This document shows positions 1 through 64,000 of a DNA stretch of 64,000 bases, piece after piece (the first letter of the stretch is position 1; each line of letters starts with the position of its first letter). The translations under genes and the position numbers were made by a program. Source of the stretch: an uncultured Acidobacteriota bacterium (GTDB lineage: Bacteria; Acidobacteriota; Vicinamibacteria; Vicinamibacterales; UBA2999). The notes under the pieces were generated by a model. That model did not search any database and was not told the origin of the DNA. It worked only from the letters and a program-made list of their open reading frames with translations. Location: NCBI GenBank assembly GCA_902826065.1, contig CADEDM010000004.1, positions 4,547 through 68,546 of the forward strand, read 5' to 3'.

Positions 1-88
1 GAGTGGATCGGGCATGATTGGACGATCGCGAATGAATCGTGGACTCTACGTAGTTGAGAGTCCGCGGATGCGGTTCTACGGTAGCACC

Positions 89-832
89 ATGCCTACCGTC
101 TTCATCACTGGTTGCTCCTCCGGCTACGGCCTCGAGACCGCGCGGCACTTCCTCGCGCGCGACTGGCAGGTCGTCGCCACCATGCGCACGCCGCGTCCCG
201 ACGTCCTGCCGGTCTCGAATCAGCTGCGCATCCTGCCCCTCGACGTCACCCGGCCGACCTCGATCGAGGCGGCCCTGGCCGCGGCGGGCCCGATCGACGT
301 GCTGGTCAACAACGCCGGCATCGGCGTCGTCGGCGCCTTCGAAGCCACGCCGATGGCCACGACGCGAGACGTGTTCGAGACCAACACGTTCGGCGTCATC
401 GCCATGACCCAGGCCGTCGTGCCGCAGTTCAGGAAGCGTGGCGCCGGTGTGATCGTGAACGTGACGTCGACCACCACCCTCGCCGCGATGCCGCTGGCCG
501 CGGTGTACACGGCCAGCAAGACCGCCATCAGCGGCTTCACGGGATCGTTGGCCCTCGAGCTCGCCTACTTCGGCGTGCGGGTGAAGCTCGTGGAGCCCGG
601 CTACGGTCCGTCCACGAGCTTCGGCAGCAACGGCGCGGCCCGCATGCAGGGCCTGATTCCCGCTGCCTATGCGCCCTACGCCGAGCCGATCTTCGCGGCG
701 TTCGCGCAGCCGTCAGCGATCACGACCGTCCAGGACGTGGCCGAAGCGGTCTGGGGCGCGGCGACCGACGGCTCTGACCGCCTGCACTACCCCGCCGGCG
801 CGGACGCGATTGCCTTGGCGGGGGGCGCCTGA
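89..832 (+). CDS. short-chain dehydrogenase/reductase (SDR family oxidoreductase)
   Basis: ORF 14..832. Dinucleotide-binding motif ITGCSSGYG and catalytic YTASK (YxxxK) of classical SDRs. Start trimmed to ATG 89 (MPTVFITG); upstream alternative starts are possible. Confidence 0.85.
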   Translation: MPTVFITGCSSGYGLETARHFLARDWQVVATMRTPRPDVLPVSNQLRILPLDVTRPTSIEAALAAAGPIDVLVNNAGIGVVGAFEATPMATTRDVFETNTFGVIAMTQAVVPQFRKRGAGVIVNVTSTTTLAAMPLAAVYTASKTAISGFTGSLALELAYFGVRVKLVEPGYGPSTSFGSNGAARMQGLIPAAYAPYAEPIFAAFAQPSAITTVQDVAEAVWGAATDGSDRLHYPAGADAIALAGGA

Positions 833-966
833 ATCAGCGCCCACGGCTGATCGACACATCCTTGACGCCCCGCGGTGGTGCGGCACAAACGACTAGGCTG
901 GAGGGGATGTCACATCGGGCCATCCTGTCTCGTCATCCAGGTGAACCCCGTCACACGGAGACACCG

Positions 967-1419
967 ATGACCCGACTCAACCCGTTCGCCCACCTCGCCC
1001 TGTTCTCGCCGCTCATCGCCTGCGGCAAGGCCGCCATCGCCGGGCTCGAGCCCACGCTGGCCAAGCTCATCGAGATCCGCGCCTCGCAGATCAACGGCTG
1101 CGCCGTCTGCCTGCACATGCACACGCGCGAGGCCCGCGCCCACGGCGAGACGGAGGAGCGGCTCTACCTGCTCGACGGCTGGCGTGAGTCCCCGCTCTAC
1201 ACCGAGCGTGAGCGCGCGGCGCTGGGGTGGACCGAGGCGCTCACCCGCATGGATCCAGGGGGCGTGTCCGACGCGATCTACGACGCGCTGCGGCAGCAGT
1301 TCACCGAGGAGGAGCAGATCCACATCACGCTGCTCGTCGGCGCCATCAACGCGTTCAACCGCATCAACGTCGGGTTCCAGGTGCAGCACGCGGCCACGAC
1401 GCCGGGCAAGGCCGCGTGA
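967..1419 (+). CDS. carboxymuconolactone decarboxylase family protein (AhpD-like, CxxC)
   Basis: ORF 862..1419. AhpD-like CxxC core INGCAVCLHMH. Start set at ATG 967, with GGAG 6 nt upstream. Confidence 0.8.
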   Translation: MTRLNPFAHLALFSPLIACGKAAIAGLEPTLAKLIEIRASQINGCAVCLHMHTREARAHGETEERLYLLDGWRESPLYTERERAALGWTEALTRMDPGGVSDAIYDALRQQFTEEEQIHITLLVGAINAFNRINVGFQVQHAATTPGKAA

Positions 1420-2294
1420 TGTCGATGAGTGACGGCCAGGACGCGGCGGAGGTCTTCGCTCCGCTGCGTCCGCGCCTGACCCGCATCGCCTACCGGATGC
1501 TCGGCTCCGTGGCCGAAGCCGAGGACGTCGTGCAGGACGCCTTCCTGCGCTGGGTGGACGTGGACCGCGCGACGATCCGCGAGCCCGAGGCGTTCCTGCG
1601 CCGCGTGGTCACTCGCCTGGCGCTCGACGTGCTGAAGTCGGCGCGACGCCAGCGCGAGACCTATCCGGGCGAATGGCTGCCCGAGCCGATGGTCGATGCC
1701 GCCCCCGACGACCTCGACGACGTGACGCTGCCGCTGATGCTGGCGCTCGAGCGTCTCTCGCCGCTCGAACGCGCCGCCTTCCTGCTGCACGACGTGTTCG
1801 GGGCCGGCTTCGACGAGGTCGCCGAGACCATTGGCCGCGACGCCGCGACCTGCCGGCAGCTCGCCAGCCGGGCGCGCACCCACGTACGGGCGGAACGGCC
1901 GCGGTTCCCGGTGGCCCGCGAACGTGGACTGGCGATCGCGGAGGCGTTCTTCACCGCCTCGCGCGGCGGCGACATGACGGCGCTGCGGGCGCTGCTCGCG
2001 GCCGATGTCACGATTCACGCCGACGGCGGCGGCAAGCGCCCGGCATCCCTGGCGCCGATCGTGGGCATCGAGGACGTGGTGCGCGTGCACGCGCAGCTCG
2101 CGCCGCTCTTCGCGAAGGGCGGCTGGCGGGTGATGCGCTACGGCCTCATCGACGGCCTGCCCGGGTTCGTGACGCTCGAGGCTGACGGCGTGCTGCAGAC
2201 GACGGCGCTCGAGATCGTCGACGGCCGCGTCGTCAACATCTACGTCGTGCGCAATCCCGACAAGCTGCGCCACCTCGACGACGCGGTGCACTGA
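1419..2294 (+). CDS. ECF-type RNA polymerase sigma factor with NTF2/SnoaL-like C-terminal extension (SigJ-like)
   Basis: Inside ORF 1227..2294. Sigma-70 region 2 (DVVQDAFLRW) and region 4 are followed by a ~120 aa extension. ATG 1419 overlaps the upstream stop (TGATG), which suggests an operon with the AhpD-like gene. Confidence 0.85.
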   Translation: MSMSDGQDAAEVFAPLRPRLTRIAYRMLGSVAEAEDVVQDAFLRWVDVDRATIREPEAFLRRVVTRLALDVLKSARRQRETYPGEWLPEPMVDAAPDDLDDVTLPLMLALERLSPLERAAFLLHDVFGAGFDEVAETIGRDAATCRQLASRARTHVRAERPRFPVARERGLAIAEAFFTASRGGDMTALRALLAADVTIHADGGGKRPASLAPIVGIEDVVRVHAQLAPLFAKGGWRVMRYGLIDGLPGFVTLEADGVLQTTALEIVDGRVVNIYVVRNPDKLRHLDDAVH

Positions 2295-2378
2295 GGGGCG
2301 GCCCGCCTCGGCGTTGGCAGGGGCGGGAAGGACGGGCTATACGTAGCACTGCGCCGGGCTCAGCGCCGGTGCGCTCCC

Positions 2379-2884
2379 ATGGATCCCGTCTTCCGATTCG
2401 CGCTGCGCGACGCCTCGCCCGACGACCTCGACGCGCTCGCCACGTTGTGGCTCGACGGCTGGCGCGATGGGCATGACGGCCTGTTGCCGCCGGCCCTCGC
2501 GAGATTCCGGACCTACGAGAGCTTTCGAGCACGGCTCGCCGAGGGGCTGTCCGCGGTGCGGTCGCCGACGGACCGCTCGCGCCGGCGGGCTTCTGCATGA
2601 TCAAGGGCGACGAGCTCTACCAGCTCTACGTCTCGCGCGAGGCGCGCGGCACGGGCGTGGCGGCCGCGCTGCTGGACGACGGCGAGGCGCGGATCGCTGC
2701 CAGCGGCGTGTCCTGCGCGTGGCTGGCGTGCGCGATCGGCAACGACCGGGCCGCGCGCTTCTACGAGAAGCGCGGCTGGCGCCGGGCCGGCATCGTGACC
2801 AACGAGCTCGAGACGCCGGACGGGCCGTTCCACCTGGACATCTGGCGCTACGAGAAGCCGCTGCGGGCCGCGGCGATCCGCTGA
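2379..2884 (+). pseudogene. GNAT family N-acetyltransferase interrupted by a 1-nt frameshift (or assembly error)
   Basis: ORFs 2379..2600 and 2597..2884 lie in different frames but together read as one ~168 aa GNAT. The C-half carries the acetyl-CoA motif ARGTGVAAALL and FYEKRGW. Reading frame B upstream of its ATG gives ...VAVADGPLAPAGFCMIKGDELYQLYV, which places the frame change near 2556-2562. Confidence 0.6.
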
Positions 2885-2937
2885 TCCCTCAACTTTCCTC
2901 CATGAGTTCTCGTCGAACGGTCGAGGAGCGCGTGCCG

Positions 2938-4884
2938 ATGACCCGACCGATGTCTCGAATGGCGGCCGTTGCCGTCACGCTGGTGCTGGCCGGCGCCGCC
3001 GTTGCCGCTCAGCAGGCCGACTGGCGGGCATACGGCGGCGACCCCGGCGGCGAACGCTATTCGCCGCTCACCGGCATCCGCCGCGAGAACGTCGCCAGAC
3101 TCGAGGTGGCGTGGACCTATCGCACCGGCGACGCCTACACCCCGACGGTCGGCCGGCCCACGGCGCACGAAGCCACGCCGATTCTCGTCGGCGACCAGTT
3201 GGTGCTGAACACGCCGCTCGGCCGCGTGATCGCGCTCGATCCCACCACCGGGCGGGAACGCTGGCGGTTCGACGTCGAGGTCCCGCGCGACAAGGGCTGG
3301 GGCGACTACGGCAGCCGCGGCGTCGCGCTGTGGGAACGCGGCGCCCAGCGGCGCCTGTTCGTGGCGACGATCGACGCACGTCTCGTCGCCATCGACGCCG
3401 CCACGGGCACGAGGGTCACGACCTTCGGCGAGCGCGGCGAAGTCGACCTGCGCAAGGGCCTGCGGGTCCCGCCGACCGGCTTCGCCGACTACGCCATGAC
3501 CTCGCCGCCGGCGGTGGTGCGCGACGTGGTGGTGGTGGGCTCCGCCGTCGCCGACGGCACCGACAAGCCGCATCCCAGCGGCGAGGTCCGCGGCTTCGAC
3601 GCCGTGAGCGGGAAGTTGCTGTGGAGCTGGGACCCGGTGCCACAGACGCCAGGCACGCCGGGCGCCGACACATGGAAGGGGCGCAATGTCGCGCGCACGG
3701 GCGGCGCGAATGCGTGGTCGGTGATGGTGACCGACGCCGCGCTCGGGCTCGTGTTCGTGCCCACGAGCAGCCCCAGCCACGACTATTTCGGCGGCGAGCG
3801 CCTGGGCGACAACCTGTTCGCCAACTCGGTCGTCGCGCTGCACGCCGCAACCGGCCAGCGGGCGTGGCACTTCCAGACCGTGCACCACGACCTGTGGGAC
3901 TACGACGTGGCCGCACCGCCGATCCTCTTCGACTGGCGCCGCGACGGCCGCACGGTGCCAGCCGTGGCGCTGGCGTCGAAGAACGGTCACGTGTTCGTGC
4001 TCGACCGGCGCGACGGCCGGCCGCTGCTCCCGGTCACCGAGCGGCCGGTGCCGCAGACAGACGTCGCGGGCGAGGTCACGGCGCCGACGCAGCCGTTCCC
4101 GTCGGCACCGGCGTCACTCGCGCGTACACGGCTCACCGCGGCCGACGTGTGGGGCGCCACCGACGCGGATCGCGACTGGTGCCGGCAGGCCATCGCCGGC
4201 CTGCGTAACGACGGGCTGTTCACGCCGCCGTCCCTGCAGGGCTCGCTCGTCGTGCCTGGCAACATCGGCGGCGTGGCGTGGGGCGGCATGGCGCACGACC
4301 GGGCCAACGACCTGCTGGTGATGGCGGTCAACGACCTGGCCGCGGAGGTGCGGCTGGTGAAGCGCGAGGCCGTGGCCGCCGAACGATCGGCCGGACGCCT
4401 GAGCGGCGAATTCGAGTTCCACCCACAGCTGGGGACCGACTACGGCGTCGTGCGACGGTTCCTGCTCGCCCCCGGGTCGCGGCTGCCGTGCACGCCGCCC
4501 CCCTGGGGCTCGCTCGTGGCGGTCAAGGCCTCGACCGGTGAGATCGCGTGGCGCACGCCGTTCGGCCGCATCCCGTGGGCGGAGGCGTTCCCGGAAGCGC
4601 CGACGTGGGGCTCGTTCGCGCTCGGCGGCCCCATTGCCACGGCCGGCGGCCTGGTCTTCTCGGCGGGCACGCTCGACGCCGCGATCTACGCGTTCGACGC
4701 CGCCACGGGCACTCAGCTGTGGCGCGGCGCGCTGCCGACGAGCGCGCGCGCCACGCCCATGACCTATCGCGGCCGCGACGGACGTCAGTACTTGGTGATC
4801 TCGGCCGGCGGTCACGCCGTCGACGGCGGCATGCCGATCGGCGACCACGTCGTGGCGTTCGCGTTGCCGGCCGGCACGAAGTAG
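2938..4884 (+). CDS. PQQ-dependent (quinoprotein) dehydrogenase, beta-propeller, secreted
   Basis: Within ORF 2467..4884. Signal peptide MSRMAAVAVTLVLAGAAVAAQQ, then WRAYGGDPGGERYSPL and repeated propeller blades typical of PQQ glucose/sorbosone-type dehydrogenases. ATG 2938 has GAGGAG 9 nt upstream; alternative starts at 2902, 2950 and 2959. Confidence 0.85.
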   Translation: MTRPMSRMAAVAVTLVLAGAAVAAQQADWRAYGGDPGGERYSPLTGIRRENVARLEVAWTYRTGDAYTPTVGRPTAHEATPILVGDQLVLNTPLGRVIALDPTTGRERWRFDVEVPRDKGWGDYGSRGVALWERGAQRRLFVATIDARLVAIDAATGTRVTTFGERGEVDLRKGLRVPPTGFADYAMTSPPAVVRDVVVVGSAVADGTDKPHPSGEVRGFDAVSGKLLWSWDPVPQTPGTPGADTWKGRNVARTGGANAWSVMVTDAALGLVFVPTSSPSHDYFGGERLGDNLFANSVVALHAATGQRAWHFQTVHHDLWDYDVAAPPILFDWRRDGRTVPAVALASKNGHVFVLDRRDGRPLLPVTERPVPQTDVAGEVTAPTQPFPSAPASLARTRLTAADVWGATDADRDWCRQAIAGLRNDGLFTPPSLQGSLVVPGNIGGVAWGGMAHDRANDLLVMAVNDLAAEVRLVKREAVAAERSAGRLSGEFEFHPQLGTDYGVVRRFLLAPGSRLPCTPPPWGSLVAVKASTGEIAWRTPFGRIPWAEAFPEAPTWGSFALGGPIATAGGLVFSAGTLDAAIYAFDAATGTQLWRGALPTSARATPMTYRGRDGRQYLVISAGGHAVDGGMPIGDHVVAFALPAGTK

Positions 4885-4916
4885 TCCGCGCCCCGTTGCG
4901 GCATGATCGGAACCGT

Positions 4917-5423
4917 ATGCCGGCACCCGACGGCGCCCTGCTGCTCGAGGCCCTGCTCGAGTCGTGGACGCGCAATCACACGATCACGCTGAACCTGCTA
5001 CGCACGCTGCCCGAGGGCGGCCTCGACGCGCGCGCCACGCCCGACGGCCCGACGGTCGCACAGCAGTTCATGCACCTCCATCACGAGCGGCTGATCTCCG
5101 TGTCAGAGGAAGCGCCGGAGTTCGCGCGTCCACTGCCCGACGAGGAATGGGCGGTCGAACCCGATCGGCTGCGCATCGCCGCCCGGCTCGAGGAGAGCGC
5201 TGCGGCCGTGCGCGACGCCGTACGCGGCCGCATCGCGGCGGGACGCACGCTCGACCTCAACTACGGCCATCCGCTGCTCATGCTGCAGCTGCTGCTGTGG
5301 CACGACGGCTACCACCATGGGCAGATCAAGCTGGCGTTGAAGGCGTCGGGGCTGGCCATCCACAACGACGTCGCCGGGCCGCTCACCTGGGACGTCTGGC
5401 GCCGCCGGATGGAGTCCGCGTAA
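4917..5423 (+). CDS. DinB family protein
   Basis: Within ORF 4548..5423. DinB-like helical bundle with His-rich motifs QFMHLHHERL and WHDGYHHGQI. Start at ATG 4917. Confidence 0.75.
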   Translation: MPAPDGALLLEALLESWTRNHTITLNLLRTLPEGGLDARATPDGPTVAQQFMHLHHERLISVSEEAPEFARPLPDEEWAVEPDRLRIAARLEESAAAVRDAVRGRIAAGRTLDLNYGHPLLMLQLLLWHDGYHHGQIKLALKASGLAIHNDVAGPLTWDVWRRRMESA

Positions 5424-5448
5424 CCAGGCGCGCCACAGGGTCAACCAA

Positions 5449-6318
5449 ATGGACATGACGCCGAACGCGATACCAGGCCGTGATGCAGGACAGTCCGCGC
5501 ATTGGAACGGCGCGGCCGGGCGCGCCTGGGTCGACGGACAGACGTTGATGGACCGTGTGCTGCAGCCGTACGAAGATCGGCTCGTCGAGGCCGTGCCACC
5601 AGGCTTCGAGGGATCGGTGCTCGACGTCGGGTGCGGCACCGGCAGCACCACGCTGGCGTGCGCCCGCCGCGTCGGCCGCGAGGGACGGGTCGCCGGCGTC
5701 GACATCTCCGAGCCCATGCTGGCGCTGGCCCGCGAGCGGGCCGCGCGCGAGGGGTCGCGGGCCGCGTTCATCGCCGCCGACGCCGAGACCTACGGCTTCG
5801 AGCCGGCCAGCGTCGATCTGGTCCTGTCGCGCTTCGGCGTGATGTTCTTCGCCGATCCGGTGGCGGCCTTTACCAATCTGCGACGTGCCGCTCGCGCCGG
5901 CGGGGCGCTCCGGTTCATCGCCTGGCGCAGCGCCGCCGAGAACCCGTTCATGACCACGGCGGAGCGCGCCGCCGCGCCGCTGCTGCCGGCGCTGCCGCCG
6001 CGGCCAGCCGGCGGGCCCGGACAGTTCGCCCTGGCGGATGGCGCGCGGCTCCGCGCGATCCTCGCCGACAGCGGCTGGACCGGCGTCGACGTGCGCGCCC
6101 TTGACGTCCCGTGCGTGATGCCGGAAGCGCAGCTCGTGCCCTACCTCTCGCGCCTCGGGCCGGTCGGCATGGCGCTGCAGGGCGCGGACGACGCCACCCG
6201 CGAGCGCGTCCTCGCGGCCGTGCGCCCGGCGTTCGACTCGTTCGTTCACGGCGACGAGGTCCGGTTCACCGGCGCCTGCTGGCTGGCGACGGCGAGCGTG
6301 ACGTCGCCCACGCCCTGA
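5449..6318 (+). CDS. class I SAM-dependent methyltransferase
   Basis: ORF 5449..6318. SAM-binding motif I VLDVGCGTGS and post-I acidic loop GVDISEPM. Confidence 0.85.
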   Translation: MDMTPNAIPGRDAGQSAHWNGAAGRAWVDGQTLMDRVLQPYEDRLVEAVPPGFEGSVLDVGCGTGSTTLACARRVGREGRVAGVDISEPMLALARERAAREGSRAAFIAADAETYGFEPASVDLVLSRFGVMFFADPVAAFTNLRRAARAGGALRFIAWRSAAENPFMTTAERAAAPLLPALPPRPAGGPGQFALADGARLRAILADSGWTGVDVRALDVPCVMPEAQLVPYLSRLGPVGMALQGADDATRERVLAAVRPAFDSFVHGDEVRFTGACWLATASVTSPTP

Positions 6319-6348
6319 TATTGCATTCCAATATCGAGATCGGATATC
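6317..6348. promoter_or_regulatory. candidate PadR operator (three 6-bp half-sites, two overlapping inverted repeats)
   Basis: AT-rich island 23 nt upstream of padR: GATATTgcattccAATATCgagatcgGATATC, with half-sites at 6317-6322, 6330-6335 and 6343-6348 and 7-nt spacers. Confidence 0.35.
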
Positions 6349-6370
6349 GTCGCCGCCGTCGAACCAGACG

Positions 6371-6694
6371 ATGGCACGCCTCGACCTGATGAAGGGCACG
6401 CTCGCGTTGCTGATCCTGCGCACGCTGGAGCTCGAGCCGCGTCACGGCGTGGCCATCGCCGATCGTATCCAGCAGACGACGCGCGGCACGTTCCACGTCC
6501 GGCCGGGCTCGCTGTTCCCCGCCCTGCACCGGCTCGAACAGGAGGGCGCCATCGCCGGCGACTGGTCGATCGTCGACGGCCGACGCATCAAGACCTACCG
6601 GCTGACGTCCGCGGGGCGCCGGCAACTGGCGGCCGGCGCCCGCGATTGGGCGCGCGTGGTCGAGGCGATGCGGCTGGTGCTCGAGACGGAGTAG
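6371..6694 (+). CDS. PadR family transcriptional regulator
   Basis: ORF 6371..6694. Winged-helix PadR pattern LLILRTLELEPRHGVAIADRI...GSLFPALHRLEQEGAI...IKTYRLT. Confidence 0.9.
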   Translation: MARLDLMKGTLALLILRTLELEPRHGVAIADRIQQTTRGTFHVRPGSLFPALHRLEQEGAIAGDWSIVDGRRIKTYRLTSAGRRQLAAGARDWARVVEAMRLVLETE

Positions 6695-6697
6695 ACG

Positions 6698-9364
6698 GTG
6701 GGGCTCATCGCGCGCGCAGCCAGCGTGTGGCGGACGATCGCGCGAGGCCGGCGTCTCGCTGCCGACCTCGACGCCGAGCTGGGCGCGTGGGTCGACGAGC
6801 ACGTCGAGCGCCGCGTGCGCCGCGGTGAGGCGCCCGAGGCGGCGCGGCGGGCAGTGCTCGCCGAAATGGGCGGCGTCGAGCCGGTCAAGGAACAGGTGCG
6901 GGACGTGCGCATGGGCCGGCTGCTCGACGAGACGCTGCGCGACGTCGCGCACGCGTGGCGGGGCTTCCGGCGCACGCCGGCATTCACGCTCGCCGCGCTG
7001 GCCACGCTGGCCCTGGGCGTCGCCGCCGTGACCACCATCTTCAGCGTGGCGCATGCGCTGCTGCTGCAGCCGTTGCCGTTCCGCGATCCGGATCGCCTGG
7101 TGTTCGTGTGGGCCGATCAGACGGCAGAAGGCTATCCGCGCGCGCCGCTCTCCGGCCCCGAGCTGCGTGATCTCGACGAACGCAGCACGCGGTTCGAGGG
7201 CTTCGGCGCGATCTGGGCGACCACCGCGGCGCTCACCGGCGACGATCTGCCCGAGCAGCTTCGCATCGGCCTCGTGACGAGCGACTTCTTCTCGCTGCTG
7301 GGGGCCGAGGCGGCGCTCGGCCGCACGTTCACCATCGACGACGAGTCGGTGGAGGGCGCCACGTCGATCCTGCTCAGCGATGCCGTCTGGCGCCGGCGCT
7401 ACGGCGGCGATGCCGGCATCGTCGGCCGGCGGGTGGACGTGAACGGACGCCCCGCCATCGTCGTCGGCGTCATGCCAGCGGGCTTCCGGCTGATGATGCC
7501 GCCCGATTCCGCCGTGCCCGATGACCTCGAGGCGTTCCAGCTCTTCAACCGGCGCTTCACCGAAGGACCGCGCGGGCAGCGGTACCTGCGGGTCATCGGC
7601 CGCATGCGAGCGGAGGTCGGCGACCTCGACGCCATCGCCGACGTCGCCCGCGTGGGCCGCGAGATCTCTGCCGCGCACGCGTTCTACGGCGCGTCGGGGC
7701 GCCAGTTCGAGACCGTGCCGCTGCACGTCGACGCGATGAACGACGTGCGCCGCCCGCTGCAGGTGCTGAGCGCCGGCGTCGGACTGCTGCTGCTCATCGC
7801 CTGCATCAACGTGGGCAGCCTGCTGGTCGCGCGGGCGGCGGCGCGGGCGCGCGAGGCGGCGTTGCGCACCGCGCTCGGGGCCGGCCGCGCACGCCTGTTC
7901 CGGCAGCATCTCGTCGAGACGCTCGTGCTCGGGGCGATGGGTGGGGCTCTCGGCGTCGGCCTCGGCTACTGGGGCCTGCGACTGCTGTTGCGCTTCACTC
8001 CCGAGGCGTTGGGCCGGCTGCACCTGGCGACGATGAATCTCCCGGTCGTGGCGGTGTCGCTGGGCACGGTGCTGTCGTGGATGGCGGTGCTGGCCCTGGC
8101 GCCGGCGAGTCAGGCGCCGTCGGCGTCGATGCTCGAAGCGGTGCTCGACGATCGCGGACACACGGCCGGGCGCGGCCGCGGACGCCTCCGCCGGGCGCTG
8201 ACCGTCGCGCAGCTCGCGCTGAGTGTCGTGCTGGTGCTGATGGCGTTGCTGCTCACACGCACGGTGCAGCGGGTGCAGCAGTCCGATCCCGGGTTCGAGG
8301 CCGGCGGCGTGGTCTCGTTCCGCGTCGCGCTTCCCGGCACACGCTACCCGACGCAGGAGGCCTTCAACGCCTTCTCGCGCCGCATGCAGGAGTCGCTGGC
8401 GGCGCTGCCGGGCGCCACGGCCGCGGCCTCGTGGAGTCACGCGCCGTACGACCACGTCCCGAACTGGGGCGGACCCTACATCGCCGTCGAAGGGGCGGAC
8501 GCGTCCACCGCGCCGCAGGCCGACTATCGCGCCGTGTCGCCGGGCGGCATGGAGCTCCTGCAGGTCCGTCTGCTGGAAGGCCGATGGTTCAGCGAGACCG
8601 ACGACCTCTCGACGGCGCCGGTCGTGATCGTCGACCAACGGCTGGCGCAGCGCACCTGGCCGGGAGCGTCGGCGGTGGGCCGGCGCCTGGCCGTGGACCC
8701 GTTCGTCACCGGCACGCCGGCCACCTGGGCCACGGTCGTCGGCGTGGTGACGCACGTGCGACACCGCTCGCCCAGCGACGAGGTGCGCGATCAGGTCTAC
8801 TTCACCGCCAGGCAGGCGACGCGCAACCCGTCCGTGTATCTCGTGAAGGCCGGCGCCGACGCCGCGGGACTCGTGCCGGCGATTCGCGACACGCTGCGGA
8901 CGCTCGACCCGGCCCTGCCGATCTACGACGTGCAGCCACTGACGGCCTACGTCGATCGGGCCCGGGCGCTGCGGTCCTTCACCGCGGTGCTGGCGGCGTT
9001 GTTCGCCGCGGCGGCCCTGCTGCTCGCGGCGGTGGGCATCCACGGCGTGGTGGCGTACGCCGTGACCGAGCGGCAACGCGAGTTCGGTGTCCGCCGTGCC
9101 CTGGGCGCGGGATCACGCGAACTGGCCGGCCTGGTCGTGGGCGAGTGCGCGGTGATGACGGCCGCCGGCCTGACCCTGGGCCTGCTGGGCGCCGCCGCCG
9201 GCGGGTCGTGGCTGCAGACGCAACTCGTGGGCATCGTGCCCTGGGACCCGCCATCGGTCGCCGGCACGGTGGTGGTGCTGGTGGTCGCCGCGCTGCTCGC
9301 CTGTGCGGCACCGGTGCGACGTGCGCTCCGCGCCGACCCGGCCGTGGTGCTGCGTCAGGCGTGA
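6698..9364 (+). CDS. ADOP-type duplicated orphan permease (two MacB-like periplasmic + FtsX permease modules)
   Basis: ORF 6698..9364, with a GTG start 4 nt after the padR stop. N-terminal helical prefix, then two repeats of TM + large periplasmic domain + 3 TM. The PadR-permease pairing is the Acidobacterial ADOP arrangement. Confidence 0.85.
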   Translation: MGLIARAASVWRTIARGRRLAADLDAELGAWVDEHVERRVRRGEAPEAARRAVLAEMGGVEPVKEQVRDVRMGRLLDETLRDVAHAWRGFRRTPAFTLAALATLALGVAAVTTIFSVAHALLLQPLPFRDPDRLVFVWADQTAEGYPRAPLSGPELRDLDERSTRFEGFGAIWATTAALTGDDLPEQLRIGLVTSDFFSLLGAEAALGRTFTIDDESVEGATSILLSDAVWRRRYGGDAGIVGRRVDVNGRPAIVVGVMPAGFRLMMPPDSAVPDDLEAFQLFNRRFTEGPRGQRYLRVIGRMRAEVGDLDAIADVARVGREISAAHAFYGASGRQFETVPLHVDAMNDVRRPLQVLSAGVGLLLLIACINVGSLLVARAAARAREAALRTALGAGRARLFRQHLVETLVLGAMGGALGVGLGYWGLRLLLRFTPEALGRLHLATMNLPVVAVSLGTVLSWMAVLALAPASQAPSASMLEAVLDDRGHTAGRGRGRLRRALTVAQLALSVVLVLMALLLTRTVQRVQQSDPGFEAGGVVSFRVALPGTRYPTQEAFNAFSRRMQESLAALPGATAAASWSHAPYDHVPNWGGPYIAVEGADASTAPQADYRAVSPGGMELLQVRLLEGRWFSETDDLSTAPVVIVDQRLAQRTWPGASAVGRRLAVDPFVTGTPATWATVVGVVTHVRHRSPSDEVRDQVYFTARQATRNPSVYLVKAGADAAGLVPAIRDTLRTLDPALPIYDVQPLTAYVDRARALRSFTAVLAALFAAAALLLAAVGIHGVVAYAVTERQREFGVRRALGAGSRELAGLVVGECAVMTAAGLTLGLLGAAAGGSWLQTQLVGIVPWDPPSVAGTVVVLVVAALLACAAPVRRALRADPAVVLRQA

Positions 9365-9371
9365 GGTGACG

Positions 9372-10553
9372 ATGCCCATGCTGCCGGCCGCCGTCGGTGC
9401 CCGCGTCGCCTCCATCGATCTCGTGCGCGGCCTCGCCATGGTGCTCATGGCGATCGATCACGTACGCGTCTACTCGGGCCAGCCGGCCGGCGGGCCCACG
9501 CCCGGCATCTTCTTCACGCGATGGGTCACGCATTTCGTGGCGCCGGCGTTCGTGTTCCTCGCCGGCACGGCGGCGTTCTTCCATGGCCGGCGCCTCAACG
9601 GCGTGGGCGCGCTGTCGTCGTTCCTCGTAGTGCGCGGACTCTGGCTCGTGCTGCTCGAGCTCACCGTGCTGCGGGTGGCGTGGACGTTCAATCTGGACTT
9701 CGCGAACTACATGCTGGCCGGCGTGATCTGGATGATCGGCTGGTGCCTGGTGCTGATGGCCGCGGTCGTGCACCTGCCGCTCATGGCGATCGGCGCGCTT
9801 GGCGTGGCGGTGATCGCGGGCCACAACGTCGTCGACATGGCCGCACCGGCGTTGCAAGCATGGTTCGGCGAAGCCGGACCGCACTGGCTCCTGCGGATCC
9901 TGTACTTCGGCGGCGCCGTCGAGCTCGGGCCGGGCGGTCCACCGCTCCTGGTGCTCTTCGTGATCGGGCCGTGGCTGGGCGTGATGATGGCCGGCTACGC
10001 GTTCGGCGCCGTGATGGCCTGGCCGGTCGAACGTCGCCGCCGCTTCTGCCTGCGCGTCGGCCTCGCGCTCACGATCGCCTTCCTGGTCGTGCGCGGACTC
10101 GACGGCTACGGCGACCCGCGGCCGTGGCACGCGAGCCGGCTGCCGGCGCCGCTCGCCTTCCTCAACACCACGAAGTACCCCGCGTCGCTGTCGTTCCTGC
10201 TGATGACCCTCGGGCCCACGATCCTGGCCGTCGGCCTGGCCGAGCGCTGGTCGGGACGCGTGGCGCAGGTGGTCGTCACCTTCGGACGGGTGCCGCTGCT
10301 CTACTACCTGCTGCACATCCCGGTGATCCACCTGGCGGCGATCGGCGTGTCGATCGTGCGCGAGGGCCGCGTGAACCCGTGGCTGTTCGGCAACCATCCC
10401 ATGGCGCCGCCACCGGTGCCCGACGGCTACCTGTGGAGTCTCGGGCTTCTCTACGCGGTGTTCGCCGTGTGCGTGGCCGTGCTCTACGTGCCGTGCCGCG
10501 CGTTCGCGCGGCTGCGCGCAGAGCGCCGGGCCCCGTGGATGACGTGGTTCTAG
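9372..10553 (+). CDS. DUF1624 / heparan-alpha-glucosaminide N-acetyltransferase-like membrane acyltransferase
   Basis: Within ORF 9303..10553. About 10 hydrophobic helices and the N-terminal IDLVRGLAMVLMAIDH motif. Start at ATG 9372. Confidence 0.75.
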   Translation: MPMLPAAVGARVASIDLVRGLAMVLMAIDHVRVYSGQPAGGPTPGIFFTRWVTHFVAPAFVFLAGTAAFFHGRRLNGVGALSSFLVVRGLWLVLLELTVLRVAWTFNLDFANYMLAGVIWMIGWCLVLMAAVVHLPLMAIGALGVAVIAGHNVVDMAAPALQAWFGEAGPHWLLRILYFGGAVELGPGGPPLLVLFVIGPWLGVMMAGYAFGAVMAWPVERRRRFCLRVGLALTIAFLVVRGLDGYGDPRPWHASRLPAPLAFLNTTKYPASLSFLLMTLGPTILAVGLAERWSGRVAQVVVTFGRVPLLYYLLHIPVIHLAAIGVSIVREGRVNPWLFGNHPMAPPPVPDGYLWSLGLLYAVFAVCVAVLYVPCRAFARLRAERRAPWMTWF

Positions 10554-10596
10554 GACGCGCGCCCCACGCCCCACGGGACCTGCCGCCGCGTCGCGA

Positions 10597-11019
10597 TCAG
10601 CGCGGCATGTTCTCGGCGAGCTGCACGATGCGCAGGTGATTCCCGAACGGATCGCGGATGCCGATGTCGGTGCCGTAGAAGTGCGTCACCGGCTCCTGCG
10701 TGATCTCGACGCCCTTCGCCTTCAGGTCCTCGTAGACGGCCTGGCAGTTGCTGGTCGTGAAGCCGGCCGTAAAGCCCGAGGCGCCCTTGGAGATGAGCTC
10801 GCGAATCCTGGCCGCGGCGTCGGGGTCGACCGACGGCGGGCCCGGACGCTCGAGCAGGATGTCGCGGCCGACCTGACCGGGCACGCGCACGGTGAGCCAG
10901 CGCATCTCGCCCAGGTCCATGTCGCCGCTGACTTCCAGGCCGAGCTTGCCGACGTAGAACTCCAGCGCTTCGTTCTGATCGAACACCCAGATGTGGGTGA
11001 TGTTGATGCTGTTGAGCAC
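10597..11019 (-). CDS. VOC family protein (glyoxalase/bleomycin-resistance fold)
   Basis: ORF 10597..11019. Paired beta-alpha-beta modules and C-terminal DPFGNHLRIVQ. GTG start with GGAG upstream. Confidence 0.85.
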   Translation of the reverse strand: MLNSINITHIWVFDQNEALEFYVGKLGLEVSGDMDLGEMRWLTVRVPGQVGRDILLERPGPPSVDPDAAARIRELISKGASGFTAGFTTSNCQAVYEDLKAKGVEITQEPVTHFYGTDIGIRDPFGNHLRIVQLAENMPR

Positions 11020-11070
11020 GACTCTGTCTCCGGTAGGTGGGCCGGATCGTCCGGCCGGCTTCGACTGTAG

Positions 11071-11553
11071 TCAGCGGCGGCGCCGGTCCGCTTCTCCGAA
11101 ACTGCTCGATCTCGTGAACGGGCGCGACCACGCCATCGCGAAGCACGTGGGTACGGCCGACGTGGGCGAGCGGCGCTGGTAGACCGACGGCGACACGCCG
11201 ACGATCGCGGCGAAGGTGCGGCTGAAGGTGCCGAGGCTGTTGAAGCCCACCGCGAAGCAGGCGTCGGTGACGCTCGTGCCGCGGAGCAGCAGGGCCATCG
11301 CCCGCTCGACGCGCCGCCGCTGCAGGTAGCGGTGCGGAGTCTCGCCGAAGACGGCCCGGAACGTCCGGATGAAGTGCGCCTCGGAGCAGCCCGCCACTGC
11401 TGACAGCGCCCGGATGTCGAGCGGATCCGCGTAGGTGCGGTCCATGCGGTCGCGGGCGCGCAGCATGCGCCGGTTGCGATCCTCGCTGGCGTGGCTCACC
11501 CGATCGAGTGTATGCCGGGGCGTGCGGTCCGCGCGTTCGCGGCCTTCTGTCAC
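11071..11553 (-). CDS. AraC family transcriptional regulator (HTH-only, short)
   Basis: ORF 11071..11553. Double HTH SEAHFIRTFRAVFGETPHRYLQRRRVERA ... GFNSLGTFSRTFAAIVGVSPSVYQRR. Start codon uncertain. Confidence 0.8.
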   Translation of the reverse strand: MTEGRERADRTPRHTLDRVSHASEDRNRRMLRARDRMDRTYADPLDIRALSAVAGCSEAHFIRTFRAVFGETPHRYLQRRRVERAMALLLRGTSVTDACFAVGFNSLGTFSRTFAAIVGVSPSVYQRRSPTSAVPTCFAMAWSRPFTRSSSFGEADRRRR

Positions 11554-11588
11554 ACTGGGCGCCCGTTCGTGTCCAAGAGAATGTGGGA

Positions 11589-12476
11589 ATGATTCCGCCC
11601 AATCCGTTCGCCGACACGCCCGACGGCGACGCCGACGACCTGGTGCTGGTGCGGCGCGCGCAGGGCGGCGACCGCGACGCCCTCGAGACGATCGTGGGCC
11701 GCCACCAGGCGTGGATCTACAACCTCGTGCTGCGGATGGTGTATCACCCGCACGACGCCGAGGACGTGACGCAGGAGGTGCTGGTCAAGCTGCTGACGTC
11801 GCTGTCGACCTTCGCGGGCCGCAGCCGGTTCCGCACCTGGCTGTACCGGGTCGTCGTGAACCACGTGTTGAACATGAAGCGCGCGCGAGGCGAAGCCGCC
11901 GAGTGGACGTTCCGGCGCTACGGCGACGGCCTCGACGGCGCGCCCGACACCGAGTTGCCCGATCCGAACACGGTGCCGGTCGAACTGCACCTCATCGTCG
12001 ATGAGTCGCGCATCACGTGTTCCTCCGGCATGCTGCTCTGCCTCACGCGCGAGCAGCGGCTGGTCTACGTGCTGGGCGAGATCTTCGGCGTCTCCGACGT
12101 GGTGGGCGCAGAGCTGCTCGACACCACGCGCGAGAACTTCCGCCAGAAGCTGGCGCGCGCGCGGCGCGACCTCCACAGCTTCATGCACGACAAGTGCGGC
12201 CTCGTGAACACGGCCAATCCCTGCCGGTGCGCGAAGAAGACGCGGGCGTTCATCGACGCCGGCTTCGTGACCCCCGACGGCCTGCTGTTCGCCCGCGCCC
12301 ACGTGCAGCGCGTGCGCGACGTCGCCCCGCGCCTGCACGACGACGTCAACGCCCTGGACACGGCCTACGCCGAAGTGCACCGCGCGCATCCGTTCCAGCC
12401 GGCGCCCGACCTCGTCGCCAGCGTGCGCGCGCTGCTGGCGCAGCCGCGGTTCCGCACGCTGCTCGACCCTCACTGA
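11589..12476 (+). CDS. ECF-type sigma factor with Cys-containing C-terminal extension
   Basis: Within ORF 11508..12476. Regions 2 and 4 (DAEDVTQEVLVKLL, FRTWLYRVVVNHVLN, LTREQRLVYVLGEIFG), then a ~110 aa extension starting CGLVNTANPCRCAKK. Start at ATG 11589. Confidence 0.8.
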   Translation: MIPPNPFADTPDGDADDLVLVRRAQGGDRDALETIVGRHQAWIYNLVLRMVYHPHDAEDVTQEVLVKLLTSLSTFAGRSRFRTWLYRVVVNHVLNMKRARGEAAEWTFRRYGDGLDGAPDTELPDPNTVPVELHLIVDESRITCSSGMLLCLTREQRLVYVLGEIFGVSDVVGAELLDTTRENFRQKLARARRDLHSFMHDKCGLVNTANPCRCAKKTRAFIDAGFVTPDGLLFARAHVQRVRDVAPRLHDDVNALDTAYAEVHRAHPFQPAPDLVASVRALLAQPRFRTLLDPH

Positions 12477-12492
12477 CCCGGAGACCGCTGAC

Positions 12493-12918
12493 ATGGACAC
12501 GTTCGACCCGCAGGAAATCATCGCCCTCGAGCGCGGGGCGCTCGACCGCTGGGGCGCTGGCGACCCACACGGCTACCTCGAGCTCATGGCGCCCGAGGTC
12601 ACCTATTTCGATCCGGCGCGGGAACGGCGCATCGACGGCCACGCGGCCATGACCGCGACCCTCGAGCCGCTGATGGGCAAGATTCGCGTTGATCGCTATG
12701 ACATGCAGCAGCCGAAAGTGCAGCGGCACGGCGACATGGCCCTGCTGACCTTCAACCTGGTGAGCTACCAGCGTCAGGGTGACGGCCTCGAGAAAGCCGT
12801 CGCCCACTGGAATTCCACCGAGGGGTACGCGAGCATCGATGGCCGGTGGCGCCTGGTGCACAGCCACTGGTCGTTCGTGCAGCCCGAGTTGAAGACCGCG
12901 GTCACCGAGGAAGGGTGA
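12493..12918 (+). CDS. NTF2-like / DUF4440 (SnoaL-like) domain protein
   Basis: ORF 12493..12918. NTF2-like pattern ending GRWRLVHSHWS. Starts 17 nt after the sigma gene stop. Confidence 0.7.
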   Translation: MDTFDPQEIIALERGALDRWGAGDPHGYLELMAPEVTYFDPARERRIDGHAAMTATLEPLMGKIRVDRYDMQQPKVQRHGDMALLTFNLVSYQRQGDGLEKAVAHWNSTEGYASIDGRWRLVHSHWSFVQPELKTAVTEEG

Positions 12919-12939
12919 CTGTGACCCTGGAGGAGTGAC

Positions 12940-13800
12940 GTGCTCTACGCATTCGACGGCACCTGGAACCTCGACAAGCCCGGCACCGACCGCGACACCA
13001 ACGTCGCCTGGTTCCGGCGTGCCTACGACGGTCAGGTCGTTTACTGGCAGGGCGTCGGGACGCGCTTCGGCGCGCCCGGCCGAGTCGTCGGCGGGCTCAC
13101 CGGCGCCGGCGGCCGCGAGCGGGTCGACGAGGCCGTGCAGATGGCCGTGCTCGCACAGGACAGCCCCGACCCGGAGATTGACGTGGTCGGCTTCAGCCGC
13201 GGCGCGGCGCTGGCGCTGCATTTCGTCAACCAGCTCGCCAAGCTGCCGGCACCGCCACCCGTCCGCTTCCTCGGCCTGTGGGACTGCGTGCCGTCGTTCG
13301 GCGTCGCTGTCGTGGACGCGAACCTCGGCTGGGACCTCGAGCTTCCGGACAACGTGGCCAAGTGCTACCACGCCCTGGCCCTCGACGAGCGGCGACAGTC
13401 GTTCCACCTGCACCGGCCCGACGCCCGCGTCGAGCACGCCGATCAGGAAGGCCGGCTCTTCGAGGTGTGGTTCCGGGGCGTGCATTCAGACGTGGGCGGC
13501 GGCAATGTCAATCCCGGTCTGTCGAGCATCCCGCTGGCGTGGATGTTCACGAAGGCCGTGGCCGCGGGCGTGCCGTTGCGGGCGCCGATCGTCGCCGAGA
13601 ACGTCGGCCGCCGCGATCCCGCGGCCAAGGTCTCGTCGGCGCCGTGGTACGACGTGGTGAAGAACACGCCTCGGGTGGTGCGCTGGAACGACCAGGTGCA
13701 CGACTCGGTGCGCCTGATCGACGGCGGCATCAACCCGCCCATCGGCCTGGCGGTCGTCGACGACAGCGGCGCGGCGCGCGGCAAGTTTGCGATGGCGTGA
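12940..13800 (+). CDS. DUF2235 (Tle1-like) alpha/beta hydrolase, putative phospholipase
   Basis: ORF 12940..13800. GTG start with AGGAG 5 nt upstream. Hallmarks FDGTWN, the GFSRGA nucleophile elbow and GVHSDVGGG. Confidence 0.75.
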   Translation: MLYAFDGTWNLDKPGTDRDTNVAWFRRAYDGQVVYWQGVGTRFGAPGRVVGGLTGAGGRERVDEAVQMAVLAQDSPDPEIDVVGFSRGAALALHFVNQLAKLPAPPPVRFLGLWDCVPSFGVAVVDANLGWDLELPDNVAKCYHALALDERRQSFHLHRPDARVEHADQEGRLFEVWFRGVHSDVGGGNVNPGLSSIPLAWMFTKAVAAGVPLRAPIVAENVGRRDPAAKVSSAPWYDVVKNTPRVVRWNDQVHDSVRLIDGGINPPIGLAVVDDSGAARGKFAMA

Positions 13801-14123
13801 GCTGAGCGCTGTCGCCGCGCTGCGGCGCCGCGACATCATGCCTCGGGTCTGCGGCTGGTCTGGCTCCGAGTGTCGAAGCGTCGAGCGGTGGCCCGGGCAC
13901 CCAGTCGGGTCCCGTCGTGTGACAGCCCTCTGACGACCGGGCGCTGCGGAGCGATCCCGATATCGCGCCCGATCGCCAGCGGGCGCCCGTCACACGCCAC
14001 CCGCCAGCCCAGGCCGGTGCCGCTCGGGCAGGAGCTTCGCAAGCAGATCACAGCCGCTGACCCGATGCACGATGCCGCGCCGCCGCAGCGCGACGACAAA
14101 AGAGGCTCGACGCGACTGGAGGA

Positions 14124-17100
14124 TCAGACCGCCCGGCGTTTGTCGTGCGCGAACGCGGTGATCCAGCGTTCGACGCGCTTCGCCACTTCGCGTCGCGGCA
14201 TCGCCTCGTCGAGCGCCACTGTCTGTGCCGGCGCGTCCTCGTCGGCGACGTGAACCCGCAGGCGACGCAGGCCCCAGCCGTCGGGTGCCGGCCGCAGGAT
14301 CTCGCGCAGCGCAGTGCCGGCCACCCCCATCTTGCGGAGGTGGTTCTGCACGCGCACGTGCACCAGCGCCGCCTCGTCGGTGGTCGCGTGGGCCAGGACG
14401 AAGTAGCCGGCCGTGAACGCGAACGGATGTCCGTCCTCGCGGCGCGGGCTCTCCACCATCACCCGGATCGGATGCAGGGAAAGCGGCGTGTCGGTGGCGG
14501 TCTGGTCGAGCAGCGACGCCACCAGCTCCGCCTCCCAGAAGTTGAGGCCCAGCGGCGACTCCTGCCACGCCTGCCGCTCCTGTGCCCGGCGCTCCGGCGT
14601 CCACTGCGACCAGGTCGTGTGATCGGGCAGCGCCCGGCCGATCTCGCGCCCCGGCACGCGGACACGGCCGGGACGCAGGTCGAGCCGCTCGGCGCAGAAG
14701 CGCTGGAAGCGCGGATCGTAGGTGGCCGCCGTCACCGCCCAGGTCGCGCACAACATCCCCGACCACGACCAGTGCCGGAACAGGTTCATCCAGCCGCGGT
14801 TGTCGATGTGGTCGTGGTGATCGCCGAGCCGGAACTCGATGTAGACGTCCTCCATCAGCTGCAGCATCTGGTTGCAGACATAGAAGCCGGCGCGCCGTTG
14901 CGTCTCCTCGGGCGGCAGCCAGTAGTTCACGCCGGGTGTCGGCGTCGCGGTGTCCATGAGGGCCGTCACGTCCTCGCGGCCCGTGGCCATGAGGCAGGCC
15001 CACTCGGGGAAGACCTGGGCGTCGAGGAACCTGAGGTCGTCGTTGCCGCGCACCGCGTCCCAGATGGCGTTGAGCGCGCGCGAGTACTTGCCGATGCCGT
15101 CGTCGGGCCCCGGCGCCGCCGGCGTCCAGCGCTGGCGGAGCAGACGGAACATCTCCACCGGCGACACCGGCGCGCTGCCGTGCACGCGCACCACCTCGAA
15201 CACGCGATGGCCAACGTGGTAGCCGAGTGCACGGTAGCTCTCGAACTGCGACTCGTTGAAGAACTGGTCGGCGGTGGACTGGTGCGGGAACTCGGGGTGC
15301 AGCGAGGCGTAGCGCAGCACGTCGGTGGGCTCGTCGCCAGTCAGCGACGCCTTGACGTAGACCAGCGTGCCGGGGGCCTGCGCGCGGTCGACCTGCTCGT
15401 AGTGAATGGTGCCCACGGCGCAGTGCGATTCGCTGCGGCCAGCCTCGGGGCGGATGCCGGCGACATCGATCTCGATGTCGATGCCGAAGTCGGCGCGCAC
15501 TTTCTCGATGGCGTTGCCGAGGTCCTCGAACGTGACGGCGCCGTCCTGGCCGGCGTCGCTGACGATGATGAACGGGCAGCGGCGGCGCACGAGCTCGTAG
15601 ACGCCGAGGTTCTCGAAGTGCCCGCCGTCCGACAGGTACACGAAGTCGCGTTCGGCGGTGGTGAGGCCGAGCAGCTCGCTGGACAGCTCGACGAGCGACA
15701 GCCGCTTGCGTGAGTAGGTCCAGCTCGAGACCGAGTGCGGGTTGCGCATCCACCAGCCGAGCCGCACGTTGAACACCGTCATCAGGAACGACAGCGTGGG
15801 CGACGTGTGGTAGCCCATGTTGGGCGAGGCGGCGGCGCCCGACGTGGCCATGGCCAGGCCCACGCCGAGGGGATTGCCGCCATAGGCCGCGGTGGAGGCG
15901 AATGCACTCAGCACCGGCGCCGGAGGCGGCGTGGCGGCGGCGACCCGGCCGCGATCGTTCTGCTCGTCGACGCGATACTCGTAGCCGCAGACGTCGGGCG
16001 TGAACACGAATGCCGCCGCCTTGCGCTGCTGCCACGCCAGGTTCTTCCCGCCCACCAGGTTGATCGCCGCGTTGAAGATCGGATACGGGCGCAGCGGGCC
16101 TGGCGCCGCCGCGAAGGCCAGCGGCAGATCGTCGTTGGGATCGAACCCGTGGAACGGGTGCGCCTTGCGCGCGGCGTTCGAGGCGCCCAGGTAGCAGCGC
16201 ACCAGGCGATTCCTGTAGAACGCGTGCATCGAGAACTCGTTGAGGTCGGCACGGCGTGACAACCACCACGCCAGCAGCCCCAGCACCACGACGCCCACGA
16301 GCGCCTCGAAGGCCGACTCCGGCACGCGAATCTTCCGCAGCGTCACCGCGAGCAGCACGAGGTAGCCGAGGATGAAGACCGTCGGTGCGATCCGCCCGGC
16401 GCGATCGCGCCACGTCGATCCGCCGTTGTCGCGCGTCTGGCTCGATCGGCCCGCCATCACGCCCGACCCGGTGATGGCCGCCCACAGGAAGCCGACGAAC
16501 GTGCGCTTCGCGCCGGTGGCGTCGAAGGAGTCGGCGGCACGTTCGAGCAGCTTCGGTGCATGCACGCCCAGGAACACGAGCGCGGACAGGATGGCCGTGC
16601 CCAGCAGCACCTGGCCGCCGACGCGCGCCCACCACTCGCGGGTCTCGTCCGAGAGCTGCGTGCCGGCCAGGCCGATGTGTGCGGTGACGGCGATGAGGAA
16701 CGCCAGCACGAGCAGCGGCATGCGGAACTCGACGAAGTTCGTCCACACCAGCGGCTCGGTGAACTTCACCGCCACGAACGCGCCGATGAGGCCGGCCGCG
16801 AACGCGAACGCGGTGGTCTTGCCCCAGGCGAGCAGCGCGGCGATCCAGTCCGTGCGCACGACCGCCGCCGGCTCGCCCTGGGCCTGCGCGCGGCGCCGTT
16901 CGCGCGCCGCGGCGAGGGTGCGTGAGAGATACGCCAGCGCCAGGCCGATGGCCCACGCAAGGGCGTATCCCACCGCCGCCTGCACGACGTGCCACGGCAC
17001 GGGGCCGTCGGCCGGCGGCAGCACATCGATGATCGACGCCACGATGGCCATGGCGACCACGATCGGCAGCACCACCTGCACCTGCACCCGCCAGCGCGGC

Positions 17101-17780
17101 GTCCAGTCGCTGCCGTCGGTGGTCCACGTGCCGTCGGCGAGCGGACGGGCCATGTTGGCGGCGCTGGTGGCGAACGCCACGACGAGCAGCGTGAACGCGA
17201 CCAGCAGCAGCCGGGTCACGGCGGGCGCGTTCCAGATCGCCAGCAGCATCCAGTCGCTGTAGGTGCGGTGGATGAACCACGGCACGTAGAGCACGGCGAG
17301 CAGGCTCACGCTCAGCAGGGTGAAGGTGATCAGCAGGTTGCGCGTGACGGTACCCACCGCGGCCCACGTGTCGCCGCTGAAGAGTCCGAGCTTCGGCGTC
17401 AGGTAGTTGCTGTAGGCGCGCAGGAAGCGCACCTGGCGGGGCTCGTCGCCATGCAGCGCCAGCGCCTGCGGCAGTTGCCCGCGCCGCTGCAACGCGTAGA
17501 GCCACGCGCCGGTGTAGCCGCCGCCCGACACCGTCGACACGTAGTCGACGGCGGCGAAGAGGCCGAGCCGGTGCAGCGCCTGCACGAGGCCGAGCGCGAA
17601 GGTGGCGCTGCGAATGCCGCCACCGGAGATCGCCAGGCCGACCTCGGGCGGGCGGCCGATGCGTTCCTGCTCGATCGCACGCACCTGGTCCGACGTCAGC
17701 CCGCAGGCCGGCACCGGGCCCAGAGGCTGTGCCGGCGACGGCGCCGGATCCCGTGTCGGCTCTGGCCCTGCTGCGCTCAT
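14124..17780 (-). CDS. large membrane-embedded patatin-like phospholipase with extra C-terminal domain
   Basis: ORF 14124..17984; probable start at ATG 17780 (MSAAGPEP). Patatin block GLAISGGGIRS...VSTVSGGGY, then about 10 TM helices, then the catalytic Asp block YLSDGGHFENLGVYELV. An extra ~370 aa tail ends with the GNAT-like motif RKMGVAG. Confidence 0.8.
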   Translation of the reverse strand: MSAAGPEPTRDPAPSPAQPLGPVPACGLTSDQVRAIEQERIGRPPEVGLAISGGGIRSATFALGLVQALHRLGLFAAVDYVSTVSGGGYTGAWLYALQRRGQLPQALALHGDEPRQVRFLRAYSNYLTPKLGLFSGDTWAAVGTVTRNLLITFTLLSVSLLAVLYVPWFIHRTYSDWMLLAIWNAPAVTRLLLVAFTLLVVAFATSAANMARPLADGTWTTDGSDWTPRWRVQVQVVLPIVVAMAIVASIIDVLPPADGPVPWHVVQAAVGYALAWAIGLALAYLSRTLAAARERRRAQAQGEPAAVVRTDWIAALLAWGKTTAFAFAAGLIGAFVAVKFTEPLVWTNFVEFRMPLLVLAFLIAVTAHIGLAGTQLSDETREWWARVGGQVLLGTAILSALVFLGVHAPKLLERAADSFDATGAKRTFVGFLWAAITGSGVMAGRSSQTRDNGGSTWRDRAGRIAPTVFILGYLVLLAVTLRKIRVPESAFEALVGVVVLGLLAWWLSRRADLNEFSMHAFYRNRLVRCYLGASNAARKAHPFHGFDPNDDLPLAFAAAPGPLRPYPIFNAAINLVGGKNLAWQQRKAAAFVFTPDVCGYEYRVDEQNDRGRVAAATPPPAPVLSAFASTAAYGGNPLGVGLAMATSGAAASPNMGYHTSPTLSFLMTVFNVRLGWWMRNPHSVSSWTYSRKRLSLVELSSELLGLTTAERDFVYLSDGGHFENLGVYELVRRRCPFIIVSDAGQDGAVTFEDLGNAIEKVRADFGIDIEIDVAGIRPEAGRSESHCAVGTIHYEQVDRAQAPGTLVYVKASLTGDEPTDVLRYASLHPEFPHQSTADQFFNESQFESYRALGYHVGHRVFEVVRVHGSAPVSPVEMFRLLRQRWTPAAPGPDDGIGKYSRALNAIWDAVRGNDDLRFLDAQVFPEWACLMATGREDVTALMDTATPTPGVNYWLPPEETQRRAGFYVCNQMLQLMEDVYIEFRLGDHHDHIDNRGWMNLFRHWSWSGMLCATWAVTAATYDPRFQRFCAERLDLRPGRVRVPGREIGRALPDHTTWSQWTPERRAQERQAWQESPLGLNFWEAELVASLLDQTATDTPLSLHPIRVMVESPRREDGHPFAFTAGYFVLAHATTDEAALVHVRVQNHLRKMGVAGTALREILRPAPDGWGLRRLRVHVADEDAPAQTVALDEAMPRREVAKRVERWITAFAHDKRRAV

Positions 17781-17891
17781 CGACGCCCTCGTTCCTCGGT
17801 GTCGCCTCGGGGAGGCGCGCTCAGCTGGTGGGACGGACCGCGCCACACCTTTCGCCTGGCCGGACTCGAATCTCTCACGGCCGAGGTCGAC

Positions 17892-17907
17892 GGGCGCGAG
17901 CCTTGCA
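17892..17907 (+). promoter_or_regulatory. sigma54-like -24/-12 motif (one core mismatch)
   Basis: gGGCGCgagccTTGCA has correct GG-N10-GC spacing, with GGCGC in place of GGCAC. It lies 77 nt upstream of ATG 17984. Confidence 0.3.
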
Positions 17908-17983
17908 GTCCGCCCTTTCAGCCGCTCCGCCCCATGAGTCCGGAGCGCCAGTGGGTAACCGTTTACCCAGGAGGAGTAACTCA

Positions 17984-18367
17984 ATGCGTATCACGCTCAA
18001 GCCCGTCGCGGTCCTGCTGCTTCCCGTCATGCTCGCCGCGTCGCCGGCCTTCGCCGCCCAGCGCGTCGTCGACGCGGCAGCTCTGCAACGGGCCCTGGCT
18101 GCCCAGAGCGCCGCCGAAGAGGCCACGCGCGCCGACGTGCGGCGCGTCCTCGATCGCGCCGAGGTGCAGGCCCTCGCGGCGCGGATGGGCCTCGACCTCG
18201 GCGACGCGCGGTCCGCGGTGGCCACGCTATCCGGCGTGCAGCTCGCCCAGGCCGCCGAACGCGCGCAGGCGGTAGACGTCGCCCTCGCCGGCGGTGCCGC
18301 GACGGTAGTCATCTCGCTGACCTCGCTGCTGCTGATCCTGATCATCGTCATCCTGCTCGCGGACTGA
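17984..18367 (+). CDS. small secreted protein with C-terminal membrane anchor (PA2779-like)
   Basis: Internal ATG of ORF 17729..18367, with GGAGGAG upstream. Signal peptide LLLPVMLAASPAFAAQ, Ala/Gln-rich helices, and C-terminal TM VVISLTSLLLILIIVILLAD. From memory it resembles the PA2779 family, which is encoded next to PA2778-type peptidases. Confidence 0.6.
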   Translation: MRITLKPVAVLLLPVMLAASPAFAAQRVVDAAALQRALAAQSAAEEATRADVRRVLDRAEVQALAARMGLDLGDARSAVATLSGVQLAQAAERAQAVDVALAGGAATVVISLTSLLLILIIVILLAD

Positions 18368-18378
18368 CGGCCCGGCGG

Positions 18379-20502
18379 ATGCGGGTTCCAGCGAGCACGC
18401 TGGCGGCCGTCGCGGGCGTCGTTCTGTTGGCGACGCCCGCCGCCGCGGCGGCTCAGGATAGCGCGCTCCGGGCGCCGGCGACAGTCGCCGGCCGCCTGCT
18501 CGACGTGCCGTTCCTGCCGCAGACGGAAGATCTCTGCGGCGGCGCGGCCGTGGCGATGGTGCTGCGCTATTGGGGCGATGGCGCCCGCCCCGACGACTTC
18601 GCCGCGCTCGTCGATCGCACGCGGGCCGGCATCGCCGCCGACGTGCTCGCGGCCGACGTCCGCCGCCGCGGCTGGACGTCGTTGCCATTCCAGGGAGCCC
18701 CGGGCCGCGCCGGCCTCGACGAGATGCGCGGGCATGTCGACGCCGGGCGGCCCGTCGTGGCGCTGATTGCGGTGGGGCCGGACCGCTACCACTACGTCGT
18801 GGTGGTAGCCGTGACGGACGACGCGCTGGTCGTGCACGACCCGGCGCAGGCGCCGTTCCGCGTGCTGCCGGCGGCGGCGTTCGACGAGGCATGGGCGGCT
18901 TCGGGACGCTGGGCGTTGATGGTCTTGCCCTCGGACCAGGGACCAGGGACCGGGGACCGGGGACGAGGGCAGCGCAGCGAACCCGACGCGGCGCCTGCGT
19001 CCGAAGCGCCGGCGGCAGCAGCCGCACTCGAGCGGCCCGCGTCGACCGACGCCTGCACGCCGTGGGTGGACGATCTCGTCGCGCAGGCCAACGGCGGCGA
19101 CCTGTCCGGCGCCGGCCGCGGGCTCGAGGCGGCCGCTACGGTCTGCCCGCAATCGGCCGGCGTCTGGCGCGAACTCGCCGGCGTGCGCTTCCTGCAACAG
19201 CGATGGACCGATGCGGCGGCGCTGGCCCGTCGCGCCACGGCTCTCGACACCGCCGACGACGATGGCTGGGAACTGCTGGCCACGAGCCTGTTCCTCGACG
19301 GCCGGCGCGACGAGGCGCTCGAGGCCTGGAACCATCTCGATCGTCCGCAGGTCGATGTCGTGCGCGTTTCCGGCGCGAAACGCACGCGGCAGCCGGTGAT
19401 CGCGGGACTCGTCGGCCTCGAGCCGCGCTCGACGGTGACGCCCACGGCCCTGGCCCGCGCCGCCCGCCGACTCGACGCCCTGCCCAGCGCGCTCACGACG
19501 TCGCTGCGCTATCAGCCGATCGAGGGCGGGCTGGCGACGATCGAGGCGGCGGTCGTGGAGCGGTCGGTCGTGCCGCGCGGCCTCGTGCCGGTCGCGGCGC
19601 TGGCGGCACAGGCGGCGATCCAGCGCGAGGCGCGCCTGTCGGTCGCCTCGCCCGCCGGCCAGGGCGAACGTTGGTCGGCCGCGTGGCGCTGGTGGGAACA
19701 GCGGCCGCGGGTCGCGTTCGCGCTGGCATTGCCGATGGTGGCGGGCTGGCCCGGAATCACCACGGTTGACGGCCTGTGGGAACGCGCCACCTACGCGACG
19801 CCACGGGGACGCGCGTCAACCACCCAACTCGAACGCCATCGTGCCGGCCTGCAGGTGAGCGACTGGGCCAGCGGCCGGCTGCGCTGGTCGGCCGGCGTGG
19901 CGCTCGATCGCTGGGACACGCAGCGCTACGGCAACGCGGAGGCGGGTGTCGATCTGCGGCTCGCGGCCGATCGCATCGCGGTCGCCGGCACGATCGGCGG
20001 CTGGGCCGCGTCGGGGCCAGGTTCGGGATTCGGGCGGCTGTCGCTGGAGGTCGCCGCGCGCAGCCGCGCCAGCGTCGATACGGCGGCGTGGCACGTGCTG
20101 GCCGGCGCCACCGGCGTGTCGCCGGCCGCGCCGTTCGACCTCTGGCCGGGCGCCGGTCTGGGCCTGGCGCGCGCGCCGCTGCTGCGTGCGCATCCGCTGC
20201 TCGACGACGGTGTCGTCACCGGCCAGGTGTTCGGGCAGCGGTTGCTGCACGGCACGGTCGAGTACCGGCGGCCGCTGCGGTCGACGGCCGCCGGCCAGAT
20301 CGCGATGGCGGCGTTCTCCGACACCGCGCGCGCGTGGCGCACCGTGGCGGGTGAGGCCGCGTGGCACAGCGACGCCGGCATCGGGCTGCGGGTCTCGCTG
20401 CCGGCCGATGCCGGCACGCTGCGGCTCGACCTGGCTCGCGGACTGCGCGATGGACGGCACGTGCTCTCGGCAGGATGGAACACGTCGTGGCCGGATCGCT
20501 GA
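18379..20502 (+). CDS. C39-like cysteine peptidase - TPR - POTRA - Omp85-type beta-barrel fusion protein
   Basis: ORF 18379..20502. Signal peptide; Cys block FLPQTEDLCGGAAVAMVLRYWG and His block HYVVVVAVTDDALVVHDP; TPR-like helices; POTRA-like VDVVRVSGAKRTRQPVIAGLVGLEP...IEAAVVER. The terminal barrel strands (GTVEYRRPL, AAFSDTARAW, GIGLRVSLPADAGTLRLDLARGL...LSAGW) look like Omp85/surface-antigen barrels. Confidence 0.7.
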   Translation: MRVPASTLAAVAGVVLLATPAAAAAQDSALRAPATVAGRLLDVPFLPQTEDLCGGAAVAMVLRYWGDGARPDDFAALVDRTRAGIAADVLAADVRRRGWTSLPFQGAPGRAGLDEMRGHVDAGRPVVALIAVGPDRYHYVVVVAVTDDALVVHDPAQAPFRVLPAAAFDEAWAASGRWALMVLPSDQGPGTGDRGRGQRSEPDAAPASEAPAAAAALERPASTDACTPWVDDLVAQANGGDLSGAGRGLEAAATVCPQSAGVWRELAGVRFLQQRWTDAAALARRATALDTADDDGWELLATSLFLDGRRDEALEAWNHLDRPQVDVVRVSGAKRTRQPVIAGLVGLEPRSTVTPTALARAARRLDALPSALTTSLRYQPIEGGLATIEAAVVERSVVPRGLVPVAALAAQAAIQREARLSVASPAGQGERWSAAWRWWEQRPRVAFALALPMVAGWPGITTVDGLWERATYATPRGRASTTQLERHRAGLQVSDWASGRLRWSAGVALDRWDTQRYGNAEAGVDLRLAADRIAVAGTIGGWAASGPGSGFGRLSLEVAARSRASVDTAAWHVLAGATGVSPAAPFDLWPGAGLGLARAPLLRAHPLLDDGVVTGQVFGQRLLHGTVEYRRPLRSTAAGQIAMAAFSDTARAWRTVAGEAAWHSDAGIGLRVSLPADAGTLRLDLARGLRDGRHVLSAGWNTSWPDR
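18934..18969 (+). repeat. imperfect 7-8 nt tandem repeat (GACCAGG/GACCGGGG x5) in a linker-coding region
   Basis: gaccagg gaccagg gaccgggg gaccgggg gacgaggg. It encodes the DQGPGTGDRGRGQ linker between the peptidase and TPR parts. Confidence 0.6.
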
Positions 20503-20565
20503 ACGCCCGCGCCTCCGGCGGCCTCGTCACGCTGGCCGGACGGACCGATCTGCGCGCGGCCGCCC

Positions 20566-22491
20566 TCAGCTGAAGGCCGGCTCGGGCGCCGGCGTCGGCG
20601 GTGGCGGCGGGACGACGGCGGCCTCGACCGCGGGCATTGCCGCCAGACGCGCCTGCAGGAAGGCGCGCGACTCCTGAAGCGTCGCGCCGACGTGCTGGGC
20701 GCCGGCGTTGGCCAGTGTCGCACCGGCCTCGTCGGCGCCGACCGTCCCCGTCCAGCGGCCCACCATGATGGTGAGGTCGGGCGCCGCTGCGCGCAGCCGC
20801 TTCACCACGTACTTCGCGCGCGACGCCGAGCTCGGCGGCAGATCGGCGAGGCAGACGATCGAGACGTCGTGGGCGCGAGCCCAGTCGGCCAGTTCGCCGG
20901 TGAACAGACGCCCCGGGCTTTCCATCGCGATCGGCAGATCGTCGACCATGCGCGCGAGCGCTTCGAGGGCGAGCTGATCGGCGGCGCCGGTGACCGCATG
21001 GCCGAGCACGCGGAGCCGCGCACCCGACCCGGGCGCGGCTGGCTGCGGCGCGTGCTGGTTGGCGGCTTCGGCACGCCGCACGTGCTCGGCGGCATCGACC
21101 AGCAGTTCGCCGGTGGCGGCGACCACCGCACGCTCGCCATCGGCGTCGAGCCGGCCCTCGAGCCGATCGGTCTCGGCCTGCGCGAGCGCCGGCAGCACCA
21201 GCGTGTCGTAGACCGATCGCGGCGACGCCGCCTCCACGTGCCGCTCGATCAGATCCAGCGCGTCGCTCGTGTCGCGCGCCAGCAGCCGTTGGTAGAAGAC
21301 CTGGGCCGGCGTCGCGGCCGACGTGTCGGCCATCAGCGTGGCGAGGAACTCGAGCCCGCGCACGTGCTTGCCGATGACCACCAGGCACACGGTGAGCGGG
21401 ATGGCGAGCAGCAGCCCCATCGCGCCCCACAGCCACGTCCAGAACGTGACGGCGACCAGCAGGCCGACCTGCGACACGCCGGCGGCGCCCGCATAGAGCA
21501 CCGTCTCGAGCACCAGGTTCGTGAAGAGCTCGAGCGCGATCATGAACCCGAGGACGTAGAGCGGCTGCTGCCACGAAGCGGACGCCGCGACGGCCACGAT
21601 CACGGGCGCCGACAGGCCGGCGAGCGGGCCGACGTAGGGCAGGTAGCGCACCGCGCCGCCGAAGACGCCCCACACCGCGGGATACGGCACGTCCAGCGCC
21701 CACAGGCCGGCGGTGGCCACCACGGCGTAGATCGTGTTCACCGCCGACTGCATCAGCAACTGCCGGGCGACGCGGCTGCCGGCCTCGTCGAGGGCGCGGG
21801 TGGTGCGGGGAATCTGCCCGCGTCCCGCCAGCGACACGATGCGATCGCGCAGGTCCCGACGCTCGAGCAGCATGAAGATGACGAGCGTCACGACGAGGCC
21901 GGCCGAGGCCCCGAGACCCAGCATCGGCCCGAGGATGCCGAAGATCGACTGCTCGGCCGCGCGTTCGGCGATGACCACCCGCGCCGGCCGGCGCGGCGCC
22001 GCCACCGCCGCCAGGTCCTGCTGGACGCGATCGATCGTCTTCTGGATCTCGTCGACGGCGCCGCCCTCGCGTGCCGTGCGCAGCTGCCCGAGTTTCGCGA
22101 CCAGCGTGTTGCGGAAGCGCGGCAAGTCGGCGGTGACGCCGTCGAGCTGACGCAGCAGCAGCCAGCCGGCGCCGCCGAGCAGCGCGACGACCACGGTCAC
22201 CGCGCCCAGCACCGCCGGCACGCGCCCGACGAACCGCTCGAGCCGCGACACGATCGGCGACAGCAGGAACGTGAGCAGTGCCGCGAACGCGATCGGCACC
22301 AGGAAGCCGCGCGCCGCGCCCAGGGCGGCGACGACGACGATGGTGCCGAGCAGCGCCAGCCAGGCGTTGGGGCGCGGACGGTGCAGGCCGTCACGCGCCG
22401 GGCCCGGCGCCGCATCGCGCCGCGCCGGCGGATCGTCGCGAAGCGCCGCTGGCGGTCTAGTGTCCATACCAGCGCCGTGGCTGCTGTCCAT
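20566..22491 (-). CDS. AI-2E family transporter (PerM-like) fused to a C-terminal B12-binding-like cytoplasmic domain
   Basis: ORF 20566..22590; start at ATG 22491 or 22467. Eight or so TM helices of AI-2E type (PIAFAALLTFLLSPIVSRLE...). The C-terminal ~230 aa resemble a helical B12-binding_2 module plus a Rossmann-like module (RLRVLGHAVTGAADQLALEAL...VSIVCLADL) and lack the DxHxxG His. Confidence 0.75.
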   Translation of the reverse strand: MDSSHGAGMDTRPPAALRDDPPARRDAAPGPARDGLHRPRPNAWLALLGTIVVVAALGAARGFLVPIAFAALLTFLLSPIVSRLERFVGRVPAVLGAVTVVVALLGGAGWLLLRQLDGVTADLPRFRNTLVAKLGQLRTAREGGAVDEIQKTIDRVQQDLAAVAAPRRPARVVIAERAAEQSIFGILGPMLGLGASAGLVVTLVIFMLLERRDLRDRIVSLAGRGQIPRTTRALDEAGSRVARQLLMQSAVNTIYAVVATAGLWALDVPYPAVWGVFGGAVRYLPYVGPLAGLSAPVIVAVAASASWQQPLYVLGFMIALELFTNLVLETVLYAGAAGVSQVGLLVAVTFWTWLWGAMGLLLAIPLTVCLVVIGKHVRGLEFLATLMADTSAATPAQVFYQRLLARDTSDALDLIERHVEAASPRSVYDTLVLPALAQAETDRLEGRLDADGERAVVAATGELLVDAAEHVRRAEAANQHAPQPAAPGSGARLRVLGHAVTGAADQLALEALARMVDDLPIAMESPGRLFTGELADWARAHDVSIVCLADLPPSSASRAKYVVKRLRAAAPDLTIMVGRWTGTVGADEAGATLANAGAQHVGATLQESRAFLQARLAAMPAVEAAVVPPPPPTPAPEPAFS

Positions 22492-22999
22492 GGGGCGGCA
22501 GCGCCTCGGCGGTCTCGATGGTGGCCGCGGGCACGCCCGTGGCGCGGGCGACGCGACGCCGGATCTCCAGCACCTCGTCGAACGCCTCACGCAGGAACCG
22601 CGTGGCGCCCACCTCCTCGAGCCGTTCGGCGCGGGCCGCCGCCAGCACCAGCACGGTGCCGATGTAGTGCAGCGCGTTCTGCAGCGCGGTCCCGACGATG
22701 TGGGCTTCGAGCAGTGGATGGCCGAGCCGATGCCGCTGCGCGTGCCAGCGAAGGTCGATGATCCCGGTCAACGTGGGCGAGGCGACCGGCACCCGGTCCA
22801 CGCCCAGCGCACCGAGGGACGCGTCGAGCCGTTCCCGTTGTCCGTTCTGTCGCACCGCTACGTCCTTGGCGAGGTCGGCTACCGCACCAGGCCGGGCCGT
22901 GCCCGCCATCATCCCGGCCGCGTCGGCGAGATCGCCGGTGGCCGTGTGCAGCTCGCCGATCTCGAACGCAAGAGTGCGATGCAAGGGGGAGTGCTCCAT
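22457..22999 (-). CDS. hypothetical helical protein (possibly distant ferritin-like/DUF892-related)
   Basis: ORF 22457..23215. Start candidates are ATG 23008 and ATG 22999; 22999 was chosen because the sigma54 motif at 23012-23027 predicts a TSS near 23001. GC3-rich frame. The 3' end overlaps the AI-2E start, which suggests an operon. Confidence 0.5.
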   Translation of the reverse strand: MEHSPLHRTLAFEIGELHTATGDLADAAGMMAGTARPGAVADLAKDVAVRQNGQRERLDASLGALGVDRVPVASPTLTGIIDLRWHAQRHRLGHPLLEAHIVGTALQNALHYIGTVLVLAAARAERLEEVGATRFLREAFDEVLEIRRRVARATGVPAATIETAEALPPHGQQPRRWYGH

Positions 23000-23011
23000 G
23001 TGTTGCATTGA

Positions 23012-23027
23012 AGCAACGCGCGTGCCC
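23012..23027 (-). promoter_or_regulatory. sigma54-type -24/-12 promoter
   Basis: The reverse complement reads GGGCACgcgcgTTGCT, a perfect GGCAC-N5-TTGC core. It lies in the 118-nt gap upstream of the 22999 gene. Confidence 0.5.
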
Positions 23028-23117
23028 GGAACACGGCGGCCGCCGACGCCGTGCTCCGCCGTTCCCATGCTCATTCTGTGGCGCCGACTGCCCAGCTGCG
23101 TCGCGTCGCCACGCGCG

Positions 23118-23792
23118 TCACCGCGGCGGCGCCGCGAGCGAGGCGACGACGCCCAGGATCTCCAACGCGTCGACCGGCTTCGGCACGTGCCTCTGGAAGC
23201 CGCTGTCGAGCGCACGCGTGCGGTCCTCGGCCCGCGCGCATGCGGTCACGGCGACCGCCGGCACGTCACCACCGCGTTCGGGCGAACGGCGTCGCACCGA
23301 CGCGATGAACTCGAAGCCGTCCATGCCGGGCATGCTGATGTCCGAGAGCAGCACGTCGGGCACGAACGTATCGAGTATCGCCAGCGCCTCGGCGGCCGAG
23401 GCGGCGGTGTGGACGTCGGCGCGGAAGCGCGTCAGGACGAACTCGAGCAGTTCCCGCGCGTCCGCTTCGTCGTCGACGACCAGCACTCGGAGGTTGGACA
23501 GATCGGGTGGTCCGGGGAGCGCCTCGTTCCTGCGTTCAGGACCGGGCTCGTCGCGATCCGTCGTCGCGGCAGGCAGCGACGGACGCACCGCGTATGGCCC
23601 GCCGCCGCTGGGGCGGTCTTTGTCCACGGCCACCGGTTCGCCGTGATTGTCCGCATCCGGCCGCAGGCTCGTGGCTCGCGTGTCGGTTGCGGCGTTCGTC
23701 CGCCGCGCGCGATTGGCGACCTGCCACGGCTCGCGCCGCGTGCGTTCGGTGCGCTGGCGGGCGAACCAGCCCCGTGCCGATGGGCCGGTCAT
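23118..23792 (-). CDS. response regulator (receiver domain) with ~95 aa disordered N-terminal region
   Basis: ORF 23118..23792. REC domain LRVLVVDDEADARELL...LLSDISMPGMDGFEF...HVPKPVD. The ATG overlaps the upstream stop (ATGA). Confidence 0.8.
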   Translation of the reverse strand: MTGPSARGWFARQRTERTRREPWQVANRARRTNAATDTRATSLRPDADNHGEPVAVDKDRPSGGGPYAVRPSLPAATTDRDEPGPERRNEALPGPPDLSNLRVLVVDDEADARELLEFVLTRFRADVHTAASAAEALAILDTFVPDVLLSDISMPGMDGFEFIASVRRRSPERGGDVPAVAVTACARAEDRTRALDSGFQRHVPKPVDALEILGVVASLAAPPR

Positions 23793-24316
23793 GACACCGC
23801 TCGCAGGCTCCGACGCGGATCGCCATCGAGCAGTCCGCTGCCCAGACGCGCGCGCAGCGCGGAAGCGCGGGCGCTATCGAGCAAGGCGGCCGCATCGCGG
23901 CCGTGCACAGGGTAGATGGCCATGCCGACCACGCCGTCCCGGTCACCCGTGGTCACGACCGCGCGCAGCCGTTCGGCCAGCCGATCGCCCTGAGCCGGAT
24001 GGTCGAGTCCCGGCGCGACGACGACGAGCGCGTCGCCGACGCGGACGTACTGATCGGCCCGACGGAGGCAGCCGGCCACGGCAGCCTCGAGGGCGTTGAC
24101 GCTCGGGCGCGCCTGGGCATCCGACCGGCTCAGGTCCACGAGGCACACGGCCGCCCGCCGCCCCGAGCGTCGCGCGTCGTCCACGGCGGCGCCGATCACC
24201 GCGTGCACGGGCGAACGATAGGGTTGCTCGACGAGCTGCGGAATGGCGTCGGCGGCCGCCGCAGGCGCCGCCGCCAGCATGACCATCTCGAGGAACGAGT
24301 CGGGGAGGAGTGGCAT
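23789..24316 (-). CDS. degenerate GGDEF-like domain protein
   Basis: Within ORF 23789..24559; start at ATG 24316 (MPLLPDSF) with AGGAAG upstream. GGDEF-fold pattern with VGDALVVV in place of GGDEF/GGEEF, followed by GMAIYPVHGRDAAALL. Confidence 0.6.
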   Translation of the reverse strand: MPLLPDSFLEMVMLAAAPAAAADAIPQLVEQPYRSPVHAVIGAAVDDARRSGRRAAVCLVDLSRSDAQARPSVNALEAAVAGCLRRADQYVRVGDALVVVAPGLDHPAQGDRLAERLRAVVTTGDRDGVVGMAIYPVHGRDAAALLDSARASALRARLGSGLLDGDPRRSLRAVS

Positions 24317-24340
24317 GGCGCGCTTCCTGACACTCACTTC

Positions 24341-24356
24341 AGCAAGGCGCGTGCCG
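24341..24356 (-). promoter_or_regulatory. sigma54-type -24/-12 promoter
   Basis: The reverse complement reads CGGCACgcgccTTGCT (perfect core). The predicted TSS near 24330 is 14 nt upstream of ATG 24316. Confidence 0.5.
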
Positions 24357-24514
24357 GTGTCATGGCAGTGACGGGGGCCCGGACTGTGGCACCGGCTACC
24401 GAGGAACGGTAGGCGCGGCTCCACCCATGCCGTCCAACTGCCGCCCGAGCCTCGATTTCCGGCGCTACGGCCGGCTCCGAAGCTGCGCGCACGCCGTCGA
24501 GCCGGGCATGGGCC

Positions 24515-26140
24515 ATGCAGTGCGGCCTCACGAGTCCAGCGGTGCTGCACCACTTCCAACCCGACGTTCCTGACCCGCCCCCCTCACGCGCGCGCCGCCG
24601 GTGGCCCACCGCGGTCGTCGCGGTGGCGCTGGTGGTGATGGCGTCGGCGACGGGCGGGGCCATCTGGTGGCTCGACGTCATCGACACCCGGCTGCGGTCC
24701 GAGCTCGAGGCGTGGCTGTCCGACCGCCTCGGCAGCGATGTAACGGTCGGCCCGATCGAGGTCGCGCTCGGCCCGGAGATCCACGTCACCGGCCAGAGCC
24801 TCACGCTGCGCATCCGGAACCGCCCCGACCTGCCGCCGTTCGTGACGATTGGCCACTGGTCGGGCGTCGCCAAGCTGGGCCGGCTCGGCATCCGGCACTT
24901 CGAGGAGATCCGTCTCGCCGACGTCCGCATCACGGTGCCGCCGCGGCGCCTCGACGACCTGCGCCCACCGCCGCCGCCCGACGCTCCGCGACGCCACCGG
25001 CGGCCGCCGGCCATGCAGATCGACCGGCTGGTGGCCGAGCACGTCGCGCTCGAGGTGACGCCACGCGACGCCACCCGCGAGCCGCACCTGTGGGACATCC
25101 AGGACCTGCGGATGGATCCGTTCAGCTTCGACCTCGCCAGTCCGTTCCAGGCCACCGTCGACACGCCGCTGCCCGACGACCGCGCCCGCGTCACCGGGAC
25201 CGCCGGTCCGTGGCCCCGCGGCGACTTCGACCAGCTCCCGCTGACCGGGGAGTACGTGCTCGACGGACGGCTCGACCGCGTGCCGGGACTGCAAGGCGCC
25301 ATCCGCGTGCGCGGCAAGGCGCTGGGCACGCTCGATCGGCTGGCGACCGTGGGCACCGCGCAGTCGCCCGGGGCAGGCCTGGTCACCGCCGCGGGCCGCA
25401 CTCTGCCGCTCTCGGCCGACTACGAAGCGCTGTTCGACGCCACCAACAGCGACGTGCACGTCACGCGTCTCGACCTCACCGCCGGACGCGCGCGCCTGGC
25501 GGCGACCGGTCACATCGTCCGGGCGCGTGGCGTGCGCGGACGGCGCATCAGCCTGCACGTCACCGCGCCAGACGCGGACGTCGCGGACCTGCTGCGCCTC
25601 GCCATCGACGGCCGCCGTCCGCCAGCGTCGGGTCGCGCGCAGCTCGACGTGGCGCTGGAGCTGCCGCCGGGCGAGGCCGCCGTGCTGTCGCGCGCCCGCA
25701 TCCTCGGCCGCTTCGATCTGCAACAGGCGCGCTTCATCAACCCGAGCGTGCAGGGCGCAATCGACGAGGTCTCACGGCGTGGCCGCGGCCAACCCGACGA
25801 CGACGCGGCCGGTGTGGCGGCGCGCCTGCGCGGCCACGTGGCGCTGGCCGGCGGACGGCTGACGCTCACGAAGGTGGACCTGGACGTGCCGGGTGCGGAG
25901 ATCGCCGGCGCCGGCACCTACTCGCTGCGCGACGAGACACTCGACTTCCACGGCATCGCGTCGCTCGAGGCACGGCTGTCGAAGACGCAGCGGGGCCTGA
26001 AGCGGTTCCTGCTGCGGCCGTTCGACGCGCTGCTGGCACGCGGTGGCGCCGGGACGCGCGTGGTGATGGACGTGCGCGGCACGCGGGCGGCTCCCGAGGT
26101 CGACGTGAACCTCGGCGCCTCGCTGCGCGGACGGCAGTGA
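24515..26140 (+). CDS. AsmA family protein
   Basis: ORF 24515..26140. N-terminal TM anchor WPTAVVAVALVVMASATGGAIWWL, a long beta-rich body, and an AsmA-like C-terminal region (...GTRVVMDVRGTRAAPEVDVN). Confidence 0.7.
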   Translation: MQCGLTSPAVLHHFQPDVPDPPPSRARRRWPTAVVAVALVVMASATGGAIWWLDVIDTRLRSELEAWLSDRLGSDVTVGPIEVALGPEIHVTGQSLTLRIRNRPDLPPFVTIGHWSGVAKLGRLGIRHFEEIRLADVRITVPPRRLDDLRPPPPPDAPRRHRRPPAMQIDRLVAEHVALEVTPRDATREPHLWDIQDLRMDPFSFDLASPFQATVDTPLPDDRARVTGTAGPWPRGDFDQLPLTGEYVLDGRLDRVPGLQGAIRVRGKALGTLDRLATVGTAQSPGAGLVTAAGRTLPLSADYEALFDATNSDVHVTRLDLTAGRARLAATGHIVRARGVRGRRISLHVTAPDADVADLLRLAIDGRRPPASGRAQLDVALELPPGEAAVLSRARILGRFDLQQARFINPSVQGAIDEVSRRGRGQPDDDAAGVAARLRGHVALAGGRLTLTKVDLDVPGAEIAGAGTYSLRDETLDFHGIASLEARLSKTQRGLKRFLLRPFDALLARGGAGTRVVMDVRGTRAAPEVDVNLGASLRGRQ

Positions 26141-26145
26141 CGACG

Positions 26146-26174
26146 CTGGCGGGCGCGCGATACGCGCCCGCCAG
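26146..26174. terminator. bidirectional GC hairpin between convergent genes
   Basis: ctggcgggcgcg-cgata-cgcgcccgccag forms a perfect 12-bp stem with a 5-nt loop. It lies between the asmA-like stop (26140) and the DUF892 stop (26187). No U-tract. Confidence 0.55.
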
Positions 26175-26186
26175 ACGATGAGGCCG

Positions 26187-26660
26187 CTAGGCCTTGTTGA
26201 TGCCGGTCACGGCCAGGTGGGTCAGCGTGTGATTCGCCTTCTTCTCCTGGTCGAGCACCTGCGTCAGCAGGTCGTGCGCGCGGGTGTGGCCCAGCGCCTT
26301 CGCCCACTCGCGCAGCGTGCCGTAGCGGGCGATCTCGTAGTGCTCGATGGCCTGGCAGCAGCCGATGACGGCGGCCTGGCGCGCGATGCCCGATGCGTCG
26401 GCCATGACGCCGTCGCACTCCTTGATCAGGCCGTCGATGGCGTCGCACTTCTCGCCCGAGGCCTCCTCGCCGATTTCCGCGAACACGTCGTCGAGCACGG
26501 CAATCTGTGCCTTGGTCTCGGTGAGGTGCTGCTTGAGCGCCGCTTTCAGATCGGCTGACGACACCTTGGCGATGACCTTCGGCAGCGCCTTCGTGAGCGC
26601 GTGTTCGGCGTAGTAGACATCCTGCAGGGTGTGATGGAAGGCGTCGGCGAGTGTCTTCAT
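26187..26660 (-). CDS. DUF892 (YciE/YciF-type ferritin-like) stress protein
   Basis: ORF 26187..26660. Pattern LQDVYYAEHALTKALPK...LKQHLTETKAQIAVLDDVF...QAIEHYEIARYGTL...LDQEKKAN. GGAG lies 9 nt upstream. Confidence 0.85.
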   Translation of the reverse strand: MKTLADAFHHTLQDVYYAEHALTKALPKVIAKVSSADLKAALKQHLTETKAQIAVLDDVFAEIGEEASGEKCDAIDGLIKECDGVMADASGIARQAAVIGCCQAIEHYEIARYGTLREWAKALGHTRAHDLLTQVLDQEKKANHTLTHLAVTGINKA

Positions 26661-26800
26661 GGCAGCGAGCTCCGTAGATGTACAGCGGCCGCGAGGCGCG
26701 GATTGATCGGTGACGAATGGGCAGCGCGCTGCCCTCTCTGGCGACCGGGCTCCCCACCTCGGCAGGGCGAGGCCACGGCACGCCGTCCATCGGCGACAAC

Positions 26801-26816
26801 TTCAATCGACGTGCCA
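26801..26816 (-). promoter_or_regulatory. weak sigma54-like motif (-12 GC replaced by GA)
   Basis: The reverse complement reads TGGCACgtcgaTTGAA. It lies about 140 nt upstream of the DUF892 start. Confidence 0.25.
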
Positions 26817-26846
26817 CGCCGATCGGTCATCGGCGAGGCGTCGGTG

Positions 26847-26862
26847 TGGAACGGCGCTTGCT
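26847..26862 (+). promoter_or_regulatory. sigma54-like -24/-12 motif
   Basis: TGGAACggcgcTTGCT has correct spacing. It lies 75 nt upstream of ATG 26937. Confidence 0.4.
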
Positions 26863-26936
26863 GAGGCCGGTGTGACACGCGGGACGGCAGGCGCGCGCGA
26901 AACCACGCGCGGCGACCGTCCCGACTGGAGGATGCG

Positions 26937-27137
26937 ATGAAAGCCGCTGGGATGGTGTTGCTGGTGTTGGGCGTGCTGGCCCTCGTGTACGGCGGAATCT
27001 CGTGGACGCGCAAGGACACCGTGGTCGACGCCGGGCCGATTGAGATCACGGCCGACAAGAAGGAGTCGCTCGCGTTCCCGCCGCTCGCCGGCATCGCGCT
27101 GGTCATCGGCGGCGCCGCGCTGCTGATGAAGAGGTAA
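26937..27137 (+). CDS. small two-TM membrane protein, hypothetical
   Basis: ORF 26937..27137 (66 aa). GGAGG lies 5 nt upstream. Two hydrophobic helices flank a polar loop. Confidence 0.55.
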   Translation: MKAAGMVLLVLGVLALVYGGISWTRKDTVVDAGPIEITADKKESLAFPPLAGIALVIGGAALLMKR

Positions 27138-27154
27138 GCGCGGCGATACACAGA

Positions 27155-27174
27155 AGGGGCAGCGCATTGCCCCT
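27155..27174 (+). terminator. hairpin after the small membrane-protein gene
   Basis: aggggca-gcgcat-tgcccct forms a 7-bp stem 18 nt after the stop. No U-tract. Confidence 0.35.
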
Positions 27175-27212
27175 CCTGTCGCCTCGTGGCGGCGCACCGG
27201 CCACGCCCAGCG

Positions 27213-27228
27213 CGGCACACGCGTTGCA
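27213..27228 (+). promoter_or_regulatory. sigma54-type -24/-12 promoter
   Basis: CGGCACacgcgTTGCA (perfect core). The predicted TSS near 27239 is 48 nt upstream of ATG 27287. Confidence 0.55.
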
Positions 27229-27286
27229 GCGTGGCTGACAGTGACCGCGACGGCGCGGTGGCGACATCCTCGAAGGAGACACGGTC

Positions 27287-27745
27287 ATGGCGCAGGCGCA
27301 GTTCGCGGCAACGACGATGGACGACGTGGCATCGGAACGGGACCGGTACGACGAGCTGAAGGCGATGCTCGAGAGCCGCCGGCTGGTGCTGGCAGAAGAA
27401 CTGAACGGGCGCCTGCGTGGCGTGCGCGACGGCGCGACCGAACGTCCGCACGACGGCCGCGACTTCGGCGAGATCGCCGACACCGACGTGCAGGATGAGA
27501 TTCAGTTCACGCTGCTCGAGATGAAGGCCGAGATCCTGGGCAAGGTCAACGAGGCGCTCGCCCGGCTCGAGGACGGCCGCTACGGCCACTGCCACGAGTG
27601 TGGCGACGAGATCGCGGCGCCGCGCCTGCGCGCCCTGCCCTTCGCCGTTCGTTGCCGCGACTGCGAGTCGGAACGCGAGCTGGACGCCATGCGAACGCAG
27701 TCGGCGGCCCGCCGGGCCGCGCCGCTCTTCGACGCGAGAACCTGA
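27287..27745 (+). CDS. DksA/TraR family C4-type zinc-finger protein
   Basis: ORF 27287..27745. Coiled-coil N-terminal part and the CxxC-N17-CxxC finger GHCHECGDEIAAPRLRALPFAVRCRDCES. GAAGGAG RBS. Confidence 0.85.
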   Translation: MAQAQFAATTMDDVASERDRYDELKAMLESRRLVLAEELNGRLRGVRDGATERPHDGRDFGEIADTDVQDEIQFTLLEMKAEILGKVNEALARLEDGRYGHCHECGDEIAAPRLRALPFAVRCRDCESERELDAMRTQSAARRAAPLFDART

Positions 27746-27795
27746 CCAGTGCCGCCCGGCGACGCCAAAGCGCCGGGCCGTGCGTGAAGGAACCC

Positions 27796-28704
27796 ATGGG
27801 CAGCCGTCCAGTGCATCTGTTTCCCGTTCCGCGCCTGCGGCCGGTACCGCCGCCGGTAGCCGTGCCGACGGTGACGCCGTCCGCCGGCGAGATCCTCGAC
27901 GCCATCGGCGACGCCGTCATCGCCACCGACACGTCGGCGCGCATCACCTACATGAATCCCGCGGCGGAACGCCTCACCGGGTGGAGCGGCGACGCCCTGG
28001 CCGGCGGCCCGGTCACGCGCCTCGTACGGCTCGACGAGACTGGCCGCCGCGCGTCGACCGCCTGCCGCCTCGTGTGCCGCGACGGGACGGAGCGTCCCGC
28101 CGAAGTGACGAGCTCGCCGCTGCATGGCCCGGCGGGCATCGTCATCGGCCGCGTCCTGGTGTGCCGCGACGTCGGCCCGACGCTGGCCTTGACGCAGGCC
28201 CTCAACCACCGCGCCAGCCACGATCCGCTCACCACGCTGCCCAACCGGCGCGGCCTGTTCGAGCGGCTCGACGCCGCGTTGGCCTCCTCGAGTACGCACG
28301 GGCATCCCGCCGCGGTCGGCTTCCTCGATGTCGACGGCATGAAGGGCGTGAACGACACGCACGGTCACGCCACGGGCGACGAGTTGCTCATCTCGGTGGC
28401 CGATCGTCTGCGCGCGCTGGTGCGTGGCGCCGATACGGTGTCGCGCCTGGGTGGCGATGAGTTCGTCGTGGTGCTGAGCCGCGTGGAGCGCCCGCGCGAT
28501 GCCGAGGCGCTGCTGCGCGTGCTCGGCGCGGCGGTCGCACTGCCGCATCGTCTGTCGAACGCCGTCGTGCAGGTGGAGGTCAGCGTGGGCCTGGCCTGCT
28601 ACCCCGACCACGGGCGTACGGCTCTGGAACTGCTGGAGCGGGCCGATCGCGCCATGTACACGGCCAAGCAGGCCCGCAGCGGCGTCGCCGTCGCGGCGGT
28701 GTGA
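27796..28704 (+). CDS. PAS domain-containing diguanylate cyclase (GGDEF)
   Basis: Within ORF 27598..28704; start at ATG 27796. PAS (ILDAIGDAVIATDTSARITYMNPAAERLTGW) followed by an intact GGDEF domain (DPLTTLPNRRG...RLGGDEFVVVL). Confidence 0.85.
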   Translation: MGSRPVHLFPVPRLRPVPPPVAVPTVTPSAGEILDAIGDAVIATDTSARITYMNPAAERLTGWSGDALAGGPVTRLVRLDETGRRASTACRLVCRDGTERPAEVTSSPLHGPAGIVIGRVLVCRDVGPTLALTQALNHRASHDPLTTLPNRRGLFERLDAALASSSTHGHPAAVGFLDVDGMKGVNDTHGHATGDELLISVADRLRALVRGADTVSRLGGDEFVVVLSRVERPRDAEALLRVLGAAVALPHRLSNAVVQVEVSVGLACYPDHGRTALELLERADRAMYTAKQARSGVAVAAV

Positions 28705-28708
28705 CGAG

Positions 28709-28732
28709 GCCGGCGGCGACGCCGCCGCCGGC
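28709..28732. terminator. bidirectional GC hairpin
   Basis: gccggcggcg-acgc-cgccgccggc forms a perfect 10-bp stem with a 4-nt loop, 5 nt after the GGDEF stop and between convergent genes. Confidence 0.5.
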
Positions 28733-28753
28733 ATCGTGCAGTGCGGCGGAACC

Positions 28754-28957
28754 CTAGCGCTGCGAGTCCATCTCCCGGTCCGGCAGATCCGGATCGAGAT
28801 CCTCGTCGTCGCCGTCAGCCGCCGACGGACGGCGCGGCCGCTCGTGCGCCTCACGTGACGGCGTCGCCGCGGAGCCGCGACGCTCTGCCTCGCGTCCGGA
28901 TGGCGGCGTCGTGCGCGGCGGGTCGGGAGTGTCGGGCGTGGTCTGGGTGCGTGGCAT
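28754..28957 (-). CDS. small hypothetical protein (67 aa, Pro/Arg/Asp-rich, likely disordered)
   Basis: Internal ATG of ORF 28754..29053, with GGAGG 8 nt upstream. High GC3 in this frame. No recognisable family. Confidence 0.35.
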   Translation of the reverse strand: MPRTQTTPDTPDPPRTTPPSGREAERRGSAATPSREAHERPRRPSAADGDDEDLDPDLPDREMDSQR

Positions 28958-29188
28958 CGTGAGACCTCCAGGCGCGACGTGACACGAGACCGCCGGAGGG
29001 TGCCGGCCGCATGGGCGCCGCAATACGTGTGATGGCCGAACGCAACCGCCCATGGCGGCGCACTGAATCTCGGTGCGAATCCCGGGCCACGTCGCAACCG
29101 GCGCCAGGCGCGCGTTCAGTCGGCGGGCCTGTTTCGAGCCGGGTTCACCTTGGGCACTCTGGGCGCGTGCGTGGGCACGGGCCTGCCG

Positions 29189-29368
29189 TTACGCCGATCG
29201 AAACCGGTCGGGCTGGTGCGGTGGCGCCGAGTGCGCGCTGGTCCGACCGGGGAGCAGATCGGCGATGCGGCCGTCGTCGGGCACGTCGAGGACGCGCGTG
29301 CGGGGGTCGATGGTGACGTAGACGTCGCTGTCGTCGCCGAATCGTGGATTGGTCGTCGCGTTACCCAT
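29189..29368 (-). CDS. small hypothetical protein (59 aa)
   Basis: Internal ATG of ORF 29189..29737, with GGGAG 7 nt upstream. Strongly C/G-ending codons. A sigma54-like motif lies 55 nt upstream. No recognisable family. Confidence 0.4.
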   Translation of the reverse strand: MGNATTNPRFGDDSDVYVTIDPRTRVLDVPDDGRIADLLPGRTSAHSAPPHQPDRFRSA

Positions 29369-29422
29369 TCTCAATCTCCCGTGACCCACTTCCGCGACGA
29401 TCTCGTCGCCCGCCCAGACAAC

Positions 29423-29438
29423 TGCAACGCTCGCGCCA
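29423..29438 (-). promoter_or_regulatory. sigma54-like -24/-12 motif (one core mismatch)
   Basis: The reverse complement reads TGGCGCgagcgTTGCA, nearly identical to the 17892 site (GGCGCgagcCTTGCA). It is divergent from the glucan-synthase promoter. Confidence 0.35.
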
Positions 29439-29449
29439 GCGAATGAGAC

Positions 29450-29465
29450 GGGCACTGCCCTTGCA
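29450..29465 (+). promoter_or_regulatory. sigma54-type -24/-12 promoter
   Basis: GGGCACtgcccTTGCA (perfect core). The -12 C at 29464 predicts a TSS near 29476, 2 nt before GTG 29478. Confidence 0.55.
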
Positions 29466-29477
29466 GCCAAACGCGGC

Positions 29478-32400
29478 GTGTCCAAATGGCCGAGGTCTGG
29501 CGCGAGCTCTGTGGTCGAGCCGCCGTTGCGCGGCGAGCTCTTCGATCTCGCCCGGCTCCAGGACCACGCGCGAGCGCTCGCCGCCCGCCTCGTCATCGCG
29601 CCGAGAGGCCGCACGACCCGCACCCTCGCCCGGTTCGCGGAGAACACCGAGCGCATCGCCGAGGCGCATACCGCGCTCGCCGACGACACACGGCATGGGG
29701 TCTTCGTCGAGCCGGCCGGAGAGTGGCTGCTCGACAACTACCACCTCGTCGACGGCGAAGTGCGGGCGCTGCGCCGTGATCTCCCACCCAGCTTCTACGC
29801 GCGCTTGCCCGCGACGGTCGAGCAGGACGTGGCCGTGGCGCGCGTCGACGTCCTGGCCGCCGAGTTCGTGCGGCACAGCGACAGCCGCCTCGACCGCACG
29901 CACATGGAGGCGTACCTCACCAGCGTCCAGACGGTCACGCCGCTGACGCTCGGCGAACTGTGGGCGTGGCCGAGCGTGCTGCGCCTGGCGCTGCTCGAGA
30001 ACCTGCGCCGTCTCGCCGACGCGATGCTCGATGCCCGCGCGGCCAGGGACGCCGTCACCCGCTACCTCGAACGCGCCGGGCGCTCGGCGCCGCCGCAGCA
30101 GCCGCCGACGCCCCCGTCCAGCGGCGAACCCGTGTTCATGGCCCAGCTCTCGCACCGGTTGCGCGAGGAAGGGCAGGCCTTCGACGAGGTGCGCGCCTGG
30201 CTCGAACGGCGGGCGCGCGAACGGGCCACCACGCCCGACGCGATCGTGCGCGACGTGCACCAGCAGCATGCCGCGGTGCAAGTGCTGGTCGCCAATGTCA
30301 TCACCAGCCTGCGGCTGTGTGCGGCGCTGGACTGGTCGTCGTTCGTCGAGGTGGTGAGCGGCGTCGATCACATGCTGCGGCGCGACCCGGCCGGCGTCTA
30401 CCCGCGCATGGACTTCGCCAGCCGCGATGCCCAGCGTCAGGCGCTGGAAGCGCTGGCTCCGTACGACGGCGACGCGCAGCAGCGGGTGGCGCGGGCGGCG
30501 CTCGACTGCGCCACGACCGCGGCGGCGCCGGCGGGCGATCGGCGCACCCACGTCGGCTACTACCTCGTCGGCCCCGGACGGGACGAGCTGATTCGCCGCG
30601 TCGGCGGTCCGCTGCCAGGTGCGGTGCGCTGGCGCCGGCGCGTCGCCCGGCATGCCGGCACCGCCTACTTCGGCGCCATCACCGTCGCCGCGGCGGCGGC
30701 GCTGGCCGTGCTGGCCCTGCACGCACGCGCGGAAGGCGGGTCCACCGCGCTCACCGTCGTCGCCGTGCTGGCGTTCGCGCTGCCGGCCCTCGACGCGGCG
30801 ATCGCCGCGGTGAACCGCGTCGTCAGCGGGCTGGTGCCGCCGGATCGCCTGCCGCGAATCGACTTCTCCCGTGGCCTGCCGCCGCACGCCCGCACGATGG
30901 TGATCGTGCCGACGCTGCTCACCAGCGTCGAGGGCGTGGAGGCGCTGCTCGAGCAGCTCGAGGTGACGGCGCTCGCCAACACCGATCCCGCCGTGCACTT
31001 CGCGATCCTCAGTGACTTCGCCGACGCCGTCACCGCCGAGACGCCGCAGGACGCCGCGATCCTCGCCGCCGCGGTCGACGGCATCGCCGCGCTCAACGCC
31101 CGCGCCGGTGTCGCCGACCGCTTCTTCTTCTTCCACCGTGCCCGCCTCTGGAACGCCGGCGAAGGCGTGTGGATGGGGTGGGAGCGGAAGCGCGGCAAGA
31201 TCGAGGAATTCAACCGCCGCCTGCGCGGCGCGCGCGACACCAGCTACGCGGTGGAGGCCGGGGCCGTCGCCATCCTCCCGTCGGTGCGTTACTGCCTGAC
31301 GCTCGACACCGACACGCGCCTGCCGCGCGACGCGGTACGCACGCTCGTGGGCATCCTCGAGCATCCACTGAACCGGCCGCGCATCGACGATCGCCTGGGC
31401 CGCGTGGTCGAGGGCTACGGCATCCTGCAGCCGCGCGTCAGCGTCACGATGACCAGCGCGTCGTACTCGCTGTTCGCACGGCTCTATGCCGGCCACACCG
31501 GCGTCGATCCGTACACGACCGCTGTGTCCGACGTCTACCAGGACGTCTTCCACGAGGGCATCTTCACCGGCAAGGGGCTCTACGACGTCGACGCCTTCAT
31601 GCGCGTGCTCGAAGGGCGCGTGCCCGACAACGCGGTGCTCTCGCACGATCTCTTCGAGGGGCTCTACGCACGGGCCGCGCTCGTGACCGACGTCGAGGTC
31701 ATCGACGACTACCCGTCCAGCCTGCTGGCGCACGCCCGCCGCCTGCATCGCTGGGTCCGCGGCGACTGGCAGATCCTTCGCTGGGTGTTTCCGCTGGTGC
31801 CGACACGCGAGGGCGTCACCCGGAACCGTCTGCCGTGGCGGTCACGCTGGAAGATCCTCGACAATCTGCGCCGTAGCCTCACGCCGCCCGGCACCGGCGC
31901 GGCGCTGGCGGCGGCGTGGCTGCTGATGCCGGGCTCGCTGCTGTGGTGGACGGTCGCGGCGCTGGCTGCGCCGCTCGCGCCGCTCGCGATTCGCGTCATC
32001 ACCGGCCTGGGCGCGACGCTGCTGGGCCGTCACGATCATGTGTCGCTGGCGGGGCTGATCGACGATCTGCGAGTCGACGCCGCGCGCGTATTGCTCGACG
32101 TCACCTTCCTGGCGCAGACCACGTGGGCAATGCTGCACGCGATCGGCCTGACGCTGGTGCGCCTGACCGTGACGCGCCGGCGGCTGCTCGAGTGGGAGAC
32201 CGCCGCGGCCAGCGCCGCCAGTGCCAAGGGACGCGACGCCTGGGGCTTCGTCTCGGCGATGATCGCGAGCCCGGCCATCGCGGCGGCGACGACCGCCGTG
32301 GTAGCCGTGGTGCGGCCGTCGGCCCTGCCGGTCGTGGCGCCGTTCGCCTTCGCCTGGCTCGCCGCGCCGCTCGTGGCGCACGGCCTCAGCCAGCCGGTGA

Positions 32401-35400
32401 CGCGGGCGCGGGCCATGCTTGCCGACGACGACCGCGAGTGGCTGCAGGCCCTGGCGCGCGACACGTGGCGCTTCTTCGAGACGTTCACGACCGCCGAGCA
32501 TCACCACCTGCCGCCTGACAACGTGCAGTTCACGCCCGACGTGCGGGTCGCGGCGCGGACCTCGCCGACCAACATCGGGATGGGCCTGCTGTCGATGCTG
32601 GCGGCCCACGACCTGGGATTCCTGCCCGCCGACGAGCTCACCGGACGCATCGAGCGGACGCTCGCGAGCCTCGAGCGCGTCGAGAAGGTCCACGGCCACC
32701 TGCTGAACTGGTACGACACCGCGACGCTGGAACCGCTGCGGCCGGCGTATGTCTCGACCGTCGACAGCGGCAATCTCGCCGGCGCCCTGCTCACCGTGGC
32801 CGTGGCGCTCGACGAGGCGGCGGAGGGATCGGCCGACGCGGGCGCGCTGCACGCGCTGGCGGCGCGCGCCCGCCAGCTGGTCGACGACATGGACTTCACG
32901 TTCCTGTTCGACCCGGCGCGCGAGCTCTTCGCCATCGGCTATCGCGTCGCCGACCGCGACGGTGTCGGCCGGCTCGATACGTCGTCGTACGACCTGCTCG
33001 CGTCCGAAGCGCGCCTGGCCAGCTTCCTCGCCATCGCCCGCGGCGACGTGCCGCAGCGGCACTGGTTCCGCCTGGGACGTCCGCTCACCGTGCTGCACGG
33101 CGCCCCGGTGCTGCTGTCGTGGAGCGCCACGATGTTCGAGTACCTGATGCCGGCGCTGCTGATGCGCGCCTATCCGGAGACGCTGCTCGCGGCGTCGGCC
33201 GTACGGGCGGTGCGGCATCAGCGAGAGTACGCGCGGTCGCTGGGCGTGCCGTGGGGCATCTCGGAGTCGGCGTACTCGGTCGTCGATCGCCACGACACGT
33301 ATCAGTACCGGGCCTTCGGTGTGCCGGGGCTCGGGCTCGCGCGCGGCCTGGCCGACGATCTCGTGGTGGCGCCGTATGCGACGGGACTCGCGCTCGCCGT
33401 TGCACCGACGGCCGCCGTCGGCAACCTGCGCCGGCTGGCCGGCCTGGGCGCGCGTGGCGAGTTCGGGTTCTACGACGCCGTCGACTTCACCGATCGCACG
33501 GCGCCCGGTGACGGCGCCCGCGCCCGGCGGCACGCGGACACCGGCACCGTGGTGCAGACCTGCATGAGCCACCACCAGGGCATGATGCTCGTGGCCATCG
33601 CCAACGCGCTACTCGACGACCGCATGGTGGCGCGCTTCCATCGCGACCCGATGGTACGGGCGACGGAGCTGCTGCTGCAGGAACGCGTGCCGCGGCCGCC
33701 GGCCGAGTCGATGAAGCCGGGAGAAGACGACGCCCGGGTGCCGGCCACGGCCACGACCGTGCCGGTGCGCCGCTATCGTTCCGCGGTCACCCCGGCGCCG
33801 CAGGCGCAGTTGCTCTCGAACGGCGCCTACGTGGTGGCCGTCACCAACGCCGGCGGCGGCGCGTCGTCGTTCCGCGGGCTGGCGGTCACGCGCTGGCGGC
33901 GCGACGCGACGTGCGACCCGGCGAGCCAGGCGCTCTATCTGCGCGACGTGCGCAGCGGCGCCGTCTGGTCGGCGACGCACCAGCCGACGTGCGTGGAGGC
34001 CGAGGAGTACGTCGCCACGTTCCACCCGGACAAGGCGACGTTCCAGCGCATCGACGACGATCTCGCGACCCAGCTCGACATCGCCGTCTCGCCCGAGGAC
34101 GACGTCGAGGTGCGGCGCCTGACGCTGCGCAACCACGGCCTGCGCGCCCGCGAGATCGAGGTGACGAGCTACGTCGAGATCGCGCTGGCGTCGATGCGCG
34201 ACGACCTCGCGCATCCGGCGTTCGGCAAGCTGTTCGTCGAGACGAGCTACGCGCCCGAGAGCACCGCGATCCTGTGCCGGAAGCGGCCGCGGCAGAAGAA
34301 CGACGAGCTGTGGGCGGTGCACGTCCTCAGCCTCGAGGGCCACGCGTTCGGCCCGGTGGAGTGGGAGACCGACCGCGAGCGGTTCATCGGCCGGGGCCGC
34401 ACGCTGGCGGCGCCGCGCGCGCTCGACGGGCGAGCGCTCAGCGGCACCACCGGCACCGTGCTCGATCCCGTGTGCAGCCTGCGGTTGCGGGTGCGGGTGC
34501 CGGCCGGCGGCCAGGCGCGGGTGGCGTTTGCAACCGGCGTCGCCGCCAATCGTGAGGCGGCGGTGCGACTGGCGCGCACCTACCACCATCCGGCCGCGAC
34601 GTCGCGGGCCTTCGCCCTCGCCTTCACGCACGCGCAGGGCCTGCGCCAGCACCTCGGCGTCTCGTCGGAGGACGCGCGCGTGTTCGAGCGCCTGGCCTCG
34701 CTGCTCCACTACGTCGACGAATCGGGACGCGCCGAGCCGGCCGTGTTCGAGGCCAACACGCTCGGGCAACCGGGCCTGTGGCGCCACGGCCTGTCGGGGG
34801 ATCTGCCGATCGCGTTGGTGCGCGTCGGCCCCGGCTCCGACGGCCCCGACCTCGTGCGCCAGGTCCTGCAGGCGCAGGAGTACTGGCGCATGAAGGGGCT
34901 CACGTCGGACGTCGTGGTCGTCAACGAGCATCCGGTCTCGTACTTCGACGAGATGCACGCGGCGCTCACCGACGTGCTGGCCTCGGGTCCGTGGCGGGCC
35001 TGGACCAACAAGCCGGCCGGCGCGCTGCTGCTGCGCCGCGACGCCCTGTCCGACGAGGAAGACCGCCTCCTGTCGGCGGTGGCGCGCGTGGTCGTGCGCA
35101 GCGGCGAGGGCGACCTGCGCATGCAGCTCGACCCGCGACGCCCGGCGACCGCGGCGGCGACCCCGCCCTCCGATGCCGCCTACGAGCCGCTGCGCGGCGC
35201 CCCGGGCGCGGCGTCGGCGCTGGTCCCGGCGTCGGCGCCCACTGCGCCGCGAGCCGGCGTGGACGTGGGGCTCGGCCGTTTCCTCGACGCCGGCCGCACG
35301 TTCGCCCTCGAGGTCGGTGAGGGCCGCGACACGCCCACACCGTGGTCGAACGTGCTCGCGAACGCAGCGTTCGGCTCGCTCGTCACCAGCAGCGGCGCCA

Positions 35401-37721
35401 GCCACACCTGGGCCGTCAACAGCCGCGAGAACCGCCTGACGCCGTTCGCGAACGACCCGGTGTCGGACCCGACGGCCGAGGCGATCTACCTGCGCGACGA
35501 CCTGAGCGGCGAGATCTGGTCGCCGACACCGGCCCCCGTTGCGACGCGCGGCGCCGGCACGGTCGACGTGCGGCACGCCCCCGGCCTCACCACGTTCCAG
35601 CGCGAAGTCCGTGGCATCGCGTCGATGCTCGAGGTGTTCGTCGACGTCGAGGCGCCGGTGAAGTGCGCACTCCTCACGCTCGCGAACCGCGGCGACAGCC
35701 CGCGCCGTCTCAGCGTCGTGCCGTACTGCCAGTGGGCGCTGGGCCCGCCGCAGGACGGCCACCACCTCCACGTCGTCACGCACTACGACTCCGGCCGCGG
35801 CGCCGTGCTCGCGACCAACGCGTTCAGCGACGTCTTCCGCCGCCGCGTCGCGTTCCTGGCGACGTCGTACCGGCCGCGGGCGGCCACCGCCGACCGCGCG
35901 GCGTTCCTCGGCCGTTTCGGCACCATGGCAGATCCACCGGGAGCGCGTCGGCCCCTCGTCTCGCGATTCGGCGGCGGTCTCGACCCGTGCGCCGCGCTCG
36001 AAGTCGGCGTCGAGATCGGCGCCGGTGAGACGGTGCGCCTGGTGGTCGTGCTTGGACAAGGGGACGACGCCACCCACGCCGGCGCCCTGATCGATCGCTT
36101 CGCCAACGTGACCACGGCAGCCGCTGCGCTCCAGCGCGTGCGGGAGTCCTGGGCGGCGTCGCTCGATGCCGTGCGCGTGCGGACGCCCGACGACTCGTTC
36201 GACACGATGATGAACACCTGGCTGCTGTACCAGACGCTCGCCTGTCGCGTGCACGGGCGCACGGGGTACTTCCAGCCGGGCGGCGCCTTCGGGTTCCGCG
36301 ACCAGACGCAGGACGTGCTGGCGCTCTGCCATGCGCGCCCCGATCTGACCCGTGCGCACCTGCTGCGCGCGGCCGCCCATCAGTTCGTCGAGGGCGACGT
36401 GCAGCACTGGTGGCACGAGCCGTCGGGCCGCGGCCTGCGGTCGCGCTGCTCCGACGACCTGCTGTGGCTGCCGTTCGCCGTCGCCGAGTACGTGCGGCAC
36501 ACCGGCGACCTCGCGTTGCTCGACGAACGCGTGCCGTACCTCCATGCGCCGGTCCTGCCGGCCGGCGTCGCCGAGTCGTACGACCTGCCGCAGTCGGGTC
36601 CCGACGACGGCACGATGCTCGATCACTGCCGACGCGCGGTCGATCGCGTGCTCGCGCTCGGCGAAGGCGAGCACGGCCTGCCCCTGATGGGCGGGGGCGA
36701 CTGGAACGACGGCATGAACCTGGTCGGCGACGAGGGCCGCGGCGAGAGCACATGGCTCGGCTTCTTCCTGCACGGCGTGCTCGAGCGCACGGCGTGGCTG
36801 TGCGAGGCGGCCGGCGAGGCGGCCACGGCGACGCGTTATCGCCACGAGTCGAGCCGGCTGGTGCCCGCCCTCGACGCCGCGTGGGACGGCGAGTGGTATC
36901 GCCGCGGCTACTACGACGACGGCACGCCGCTCGGCGCCGCCCATGCCGACGAGTGCCGCATCGATTCGATCGCGCAGTCGTGGGCGGTGCTGTCGTCGGT
37001 GGTGCCGCGGGCCCGGGCGGAGCGCGCCATCGACGCCGTGCGCGCGCACCTCGTCTCGCGACAGATGCGCACCATCGCGCTGCTGACACCGCCGTTCGAC
37101 GCCTCGGCGCAGGAGCCCGGCTACATCAAGGGCTATCCGCCGGGCGTGCGCGAGAACGGCGGCCAGTACACGCACGCCGCCGCGTGGTTCATCATGGCGC
37201 TGGCGCGCCTCGACGCCGGGGACGAGGCGATGGAGCTGTTCCACATGATCAACCCGGTGAACCGCTCGCGGACGCGCGCCGACGTCGATCGCTACCGGCT
37301 CGAGCCGTACGTGGTCGCCGGCGACGTCTACACGCACCCGCAGCACCCGGGACGCGGCGGCTGGTCGTGGTACACGGGCTCGGCGGGCTGGCTGTATCGG
37401 GCCGGCCTCGAGCACCTGCTCGGCCTGCGGCGCGCCGGCGCCACCGCGTCGATCGACCCATGCGTGCCGTCGGCGTGGCCGGGCTTCGAGATCGAATGGC
37501 GGCACGGGCGATCGACGTATCGCATTCGCGTCACCAACCCGCATCGCGTCGGGCGCGGTGTCCAGCAGACGCTGCTCGACGGCCACCCCGCCGAACCACA
37601 CTGCATCCCGCTCGTCGACGACGGCGAGACCCACGTCATCGATGTGACGCTCGGCGGCCGCGGCGCCGATGCCGCGCGCACCGGACCGGCATCGCGCACG
37701 CCGTGGCATGGTCGTTGCTAA
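29478..37721 (+). CDS. cyclic beta-1,2-glucan synthase-like protein (GT84 glycosyltransferase + TM region + GH94 phosphorylase-like domains), 2,747 aa
   Basis: Single ORF 29478..37721. N-terminal [20 protein letters not shown] region, a GT-A-type block (ILSDFADA...[13 protein letters not shown]...LSHDLFEG), multiple TM helices, and C-terminal GH94-type motifs ([31 protein letters not shown]). Size and order match NdvB/Cgs-type enzymes. The start codon (GTG 29478, alternative 29511) is uncertain. Confidence 0.85.
37704..37719 (+). promoter_or_regulatory. sigma54-type -24/-12 promoter (overlaps the 3' end and stop of the glucan synthase gene)
   Basis: TGGCATggtcgTTGCT is a near-consensus match. 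The predicted TSS near 37730 is 28 nt upstream of the csbD ATG. Confidence 0.6.
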
Positions 37722-37757
37722 CTGTCACCGCCATCGGACCTTTGCGAGGAGCAGACG

Positions 37758-37982
37758 ATGGCGAAGCAGGTGACGACGACGATGAGTGATCAGTGGGCGC
37801 GCGTGATGGATGCCGCCCGCGCGCGCTGGGGCAAGCTGAGTGCCGACGACGTGCAGAGCGTGCAGGGCAACGCCGAGCGCCTGATCAGCGTGCTGCAGGC
37901 GCGCTACGGCTTCGGGCGCGGCGAGGCCCTCGACGAGCTGAAGCGGTGGCGGCGAACGCTGAGCGCCGGCGTAGCCGCCTGA
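37758..37982 (+). CDS. csbD: CsbD family general stress protein
   Basis: ORF 37758..37982 (74 aa). CsbD-like pattern WGKLSADDVQSVQGNAERLISVLQARYG. GAGGAG lies 6 nt upstream. Confidence 0.85.
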   Translation: MAKQVTTTMSDQWARVMDAARARWGKLSADDVQSVQGNAERLISVLQARYGFGRGEALDELKRWRRTLSAGVAA

Positions 37983-38058
37983 GTGCGGCCGTCATCACAC
38001 GACTCGGCGCTCGCGGCAGTTCGCCTCGACGGCGAGCGGGCGTGAGCGTCGTGTCCGA

Positions 38059-38074
38059 AGGCATCGTTCTTGCC
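38059..38074 (+). promoter_or_regulatory. sigma54-type -24/-12 promoter
   Basis: AGGCATcgttcTTGCC has correct spacing. The predicted TSS is near 38085, upstream of GTG 38143. Confidence 0.5.
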
Positions 38075-38142
38075 CCTCTCGGGCGTAGCGACGCACCGCC
38101 GTCCCTGGCTGAGGCCGCGTGCTACCCACCGAGGAGGTTCCC

Positions 38143-38856
38143 GTGCCCTATCTGAGCAAGTTCGTCCACTCCTTGTCGGCCGGCGGCTTCGCGATCGCGG
38201 CGCTGACGCCCGTCGCGGCCGCTGCCGACCCGGCTGCGGAGATCGCCAGGCTGCGTCAGGCCGGCGTGGTCCTGCAGGAGCTGGTGCAAGCCCCCGACGA
38301 CGCCATTCCCCAGCACATCCTCGATCGCGCCGAAGCCATCGTGGTCATCCCGACCCTCGTGAAAGGCGGCTTCATCATCGGCGCCGAGCACGGCAAGGGC
38401 GTGATGAGCCTCCGCGATCGCACGACCCGCGCGTGGAGCCTGCCAGCCTTCGTCGCGCTGACCGGAGGCAGCCTGGGCTGGCAGATCGGCGTGCAGTCGA
38501 TCGATCTCGTGCTGCTGGTGATGAACCCCGACGGCGTCGATGACCTGCTGCGGTCCGAGTTCACCCTCGGCGCGAACGCCTCGATCGCCGCGGGCCCCGT
38601 GGGCCGATCGGCGCAGGCCGCGACCGATGCGTCGATGTCGGCGAAGATCCTCGCCTACTCACGCGCGCGCGGCCTCTTCGCCGGCGTCAGCTTGCAGGGC
38701 GCCTCCCTGCGCGACGATCGCGACGCCAACGGCGACGTCTACGGGAAACCGCAGGACGCGGCCGACGTGTTCAAGACCTTGGCCGCGACGCCGGTGCCCG
38801 CGGCCGCGACGTCGTGGCGCGAGACGCTGGCGCGCCTGGCGCCGTTCTCACGCTGA
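38143..38856 (+). CDS. SYLF (Ysc84/DUF500) lipid-binding domain protein, secreted
   Basis: ORF 38119..38856. GTG 38143 is preferred because GAGGAGG lies 5 nt upstream. Signal peptide, then SYLF pattern AIVVIPTLVKGGFIIGAEHGKGVM...GGSLGWQIGVQSIDLVLLVMN...GANASIAAGPVGR...GLFAGVSLQGASL. Confidence 0.8.
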   Translation: MPYLSKFVHSLSAGGFAIAALTPVAAAADPAAEIARLRQAGVVLQELVQAPDDAIPQHILDRAEAIVVIPTLVKGGFIIGAEHGKGVMSLRDRTTRAWSLPAFVALTGGSLGWQIGVQSIDLVLLVMNPDGVDDLLRSEFTLGANASIAAGPVGRSAQAATDASMSAKILAYSRARGLFAGVSLQGASLRDDRDANGDVYGKPQDAADVFKTLAATPVPAAATSWRETLARLAPFSR

Positions 38857-38879
38857 CCGCGTCCCCGGAGACCATCGAC

Positions 38880-39068
38880 ATGAGCGTGCCCATCCAGCCC
38901 GAACCTTCGGATCTGCCGCCGCCCGGCCCCATGCCGCCGCCGCCGATCGTCCCGCCCGATCATCCGCAGGCGCCGGACGTGCATCGCCCGCCGCCGATCG
39001 ACCCGGAGCCCAATCGCCCTCCGGTGGACGATCCGCCGCCGGTGCCGGGGCCGCCGCTGCGGACGTAG
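38880..39068 (+). CDS. small proline-rich hypothetical protein (62 aa)
   Basis: Internal ATG of ORF 38814..39068, with GGAG 9 nt upstream and high GC3. About 45% Pro. It could be spurious in GC-rich DNA. Confidence 0.3.
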   Translation: MSVPIQPEPSDLPPPGPMPPPPIVPPDHPQAPDVHRPPPIDPEPNRPPVDDPPPVPGPPLRT

Positions 39069-39202
39069 CGGGCCGGCGGGCGCGCCGCCTCGACGAGGCT
39101 CAGGCGCGTACATGACGAACGGGCCGCGCGGCGCTCCTGAAAGCGCCTGCGCGACCCGTCCGGACGTCGAGCGGCAGCGCTCGAACGCGAACGCGAGCGC
39201 CG

Positions 39203-39352
39203 TCAGACGGGGTTGCGGCCCTGGATGATGCGGATGCACATCACCGCGATCGCCAGCACCAGCAGCAGGTGGATGAACCCGCCCATCGTGTACGAACTCA
39301 CCATCCCCAGCAGCCACAGGATCAGCAACAGAATCAGAATCGTGTTGAGCAT
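39203..39352 (-). CDS. lmo0937 family small membrane protein (49 aa)
   Basis: C-terminal part of ORF 39203..39820. MLNTILILLLILWLLGMVSSYTMGGFIHLLLVLAIAVMCIRIIQGRNPV matches the remembered family pattern (...WLLG...SYT.GGFIH.LLV.A......I.GR). GGAGG lies 5 nt upstream of ATG 39352. Confidence 0.8.
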   Translation of the reverse strand: MLNTILILLLILWLLGMVSSYTMGGFIHLLLVLAIAVMCIRIIQGRNPV

Positions 39353-39384
39353 GACGTCCTCCGAAAACAGTGTCTTGATGCGCC

Positions 39385-39699
39385 TCAGGCGACGGGTTGT
39401 TCGCCCCGCGCCCGGCGCGTGGCCGAGTGGGCCACCGAACGGGCCCGGGCTTCGAGCGCGTGCGCGGCCGAGCCCACGGTCTCCTGCAGGCTGTTGACCG
39501 CGCCGCCGGCGCGCGACGCCAGCGTCTCGTAGCGATTCGCGGCCGCGGTACGCAGGCCGTCCATCGACTCGCCGAGCTCCGACCGCAGCACCCGGCCCGA
39601 CTTGGGAGCGAACAGCAGGGCCAGTCCGGCGCCGATGAGGGCGCCCGAGACGATGCCTGCGGCGACGCGGCGTGTGTTGTCGTAGTCGTTGCGATACAT
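39385..39699 (-). CDS. YtxH domain-containing protein
   Basis: Within ORF 39385..39807; start at ATG 39699 with GGAG upstream. N-terminal TM GIVSGALIGAGLALLFAPKSG and a helical tail typical of YtxH. Confidence 0.8.
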   Translation of the reverse strand: MYRNDYDNTRRVAAGIVSGALIGAGLALLFAPKSGRVLRSELGESMDGLRTAAANRYETLASRAGGAVNSLQETVGSAAHALEARARSVAHSATRRARGEQPVA

Positions 39700-39799
39700 C
39701 ACGTGTCTCCTTCGACAAGTGGGCCGTCGAGCGCCGCGCACGGCACGCCCGCCGCCGCGACTGAGCGCGGCGCCGGTTCGGCTCTGCCTCCGCCCTAGA

Positions 39800-39814
39800 G
39801 CGAACACCGTGCCA
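39800..39814 (-). promoter_or_regulatory. sigma54-like -24/-12 motif
   Basis: The reverse complement reads TGGCACggtgtTCGC (TCGC instead of TTGC). It lies 100 nt upstream of the ytxH ATG and is divergent from the activator gene. Confidence 0.4.
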
Positions 39815-39992
39815 GCTCAAAAGCCGGTTCTGTCGTGGCGTATAGGTAGTGCGTTACCCATTCACGGGAGTCGCTGCGCCTCGCAGCCGCCCCGATCCCT
39901 GCGCGCGAATAACATAGGGGTGCCATGCCCCCCTTTCCCCTGCCCCTGCCTCGACCGTCAACCGTCAGCGCGCGCCCGCCCGAGGAGTCGAG

Positions 39993-41549
39993 GTGACCGG
40001 CCGCATCGCCGTTGTCGACGACGATCGCGCGTTCACCGAGTACATGGCGACGTGGCTCGGCGCGCGCGGCCTGGCCGTCGACGTCTTCCACAGCGGCACC
40101 GCCCTGCTCGACGCCCTGCGTGGCGGCCTGGCGCCGCAGGTGGTCCTGCTCGACGTGCTGATGCCCGAGCTGAGCGGGCTCGACACGCTGCGGGCCATCC
40201 GCCAGACGAGTGCGGCGCCACAGGTCATCATCCTGTCGGGCCGGCAGGCGCCGGCCACGGTGATCGAAGCGGTGCGCCTGGGCGCTGCCGACTACGTGCT
40301 CAAGCCCGATGACCCCGACGGCGTCGGCGAGGCCGCGCTCGAGGCCGCGATCAACCGTGCCCTGGAGCGGGAAACGCTCGCCGCCGAGGTGGCGCGGCTC
40401 GGCGCGCAGATGAGCGAGGAGCCCGACGGCGCCCAGCCTTACTGGAGCGCCGGCGCGGCCATGCAGCGCGTCATGGCGATGGTGGAGCGCGTCGCCGACA
40501 GCGACGTCGGCGTGCTGATTCGCGGCGAAAGCGGCGTCGGCAAGGAGGTGATCGCGCGCGAGCTGCATCGGCGCTCGCCCCGTCGCGCCCATCCATACGT
40601 GAAGGTGAACTGCGCGGCGCTGCCCGCCGATCTGCTGGAAAGCGAGCTGTTCGGACACGAGCGCGGCGCCTTCACCGGCGCCGGCGCGACCCGCGTCGGG
40701 CGCTTCGAGTTCGCGCAGCGCGGCACCATCATGCTCGACGAGATTGGCGAGATGCCGCTGGCGCTGCAGGCCAAGATCCTGCACGCACTGCAGGACCGGT
40801 CGTTCACGCGCCTGGGCAGCAATCGCGCCATCGACGTCGACGTGCGCGTGATCTCGGCGACCAATCGCGATCTCGACGCGATGATGCGGGCCGGCACGTT
40901 CCGCGAGGACCTCTACTACCGCCTGCAGGTGATCGAACTGCGCGTGCCGCCGTTGCGCGAGCGCGTCGATGAGATCGCGCCCCTGGTCGAGTTCTTCCTG
41001 GCCAAGTACGCGCGCGTCTACCGCCGGCCGCCGGTGCGACCGTCGCCACTGCTGCTGCAGGCCCTGCGGCAGTATGCGTGGCCGGGCAACATCCGCGAAC
41101 TCGAGAACATGATGAAGCGGCTGGTGGTGCTGCAGGACGAGGGGCTGATTCTCGCCGAGCTCGATCGCCTGCGGACCGAGGCGTCGTCAGCGGCGGCCGA
41201 GAGCCACGTCCGCGCGGCCGAGCCCGCGCGGCCGGCGCCGCTGCCGCTCGCGGGACCGCCGATCATGCCGCTGACCGTCGAGACGACGGCCGCTGACGAC
41301 GCGTCGCCCGGCGCAGCCGCGGCCATCGTGGACGAGGCGCCCGTCGCGGAGCCGGCGCCGGATCCGGCGGTCGTCGGCCTGCACGCCGTGGCTCGGGCCG
41401 CGGCGCAGAAGGCCGAGCGGGAGGCGATCCTCCAGGCGCTGGGCATGTTCCGCTGGAACCGCCGCAAGGTCGCCGACTACCTCGACGTGAGCTACAAGAC
41501 GCTGCTGACGAAGATGAAGGACTGCGGCATCTCGGACGCCGCGCAATGA
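39993..41549 (+). CDS. sigma54-dependent Fis-family response regulator (NtrC-type bacterial enhancer-binding protein)
   Basis: ORF 39993..41549, with GAGGAG 5 nt upstream of the GTG. REC domain (VVLLDVLMPELSG), AAA+ domain with Walker A GESGVGKE and the sigma54-contact loop GAFTGA, a long Ala/Pro linker, and a C-terminal Fis-type HTH (NRRKVADYLDVSYKTLLTKMK). Confidence 0.9.
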   Translation: MTGRIAVVDDDRAFTEYMATWLGARGLAVDVFHSGTALLDALRGGLAPQVVLLDVLMPELSGLDTLRAIRQTSAAPQVIILSGRQAPATVIEAVRLGAADYVLKPDDPDGVGEAALEAAINRALERETLAAEVARLGAQMSEEPDGAQPYWSAGAAMQRVMAMVERVADSDVGVLIRGESGVGKEVIARELHRRSPRRAHPYVKVNCAALPADLLESELFGHERGAFTGAGATRVGRFEFAQRGTIMLDEIGEMPLALQAKILHALQDRSFTRLGSNRAIDVDVRVISATNRDLDAMMRAGTFREDLYYRLQVIELRVPPLRERVDEIAPLVEFFLAKYARVYRRPPVRPSPLLLQALRQYAWPGNIRELENMMKRLVVLQDEGLILAELDRLRTEASSAAAESHVRAAEPARPAPLPLAGPPIMPLTVETTAADDASPGAAAAIVDEAPVAEPAPDPAVVGLHAVARAAAQKAEREAILQALGMFRWNRRKVADYLDVSYKTLLTKMKDCGISDAAQ

Positions 41550-42163
41550 GCGACCTCGAGCGCGTGCTCTCCCGCCTGCTGCACGACCTGCGCAGCCCGA
41601 TGGGCGTCGCCAGCGGCTACCTGCGCCTGGTCCGTGACGGACAACTGGGCAGCAGCGAAGACGTGACCCGCGCCATCGGCAAGGCCCAGGACGCCTTGCG
41701 GGCGATGGCCGGCGTCTGCGGCGACGCCACGGCATGGCTCGACTTCGACCCGGCGTCGGCGCCGCACGCCGTCGCCCTCGAGCGCTTTCTCGGCCGGATC
41801 GCGACCCACGCCGCGACGAAGCTGCCGGGGCTGGCACTGCCGAACGCCGACCGCGACGGCACGCTGACCCTCACGTTCGGGGACGACCGGGTGGCCGAGG
41901 CGGTCGTGGATATGCTCGCCGCCGTGTCGACACCATCGCGGTTGCCGTGCGCGGCCGGCATCGATGGCGACACGCTGTGGTTCGCGGTCGAGGGCCCCGT
42001 CCCGACGGAGGGCCAGGCCGTGCCGGCTTTCGACCCGTGGCGCTCTCCGGGCTTCGCCGTGCCGCTCGCCCACCGCGCCATCGTGCAGGCCGGCGGCCGC
42101 TGCGAGGTCGCCGCCGATGCCGGCCAGCGCCTCCGCGTCGCGTTCAGGCTGGGCCGGGCGTAA
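41546..42163 (+). CDS. histidine-kinase-like protein with H-box but degenerate ATPase domain
   Basis: ORF 41546..42163. The ATG overlaps the activator stop (ATGA). H-box LLHDLRSPMGVASGYL. The C-terminal part has only faint HATPase_c resemblance; no clear N, G1 or G2 boxes are seen. No TM or sensor domain. Confidence 0.55.
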   Translation: MSDLERVLSRLLHDLRSPMGVASGYLRLVRDGQLGSSEDVTRAIGKAQDALRAMAGVCGDATAWLDFDPASAPHAVALERFLGRIATHAATKLPGLALPNADRDGTLTLTFGDDRVAEAVVDMLAAVSTPSRLPCAAGIDGDTLWFAVEGPVPTEGQAVPAFDPWRSPGFAVPLAHRAIVQAGGRCEVAADAGQRLRVAFRLGRA

Positions 42164-42548
42164 CCGGATCGGCCGCGGGGGCGGCCCGGCGCGCGGCCGC
42201 CACGCGGCGGATCTCCGCGACCAGCGCATCGGGATCGCACGGCTTCACGATCACGCTGTCGAATCCGTCGGCGCGCGCATCGTCGCGGAACGTCGGCGAG
42301 TGCCCGGTGGCGGCGATGAGAGGAATGTGAGACGTGGCGGCGTCGGCGCGCAGCGCCCGGGCCACCTCGGTGCCCGAGAGACCGGGCATCTGCAGGTCCA
42401 GGACGATCACGTCGGGAAGCAGCGCCCGCGCCTGCGCGAGGCCGTCGATGCCGTTGGTGGCGGTAGCCACCGTGAAGCCGGCGGTGGTGAGGAACAGATC
42501 CCACACCTCGAGGGCATCCGGAAAATCGTCGACCAGCAGCACGGTCAT
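42144..42548 (-). CDS. single-domain response regulator (CheY-like)
   Basis: Within ORF 42144..42599; start at ATG 42548 (MTVLLVDDFPDALEVW...VIVLDLQMPGLSG...VIVKPCD). Confidence 0.85.
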   Translation of the reverse strand: MTVLLVDDFPDALEVWDLFLTTAGFTVATATNGIDGLAQARALLPDVIVLDLQMPGLSGTEVARALRADAATSHIPLIAATGHSPTFRDDARADGFDSVIVKPCDPDALVAEIRRVAAARRAAPAADPVTPGPA

Positions 42549-42605
42549 GGCGCGCACCCTCTGAACGGCACCCTCAACGGGACGCCCGGGCGACAGCATA
42601 CCGCG

Positions 42606-43814
42606 TCAGCGCGACGGCGCCGGATCGGGCGCCCGCAGGGCCGCCACCGGCCACGTCAGTCGGAAGGTCGTGCCCGCCCCCTCGGACGAGGCCACCGTGA
42701 CGTTGCCGCCCATGGCATCCATGCACTCGCGCACGATCGACAGCCCGAGGCCCAGCCCCTGGGCGCCCAGTTCGTCGTCGAGGTGTGCGTGCACGCGCAC
42801 GAACTGCTCGAAGATGAGCGACAGCTTGGCCGCCGGGATGCCGATGCCGTTGTCGTCGACGCGCACGGCCGGTGCGTCGCCGGGCTCGACGCTGATCCGC
42901 ACGAGGCGCCCGTGCTTCTCGGGGTCGCTGTACTTCACCGCGTTGGCGAGCAGGTTGATGAGCACGAGCTCGACGCGGCCGGGGTCGGTGACCAACCGCG
43001 GCAGGTCGTCGGCGATCTCGATGCGCACGCCGCGCACGTCGGCCATGTCGGCGAGCTGCTGCGCCACGTCGCGGGCCGTCGCCGCGAGGTCCACGGCCTG
43101 ATCGTTCGGCGCTGAGCGCGATCGCCGCGTCAGGCGTGCCAGGCGCTCCAGCTTGCCGGTGACGTCGCCGAGACGGCCGACGTTGCGGTCGAGCGTGTCG
43201 ATGAGGCGCGCGCGATGCGCCTCGTCGGCAGTGGCCATGAGCCGCGTGAGCACCTGCAGCACACCCAGCGGCTGGCGGATCTCGTGGCTGACGAGGCGTC
43301 CGAAACTCTCCAGTTGTCCGTGCTGCCGATCGATCATCTCGCTGTAGCGGGCGATGAACGCATCCACGGTCTTGCGCTGCAGCTCGCGCACGGCCTGCTG
43401 CGCGCGCGCCAGCGCCAGCACCGCGGCGGTCGCGTCGGCTTGCTCCCCGAGGGCGGCGCACTCGCGGGCGAAGAAGCTCTCGAGGATCTCGCTGAGGAAC
43501 TGGTACTCGCGCAGCAGCTGGTGCACCGAGGCCCGCTGGTCGAAGCGCAGCATGCCCAGCTCGGTGGCTTTCGCCATCACCTGCGTGTTTGCGGCGATCT
43601 CCTGGTCGGCCGGGGCCCGCAGGTAGATCGCGATCTGGCGCAGCAGCTCGGGGATGTGGTCGAGCAGCTGGTGGCTGGGGAAGACCTCGTGCCGGTCGAC
43701 GTCGAGCAGAGCGTCGAGCCGTTCGAGCCACGCCTGTGCCAGGGCCAGATGTTCGGCCGTGAGGCGGGACGCGAGGTGGTTGATGGTGCCGTCGAAGTGG
43801 CGGGGGCTGGACAT
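42606..43814 (-). CDS. sensor histidine kinase (RsbRD-N-like helical N-domain + HisKA + HATPase_c)
   Basis: ORF 42606..43844; start probably at ATG 43814. H-box LVSHEIRQPLGVLQ. ATPase motifs NLLANAVKY, DNGIGIP and GLGLGLSIVRECMDAMGG. Confidence 0.85.
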   Translation of the reverse strand: MSSPRHFDGTINHLASRLTAEHLALAQAWLERLDALLDVDRHEVFPSHQLLDHIPELLRQIAIYLRAPADQEIAANTQVMAKATELGMLRFDQRASVHQLLREYQFLSEILESFFARECAALGEQADATAAVLALARAQQAVRELQRKTVDAFIARYSEMIDRQHGQLESFGRLVSHEIRQPLGVLQVLTRLMATADEAHRARLIDTLDRNVGRLGDVTGKLERLARLTRRSRSAPNDQAVDLAATARDVAQQLADMADVRGVRIEIADDLPRLVTDPGRVELVLINLLANAVKYSDPEKHGRLVRISVEPGDAPAVRVDDNGIGIPAAKLSLIFEQFVRVHAHLDDELGAQGLGLGLSIVRECMDAMGGNVTVASSEGAGTTFRLTWPVAALRAPDPAPSR

Positions 43815-43935
43815 CCTTACGCGTCGCGCGCTGGAGCGACACACGTATCATATCGAGGCTGGCCCCTTCCGGCTCGGTCGCAGGAGAAGGGCCAATTCGA
43901 CGGCCGTCCCCCGGCGGCGCCATTTCGGAGTGCCA

Positions 43936-46203
<2,268 letters not shown>

Positions 46204-46269
46204 GCGGCGTCTCCGTCGGTTCGGCCGGGCTTGCACTAAACCTCGGCTCTCACTCGTCTACCTCTTCAG

Positions 46270-46851
46270 ATGACCGAGACGGCAGGCCGTGAGCCGGTCG
46301 CCGCTCCGTCCGACCGCGGGCTCACGGAGCTGGTCGGGCGCGAGCGGTCCCGGCTGGCCGCCTTCATTCGCCGGCGGGTCGCCGATCCGATCGACGCGGA
46401 AGACATCCTGCAGGATGTCTTCGCCGAGCTGGTCGAGGCCAACCGTCTGCTGATGCCGATCGAGCACGTCACGGCGTGGCTCTATCGCGTGGCCCGCAAC
46501 CGCATCATCGACGTCTTCCGCAAGAAGACGCCGGAGCGCTTCGACGATGTCGCACCGATGGGCGCCGACGGCGAGCGCCTGTCGCTCGACGAGTTCCTGC
46601 CCTCGAGCGCCGATGATCCCGACGCCGCGCTCATGCGGCAGGAGCTGCTCGACACGCTCGACGCTGCGGTGGCGGAGCTGCCCTCCGAGCAGCGCGACGT
46701 GTTCCTGTGGCACGAGCTCGACGGCCGCACGTTCGCCGAGATGGCGTCGGCCACCGGCCTCAGCATCAACACCCTGCTCTCGCGCAAGCGCTACGCCGTG
46801 CAGCGGCTGCGCGCGCGCCTGCAGCAGGCGTACGACGACCTCGACACGTAG
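46270..46851 (+). CDS. ECF-type RNA polymerase sigma factor
   Basis: ORF 46270..46851. Region 2 (AEDILQDVFAELV, WLYRVARNRIIDVFRKK) and region 4 (LPSEQRDVFLWHELDGRTFAEMASATGLSINTLLSRKRYA). Confidence 0.85.
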   Translation: MTETAGREPVAAPSDRGLTELVGRERSRLAAFIRRRVADPIDAEDILQDVFAELVEANRLLMPIEHVTAWLYRVARNRIIDVFRKKTPERFDDVAPMGADGERLSLDEFLPSSADDPDAALMRQELLDTLDAAVAELPSEQRDVFLWHELDGRTFAEMASATGLSINTLLSRKRYAVQRLRARLQQAYDDLDT

Positions 46852-46862
46852 GAGATCCGGAC

Positions 46863-47222
46863 ATGCGATCCCGCTTCCTCTTCTTCGCTCCGCTGGCGCT
46901 GCTCGGCTTCCTGGGCTTCATCGCCCTCGGCGGCTACATCGTGCAGCTCCTGTGGAACTGGCTGTTGCCCGGCCTGTTCGGCGTGCCGTCGGTGACGTTC
47001 TGGCAGGCCCTGGGCCTGCTGCTGCTCAGTCGCATCCTGTTCGGCCGGATTGGCGGGCGTGGCGGGCCCCGCTGGGGTCACGGCAGCCGGATGCGCGAGC
47101 GCTTCCGCGAGCGGATGGGCGAACGCTGGCACGGGATGCCCGACGACCAGCGCGACCGGGTGCGCGCCCGCATGCGCGAGCGGTTCGGGTTCGACGAGCG
47201 GCCCGAGTCGCGTGACCTGTGA
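46863..47222 (+). CDS. hypothetical membrane protein with Arg-rich RMRERF-repeat tail (possible sigma-factor partner)
   Basis: Internal ATG of ORF 46707..47222, with AGGAG upstream, 11 nt after the sigma gene. Two or three TM helices followed by a charged tail (SRMRERFRERMGERW...RARMRERFGF). Confidence 0.55.
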   Translation: MRSRFLFFAPLALLGFLGFIALGGYIVQLLWNWLLPGLFGVPSVTFWQALGLLLLSRILFGRIGGRGGPRWGHGSRMRERFRERMGERWHGMPDDQRDRVRARMRERFGFDERPESRDL

Positions 47223-47396
47223 GCAGCGGCTTGACGACACCTCCGGCTCCGTGTGAGCATCGGAGGGTCGTGTTCCATTCGTCGATCCCCGCGCCGGTGT
47301 GTTGTTGCGGCGGCTTCATGCCTCCCACGGCCATGCTGCGCGTCGAGCGATCGACCCCCTAGACATCCAGTTCCACCAGGGACGTTTCCCGCAGCA

Positions 47397-47440
47397 GGCC
47401 CGGAAGGCGTAGACACGCTCTCCGGGCCTTCGTGTTTGTA
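47397..47440 (+). terminator. hairpin followed by a T-rich tract
   Basis: ggcccgga...tccgggcc forms an 8-bp outer stem, with an inner gcgt/acgc stem, followed by ttcgtgtttgt. It lies about 40 nt upstream of tRNA-Cys. Confidence 0.35.
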
Positions 47441-47482
47441 CGCCCGTTGTCAGAGGAGCCGGAACAGGCAGAGACGTTCACG

Positions 47483-47558
47483 GGTGCGGTGGCGAAGAGG
47501 CGAACGCGACGGTCTGCAAAGCCGTTATTCGAGGGTTCGAGTCCCTCCCGCACCTCCA
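47483..47558 (+). tRNA. tRNA-Cys (anticodon GCA)
   Basis: A 76-nt cloverleaf folded by hand. The 7-bp acceptor stem GGTGCGG/CCGCACC is perfect. U8 is present. The D-arm has an A13:A22 mismatch. The anticodon stem is ACGGT/GCCGT with loop CTGCAAA. The variable loop is 5 nt. The T-arm is GAGGG-TTCGAGT-CCCTC. The discriminator is U73 (a Cys identity element) and CCA is encoded. Confidence 0.93.
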
Positions 47559-47580
47559 ACTCCGAAGGAGCAGTGAGTCC

Positions 47581-48603
47581 ATGAGCACGCACGCAGGGCC
47601 GATCGGCGTTTTCTACGAGCACCCCGAGTGGTTCCGGCCGCTGTTCGCCGAGTTCGATCGCCGCGGCATGGCCTACGAGCGGATCGACGCCGGCCGCCAC
47701 CGCTACGACGCCGGCAGCGACGACGAGCGTCGCTTCGCGCTGGTCGTGAACCGCATGAGTCCGTCGGCGTACCTGCGCGGCCGCGCGCACAGCATCCTCT
47801 ACACCACCAACTACCTCGCGCACCTGGAACGCCTCGGCGTGCGGGTCGTGAACGGCGTCGACGCCTTCCGCATCGAGACGTCGAAGGCGCAGCAGCTCTC
47901 GCTGTTGAAGTCGCTGGGCCTGGCGTTCCCGGCCGCGCGCGTCATCAATCACGCCAGCGAGGCGCCGGCAGCGGCCGGCGGCCTGCGTTTCCCCGTCGTC
48001 GTGAAGGCGAACATCGGCGGCAGCGGCGCCGGCATCGTGCGCTTCGATCGTCCGGAGGATCTGCAGCGCGCCGTCGACGAGGGGCGCATCGACCTCGGAC
48101 TGGATCAGACGGCGCTGGTGCAGGAGTTCATCCCCGCGCGCGGCGGCCACATCACGCGCGTCGAGGTGCTGAACGGCGCCTACCTGTACGCCATCAACGT
48201 GTTCAGTACCGGCGAGAGCTTCAATCTGTGCCCGGCCGACATCTGCCAGCCCGGCGACGGCGTGGCGGTCGACGGCGCGTGCGCGGTGGAGGCCCCGAAG
48301 AAGGGCATCCGCGTTGAGGGCACCACGCCGCCGCAGCAGGCCATCGACGACGTGGTGCGCATCATCGGCGCCGCCGGCATCGAGGTGGGCGGCGTCGAGT
48401 ACCTGGTCGACGATCGCGATGGCCGGCGCTACTACTACGACATCAACGCGCTGTCGAACTTCGTGGCTGATGCGCCGCGGGTGGTCGGGTTCGACCCGTT
48501 CGTGCCCTTCGTCGACTATCTCGAGGCCGTGGCCGCCGGACGCACCGACGTGACACGGCCGGGCACGACCTCTGCCGCGCACGCGGTGGCCGCGGCGGTC
48601 TGA
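47581..48603 (+). CDS. ATP-grasp domain protein (RimK/glutathione-synthetase-like ligase)
   Basis: ORF 47581..48603. AAGGAG upstream. ATP-grasp pattern FPVVVKANIGGSGAGIVRF...ALVQEFIPARGGHITRVEVLNG...GVEYLVDDRDGRRYYYDINA. Confidence 0.8.
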   Translation: MSTHAGPIGVFYEHPEWFRPLFAEFDRRGMAYERIDAGRHRYDAGSDDERRFALVVNRMSPSAYLRGRAHSILYTTNYLAHLERLGVRVVNGVDAFRIETSKAQQLSLLKSLGLAFPAARVINHASEAPAAAGGLRFPVVVKANIGGSGAGIVRFDRPEDLQRAVDEGRIDLGLDQTALVQEFIPARGGHITRVEVLNGAYLYAINVFSTGESFNLCPADICQPGDGVAVDGACAVEAPKKGIRVEGTTPPQQAIDDVVRIIGAAGIEVGGVEYLVDDRDGRRYYYDINALSNFVADAPRVVGFDPFVPFVDYLEAVAAGRTDVTRPGTTSAAHAVAAAV

Positions 48604-48637
48604 CCGAGTGTCGGGGCGCCGGCGCGGACCGGCGTCC

Positions 48638-48666
48638 TTGACTTGCCACGGGCGGAACGCTACGTT
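48638..48666 (+). promoter_or_regulatory. sigma70-like promoter candidate (TTGACT-17 nt-TACGTT)
   Basis: -35 TTGACT at 48638-48643, an exact 17-nt spacer, and -10 TACGTT at 48661-48666. ATG 48674 begins 8 nt after the -10, so the transcript would be leaderless. Confidence 0.35.
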
Positions 48667-48673
48667 GCGCCGC

Positions 48674-50218
48674 ATGTCGACGCCTCTCCGCCCCGGTCCC
48701 TCGAACGATCGCGACTCGAACACGTCCACGTCCACGCTGAGCCGCCGCGAATGGCTCGCCACCGCCGGCGCCGGCGCGGCGATGCTGCTGGCCGACGGCC
48801 GCGACGGGCAGGCGCAGACGCCGGCAGGCACGACCGTCGTCTTCACGCACGTCGACGTCGCCAATCCGGACCTCGTCCAGCGCGACGTCGCACTGGCCGT
48901 GACCGGCGACCGCATCGTCGCGATCGGACCCACCGACGAGGTGCTGAAGAAATATCCGCAGGCGCAGGCCTACGACGGGCGCGGCAAGGCGCTGCTGCCC
49001 GGTCTGATCAACTGCCATGCCCATCTCGGCCAGACGCTGTCGCGCGGCTTCAACGAAGACTTCGGCTTCCCCAACAGCTACAAGCTCGCCGTGAACCCGG
49101 GCAGCCTGCTCTCGCGCGAGGAGAGCACGCTGATGGCGGTGGTCGGCGCCATCGAGGCGATCAAGACCGGCTCGACCTGCGTCGTCGAGAACGTCGGCGG
49201 CACGGCCGCGACCGCGTCTGAGCTGGCGAAAACCGGCCTGCGCTGGGTGTTCGCCGAGTCGGCCACCGACCGCGAAGGCGGCTCGCCGATGTCGCCCGAG
49301 ATCCTGGCGCGCGGCGAGGCGCCGCGCTTCTCCGCCAAGATGCGCGACGAGGGGATGCGCCGCATCACCGAGCTGCACAGCGCGTGGCACGGCAAGGAGA
49401 GCGGGCGCATCTCCGTCTTCCCCGCCGCGGGTCTGGCCGAGAACTCGTCGCCCGAGCTGCTGCAGGCGGTACGCGCGTTCGCCGACAAGCACGACCTCGG
49501 CTACACGATTCACCTGTCGCAGAGCCAGGCCGAAGTCGACTACATGAAGCGCCACCACGGCATGAGCCCGGTGGCGTTCCTCGACAAGCACGGCTTCCTC
49601 AGCCCGCGGCTCTTCGCCGCGCACTGCCGCTACGTGGATGCCGCCGACATCGCGCTGCTGGCGAAGAGCGGCACCATCGTCACCCATCAGGCGCGGATGG
49701 CGGCCAATCGCGGCGTGATTCCGCCGATTCCGGCGCTGCGCGCGGCCGGCGTGCCCATCGCCATGGGCACCGACAACAACACCACGGACCTCTTCGAGGT
49801 GCTGCGCATCGCGATGATCACCGAGCGCGTGCGCCGCGACGACGCGTTCCCCGGCGTGCAGCCGCAGCCCGAGGACATCCTGGCCGACGCCACCATGGGC
49901 AGCGCGCGTGCCGTCCGCCAGACGGCCGCGATCGGCTCACTCGAGGTTGGCAAGAAGGCCGACATCCTCGTGCTCGACACGCAGCGCATCCACATCGTGC
50001 CGTCGGTGCGCATCATCTCGACCTGGATCCACAACGGCCAGCCGAACGACATCGAGTCAGTGATGATCGACGGCCGGTTCGTCATGCGCGACCGGAAGAT
50101 GACCACGGTGGACGAAGCCGCCATCGTGGCCCAGGCCAACGCGGTGGGCCGCCGCGTGTGGGATCAGGTGGAAAAGGCCGGCCCGATCAAGATCCCCCGG
50201 CTGCCGCGGCCAAAATAG
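48674..50218 (+). CDS. amidohydrolase family protein (chlorohydrolase/deaminase-like), TAT signal
   Basis: Within ORF 48608..50218; start at ATG 48674. Twin-arginine signal LSRREWLATAGAGAAMLLA, metal-binding INCHAHLGQ, and later HL, H and D motifs of the amidohydrolase_1 fold. Confidence 0.85.
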   Translation: MSTPLRPGPSNDRDSNTSTSTLSRREWLATAGAGAAMLLADGRDGQAQTPAGTTVVFTHVDVANPDLVQRDVALAVTGDRIVAIGPTDEVLKKYPQAQAYDGRGKALLPGLINCHAHLGQTLSRGFNEDFGFPNSYKLAVNPGSLLSREESTLMAVVGAIEAIKTGSTCVVENVGGTAATASELAKTGLRWVFAESATDREGGSPMSPEILARGEAPRFSAKMRDEGMRRITELHSAWHGKESGRISVFPAAGLAENSSPELLQAVRAFADKHDLGYTIHLSQSQAEVDYMKRHHGMSPVAFLDKHGFLSPRLFAAHCRYVDAADIALLAKSGTIVTHQARMAANRGVIPPIPALRAAGVPIAMGTDNNTTDLFEVLRIAMITERVRRDDAFPGVQPQPEDILADATMGSARAVRQTAAIGSLEVGKKADILVLDTQRIHIVPSVRIISTWIHNGQPNDIESVMIDGRFVMRDRKMTTVDEAAIVAQANAVGRRVWDQVEKAGPIKIPRLPRPK

Positions 50219-50283
50219 TCGGGCTGGCGCCTCCCGATTGCGCTATCGTCGCCCCTCGGCGCGGAAACCACAGGGAGGGGCCT

Positions 50284-50841
50284 ATGACCTGGCTCGTTCG
50301 GCTGGCGGCGATGGGACTCTTGGCGGTCTCGCTGGACGCGGCCGCGCAATCGGCCGACGACCGTGAGCTGCTGCAGTTCCGGCTCACGCCCGAGCTCCTC
50401 ACGAAAGCCGAGGCGGTGGCCACTGCCTTCGGCGCCAACGCCGAGCGCGATCCGGCCATGAAGCGCAAGCTCGACACCAAGCGCGAGATCGCCAGGCTCG
50501 AAGACAAGGACGACCTCACCGAGGCCGAGCAGAAGCGACTCGAAGACCTGCAGGCGGCCGCCGGCGATGACGTCGACCTGGGCATCAACGGCGGCTCGCT
50601 GTCGGACATCTCGGCCCAGCTCCAGAAGGTGCCGGCCATGAACGCCGCGCTGAAGTCGGCGGGCATGGCGCCGCGCGACATGGCCAAGTTCATCGTGACG
50701 GCGGTGCAGGCGGCGATGATCGGCGGCCTGCAGAAGCAGGGCCTGCCCGTGCCGCCCGGCGCAGCCGGCGAGAACGTGAAATTCGTGCTGGCCAATCAGG
50801 CGTCGATCGAGCGCATCAACAAGCTGCTGGGCGCGCGCTGA
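50284..50841 (+). CDS. hypothetical secreted helical protein (185 aa)
   Basis: Internal ATG of ORF 49384..50841, with GGGAGGGG upstream. Signal peptide MTWLVRLAAMGLLAVSLDAAAQ. No recognisable family. Confidence 0.55.
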   Translation: MTWLVRLAAMGLLAVSLDAAAQSADDRELLQFRLTPELLTKAEAVATAFGANAERDPAMKRKLDTKREIARLEDKDDLTEAEQKRLEDLQAAAGDDVDLGINGGSLSDISAQLQKVPAMNAALKSAGMAPRDMAKFIVTAVQAAMIGGLQKQGLPVPPGAAGENVKFVLANQASIERINKLLGAR

Positions 50842-50862
50842 GGACGCGAGCGGGCGTAGTCG

Positions 50863-52722
50863 TCAGGGCTTCGCCTGTGACAATCGTCTGACCCTTACGA
50901 CCCACATCGGCGCGAATTTGTCGCCGGCGGCGTCGGGCTCGACAAAAAACTCGAAGAATGCGTTGGCATCCACGAACGCGTAGTCGGAAGAGGTTCGCAG
51001 GCCGATGGGGTAGCGACCCCCGGCAGTCGTCCATTGCGCGTCGTTGAGGGGCAGGAATGTCCGCCGGCTGAATCTCCGGTGGGCCGTCGCTCGAATGAAG
51101 TCTCGACAGGGATCCGGCGTACCACCTGTGACCTTGGCGGGCTTCCCCGGGAAGAACTCCAGGCCGAGATAACCCTGATCCGGCGGCTCGGCGACCCAGT
51201 TCGTGCCGAACGTGATCGGCCGAAGACTCTTGATCCACAGATAGAGTTCACGGCTCTTCGTGGCCTGGATGATGCTCGCTATGCCGGTCTTTGGCTCCTC
51301 TGCTGTAAGGAGCTTGCTGCCTTCGACGACCAGCGTCTGCTCGGTGACCTCCTGGCCGTTCTTGCATTGTCCTGAGCCGATCAGGGTCTGGGTCGAGTCG
51401 GACTTGGCCTTCATCTCGCCGACGTACCGACCGTTCGCCCCACGGACCAGTGTTCCCTGGGCGCTGTCGGTGCCCCAGCGCGTGACACTGCCGAGCCCGC
51501 TGAACTGCAGACGCAGCGAGTAGTGGTTCTCGATGCGCAGCCAGATCTTGTCCGACGTCCTCCACGTGAACAGGGCATCGATGCTGGCGCGGCGGTCGCC
51601 AATGAGCTGAGCGCACAAGGGGCCCGGCACCGCCAGTGCACCTGAGATGAGCGGACAGGCGGGCAGGGACGCGGTGACGGGAATCCATTCGCGCACCAGC
51701 TCACCGCGGCCGCCGGTGGGGTCCGGCACCCCCTTGTACGTGAGTAGCGCGACGCCGTTCGCCCCGATGGACACCGGCTGTCCCAGCGGAGTGCTCACTG
51801 TGGCCAGTTCGTCGAGCCGCTCCTGCTCGTCGACGGTCCACGTCACCGAACCGCCCGCCAGGCTGCCGGGCTTCGCGGCGATCAACGTCCGTCCGCTGAT
51901 GCGCGACACGAGGGCCGGCCCCTGCGGCTCGAGCCGCACCGACACGCGGTCGGCGGCCGAGTCGCTGGCGAGCAGGCGTCGCGCCGGCACCAGGGGCAGT
52001 CTGGCGATGACCTCCCGCCATTCTGCGCGGCTCCAGCCGGCCACCGGCGACGGCACGTCGGGCATTGCGCGGTCGGCCGTGCCCCATGCGGTCTCGCCAT
52101 CGGGCGCCGCGAAACCGTCCATCAACAGCAGCCAGATCTGGGCCCGCGTCAGTCGCGTCTCCGGCTCGATCGGCTGGCCCATCATCACGCGCGGCACGAG
52201 GTCGTCGGGGCGGCCCTCGTACGCCTGCTGATACGCAGCGGCCAGCGCCTCGACGGTCATCTGCGGTAACAGCGGTACGACGGCGGCATGCAGGTCGGCG
52301 AAGGAATACGGCAGGTTCTCGAGGCCATCGGCATGCTGGAGGTCGTGGACGGCGAGGTCGATCAGGGCGCGCACCTCGTCGTGATCGACCTGCAGGCCCT
52401 TGGCGGAACTCGCGCCCGCAGCCGGTGCCACGATCGGGATGCGCATCTTCGCGAGCAGGGAGACGATGGCGTCGGGCGCCCGGCTCTCTTCGTACATCGC
52501 CTCGCCGATCGCGAAGGGCTCCTGGATCGAGGGCGCCGGGAGGGCATCGTCGTCCTGGGACGGCGGTTCGAACGGCTCGGGAATGGGTGGGGACGCCGCC
52601 CAGTGAGGTTCCGCCAACACCTTGCGCACCTTCGCCTCGGCGCCGGGCGACAACGATGCCTGTCCCGACGGAAAGGCGGCGAGGCCGAACAGACCAATCA
52701 GCACGACGGACGGGACACGCAT
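50863..52722 (-). CDS. hypothetical secreted protein (619 aa), no recognisable domains, atypical composition in the C-terminal half
   Basis: ORF 50863..52788; start at ATG 52722 (MRVPSVVLIGLFGLAAFPSGQA signal peptide). This is the only long ORF in the region. Hand counts give 52-65% GC in 60-nt blocks (about 57-58% over 120 nt) between 50881 and 51360, against my by-eye impression of about 70% elsewhere. Confidence 0.6.
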   Translation of the reverse strand: MRVPSVVLIGLFGLAAFPSGQASLSPGAEAKVRKVLAEPHWAASPPIPEPFEPPSQDDDALPAPSIQEPFAIGEAMYEESRAPDAIVSLLAKMRIPIVAPAAGASSAKGLQVDHDEVRALIDLAVHDLQHADGLENLPYSFADLHAAVVPLLPQMTVEALAAAYQQAYEGRPDDLVPRVMMGQPIEPETRLTRAQIWLLLMDGFAAPDGETAWGTADRAMPDVPSPVAGWSRAEWREVIARLPLVPARRLLASDSAADRVSVRLEPQGPALVSRISGRTLIAAKPGSLAGGSVTWTVDEQERLDELATVSTPLGQPVSIGANGVALLTYKGVPDPTGGRGELVREWIPVTASLPACPLISGALAVPGPLCAQLIGDRRASIDALFTWRTSDKIWLRIENHYSLRLQFSGLGSVTRWGTDSAQGTLVRGANGRYVGEMKAKSDSTQTLIGSGQCKNGQEVTEQTLVVEGSKLLTAEEPKTGIASIIQATKSRELYLWIKSLRPITFGTNWVAEPPDQGYLGLEFFPGKPAKVTGGTPDPCRDFIRATAHRRFSRRTFLPLNDAQWTTAGGRYPIGLRTSSDYAFVDANAFFEFFVEPDAAGDKFAPMWVVRVRRLSQAKP

Positions 52723-52879
52723 ACCCGCTCCTCTCCGTGCCCGGCGGGCCCACCTCATCCGCCAGTCGGCGCAGGGGCGTTGTATCACGGAGCTCGATGC
52801 GGTGCGCTATAGTGCCTCCGATCGGACGGTAGACAGCGGACGCCTGCACCCCCGTCACGGCGGTGCCTCACGAGGTGTT

Positions 52880-53524
52880 ATGTCCCACGACGACGCTCAC
52901 CGGCTCCACGACGTGCCGGCATCCGTTTCCCGGCGCAATTTCATCAAGGGCGTGATCGCCGGCGGCGCCGGCGTCTCCACGGCCGCCTACCTGTTCCGGT
53001 CGGGCACGCTGGTCTCCGGCCAGGCGCGCACCGGCGCCGTCGAGCGGCTCATCACGCTCACGGTCAACGGGCAGACCCGGCGCGTCGACGTCGCGCCGCA
53101 GGAAACCCTCGCCAACACCCTGCGCTACAAGCTCGGGCTCACCGGCACGAAGCTCGGATGCGACCGGGCCGAATGCGGCGCCTGCACGGTGCTGGTCGAT
53201 GACGTGCCGCGCTACTCGTGCTCGGTGCTGACGCACTCGGTGCGCACGAAGAAGGTGCAGACCATCGAAGGCCTGGCCGATCCCGACGGCACGCTGCACC
53301 CGGTGCAGGCGGGCGTCGTGCTGGAGCAGGGCTTCCAGTGCGCGTTCTGCATGTCGGGCTTCATCATGGCGACCGTCGGCTACCTGAAGAAGCACCCGAG
53401 CCCGACGCGCGAGGAACTCGCGCACGGCGTCTCCGGCAATCTGTGCCGCTGCCAGGACTACGACAAGATCCTCACGGCGCTGCATCGCGGCTCCGAGCTC
53501 GCGCGGGGGGTGACCCGTGGCTGA
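52880..53524 (+). CDS. (2Fe-2S)-binding small subunit of xanthine-dehydrogenase-family oxidoreductase, TAT signal (PaoA-like)
   Basis: Within ORF 52622..53524; start at ATG 52880. Twin-arginine VSRRNFIKGVIAGGAGV. Plant-type CDRAECGACTV cluster and a second cluster QCAFCMSG...CRCQDY. Confidence 0.9.
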   Translation: MSHDDAHRLHDVPASVSRRNFIKGVIAGGAGVSTAAYLFRSGTLVSGQARTGAVERLITLTVNGQTRRVDVAPQETLANTLRYKLGLTGTKLGCDRAECGACTVLVDDVPRYSCSVLTHSVRTKKVQTIEGLADPDGTLHPVQAGVVLEQGFQCAFCMSGFIMATVGYLKKHPSPTREELAHGVSGNLCRCQDYDKILTALHRGSELARGVTRG

Positions 53525-55997
53525 CATGAAGAAACTCGTCGGCGAGAACTACACCACGCCCGACTTGCTCGCGAAGGTGACGGGCAAGGCGAGATACGCG
53601 GAGGACTTCCGCGCCGACGGCATGCTGTTCGCCAAGCTGCTGTTGAGCCCGTTGCCGCACGCGCGCATACGAAGCGTCGACACGAGCGCGGCCGAGGCAA
53701 TGCCGGGCGTGCGCGCGATCCTGCGTGCGTCGGAACTGCCGGCACCAGCCGACACGGTGACCGACCTCGGCGAGACGATTCGCGCCAACCCGATGGGCGA
53801 ACGCGCGCTCACCGACGAGCCCGTCTACGCCGGCGAACCCGTGCTGGCCGTGGCCGCCGTGGACGAAGAGACCGCAGTCGCCGCGCTCGAGGCCATCCAG
53901 GTGGACTGGGAGCCGCTGCCGTTCGTCGTCGATCCGCTGGTGAGCCTGCGGCCCGATGGCCCGAGTCCGCGCGCCGAAGGCAATACGTGGGGACGCGCAC
54001 CGGTCGAATCCGGCAAGCCGCCGGGACCACTGACCGTCATGCCGCTCAAGTGGAAGGCCGAGGACTTCGCGGACTACGACCAGGGCAAGATGCCCATGGG
54101 CGAGCCGCAGATCGACTGGAACTACGGCGACCTCGAGGCCGGTTTCAAGAACGCCGCGCTCGTGCTCGACGAGACGTTCTCGATGGCCAACAACCAGCAC
54201 CACGTGCTGGAACCGCGGACGGCCCTGGCCTACTGGCGTGGCGACAAGCTGCACGTGCACACCGGCACGCAGAGCGCCGTGCAGACGGTGGCGTCGATCT
54301 CGCGCTGGATGAACATCCCGCTCGAGAAGGTCGTGCTCATCACCGAGTACACCGGCGGCGGCTTCGGCAGCCGCGCCACCGGCGCCGTCATCTGCATGGT
54401 GCCGGCGATCCTGGCGAAGAAAGCCAACGCCCCGGTGATGCTGCGCATCACGCGCGAGGAAGAGCAGTACATCGGCGGCATCCGCCCGGGCATGCATGGC
54501 CGGGTGAAGGCCGGCTTCGCGAAGGACGGCCGCCTCACCGCCCTCGACCTGTTCCTCATCGGCGAGAACAGCGCCTACGAGGCCCAGGGCGACGCCAACA
54601 GCGGCGGCCGCTTCATCTCGCTGCTCTACCAGCCACCGGCCATGCGGTCGCGGTCGATCACGGTGCTCACGAACACGCCGCCGCGGCGGGCGCAGAGCCA
54701 GCCGGGCGGGCTGCAGGCGATCATGATCGTCGAGCCGGTGATCGCGAAAGCGGCGCGACAGCTCGGCATCGACCAGGTGGAGATGCGGCGCCTCAACGCA
54801 CCGGAAGGCAAGGCGTTGTGGGGGCCGGCCGGCCGCGACGGCAAGCGCGGCTACATCACGAGCGCGTTCCTGAAGGAAGCGCTCGACAAGGGCGCCGAGC
54901 TCTTCGACTGGAAGACGAGACAGGCGCGGTCGGGCAAGCGCACGGGCTCCACGGTGCGCGGCTCCGGAGTGGCCGTGAGTTCGTTCGTCGCCGGCTCCAC
55001 CGGCTTCGACGGCCTGTTCGTCATCAAGCCCGACGGCAAGATGTACGTGAAGTCTGGCGTCGGCAACCTCGGCACCGAGTCGGTGTTCGATGTCCACCGC
55101 GTCGCCGCCGAGATGATGGGCCTGCGCTGGGATCAGGTGGAGGTGGCCTGGGGCGACACGTCGCACCCGCTGCCGTGGACCTGCGTGTCGGGCGGCAGCC
55201 AGACCACCCACGCCATGACGCGGGCCGCGCACGCGGCGGCGTCCGACGCGATCGCCAAGGCGCAGGAGATCGCGGCGCAGACCCTGGGTGGCAGCCCCGC
55301 GTCGTATCGCGTCGCCGATGGCCGTGTATCGGCCGGCGGACGGAGCATGTCGCTGGCCGACGTCGCGAAGAAGGCGATCGAGCTGGGCGGCAAGTACGAC
55401 GGCCACACGCTGCCAGAGAACATCAACAAGGTCACGACCACGGCGGCCACCGCGCTGGCGGGCGAGGGTTTGATGGGGGTCGCCCGCGACACCTATCCGC
55501 GCGACGGCACGACCGTGTCGTTCGTGGCCGGCTTCGCCGAAGTGGAAGTGGACGTCGAGACCGGCAACTACAAGGTGCTCGACTACACCGCGGTCGGCGA
55601 CTCGGGCACCATCATCCATCCGCGCGCCTATGGCGCGCAGGTGCTGGGACGCTCGGTGCTGGGGATGAGCCACACGCTGGCGCTGAAGACGGTGTACGAC
55701 CAGCACTACGGCGTGGCGCTGGCGACGCGGCTGCACCAGAGCCGGCCGCCGACGATTCTCGACGTGCCGCGCAACATGAAATGGGACGCCGTGAACCTGC
55801 CGGATCCGGAGACGCCGGTGGGCGCCCGCGGCATCGGCGAGCCGCCGGTGGCGGCCGGCGCCTGCGCCGTCATGAACGCGATTGCCGCCGCGCTCGGCGA
55901 CGACGTCTTCAAGCGCGCGCCGGTCACTTTGGACAGCCTGCTGATGGCCCTCGAACACGGGCGGCCGATGCAGGAACCCCTCACGGCCCACATCTAG
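53517..55997 (+). CDS. molybdopterin-binding large subunit of xanthine-dehydrogenase-family oxidoreductase (aldehyde oxidase/PaoC-like)
   Basis: ORF 53517..55997 (GTG; alternative ATG 53526). N-terminal a/b-hammerhead region (GKARYAEDFRADGMLFAKLLLSPLPHARI) and Moco domains (GGGFGSR, GIGEPPV). Confidence 0.9.
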   Translation: MADMKKLVGENYTTPDLLAKVTGKARYAEDFRADGMLFAKLLLSPLPHARIRSVDTSAAEAMPGVRAILRASELPAPADTVTDLGETIRANPMGERALTDEPVYAGEPVLAVAAVDEETAVAALEAIQVDWEPLPFVVDPLVSLRPDGPSPRAEGNTWGRAPVESGKPPGPLTVMPLKWKAEDFADYDQGKMPMGEPQIDWNYGDLEAGFKNAALVLDETFSMANNQHHVLEPRTALAYWRGDKLHVHTGTQSAVQTVASISRWMNIPLEKVVLITEYTGGGFGSRATGAVICMVPAILAKKANAPVMLRITREEEQYIGGIRPGMHGRVKAGFAKDGRLTALDLFLIGENSAYEAQGDANSGGRFISLLYQPPAMRSRSITVLTNTPPRRAQSQPGGLQAIMIVEPVIAKAARQLGIDQVEMRRLNAPEGKALWGPAGRDGKRGYITSAFLKEALDKGAELFDWKTRQARSGKRTGSTVRGSGVAVSSFVAGSTGFDGLFVIKPDGKMYVKSGVGNLGTESVFDVHRVAAEMMGLRWDQVEVAWGDTSHPLPWTCVSGGSQTTHAMTRAAHAAASDAIAKAQEIAAQTLGGSPASYRVADGRVSAGGRSMSLADVAKKAIELGGKYDGHTLPENINKVTTTAATALAGEGLMGVARDTYPRDGTTVSFVAGFAEVEVDVETGNYKVLDYTAVGDSGTIIHPRAYGAQVLGRSVLGMSHTLALKTVYDQHYGVALATRLHQSRPPTILDVPRNMKWDAVNLPDPETPVGARGIGEPPVAAGACAVMNAIAAALGDDVFKRAPVTLDSLLMALEHGRPMQEPLTAHI

Positions 55998-56010
55998 GAG
56001 GACCAGCGCC

Positions 56011-57021
56011 ATGGCCATCGTGCACGACGTGATGCCTCCGTTCCAGCTGTTCCAGCCGTCGAGCGCCGACGAGGCGCTCGACCTGCTCGACGCCCGGCCC
56101 GACACATGGGTGCTGGCCGGCGGCATGGACTCCTTCGACTGGCTCAAGGACCGCACCAAGCGCACGAGCGCGGTGGTCGACTTGAGCGGGATCGACGCGC
56201 TGCGCGGCATTCGAGAGGTCGACGGCGGGCTTGAGATCGGCGCGATGACCACCCTGGTCGATGTCGCCGAACACGCCGCCGTGAACGCGCGGTTCAAGAT
56301 GCTGGCCGAGGCCGCCGGCCTCGTGGCCTCGCCGCAGATCCGCAACCAGGGCACCATCGGGGGCAACGTCTCGCAGGACGCGCGCTGCTGGTACTACCGG
56401 CGCGGCTGGTCGTGCTATCGCGCCGGCGGCAGCACCTGCTACGCCGACACGCCCACCGCCGTGAACCGCGAGCACGCGATTCTCGGCGCCGACCGCTGCG
56501 TGGCCGTCAGTCCCTCCGACACGGCGCCGGCGCTCGTGGCGCTCGACGCGCAGATGGTGCTGCGGCGCCGTGGCAGCGAGCGCGTGGTCGACGCCGCCGA
56601 CTTCTTCCTCGGCCCTGACATCGACATCACCCGTCTGACCGTGCGCGAGCCGGGCGAGCTGCTCACCGCCATCCGCGTGCCGGCCACGTTCGCGGGCGCG
56701 CGGCACTACTTCGAGAAGGTGCGCGACCGCCAGGTGTGGGACTTCCCGCTCGTGAACGTCGCGGCCGCGTTCAAGGAAAGCGGCGGCACGATCCAGGAGG
56801 CGCGCGTCGTCGTCGGCGCGGTGGCGGCCAAGCCGCTGCGCCTGCGCACGGTCGAGGCGCAGCTCGCCGGCAAGCCGGCCACCGAGGACACGGCGAAGGC
56901 CGCCGGCGAACTGGCGATTGCCGGCGCGCAGGCGCTGCGCTTCAACGCCTACAAGATTCCGCTGATGCGGAACCTCGTGCGGCGCGCCGTGCGCGGTGGT
57001 CCGCTCGCGGCGACGACGTAG
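56011..57021 (+). CDS. FAD-binding subunit of xanthine-dehydrogenase-family oxidoreductase (CoxM/PaoB-like)
   Basis: ORF 56011..57021. FAD_binding_5 pattern (FQLFQPSSADEALDLL...VLAGGMDSFDWLK, IRNQGTIGGNV) and a C-terminal CO-dehydrogenase flavoprotein domain. Confidence 0.9.
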   Translation: MAIVHDVMPPFQLFQPSSADEALDLLDARPDTWVLAGGMDSFDWLKDRTKRTSAVVDLSGIDALRGIREVDGGLEIGAMTTLVDVAEHAAVNARFKMLAEAAGLVASPQIRNQGTIGGNVSQDARCWYYRRGWSCYRAGGSTCYADTPTAVNREHAILGADRCVAVSPSDTAPALVALDAQMVLRRRGSERVVDAADFFLGPDIDITRLTVREPGELLTAIRVPATFAGARHYFEKVRDRQVWDFPLVNVAAAFKESGGTIQEARVVVGAVAAKPLRLRTVEAQLAGKPATEDTAKAAGELAIAGAQALRFNAYKIPLMRNLVRRAVRGGPLAATT

Positions 57022-57024
57022 CGC

Positions 57025-57507
57025 GTGCGACACGACGAGCGGCAGCGGCGGCACCTGCAGGTGCCGCGCCGGCTGAGGCTGGCGCCGCTTGCCGGGGCCG
57101 TGCTGTTTGGAGCGGCCTGCGACCGTCCGGCGGCCACGTCGCCGGCGCCCGCCACGCCTCCGGCGATCGCGGCCCCGGCCGCCGAGACCGCCGTCTGGCA
57201 CACGCTCGGCACGTGGTCGGGCCACGGCAGCGGCCAGACCGGGTCGTTCGATGTCGGCACCGGCTCACTGCGCGTGAAGTGGGAAGCCAGGGCCAGTGCG
57301 CCAGACGCCGACCGCTACCTCACCGTGGTCCTGCACAGCGCCATCTCGGGCCGTCCGCTGCAGACCGTGCTCGACGTCCACGAACCGGGTGCAGGCACGG
57401 CCTTCGTCCAGGACGAACCGCGCGTGTCCTACCTCGACGTCACGGCGCCGGGCATGGACTGGCGCCTGTCGGTCGAGGAGATGTTGCCGCGCCCGGCCGG
57501 GCGTTGA
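57025..57507 (+). CDS. hypothetical lipoprotein
   Basis: ORF 57025..57507 (GTG). Signal with a lipobox-like LFGAAC, a Pro/Ala linker, then a beta-rich domain. It starts 3 nt after the FAD subunit stop. Confidence 0.5.
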   Translation: MRHDERQRRHLQVPRRLRLAPLAGAVLFGAACDRPAATSPAPATPPAIAAPAAETAVWHTLGTWSGHGSGQTGSFDVGTGSLRVKWEARASAPDADRYLTVVLHSAISGRPLQTVLDVHEPGAGTAFVQDEPRVSYLDVTAPGMDWRLSVEEMLPRPAGR

Positions 57508-57510
57508 GGC

Positions 57511-58248
57511 TCACGGCAGCTTCAGGATCTTCCGCAGCTCGGCGGCCGTCGTGTTCTTGCCCGACCCCGGGCCGCCCATGTCGAAGTCCTTCGACCGCGC
57601 GAGCCCACCCACCATCACGGGGTCGAAGCCGGCATCGATCACCAGGTTCGAGGCGACCCGTACCGCGTCGGCATCGTCGCCCGCGATCGGAATCGCGACC
57701 TTGTCGCCGGCGCGATGGGCGTTCTGCAGCGCGATCTTGTAGTTGATGGTGCCAAAGGCGCGCACGATGCGCGCACCCGGGATGTATTCCGCCGTGGCGA
57801 CGCCGCTGCCCTTCTGCCGCGCGGCTTCCGCCATCGCGCCGTCGCGCTGCACCGAGGGATTGCTGCAATCGAGCACCACCTTGCCTTTCATGGCGGCGCC
57901 GAGGTCCTTGCCGATCTGCGGAATGGCGCTGTAGGGCAACGCCAGGAACACCACCGGGCCGAACTCCGCGGCCTGCTGCGGCGTGCCGGCCACCGATTTC
58001 GGTGCCTGCGTCACCAGGTCTTTCAGCGTGCCGGGATTGCGCGACGAGAACAGGATCTCGTGGCCGGCCTTCGCCCACAGCGTGCCGATGGCGCCACCGA
58101 TGTTGCCCGAGCCGATGATCCCGATGCGCAGCGAGCGGCCGGTCTGGGCGAGCAGTGGTGCGAGCGCCTCGCTCACCAGCAGTGCGCCGGCGGCGCTGCC
58201 GACGAGGCGAGTGAAGTCGCGGCGGGACGGACGGGGCGAGTGACGCAT
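57511..58248 (-). CDS. NADPH-dependent F420 reductase-like (NAD(P)-binding Rossmann) protein with twin-arginine-type N-terminus
   Basis: ORF 57511..58248. N-terminus PSRRDFTRLVGSAAGALL, then IGIIGSGNIGGAIG and the F420_oxidored-like body. Confidence 0.75.
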   Translation of the reverse strand: MRHSPRPSRRDFTRLVGSAAGALLVSEALAPLLAQTGRSLRIGIIGSGNIGGAIGTLWAKAGHEILFSSRNPGTLKDLVTQAPKSVAGTPQQAAEFGPVVFLALPYSAIPQIGKDLGAAMKGKVVLDCSNPSVQRDGAMAEAARQKGSGVATAEYIPGARIVRAFGTINYKIALQNAHRAGDKVAIPIAGDDADAVRVASNLVIDAGFDPVMVGGLARSKDFDMGGPGSGKNTTAAELRKILKLP

Positions 58249-58281
58249 TCGAGCGGGCTCCTCTCCCGCCGAATACGTCGC

Positions 58282-59589
58282 TCAGCCGGCGGCGTTTACC
58301 GTGCCACGCACCTCGCCGAAACCGATCGACGCCGCGCCGTCGCGACGACCGCGGGCGCGGAAGATCACCTCGTCGCCGTCGTCGAGAAACGTGCGGGTGT
58401 GGCCCGACGCCAGCGTGACCGGCGCCGTCCCGCCGGCAGAGATCTCGAGCAGGCTGCCGAAGCCGTCGGGCGTCGGCGCCGAGATCGTGCCGGTGCCCAG
58501 CAGGTCACCGGGTCGCAGGTTGCAGCCGTTGCTGGCGTGATGCGTCACGAGCTGCCCGATGGTCCAGAACAGATGACGCGTGCTGCCGATCGACAGCCGG
58601 TGCGGCGGCAGGTTCGCCGCTTTCAGGCACGGCGTGTGCAGCAGCACCTCGAGCTCGAGCTCGAACGCGCCCTCGGCCTGATCGTGCGCGTCCGTCAGAT
58701 AGGGCAACGGCGCCGGATCGCCGGCGGGCCGCGGCGGCTGTGCGATGCGGAACGGCGCCAACGCCTCCGGTGTCACGATCCACGGCGAGATCGACGTGGC
58801 GAAGTTCTTGGCCAGGAACGGCCCGAGCGGCTGGTATTCCCAGGCCTGGAGATCGCGCGCCGACCAGTCGTTGAGCAGGCACAGGCCGGCGATGTGGGCC
58901 CGCGCGTCGCCGATTGCGATCGGCTCGCCGAGCTCGTTGCCGGGGCCGATCCAGATGCCGAGTTCCAGCTCGTAGTCGAGACGGCGCGAGGGCCCGAAGG
59001 TGGGGACGTCGTCGGTTGGCACCTTGCGCTGCCCCTGTGGGCGCCGCACCGGCGTCCCGGACACGACAATCGACGAGCCCCGCCCGTGGTAGCCGATCGG
59101 CACGTGCTTGTAGTTCGGCAGCAGCGGCTGATCGGGCCGGAACTGCCTCCCGACGTTCACCGCGTGATGGATACCGGCGTAGAAGTCCGTGTAGTCGCCG
59201 ATGGTGGCCGGGACGTGCATGGTGCAGGCGGCGCGGTCGACGAGGCAGGGCTCCAGCGCCACGCGCGCGCTCGCGCCTTCGGTCAGCAGCGACGAGAGCT
59301 GCGCCCGTAACGCACGGCGCAGACCGGCGCCCGCGGCCAGGAACGCGTTCAGCGGCGCTTCGGCGGCCAGCGTCGCCGCTTCCTCGGCGTCGCCGGTGAA
59401 GACATCGGCGCGCCGTGCGGCGGCCAGGTCGAGCACCTGGTCCCCGATGGCGACCCCGCCACGAGCGGTCGGGCCGTTCTCGGTCGAGAAGACCCCGAGC
59501 GGCAGGTTCTGGATCGGGAAGTCGGCGTGGCCGTTGGCCGAGGCCACCCAGCTGCGTCGCGCGGGATCGTGGGTCTCGTCGAGGGTCAC
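58282..59589 (-). CDS. fahA: fumarylacetoacetase
   Basis: C-terminal 435 codons of ORF 58282..60792. Begins [15 protein letters not shown]...[12 protein letters not shown] (typical FAH N-terminus). GTG 59589 overlaps the hmgA stop (GTGA). Confidence 0.9.
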
Positions 59590-60956
59590 GGCTTGGTCGG
59601 GTCGAAGTGCTTCTTCAGGGCGTGGCCGTAGCGCGCGTAGGAATCCTGCTTGCAATCGGCTTGCGCGGCCCACGCCGTGACGCGCTGCGGAAACCGCGTC
59701 TCGAACATGAACGCCATCGTGCCTTCGAGCCGCTTCGGCGCGAGCGGAGCGTTGCTGGCCGCCTCGAACGCGTCGACGTCTGGCCCGTGCGGCAGCATCG
59801 TGTTGTGCAGCGAGAAGCCGCCCGGCACGAAGCCCTGGGGCTTGGCGTCGTACTGGCCGTAGACCAGGCCCATGAACTCGCTCATCACGTTCATGTGGTA
59901 CCACGGCGGACGGAACGTGTTCTCCGCGACGAGCCAGCGGTCGGGGAAGATCACGAAGTCGACGTTGGCCGTGCCTGGCGTCTCCGAGGGCGATGTCAGC
60001 ACGGTGAAGATCGACGGATCGGCGTGGTCGTAGAGCACCGGGCCCACCGGCGAGTAGCGGCGCAGGTCGTACTTGTAGGGCGCGAAGTTGCCGTGCCAGG
60101 CGACGACGTCGAGCGGCGAGTGGTCGAGTGCGGACGTCCACAGCTGCCCACCCCACTTCACGAACATCCGCGAGGGCACGTCGCGATCCTCGTAGGCGGC
60201 GACCGGCGTGAGGAAATCGCGCGGATTCGCCAGGCAGTTCGCGCCGATCGGCCCGCGGTCGGGCAACGTGAATGCGCCGCCGTAGTTCTCGCAGAGGTAG
60301 CCGCGCGCGGGTCCGTTGCGGAGCTCGACGCGCAGCTTCACGCCGCGCGGGATCACCGCGATCTCGCCGGGTTCGAGATCGATGATCCCGAACTCCGTCC
60401 ACAGCCGCAGATCGCCCGACTGCGGCACGAACAGCAGCTCGCCGTCGGCGTCGTAGAAGTACTCGTCCTGCATCGAGCGCGTGATCACGTAGACGTGCGC
60501 GCCCATGCCGGCGTGGGTGTGCTGGTCGCCGGCGGTCGTGATGGTGCGCACGCCCTCGAGGAACGACAGCGACTCGCTGGGTACGGTCACCGGGCTCCAT
60601 CGCATCGGCGCGATCGGCAGGTCGACGTCGTGACAGGGCGCGGTGCGCCACAGGCCGATGTCGGCCTTCTGGAAATCTCCGAAGTGGGCCACGGTCGGCC
60701 GGATGCGATACAGCCACGTGCGCTCGTTGGTCGCGCGCGGCGCCGTGAACGGCGAGCCGCTCAGTTGTTCCGCGTAGAGCCCGTAGGCGCACTTCTGCGG
60801 CGAGTTGCGACCGATGGGCAGCGCACCGGGCAGCGCTTCGGTCTCGAAGCCGTTCCCGAACCCCGACATGTACCCGGGCGTGATCGTCGGCTGCCCGGCC
60901 CCCGGAGTCAGACCCCTGGCCGGGCCGGGCGAGACTTCTGCCGGATTCTTGGTCAT
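59586..60956 (-). CDS. hmgA: homogentisate 1,2-dioxygenase
   Basis: ORF 59586..60956. [46 protein letters not shown] and the rest are collinear with HGD. Confidence 0.92.
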
Positions 60957-61278
60957 GACACAGGCTCCTCGGCCGGCAGGTCCACGTAGATGTCGCCGCC
61001 CTCGATTTTCACCGGAAACGTTCGCACGCCGCGATCGGTCACGCTGCCGTCACTCGCGCCCGTGCGCACGTCGAAGAGCGCGTGGTGCATCGGGCACTCC
61101 ACGTAGCCCTGCACCAGGCAGCCCATCGAGAGCGACGCGCCCATGTGCGGGCAGGCGTCGCTGGTCGCGAACACGCCGTCAGGCATCGCGTAGAGCGCCA
61201 CCCGCTGGTCAGGGCAGCGCACGCTCATCATCGCCCGATCGCCGAAGTCGGCGCGAGCGGCCACGCGCGTCCAGGCCA

Positions 61279-61279
<1 letters not shown>
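60953..61279 (-). CDS. Rieske (2Fe-2S) ferredoxin-type protein
   Basis: ORF 60953..61279. Rieske motifs CPHMGASL and [12 protein letters not shown] overlap with hmgA. Confidence 0.85.
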
Positions 61280-62388
<1,109 letters not shown>

Positions 62389-62403
62389 CGTTGACTCTCC
62401 GAT

Positions 62404-63285
62404 TCAGCGAACGGCGAGCGCGTCGAATTCCTCGACGGGCTCGCGGAACGAACACGATCCGAAGCTGACGAGACGCGCGCGTGTCTGGCGCAGCGTCTCG
62501 ATGGTGAACTCGCGCCCGGCCCAGCGGACGATGCCGTCGGTGAACGCCAACGCGCCGGCGTCCGAGTGCTGCAGCACGGCCTCGGCGGCCGGCGTCGACG
62601 CCCCCGCCTGCAGGGCGGCGGTGGCGAGCAGCACGTTCAGGTAGCCGTACATCGGCGCCGACGTCGCGTCGCGCTCGTAGGTCAGCCGGTACTCACCGCG
62701 CACCGCATGGTGCAGTCCGGCCGTGGCTTTGAAGGCGACGTCGTGCCGCACCGCCGCGGCGAGAAACGCGGCCAGCGCCGCCGGCGCGGGAAAGGCGTCG
62801 GCGGTGACGCCGCCGGTGCGGACCTTGGCGCGCAGTCCACGGGCGGCGACGCGTGCCAGCCAGGCGTCGACGTCAGGACCGGGTGCGATCTCCACATAGA
62901 CCTCGCCGGCAGGGCCGGCGTACCTGGCGAGCCAGTCGATGCCCTCGAGCGTCGCCGGCTTCGACTCCATCGAGTCGACCCGGGCGCGCTCGCTGGCGCT
63001 GGTGTTGAACCCGGCAACCGCCGCAAGATCCGCGTCGGAGCCGTCGCGCACGATCGCGCTCACGCGCCAGCCCGCATCGGATCCGGTGGCAGCGTCGAGC
63101 GCCTCGCGCAGCTCCTCGAGGCGCGCCGCCGGCACTACGAATCGGCCGAGCATCCAGGCCGACGGTCCGGACAGGGCCTCGCGATACGCCCACACGGCGT
63201 CGGTCATGGTGAGGCCCGCGGGCGGGAACAGCCCCGCGTAGTCCACGACGCCCGCGAGCAGGGCGGTCGTGCTGGCACGCTGCAT
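62404..63285 (-). CDS. conserved hypothetical protein (293 aa), first gene of the homogentisate operon
   Basis: ORF 62404..63285. Good GC3 frame. No family recognised from sequence (motifs VDYAGLFPPAGL, KATAGLHHAVRG, FGSCSFREP). Confidence 0.55.
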   Translation of the reverse strand: MQRASTTALLAGVVDYAGLFPPAGLTMTDAVWAYREALSGPSAWMLGRFVVPAARLEELREALDAATGSDAGWRVSAIVRDGSDADLAAVAGFNTSASERARVDSMESKPATLEGIDWLARYAGPAGEVYVEIAPGPDVDAWLARVAARGLRAKVRTGGVTADAFPAPAALAAFLAAAVRHDVAFKATAGLHHAVRGEYRLTYERDATSAPMYGYLNVLLATAALQAGASTPAAEAVLQHSDAGALAFTDGIVRWAGREFTIETLRQTRARLVSFGSCSFREPVEEFDALAVR

Positions 63286-63356
63286 CCCCCTACTGTGGCA
63301 GCGGTCGATTCATGCTGTCCAATTGATCGGATCGCCATGATTGATAATTGCTGACT

Positions 63357-64000
63357 ATGAGTGACCCTGCCCGCCTCGAGCTGCGCCACCTGCGCTACTT
63401 CCGCGAGGTCGTCGACGAGCTGCATTTCGGGCGCGCCGCCGCCCGCCTCGCCGTGACGCAGCCGACGCTCAGCGTGCAGATCCGGCAGCTCGAGGCGATC
63501 GTCGGGGCGCGACTGTTCGACCGCCACACCCGTCAGGTGACGCTGACCGCGGCCGGGCGCGTGCTCGACGACGCCGCCCGGCGCCTGCTGCGGGACGTCG
63601 ACGCCGCCGTCGACGCCACCCGCCAGGCCCACGCCGGGCAGCTGGGCGTCCTGCGCGTCGGGTTCGGACCGACGCTGATGCTCTCGACGCTGGGCGACGT
63701 CGTCCGCACCTATCGGCAGCGGCACCCCGGCGTGCGCGTCGACTTGCGCGAGCTGCCCACCAGCGAGCAGATCACGGCGCTGGTCAGGGGCGACCTGGAC
63801 GTCGGCTTCGTGCGCGGCGCCGAGGCCGACCCGCGGCTGCACGTGGAGCTGTTCGCGCGCGAGCCACTGGTCATCGCGCTGCACCGTGATCACCGGTTGG
63901 CGAAAGCGGCGCGGGTGCCGCTGTCGGCGCTGGCCGGCGAGCCGTGGGTCCTGTTCCCACGCGCCATCGCGCCACGCCTCCACGAGCGGGTCATCGAGGT
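63357..64000 (+). CDS. LysR family transcriptional regulator (partial, runs off the window end)
   Basis: Hand translation from ATG 63357 gives MSDPARLELRHLRYFREVVDELHFGRAAARLAVTQPTLSVQIRQLEAIVGARLFDR... (LysR HTH), followed by a substrate-binding domain. It is absent from the ORF track because no stop lies inside the window. Confidence 0.85.
   Translation, partial: MSDPARLELRHLRYFREVVDELHFGRAAARLAVTQPTLSVQIRQLEAIVGARLFDRHTRQVTLTAAGRVLDDAARRLLRDVDAAVDATRQAHAGQLGVLRVGFGPTLMLSTLGDVVRTYRQRHPGVRVDLRELPTSEQITALVRGDLDVGFVRGAEADPRLHVELFAREPLVIALHRDHRLAKAARVPLSALAGEPWVLFPRAIAPRLHERVIE

Follow-up and report, generated by a model that had tools for sequence, protein, structure and literature searches.

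A cluster of predicted sigma-54 promoters ahead of stress and envelope genes, next to an NtrC-family activator gene, in an uncultured soil Acidobacteriota

The DNA analysed here, a stretch of 64 kb (the window), comes from an uncultured soil Acidobacteriota, probably a member of the Vicinamibacteria. It has a G+C content of 72%, and a rough gene map leaves about 10% of it noncoding, more than the 6–7% estimated in the initial annotation. A dense cluster of predicted sigma-54 (-24/-12) promoters occupies 23.0–39.8 kb, possibly starting at 17.9 kb, and this stretch of about 22 kb is referred to as the island. At its left edge are genes for a PA2779-family small protein (17984-18367, +; NCBIfam PA2779_fam, E 5e-10) and a C39-peptidase/TPR protein (18379-20502, +; Pfam Peptidase_C39_2, E 1e-12). 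The next operon (20566-22999, −) encodes a 180-aa helical protein (22457-22999) and an AI-2E-family transporter (20566-22467; Pfam AI-2E_transport, E 6e-37), a pair also present in the related loci L163 and L165. A further operon (23118-24316, −) pairs a degenerate GGDEF gene (23789-24316) with one for a receiver-domain (REC) protein (23118-23792; Pfam Response_reg, E 5e-23). Then come a 532-aa membrane protein (24542-26140, +), a DUF892/YciE-like ferritin-like protein (26187-26660, −; Pfam DUF892, E 3.5e-51, the YciE name coming from one source), a 66-aa membrane protein, mem66 (26937-27137, +), and two genes with Pfam matches, one DksA/TraR-like with a zinc finger (27287-27745, +) and one PAS-GGDEF (27862-28704, +). 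Two small ORFs lie on the minus strand: a Pro/Arg/Asp-rich one of 67 aa (28754-28957), at which a gene is called in L001 and L171, and the conserved orf59 (29189-29365), which is 58 aa long and not 59 as first annotated. The latter has no Pfam match; its L037 homologue is 59% identical and a gene is called for it in L171.

The next gene encodes an NdvB-like cyclic beta-1,2-glucan synthase of 2,747 aa (29478-37721, +), with Pfam matches to the GH94 supersandwich (E 3e-143), the GH94 catalytic domain (E 2e-110) and GT2. It is followed by a CsbD/YjbJ-family gene (37758-37982, +; YjbJ model PRK10428, E 9e-10, under the model's cutoff), a SYLF/Ysc84 gene (38119-38856, +; Pfam Ysc84, E 1e-35) and an operon (39203-39702, −) of ytxH (39385-39702; Pfam YtxH, E 2e-12) and a DUF5670 small membrane protein (39203-39328; Pfam DUF5670, E 3e-11). 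Pfam, NCBIfam or BLASTP bore out the gene labels given initially, with the caveat that “degenerate GGDEF” is based solely on one pairwise alignment to the GGDEF domain of 27862-28704 (BLASTP, 30% identity, E 2e-6), in which RVG-DAL replaces GGDEF.

The island is adjoined by a gene for an NtrC-family enhancer-binding protein (39993-41549, +; Pfam Sigma54_activat, E 4e-69, Response_reg and HTH_8), which, as the initial annotation had it, is the only activator of this kind in the 64 kb. The protein has an intact REC-AAA+-HTH_8 architecture, complete with the GAFTGA loop, the receiver Asp and the Walker A motif GESGVGKE. Among solved relatives, the Aquifex NtrC-family regulators 4l4u and 1ny5 match it best. 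Beyond it, Pfam identifies a HisKA-only protein (41546-42163, +), a REC protein (42144-42557, −), a histidine kinase (42606-43844, −) and a CHASE3-PAS-HK-REC hybrid kinase (43936-46203, +). In relatives, too, the activator orthologues are flanked by genes for a HisKA protein and a REC protein. There is no rpoN gene within the 64-kb window.

Eleven -24/-12 motifs had been listed initially, and all were found at their coordinates and strands; the exact GG-N10-GC spacing claimed for every one fails at 26801, which has GG-N10-GA. We scored matches to TGGCAY-N5-TTGCW by a graded scan in which GG and GC were fixed and at least six of the seven auxiliary positions were required. This gave 9 strong sites in the window against 1.37 ± 1.16 expected (maximum 5 in 300 dinucleotide shuffles). 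Eight of the nine, all at 23.0–39.8 kb, precede the start of a gene on their own strand by at most 160 nt. When the intergenic DNA alone was shuffled, 7 strong sites stood against 0.13 expected (maximum 2 in 1000 shuffles), and the view that the motifs exceed chance was thus borne out. Perfect GGCAC-N5-TTGC cores number 5 against 0.59 expected, a count reached in none of 100 shuffles. The initial annotation knew four of these and described all as intergenic and sense. Their excess over chance stands, but the description is not strictly true, as the fifth core (37831-37844, −) is antisense inside csbD, where it is produced by WGKLSADD codons. A position weight matrix (PWM) trained on relatives only ranks eight of the initially listed sites as the top eight of the window. 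Besides the core at 37831, two candidates had been overlooked, 24504 (+) and 29074 (−).

Compared with relatives at 62–88% identity, 10 of the 11 sites count as discrete -24/-12 blocks amid diverged flanks. The exception is 17892, which stays at noise level. We found no relative that covers the junction of TGGCATGGTCGTTGCT (37704-37719, +), the site before the CsbD/YjbJ gene; it overlaps the final ndvB codons and has the best graded score (7/7; PWM 17.6). Upstream of the helical/AI-2E operon, GGGCACGCGCGTTGCT (23012-23027, −; perfect core, PWM 14.2) keeps its -24/-12 blocks in L163 and L165 while the flanks diverge, and a separate noncoding block is conserved 45–75 nt upstream of it. The promoter of the degenerate-GGDEF/REC operon, CGGCACGCGCCTTGCT (24341-24356, −; perfect core, PWM 15.7), is conserved in the same two loci. 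In the DUF892/mem66 gap, the variant site of DUF892, TGGCACGTCGATTGAA (26801-26816, −), had been called weak at -12. Its -12 is indeed GA, but this TTGAA variant is conserved, TGGCACGTC..TTGAAG being invariant across four lineages with diverged flanks. In at least 14 relatives, sites of the TTGAA/TTGTA type also precede REC genes, and in L175 one precedes the DUF892 operon; all DUF892 homologues adjoining activator orthologues have a sigma-54-like site. The mem66 promoter, also a variant, TGGAACGGCGCTTGCT (26847-26862, +), has the highest PWM score of the window (19.7). It is invariant across four lineages, as is the perfect core CGGCACACGCGTTGCA (27213-27228, +) upstream of the DksA/TraR-like and PAS-GGDEF genes. 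In relatives, mem66 homologues and related small membrane peptides are preceded by TGGAAC/TGGAAT-N5-TTGCW.

The orf59 promoter TGGCGCGAGCGTTGCA (29423-29438, −; PWM 16.1) and the ndvB promoter GGGCACTGCCCTTGCA (29450-29465, +; perfect core) stand back-to-back, their 16-mers 11 nt apart. The former is conserved in L037, L171 and L173; the latter is kept in L171 and in L037, where it has the same -28 offset from the start codon and diverged flanks. A probable promoter of the SYLF/Ysc84 gene, AGGCATCGTTCTTGCC (38059-38074, +), scores weakly, at background level, and GGCATCG.TCTTGCCCCT is conserved in L037 with diverged flanks. The ytxH operon has TGGCACGGTGTTCGCT (39799-39814, −; PWM 15.5), divergent from the activator gene and with equivalents in L037, L083 and about 18 further activator-orthologue loci. 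Three other sites are weaker. GGGCGCGAGCCTTGCA (17892-17907, +), upstream of the PA2779-family gene, was initially taken for a promoter, but its PWM score of 9.8 is in the noise range and its graded score is 5, so that it is not supported beyond chance. It is identical in L163, which is uninformative since the whole region there is 90–95% identical. The additional candidate GGGCATGGGCCATGCA (24504-24519, +; PWM 9.4), upstream of the 532-aa membrane protein, is kept in L163 as AGGCACGGCCCATGCA, and homologues of this protein have sigma-54 sites in L126 (8653−) and L175 (1342+). With a PWM score of 6.6, TGGCCCGGGATTCGCA (29074-29089, −), upstream of the 67-aa ORF, is a mere candidate.

The association extends to other genomes. 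In 57 metagenome loci with activator orthologues (470 kb) we counted 71 sigma-54 motifs against 14.0 ± 4.0 expected, and the genes that recur behind them encode YtxH/DUF5670, DUF892, mem66, CsbD, BON-like and REC proteins. L175, a Vicinamibacterales MAG locus, has the same promoter types before the same gene families, including CGGCACGCCGGTTGCA upstream of its DksA-CsbD-PAS-HK operon.

A conserved element, T.CC-N7-GGYA-N6-TRCC with a 14-bp palindrome as its core, lies upstream of some of these promoters. The copy at ytxH, TCCCgtgaatgGGTAacgcacTACC (39845-39869, −), is 30 nt upstream of the -24 box and is a putative activator binding site. A PWM trained on relatives only gives it 23.7 bits, more than any other of the 128,000 window positions, and in 12 relatives the same element is found 30–33 nt upstream of the ytxH -24 box, beside the activator gene. 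The window has six exact cores, none of them in coding DNA; five are wholly intergenic against 0.22 expected, a number reached in none of 1000 shuffles. Another copy, TACCgttcctcGGTAgccggtGCCA (24387-24411, −), is located exactly 30 nt upstream of site 24341, in the same register as at ytxH. It has an element-PWM score of 8.2 (p about 5.5e-5 per position), and TACCGTTCCT.GGTAGC reads the same in the window, L163 and L165, although the spacer has diverged. Upstream of site 27213, at 41 nt, is TACAcagaaggGGCAgcgcatTGCC (27147-27171, +), which holds an exact core match, at 27158, that is conserved in relatives; ACACAGAAG.GGCAGC...TTGCC is invariant in four lineages and the 40-nt spacer diverges. 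The DUF892/mem66 gap contains a perfect palindrome (GGCAGCGCGCTGCC, 26720-26733; with flanks, 26709-26744) that matches the core exactly. Relative to the two promoters of the gap, it is 67 nt downstream of 26801 and 113 nt upstream of 26847, and it is invariant in four lineages inside a conserved block of about 80 nt. A further exact, noncoding core palindrome, GGCACGGGCCTGCC (29174-29187), lies just past the orf59 stop codon and is conserved in L171. In the patatin/PA2779 gap, TACTcctcctgGGTAaacggtTACC (17954-17978, −), 46 nt downstream of site 17892, has the core palindrome with one mismatch (0.12 such matches expected in the window). It is the third-best element-PWM match and is conserved in L163.

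That the motifs are sigma-54 promoters, as initially proposed, is strongly supported by their enrichment, placement and orientation, by the conserved blocks and by the intact GAFTGA activator adjoining them. GG-N10-GC spacing is a signature of sigma-54. We consider it very improbable that they are by-products of chance and composition in DNA of this G+C content, or sites of a sigma-70-family or ECF sigma factor. Such a reading could draw on the score-5 matches, which at 27 against 16.8 expected are near background and include sites 17892 and 38059, on the intragenic matches at 37831 and 43726 (−), the latter within the histidine-kinase coding region and the only strong site outside the island, and on three ECF-type sigma genes encoded in the window. 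It is largely refuted by high-scoring sites that exceed every shuffle, by strong sites lying sense-upstream of genes, and by -24/-12 blocks conserved between diverged flanks in several lineages. The EcfG-type motif GGAAC-N16-17-CGTT is absent from the island and has a single match, intragenic and at chance level.

The claim that one activator, 39993, serves the whole island is only partly supported. Copies of the element stand at the ytxH, DksA and degenerate-GGDEF/REC promoters and within the DUF892/mem66 gap. No copy is present within about 250 nt of the 23012, csbD (37704) or SYLF (38059) promoters, the copy nearest to the ndvB/orf59 pair is the one at 29174, about 250 nt away, and a k-mer search revealed no other upstream motif common to the promoters. 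The promoters could be real and be served by several enhancer-binding proteins, with the adjacent activator running only ytxH and perhaps a few element-bearing promoters, and ndvB/orf59, csbD, SYLF and the helical/AI-2E operon answering to activators encoded elsewhere; we hold this to be possible, if somewhat doubtful. The different conserved block upstream of 23012 would suit it. In relatives, moreover, the exact element is found almost nowhere but at the ytxH promoter, so its wider use may be a trait of this organism and its nearest relatives alone, and a second activator paralogue stands beside the ytxH operon in L101, L102, L113–L115, L121 and L135, which makes several activators per genome likely. 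Against this, the 64 kb hold one activator gene, its orthologues co-occur with sigma-54-bearing DUF892, mem66, CsbD and BON-like genes, and enhancers can act from several hundred bp, with element copies available within the island. A repressor, co-regulator, nucleoid-bending protein or other factor might instead bind the element, and the activator's own sites would then lie elsewhere. Centred at about -65, the element is unusually close to the -24 box, whereas the enhancers of well-studied activators sit 80–150 bp from the promoter, and those of the NtrC paradigm beyond -100; the copies at 17954 and 26720 are downstream of candidate promoters, and one at 80-93 has no sigma-54 site nearby. We nevertheless find this unlikely, as a dimeric Fis-type HTH would be well served by a 14-bp palindrome, the element accompanies the activator-adjacent promoter in 12 relatives whatever gene is upstream, and its distances to the -24 box (20, 30–33, 41 and 61 nt) step by about one helical turn. 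The element is linked to the neighbouring activator by adjacency and conservation only, as its putative binding site.

As a whole, the island is best explained as a cluster of genuine sigma-54 promoters opened by the adjacent activator, and we think this explanation likely to be right. Judged from the DNA, this two-component activator probably controls at least some of the promoters. At least ten promoters would drive separate short transcription units. Their products would include small stress-type and membrane proteins (YtxH and DUF5670, CsbD/YjbJ, DUF892/YciE, the DksA/TraR zinc-finger protein and the 58- and 66-aa proteins), c-di-GMP and two-component proteins (the PAS-GGDEF protein, and the degenerate GGDEF protein with its REC partner), an AI-2E-family transporter, a SYLF/Ysc84 protein and the NdvB-type cyclic beta-1,2-glucan synthase. 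Sigma-54 RNA polymerase would form closed complexes at these sites, which would be opened once the neighbouring kinases phosphorylate the 39993-41549 activator. At the ytxH, DksA and degenerate-GGDEF/REC promoters the activator would bind copies of T.CC-N7-GGYA-N6-TRCC that lie 30 or 41 nt ahead of the -24 box, on one helical face; it would also bind the copy in the DUF892/mem66 gap. The 23012, csbD, SYLF and ndvB/orf59 promoters may be reached by the same activator from afar or through unrecognised sites, or may use other activators.

This arrangement resembles the NtrB/NtrC-glnAp2 paradigm and Aquifex NtrC1 and NtrC4 in its domain order (REC, AAA+ with GAFTGA, Fis-type HTH), its adjoining kinase gene and a palindromic upstream site before a GG-N10-GC promoter. 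The activator is an orthologue of no named activator, all NCBIfam equivalog scores being under their cutoffs (AtoC 389/714, NtrC 368/559, PrsR 346/503), and while the NtrC regulon serves nitrogen assimilation, the genes here encode stress and envelope proteins. In the enterobacterial envelope-stress systems PspF/pspA-E and ZraSR/zraP, too, sigma-54 and an activator drive small envelope-protective proteins, and the AAA+ domain of the island's activator is related in sequence to PspF and ZraR. The zraP and zraSR genes form divergent sigma-54 units. The island differs in having about ten promoters, far more than either system, and a much broader cargo, in which CsbD, YtxH and DUF892 are joined by c-di-GMP enzymes and the cyclic glucan synthase. 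Unlike those of the Psp and Zra systems, its divergent pairs are back-to-back with 11–30 nt between the 16-mers, leaving no room for an enhancer between them.

In gene content the island overlaps with the sigmaB (Bacillus), sigmaS (E. coli) and EcfG (Alphaproteobacteria) regulons; general-stress regulons typically include CsbD/YjbJ, YtxH, YciE-type DUF892, DksA-like and BON-like proteins. Those regulons use -35/-10 promoters and partner-switching sigma release, whereas the island promoters are of the -24/-12 type and would require ATP hydrolysis by the activator. In model bacteria, sigmaS, sigmaB or EcfG runs this kind of envelope and osmotic-stress programme; here it would be wired to sigma-54 and a phosphorelay, a known mechanism that appears to have assumed the work of other sigma factors. 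The novelty is a new regulon; the mechanism is already known. The initial annotation called the design unusual, which is fair, since we found no description of such a regulon in the literature. Sigma-54 has been described as a central controller of the bacterial exterior (Francke et al., 2011; PMC3162934). Acidobacteria and glucan are absent from that text, general stress appears in it only as sigmaB background and in the reference list, and the specific regulon of the island is outside its coverage. The general theme does fit the cargo of the island, with its periplasmic glucan, membrane proteins and c-di-GMP signalling.

All eleven −24/−12 (sigma-54-type) promoter motifs proposed in the initial annotation were present, at 17892 (+), 23012 (−), 24341 (−), 26801 (−), 26847 (+), 27213 (+), 29423 (−), 29450 (+), 37704 (+), 38059 (+) and 39799 (−). 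The exact GG-N10-GC spacing ascribed to all of them holds for ten but not for site 26801, which has GA at −12. Eight of the sites match at least six of the seven auxiliary positions of TGGCAC-N5-TTGCW. In the whole window the core GGCAC-N5-TTGC was observed five times against 0.59 expected, a number reached in none of 100 shuffles. A graded scan, in which GG and GC were fixed and at least six of the seven other positions were required, yielded nine sites (1.37 ± 1.16 expected; maximum of five in 300 shuffles), and the same scan restricted to the 6.2 kb of intergenic DNA yielded seven (0.13 expected; maximum of two in 1000 shuffles). Eight of the nine graded sites, all of them among the annotated ones, lie at most 160 nt upstream of a gene start on the same strand, which agrees with the proposed co-orientation. 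The ninth, 43726 (−), was rejected as a promoter: it is located inside high-GC3 kinase coding sequence and its −12 element is poor. A position weight matrix (PWM) trained on sites from relatives only placed the annotated sites as the top eight of the window.

Matches at five of the seven positions were near background (27 observed vs 16.8 expected), and sites 17892 and 38059 are therefore indistinguishable from noise by score alone. The four perfect cores counted initially were described as all intergenic and sense, but a fifth had been missed at 37831–37844 (−), antisense within csbD. This core arises from the codons of the conserved WGKLSADD motif of csbD and is probably not a promoter. The EcfG-type pattern GGAAC-N16-17-CGTT had a single match in the window, intragenic at 24816, which is the chance level (0.60 expected); promoters of an EcfG/PhyR-type general stress regulon were not found before the stress genes.

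For comparison we used one locus from a genome scan (L037), 80 metagenome loci around activator homologues, and contigs retrieved via homologues of the degenerate-GGDEF and DksA-like proteins (L163–L165 and L171–L176). The closest relatives of ndvB, the cyclic beta-1,2-glucan synthase gene at 29478–37721, were found in Acidobacteriota MAGs, with 70% protein and 77% DNA identity for the L037 copy, and the DksA-like homologues carried the source name Vicinamibacterales. Logan assemblies contained two contigs of the same organism, one identical and one at 99.9%. Footprints were judged in pairwise or four-way alignments. The −24/−12 16-mers stood out as invariant blocks amid diverged intergenic DNA at 29423, 29450, 38059 and 39799, and likewise amid diverged flanks at 24341, 23012, 26801, 26847 and 27213. 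No relative covers the junction of site 37704, which is a candidate by virtue of a perfect score and its location. For site 17892, conservation in L163 is uninformative because the surroundings are equally conserved there, and its role as a promoter is unsupported; strong constraint on the surrounding gap (17781–17983, 90% identity to L163) was considered and rejected, the neighbouring genes being 92–95% identical too. Two candidates had been overlooked in the window. One, 24504 (+), lies upstream of a gene for a 532-aa membrane protein and is conserved in L163, and homologues of this gene have sigma-54 sites in L126 and L175. The other, 29074 (−), is a weak site upstream of a 67-aa ORF. A supposed site at 4468 (−) of L096 was discarded as a DUF892 ribosome-binding region read on the wrong strand. 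Among 48 genomes from many phyla, sigma-54 sites were absent upstream of ndvB homologues except in L037 and, in weaker form, L003, and the ndvB promoter is thus specific to a lineage rather than a property of ndvB. Overall, the sigma-54 reading of the motifs is well supported computationally.

Two departures from the canonical boxes recur. The −12 box of 26801, initially called weak, is indeed non-canonical (TTGAA), but it is invariant in four lineages. At least 14 activator loci also have TGGCAC-N5-TTGAA/TTGTA ahead of a receiver (REC) gene, and the Vicinamibacterales MAG locus L175 has it ahead of its DUF892 operon. The alignments indicate that the TTGAA of 26801 is a lineage-conserved promoter variant, not a defect. 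This −12 variant (TTGAA/TTGTA, with GA or GT for GC) stands upstream of DUF892 and single-domain REC genes. The −24 variant (TGGAAC/TGGAAT, with A for C after GG) stands upstream of small membrane peptides; the TGGAAC box of 26847 is kept in many relatives upstream of mem66, a 66-aa membrane protein gene, and of related peptides. Back-to-back divergent sigma-54 pairs were seen at 29423–29465 and 26801–26862 in the window, and in relatives at L037 297–340, L171 3086–3128, L175 4530–4579, L108 4527–4566 and L115 13529–13568. In these pairs, which are kept for two gene pairs in several lineages, the −24 boxes face each other with 7–30 nt between the 16-mers, a distance that leaves no space for an enhancer between the promoters. 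Two holoenzymes might not fit on such a pair simultaneously. The conserved GTG start of ndvB lies 12 nt past the promoter 16-mer (window 29450–29480; L037 325–355), and the predicted transcript would be almost leaderless and without a ribosome-binding site.

The gene labels given initially were borne out by Pfam and NCBIfam searches, in a window with a G+C content of 70–75% throughout. These searches identified a PA2779-family protein with a C39-peptidase/TPR protein, an AI-2E transporter preceded by a 180-aa protein that had no family match, a receiver protein, a DUF892/YciE-like protein, a DksA/TraR zinc-finger protein, a PAS-GGDEF cyclase, an NdvB-type glucan synthase (GH94/GT2, 2,747 aa), a CsbD/YjbJ-like protein, a Ysc84/SYLF protein, YtxH, a DUF5670 peptide, and the activator (REC-AAA+-HTH_8). 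The label "degenerate GGDEF" had no Pfam support, but the protein could be aligned with the GGDEF domain of the adjacent cyclase and has RVG-DAL where that domain has GGDEF. Two small ORFs are conserved and gene-called in relatives, a Pro/Arg/Asp-rich one of 67 aa at 28754–28957 (−) and orf59, of 58 aa, at 29189–29365 (−); orf59 is preceded by a strong predicted sigma-54 promoter. The window also contains three ECF/sigma-70-family sigma genes (1416–2294, 11589–12476 and 46270–46851), one of them fused to a SnoaL domain, and at 12940–17780 a Tle1-like phospholipase-domain gene adjoins a large patatin-domain gene (~1,200 aa). The only Rfam match over the window was a tRNA gene at 47483–47555.

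The activator gene at 39993–41549 (+) encodes Sigma54_activat (E 3.7e-69), Response_reg (E 7e-22) and HTH_8 (E 7e-7) domains, and its translation has a GAFTGA loop (ESELFGHERGAFTGA), the Walker A motif GESGVGKE and the receiver Asp. This combination of an N-terminal receiver, an AAA+ domain with GAFTGA and Walker motifs and a C-terminal Fis-type HTH identifies the predicted product as an NtrC-family enhancer-binding protein, and it resembles the Aquifex NtrC-family regulators 4l4u and 1ny5. It scored below all NCBIfam equivalog cutoffs (AtoC 388.8/714, NtrC 368/558.6, PEP_resp_reg 346.2/502.6, ZraR 300/760) and by this measure would fall outside the named orthologous groups (NtrC, AtoC, PrsR/PEP-CTERM, ZraR etc.). 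No rpoN gene was found within the 64-kb window; an intact GAFTGA activator implies sigma-54. Orthologues of the activator were present in 57 metagenome loci at 57–79% identity. These loci contained 71 sigma-54 motifs against 14.0 ± 4.0 expected, a five-fold enrichment, and the genes behind them encode YtxH/DUF5670, DUF892, mem66, CsbD, BON-like and REC proteins.

A putative binding site of the activator was discovered by aligning orthologous ytxH-operon promoters of the activator-orthologue loci, which yielded T.CC-N7-GGTA-N6-TACC. In 12 relatives its palindromic core, GGYA-N6-TRCC, precedes the −24 box by 30–33 nt, independently of which gene is further upstream. The window copy at 39845–39869, upstream of ytxH promoter 39799, was the top match of a relatives-only PWM among 128,000 positions. 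Six exact copies of the core are present in the window, none of them in coding DNA; in intergenic-only shuffles 0.22 were expected and none of 1000 reached five. A copy at 24387–24411 has the same 30-nt register upstream of 24341 and is invariant in L163 and L165. Another, at 27147–27171, precedes 27213 by 41 nt, a distance longer by one helical turn, and is invariant in four lineages in which the spacer diverges. The DUF892/mem66 gap holds a perfect palindrome at 26720–26733, invariant in relatives, and further copies are found at 17954 (patatin/PA2779 gap) and 29174 (beyond orf59). The element PWM gave its second-best score to TGCGgttctacGGTAgcaccaTGCC at 69–93, near the left end of the window, where this element-like sequence covers the start codon of a short-chain-dehydrogenase-like gene. 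It has no sigma-54 site in its vicinity, and the window edge truncates the DNA upstream of it. A 31-nt version of the PWM, which matched only the ytxH copy in the window, was less informative than the 25-nt version and the core pattern.

The proposed link of all promoters to one activator is consistent with the element at the ytxH, degenerate-GGDEF/REC and DksA promoters and in the DUF892/mem66 gap, but no copy is present near 23012, 37704 or 38059, and the copy nearest to the 29423/29450 pair is ~250 nt away. As element copies occur at some promoters only, control by a single activator is supported for about half of them. Site 23012 has a conserved upstream block of its own. A search for k-mers (k = 7–10) common to the 220-nt upstream regions of all eleven sites returned only overlaps between neighbouring regions. 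The 8-mer TGGGTAAC, with three exact copies, was discounted: two are half-sites of the element and the remaining one (29360) belongs to the MGN start of orf59. Within 26661–26790 a block of ~80 nt, the DUF892 leader and mem66 upstream region, is near-invariant in four lineages (~80% overall intergenic identity) and includes GGCAGCGCGCTGCC, a perfect palindrome, and also ACGGCacGCCGT, a near-palindrome. Folding of the DUF892 leader as RNA gave hairpins with no covariation.

The locus combines conserved, enriched and correctly oriented −24/−12 elements with a conserved upstream palindrome at fixed helical phase, and has an intact activator with neighbouring kinases. We propose that these kinases phosphorylate the receiver domain of the activator, which would then oligomerise on the element and spend ATP in opening sigma-54 closed complexes. 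Opening would turn on small membrane and stress proteins, c-di-GMP signalling proteins, the transporter and cyclic glucan synthesis. Feedback on the phosphorelay from the REC protein of the 24341 operon, and from the REC genes that follow TTGAA promoters in relatives, is a speculative possibility. Such a mechanism is the classical NtrC/sigma-54 one. A broader reading takes the whole island (23.0–39.8 kb, possibly from 17.9 kb) as one regulon, through which Vicinamibacteria-type Acidobacteriota would conduct their general stress, osmotic and desiccation response by means of sigma-54 and a single activator under phosphorelay control, with no dedicated stress sigma factor. Its distinct architecture would comprise an activator site ~30 nt upstream of the −24 box, divergent −24 boxes that almost abut and the lineage-conserved TGGAAC (−24) and TTGAA (−12) variants, with cyclic glucan synthesis and c-di-GMP signalling included in the single switch. 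We consider this broader reading rather unlikely. What we favour is a new regulon whose type of regulation is well known and whose promoter architecture is in some respects unusual; the mechanism is not new.

Functionally, the closest counterparts are Psp and Zra, two sigma-54 systems for envelope stress. The sigmaB, sigmaS and EcfG general-stress regulons have similar cargo, but the EcfG promoter motif is missing here. Acidobacteriota, in particular Vicinamibacteria, are abundant in soils, including dry soils, and are hardly tractable. In full-text literature searches we found no account of a CsbD/YtxH/DUF892 regulon driven by sigma-54, of sigma-54 regulation in Acidobacteria or of stress-gene control in Acidobacteriota/Vicinamibacteria. 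The island fits the "bacterial exterior" theme of sigma-54 (Francke et al., PMC3162934). The sequence comparisons offer a solid, specific hypothesis of how stress is controlled in a phylum that has been little studied. The model is concrete and testable, and consists of a cluster of sensor kinases, a single sigma-54 activator, a candidate motif for its binding and about ten mapped predicted promoters before osmoprotection, envelope and c-di-GMP genes. Confirmation would mean that gene sets controlled by sigmaS, sigmaB or EcfG in model organisms have been rewired in another phylum to enhancer-dependent transcription, with tight off-states and integration via a phosphorelay. The back-to-back pairs and the very proximal putative activator site would serve as test cases for how activators reach the sigma-54 holoenzyme.

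Signalling genes are densely clustered beside the activator (41546–47222). The gene of a 205-aa HisKA-only protein overlaps the stop codon of the activator gene, and the others encode a REC protein, a kinase, a CHASE3-PAS-HK-REC hybrid kinase, an ECF sigma factor and a possible anti-sigma factor. Most relatives have the HisKA protein gene ahead of the activator gene, and a REC gene divergent from the latter. L037, the closest genome relative, has a sigma-54 site, TGGCACCCCGTTTGCG at 12383–12398 (+), between the activator and a downstream HisKA gene; in the window the two genes overlap and there is no counterpart of this site. In L140–L162 (e.g., L146 1964 and L162 11685), distant activator paralogues (52–56% identity) are followed by a perfect TGGCAY-N5-TTGCT site and then by a second activator gene, which suggests a sigma-54 cascade from activator to activator. 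Finally, L175 (GCA_050187355.1, Vicinamibacterales) carries at 1–12447 a compact island without ndvB, comprising genes for a 537-aa protein, an OMP-beta-barrel/DUF892 operon, mem66, a DksA-CsbD-PAS-kinase operon, Ysc84, a PLD-domain gene, DUF5670 and a YtxH-like gene. The island genes thus travel as a set independently of the glucan synthase.
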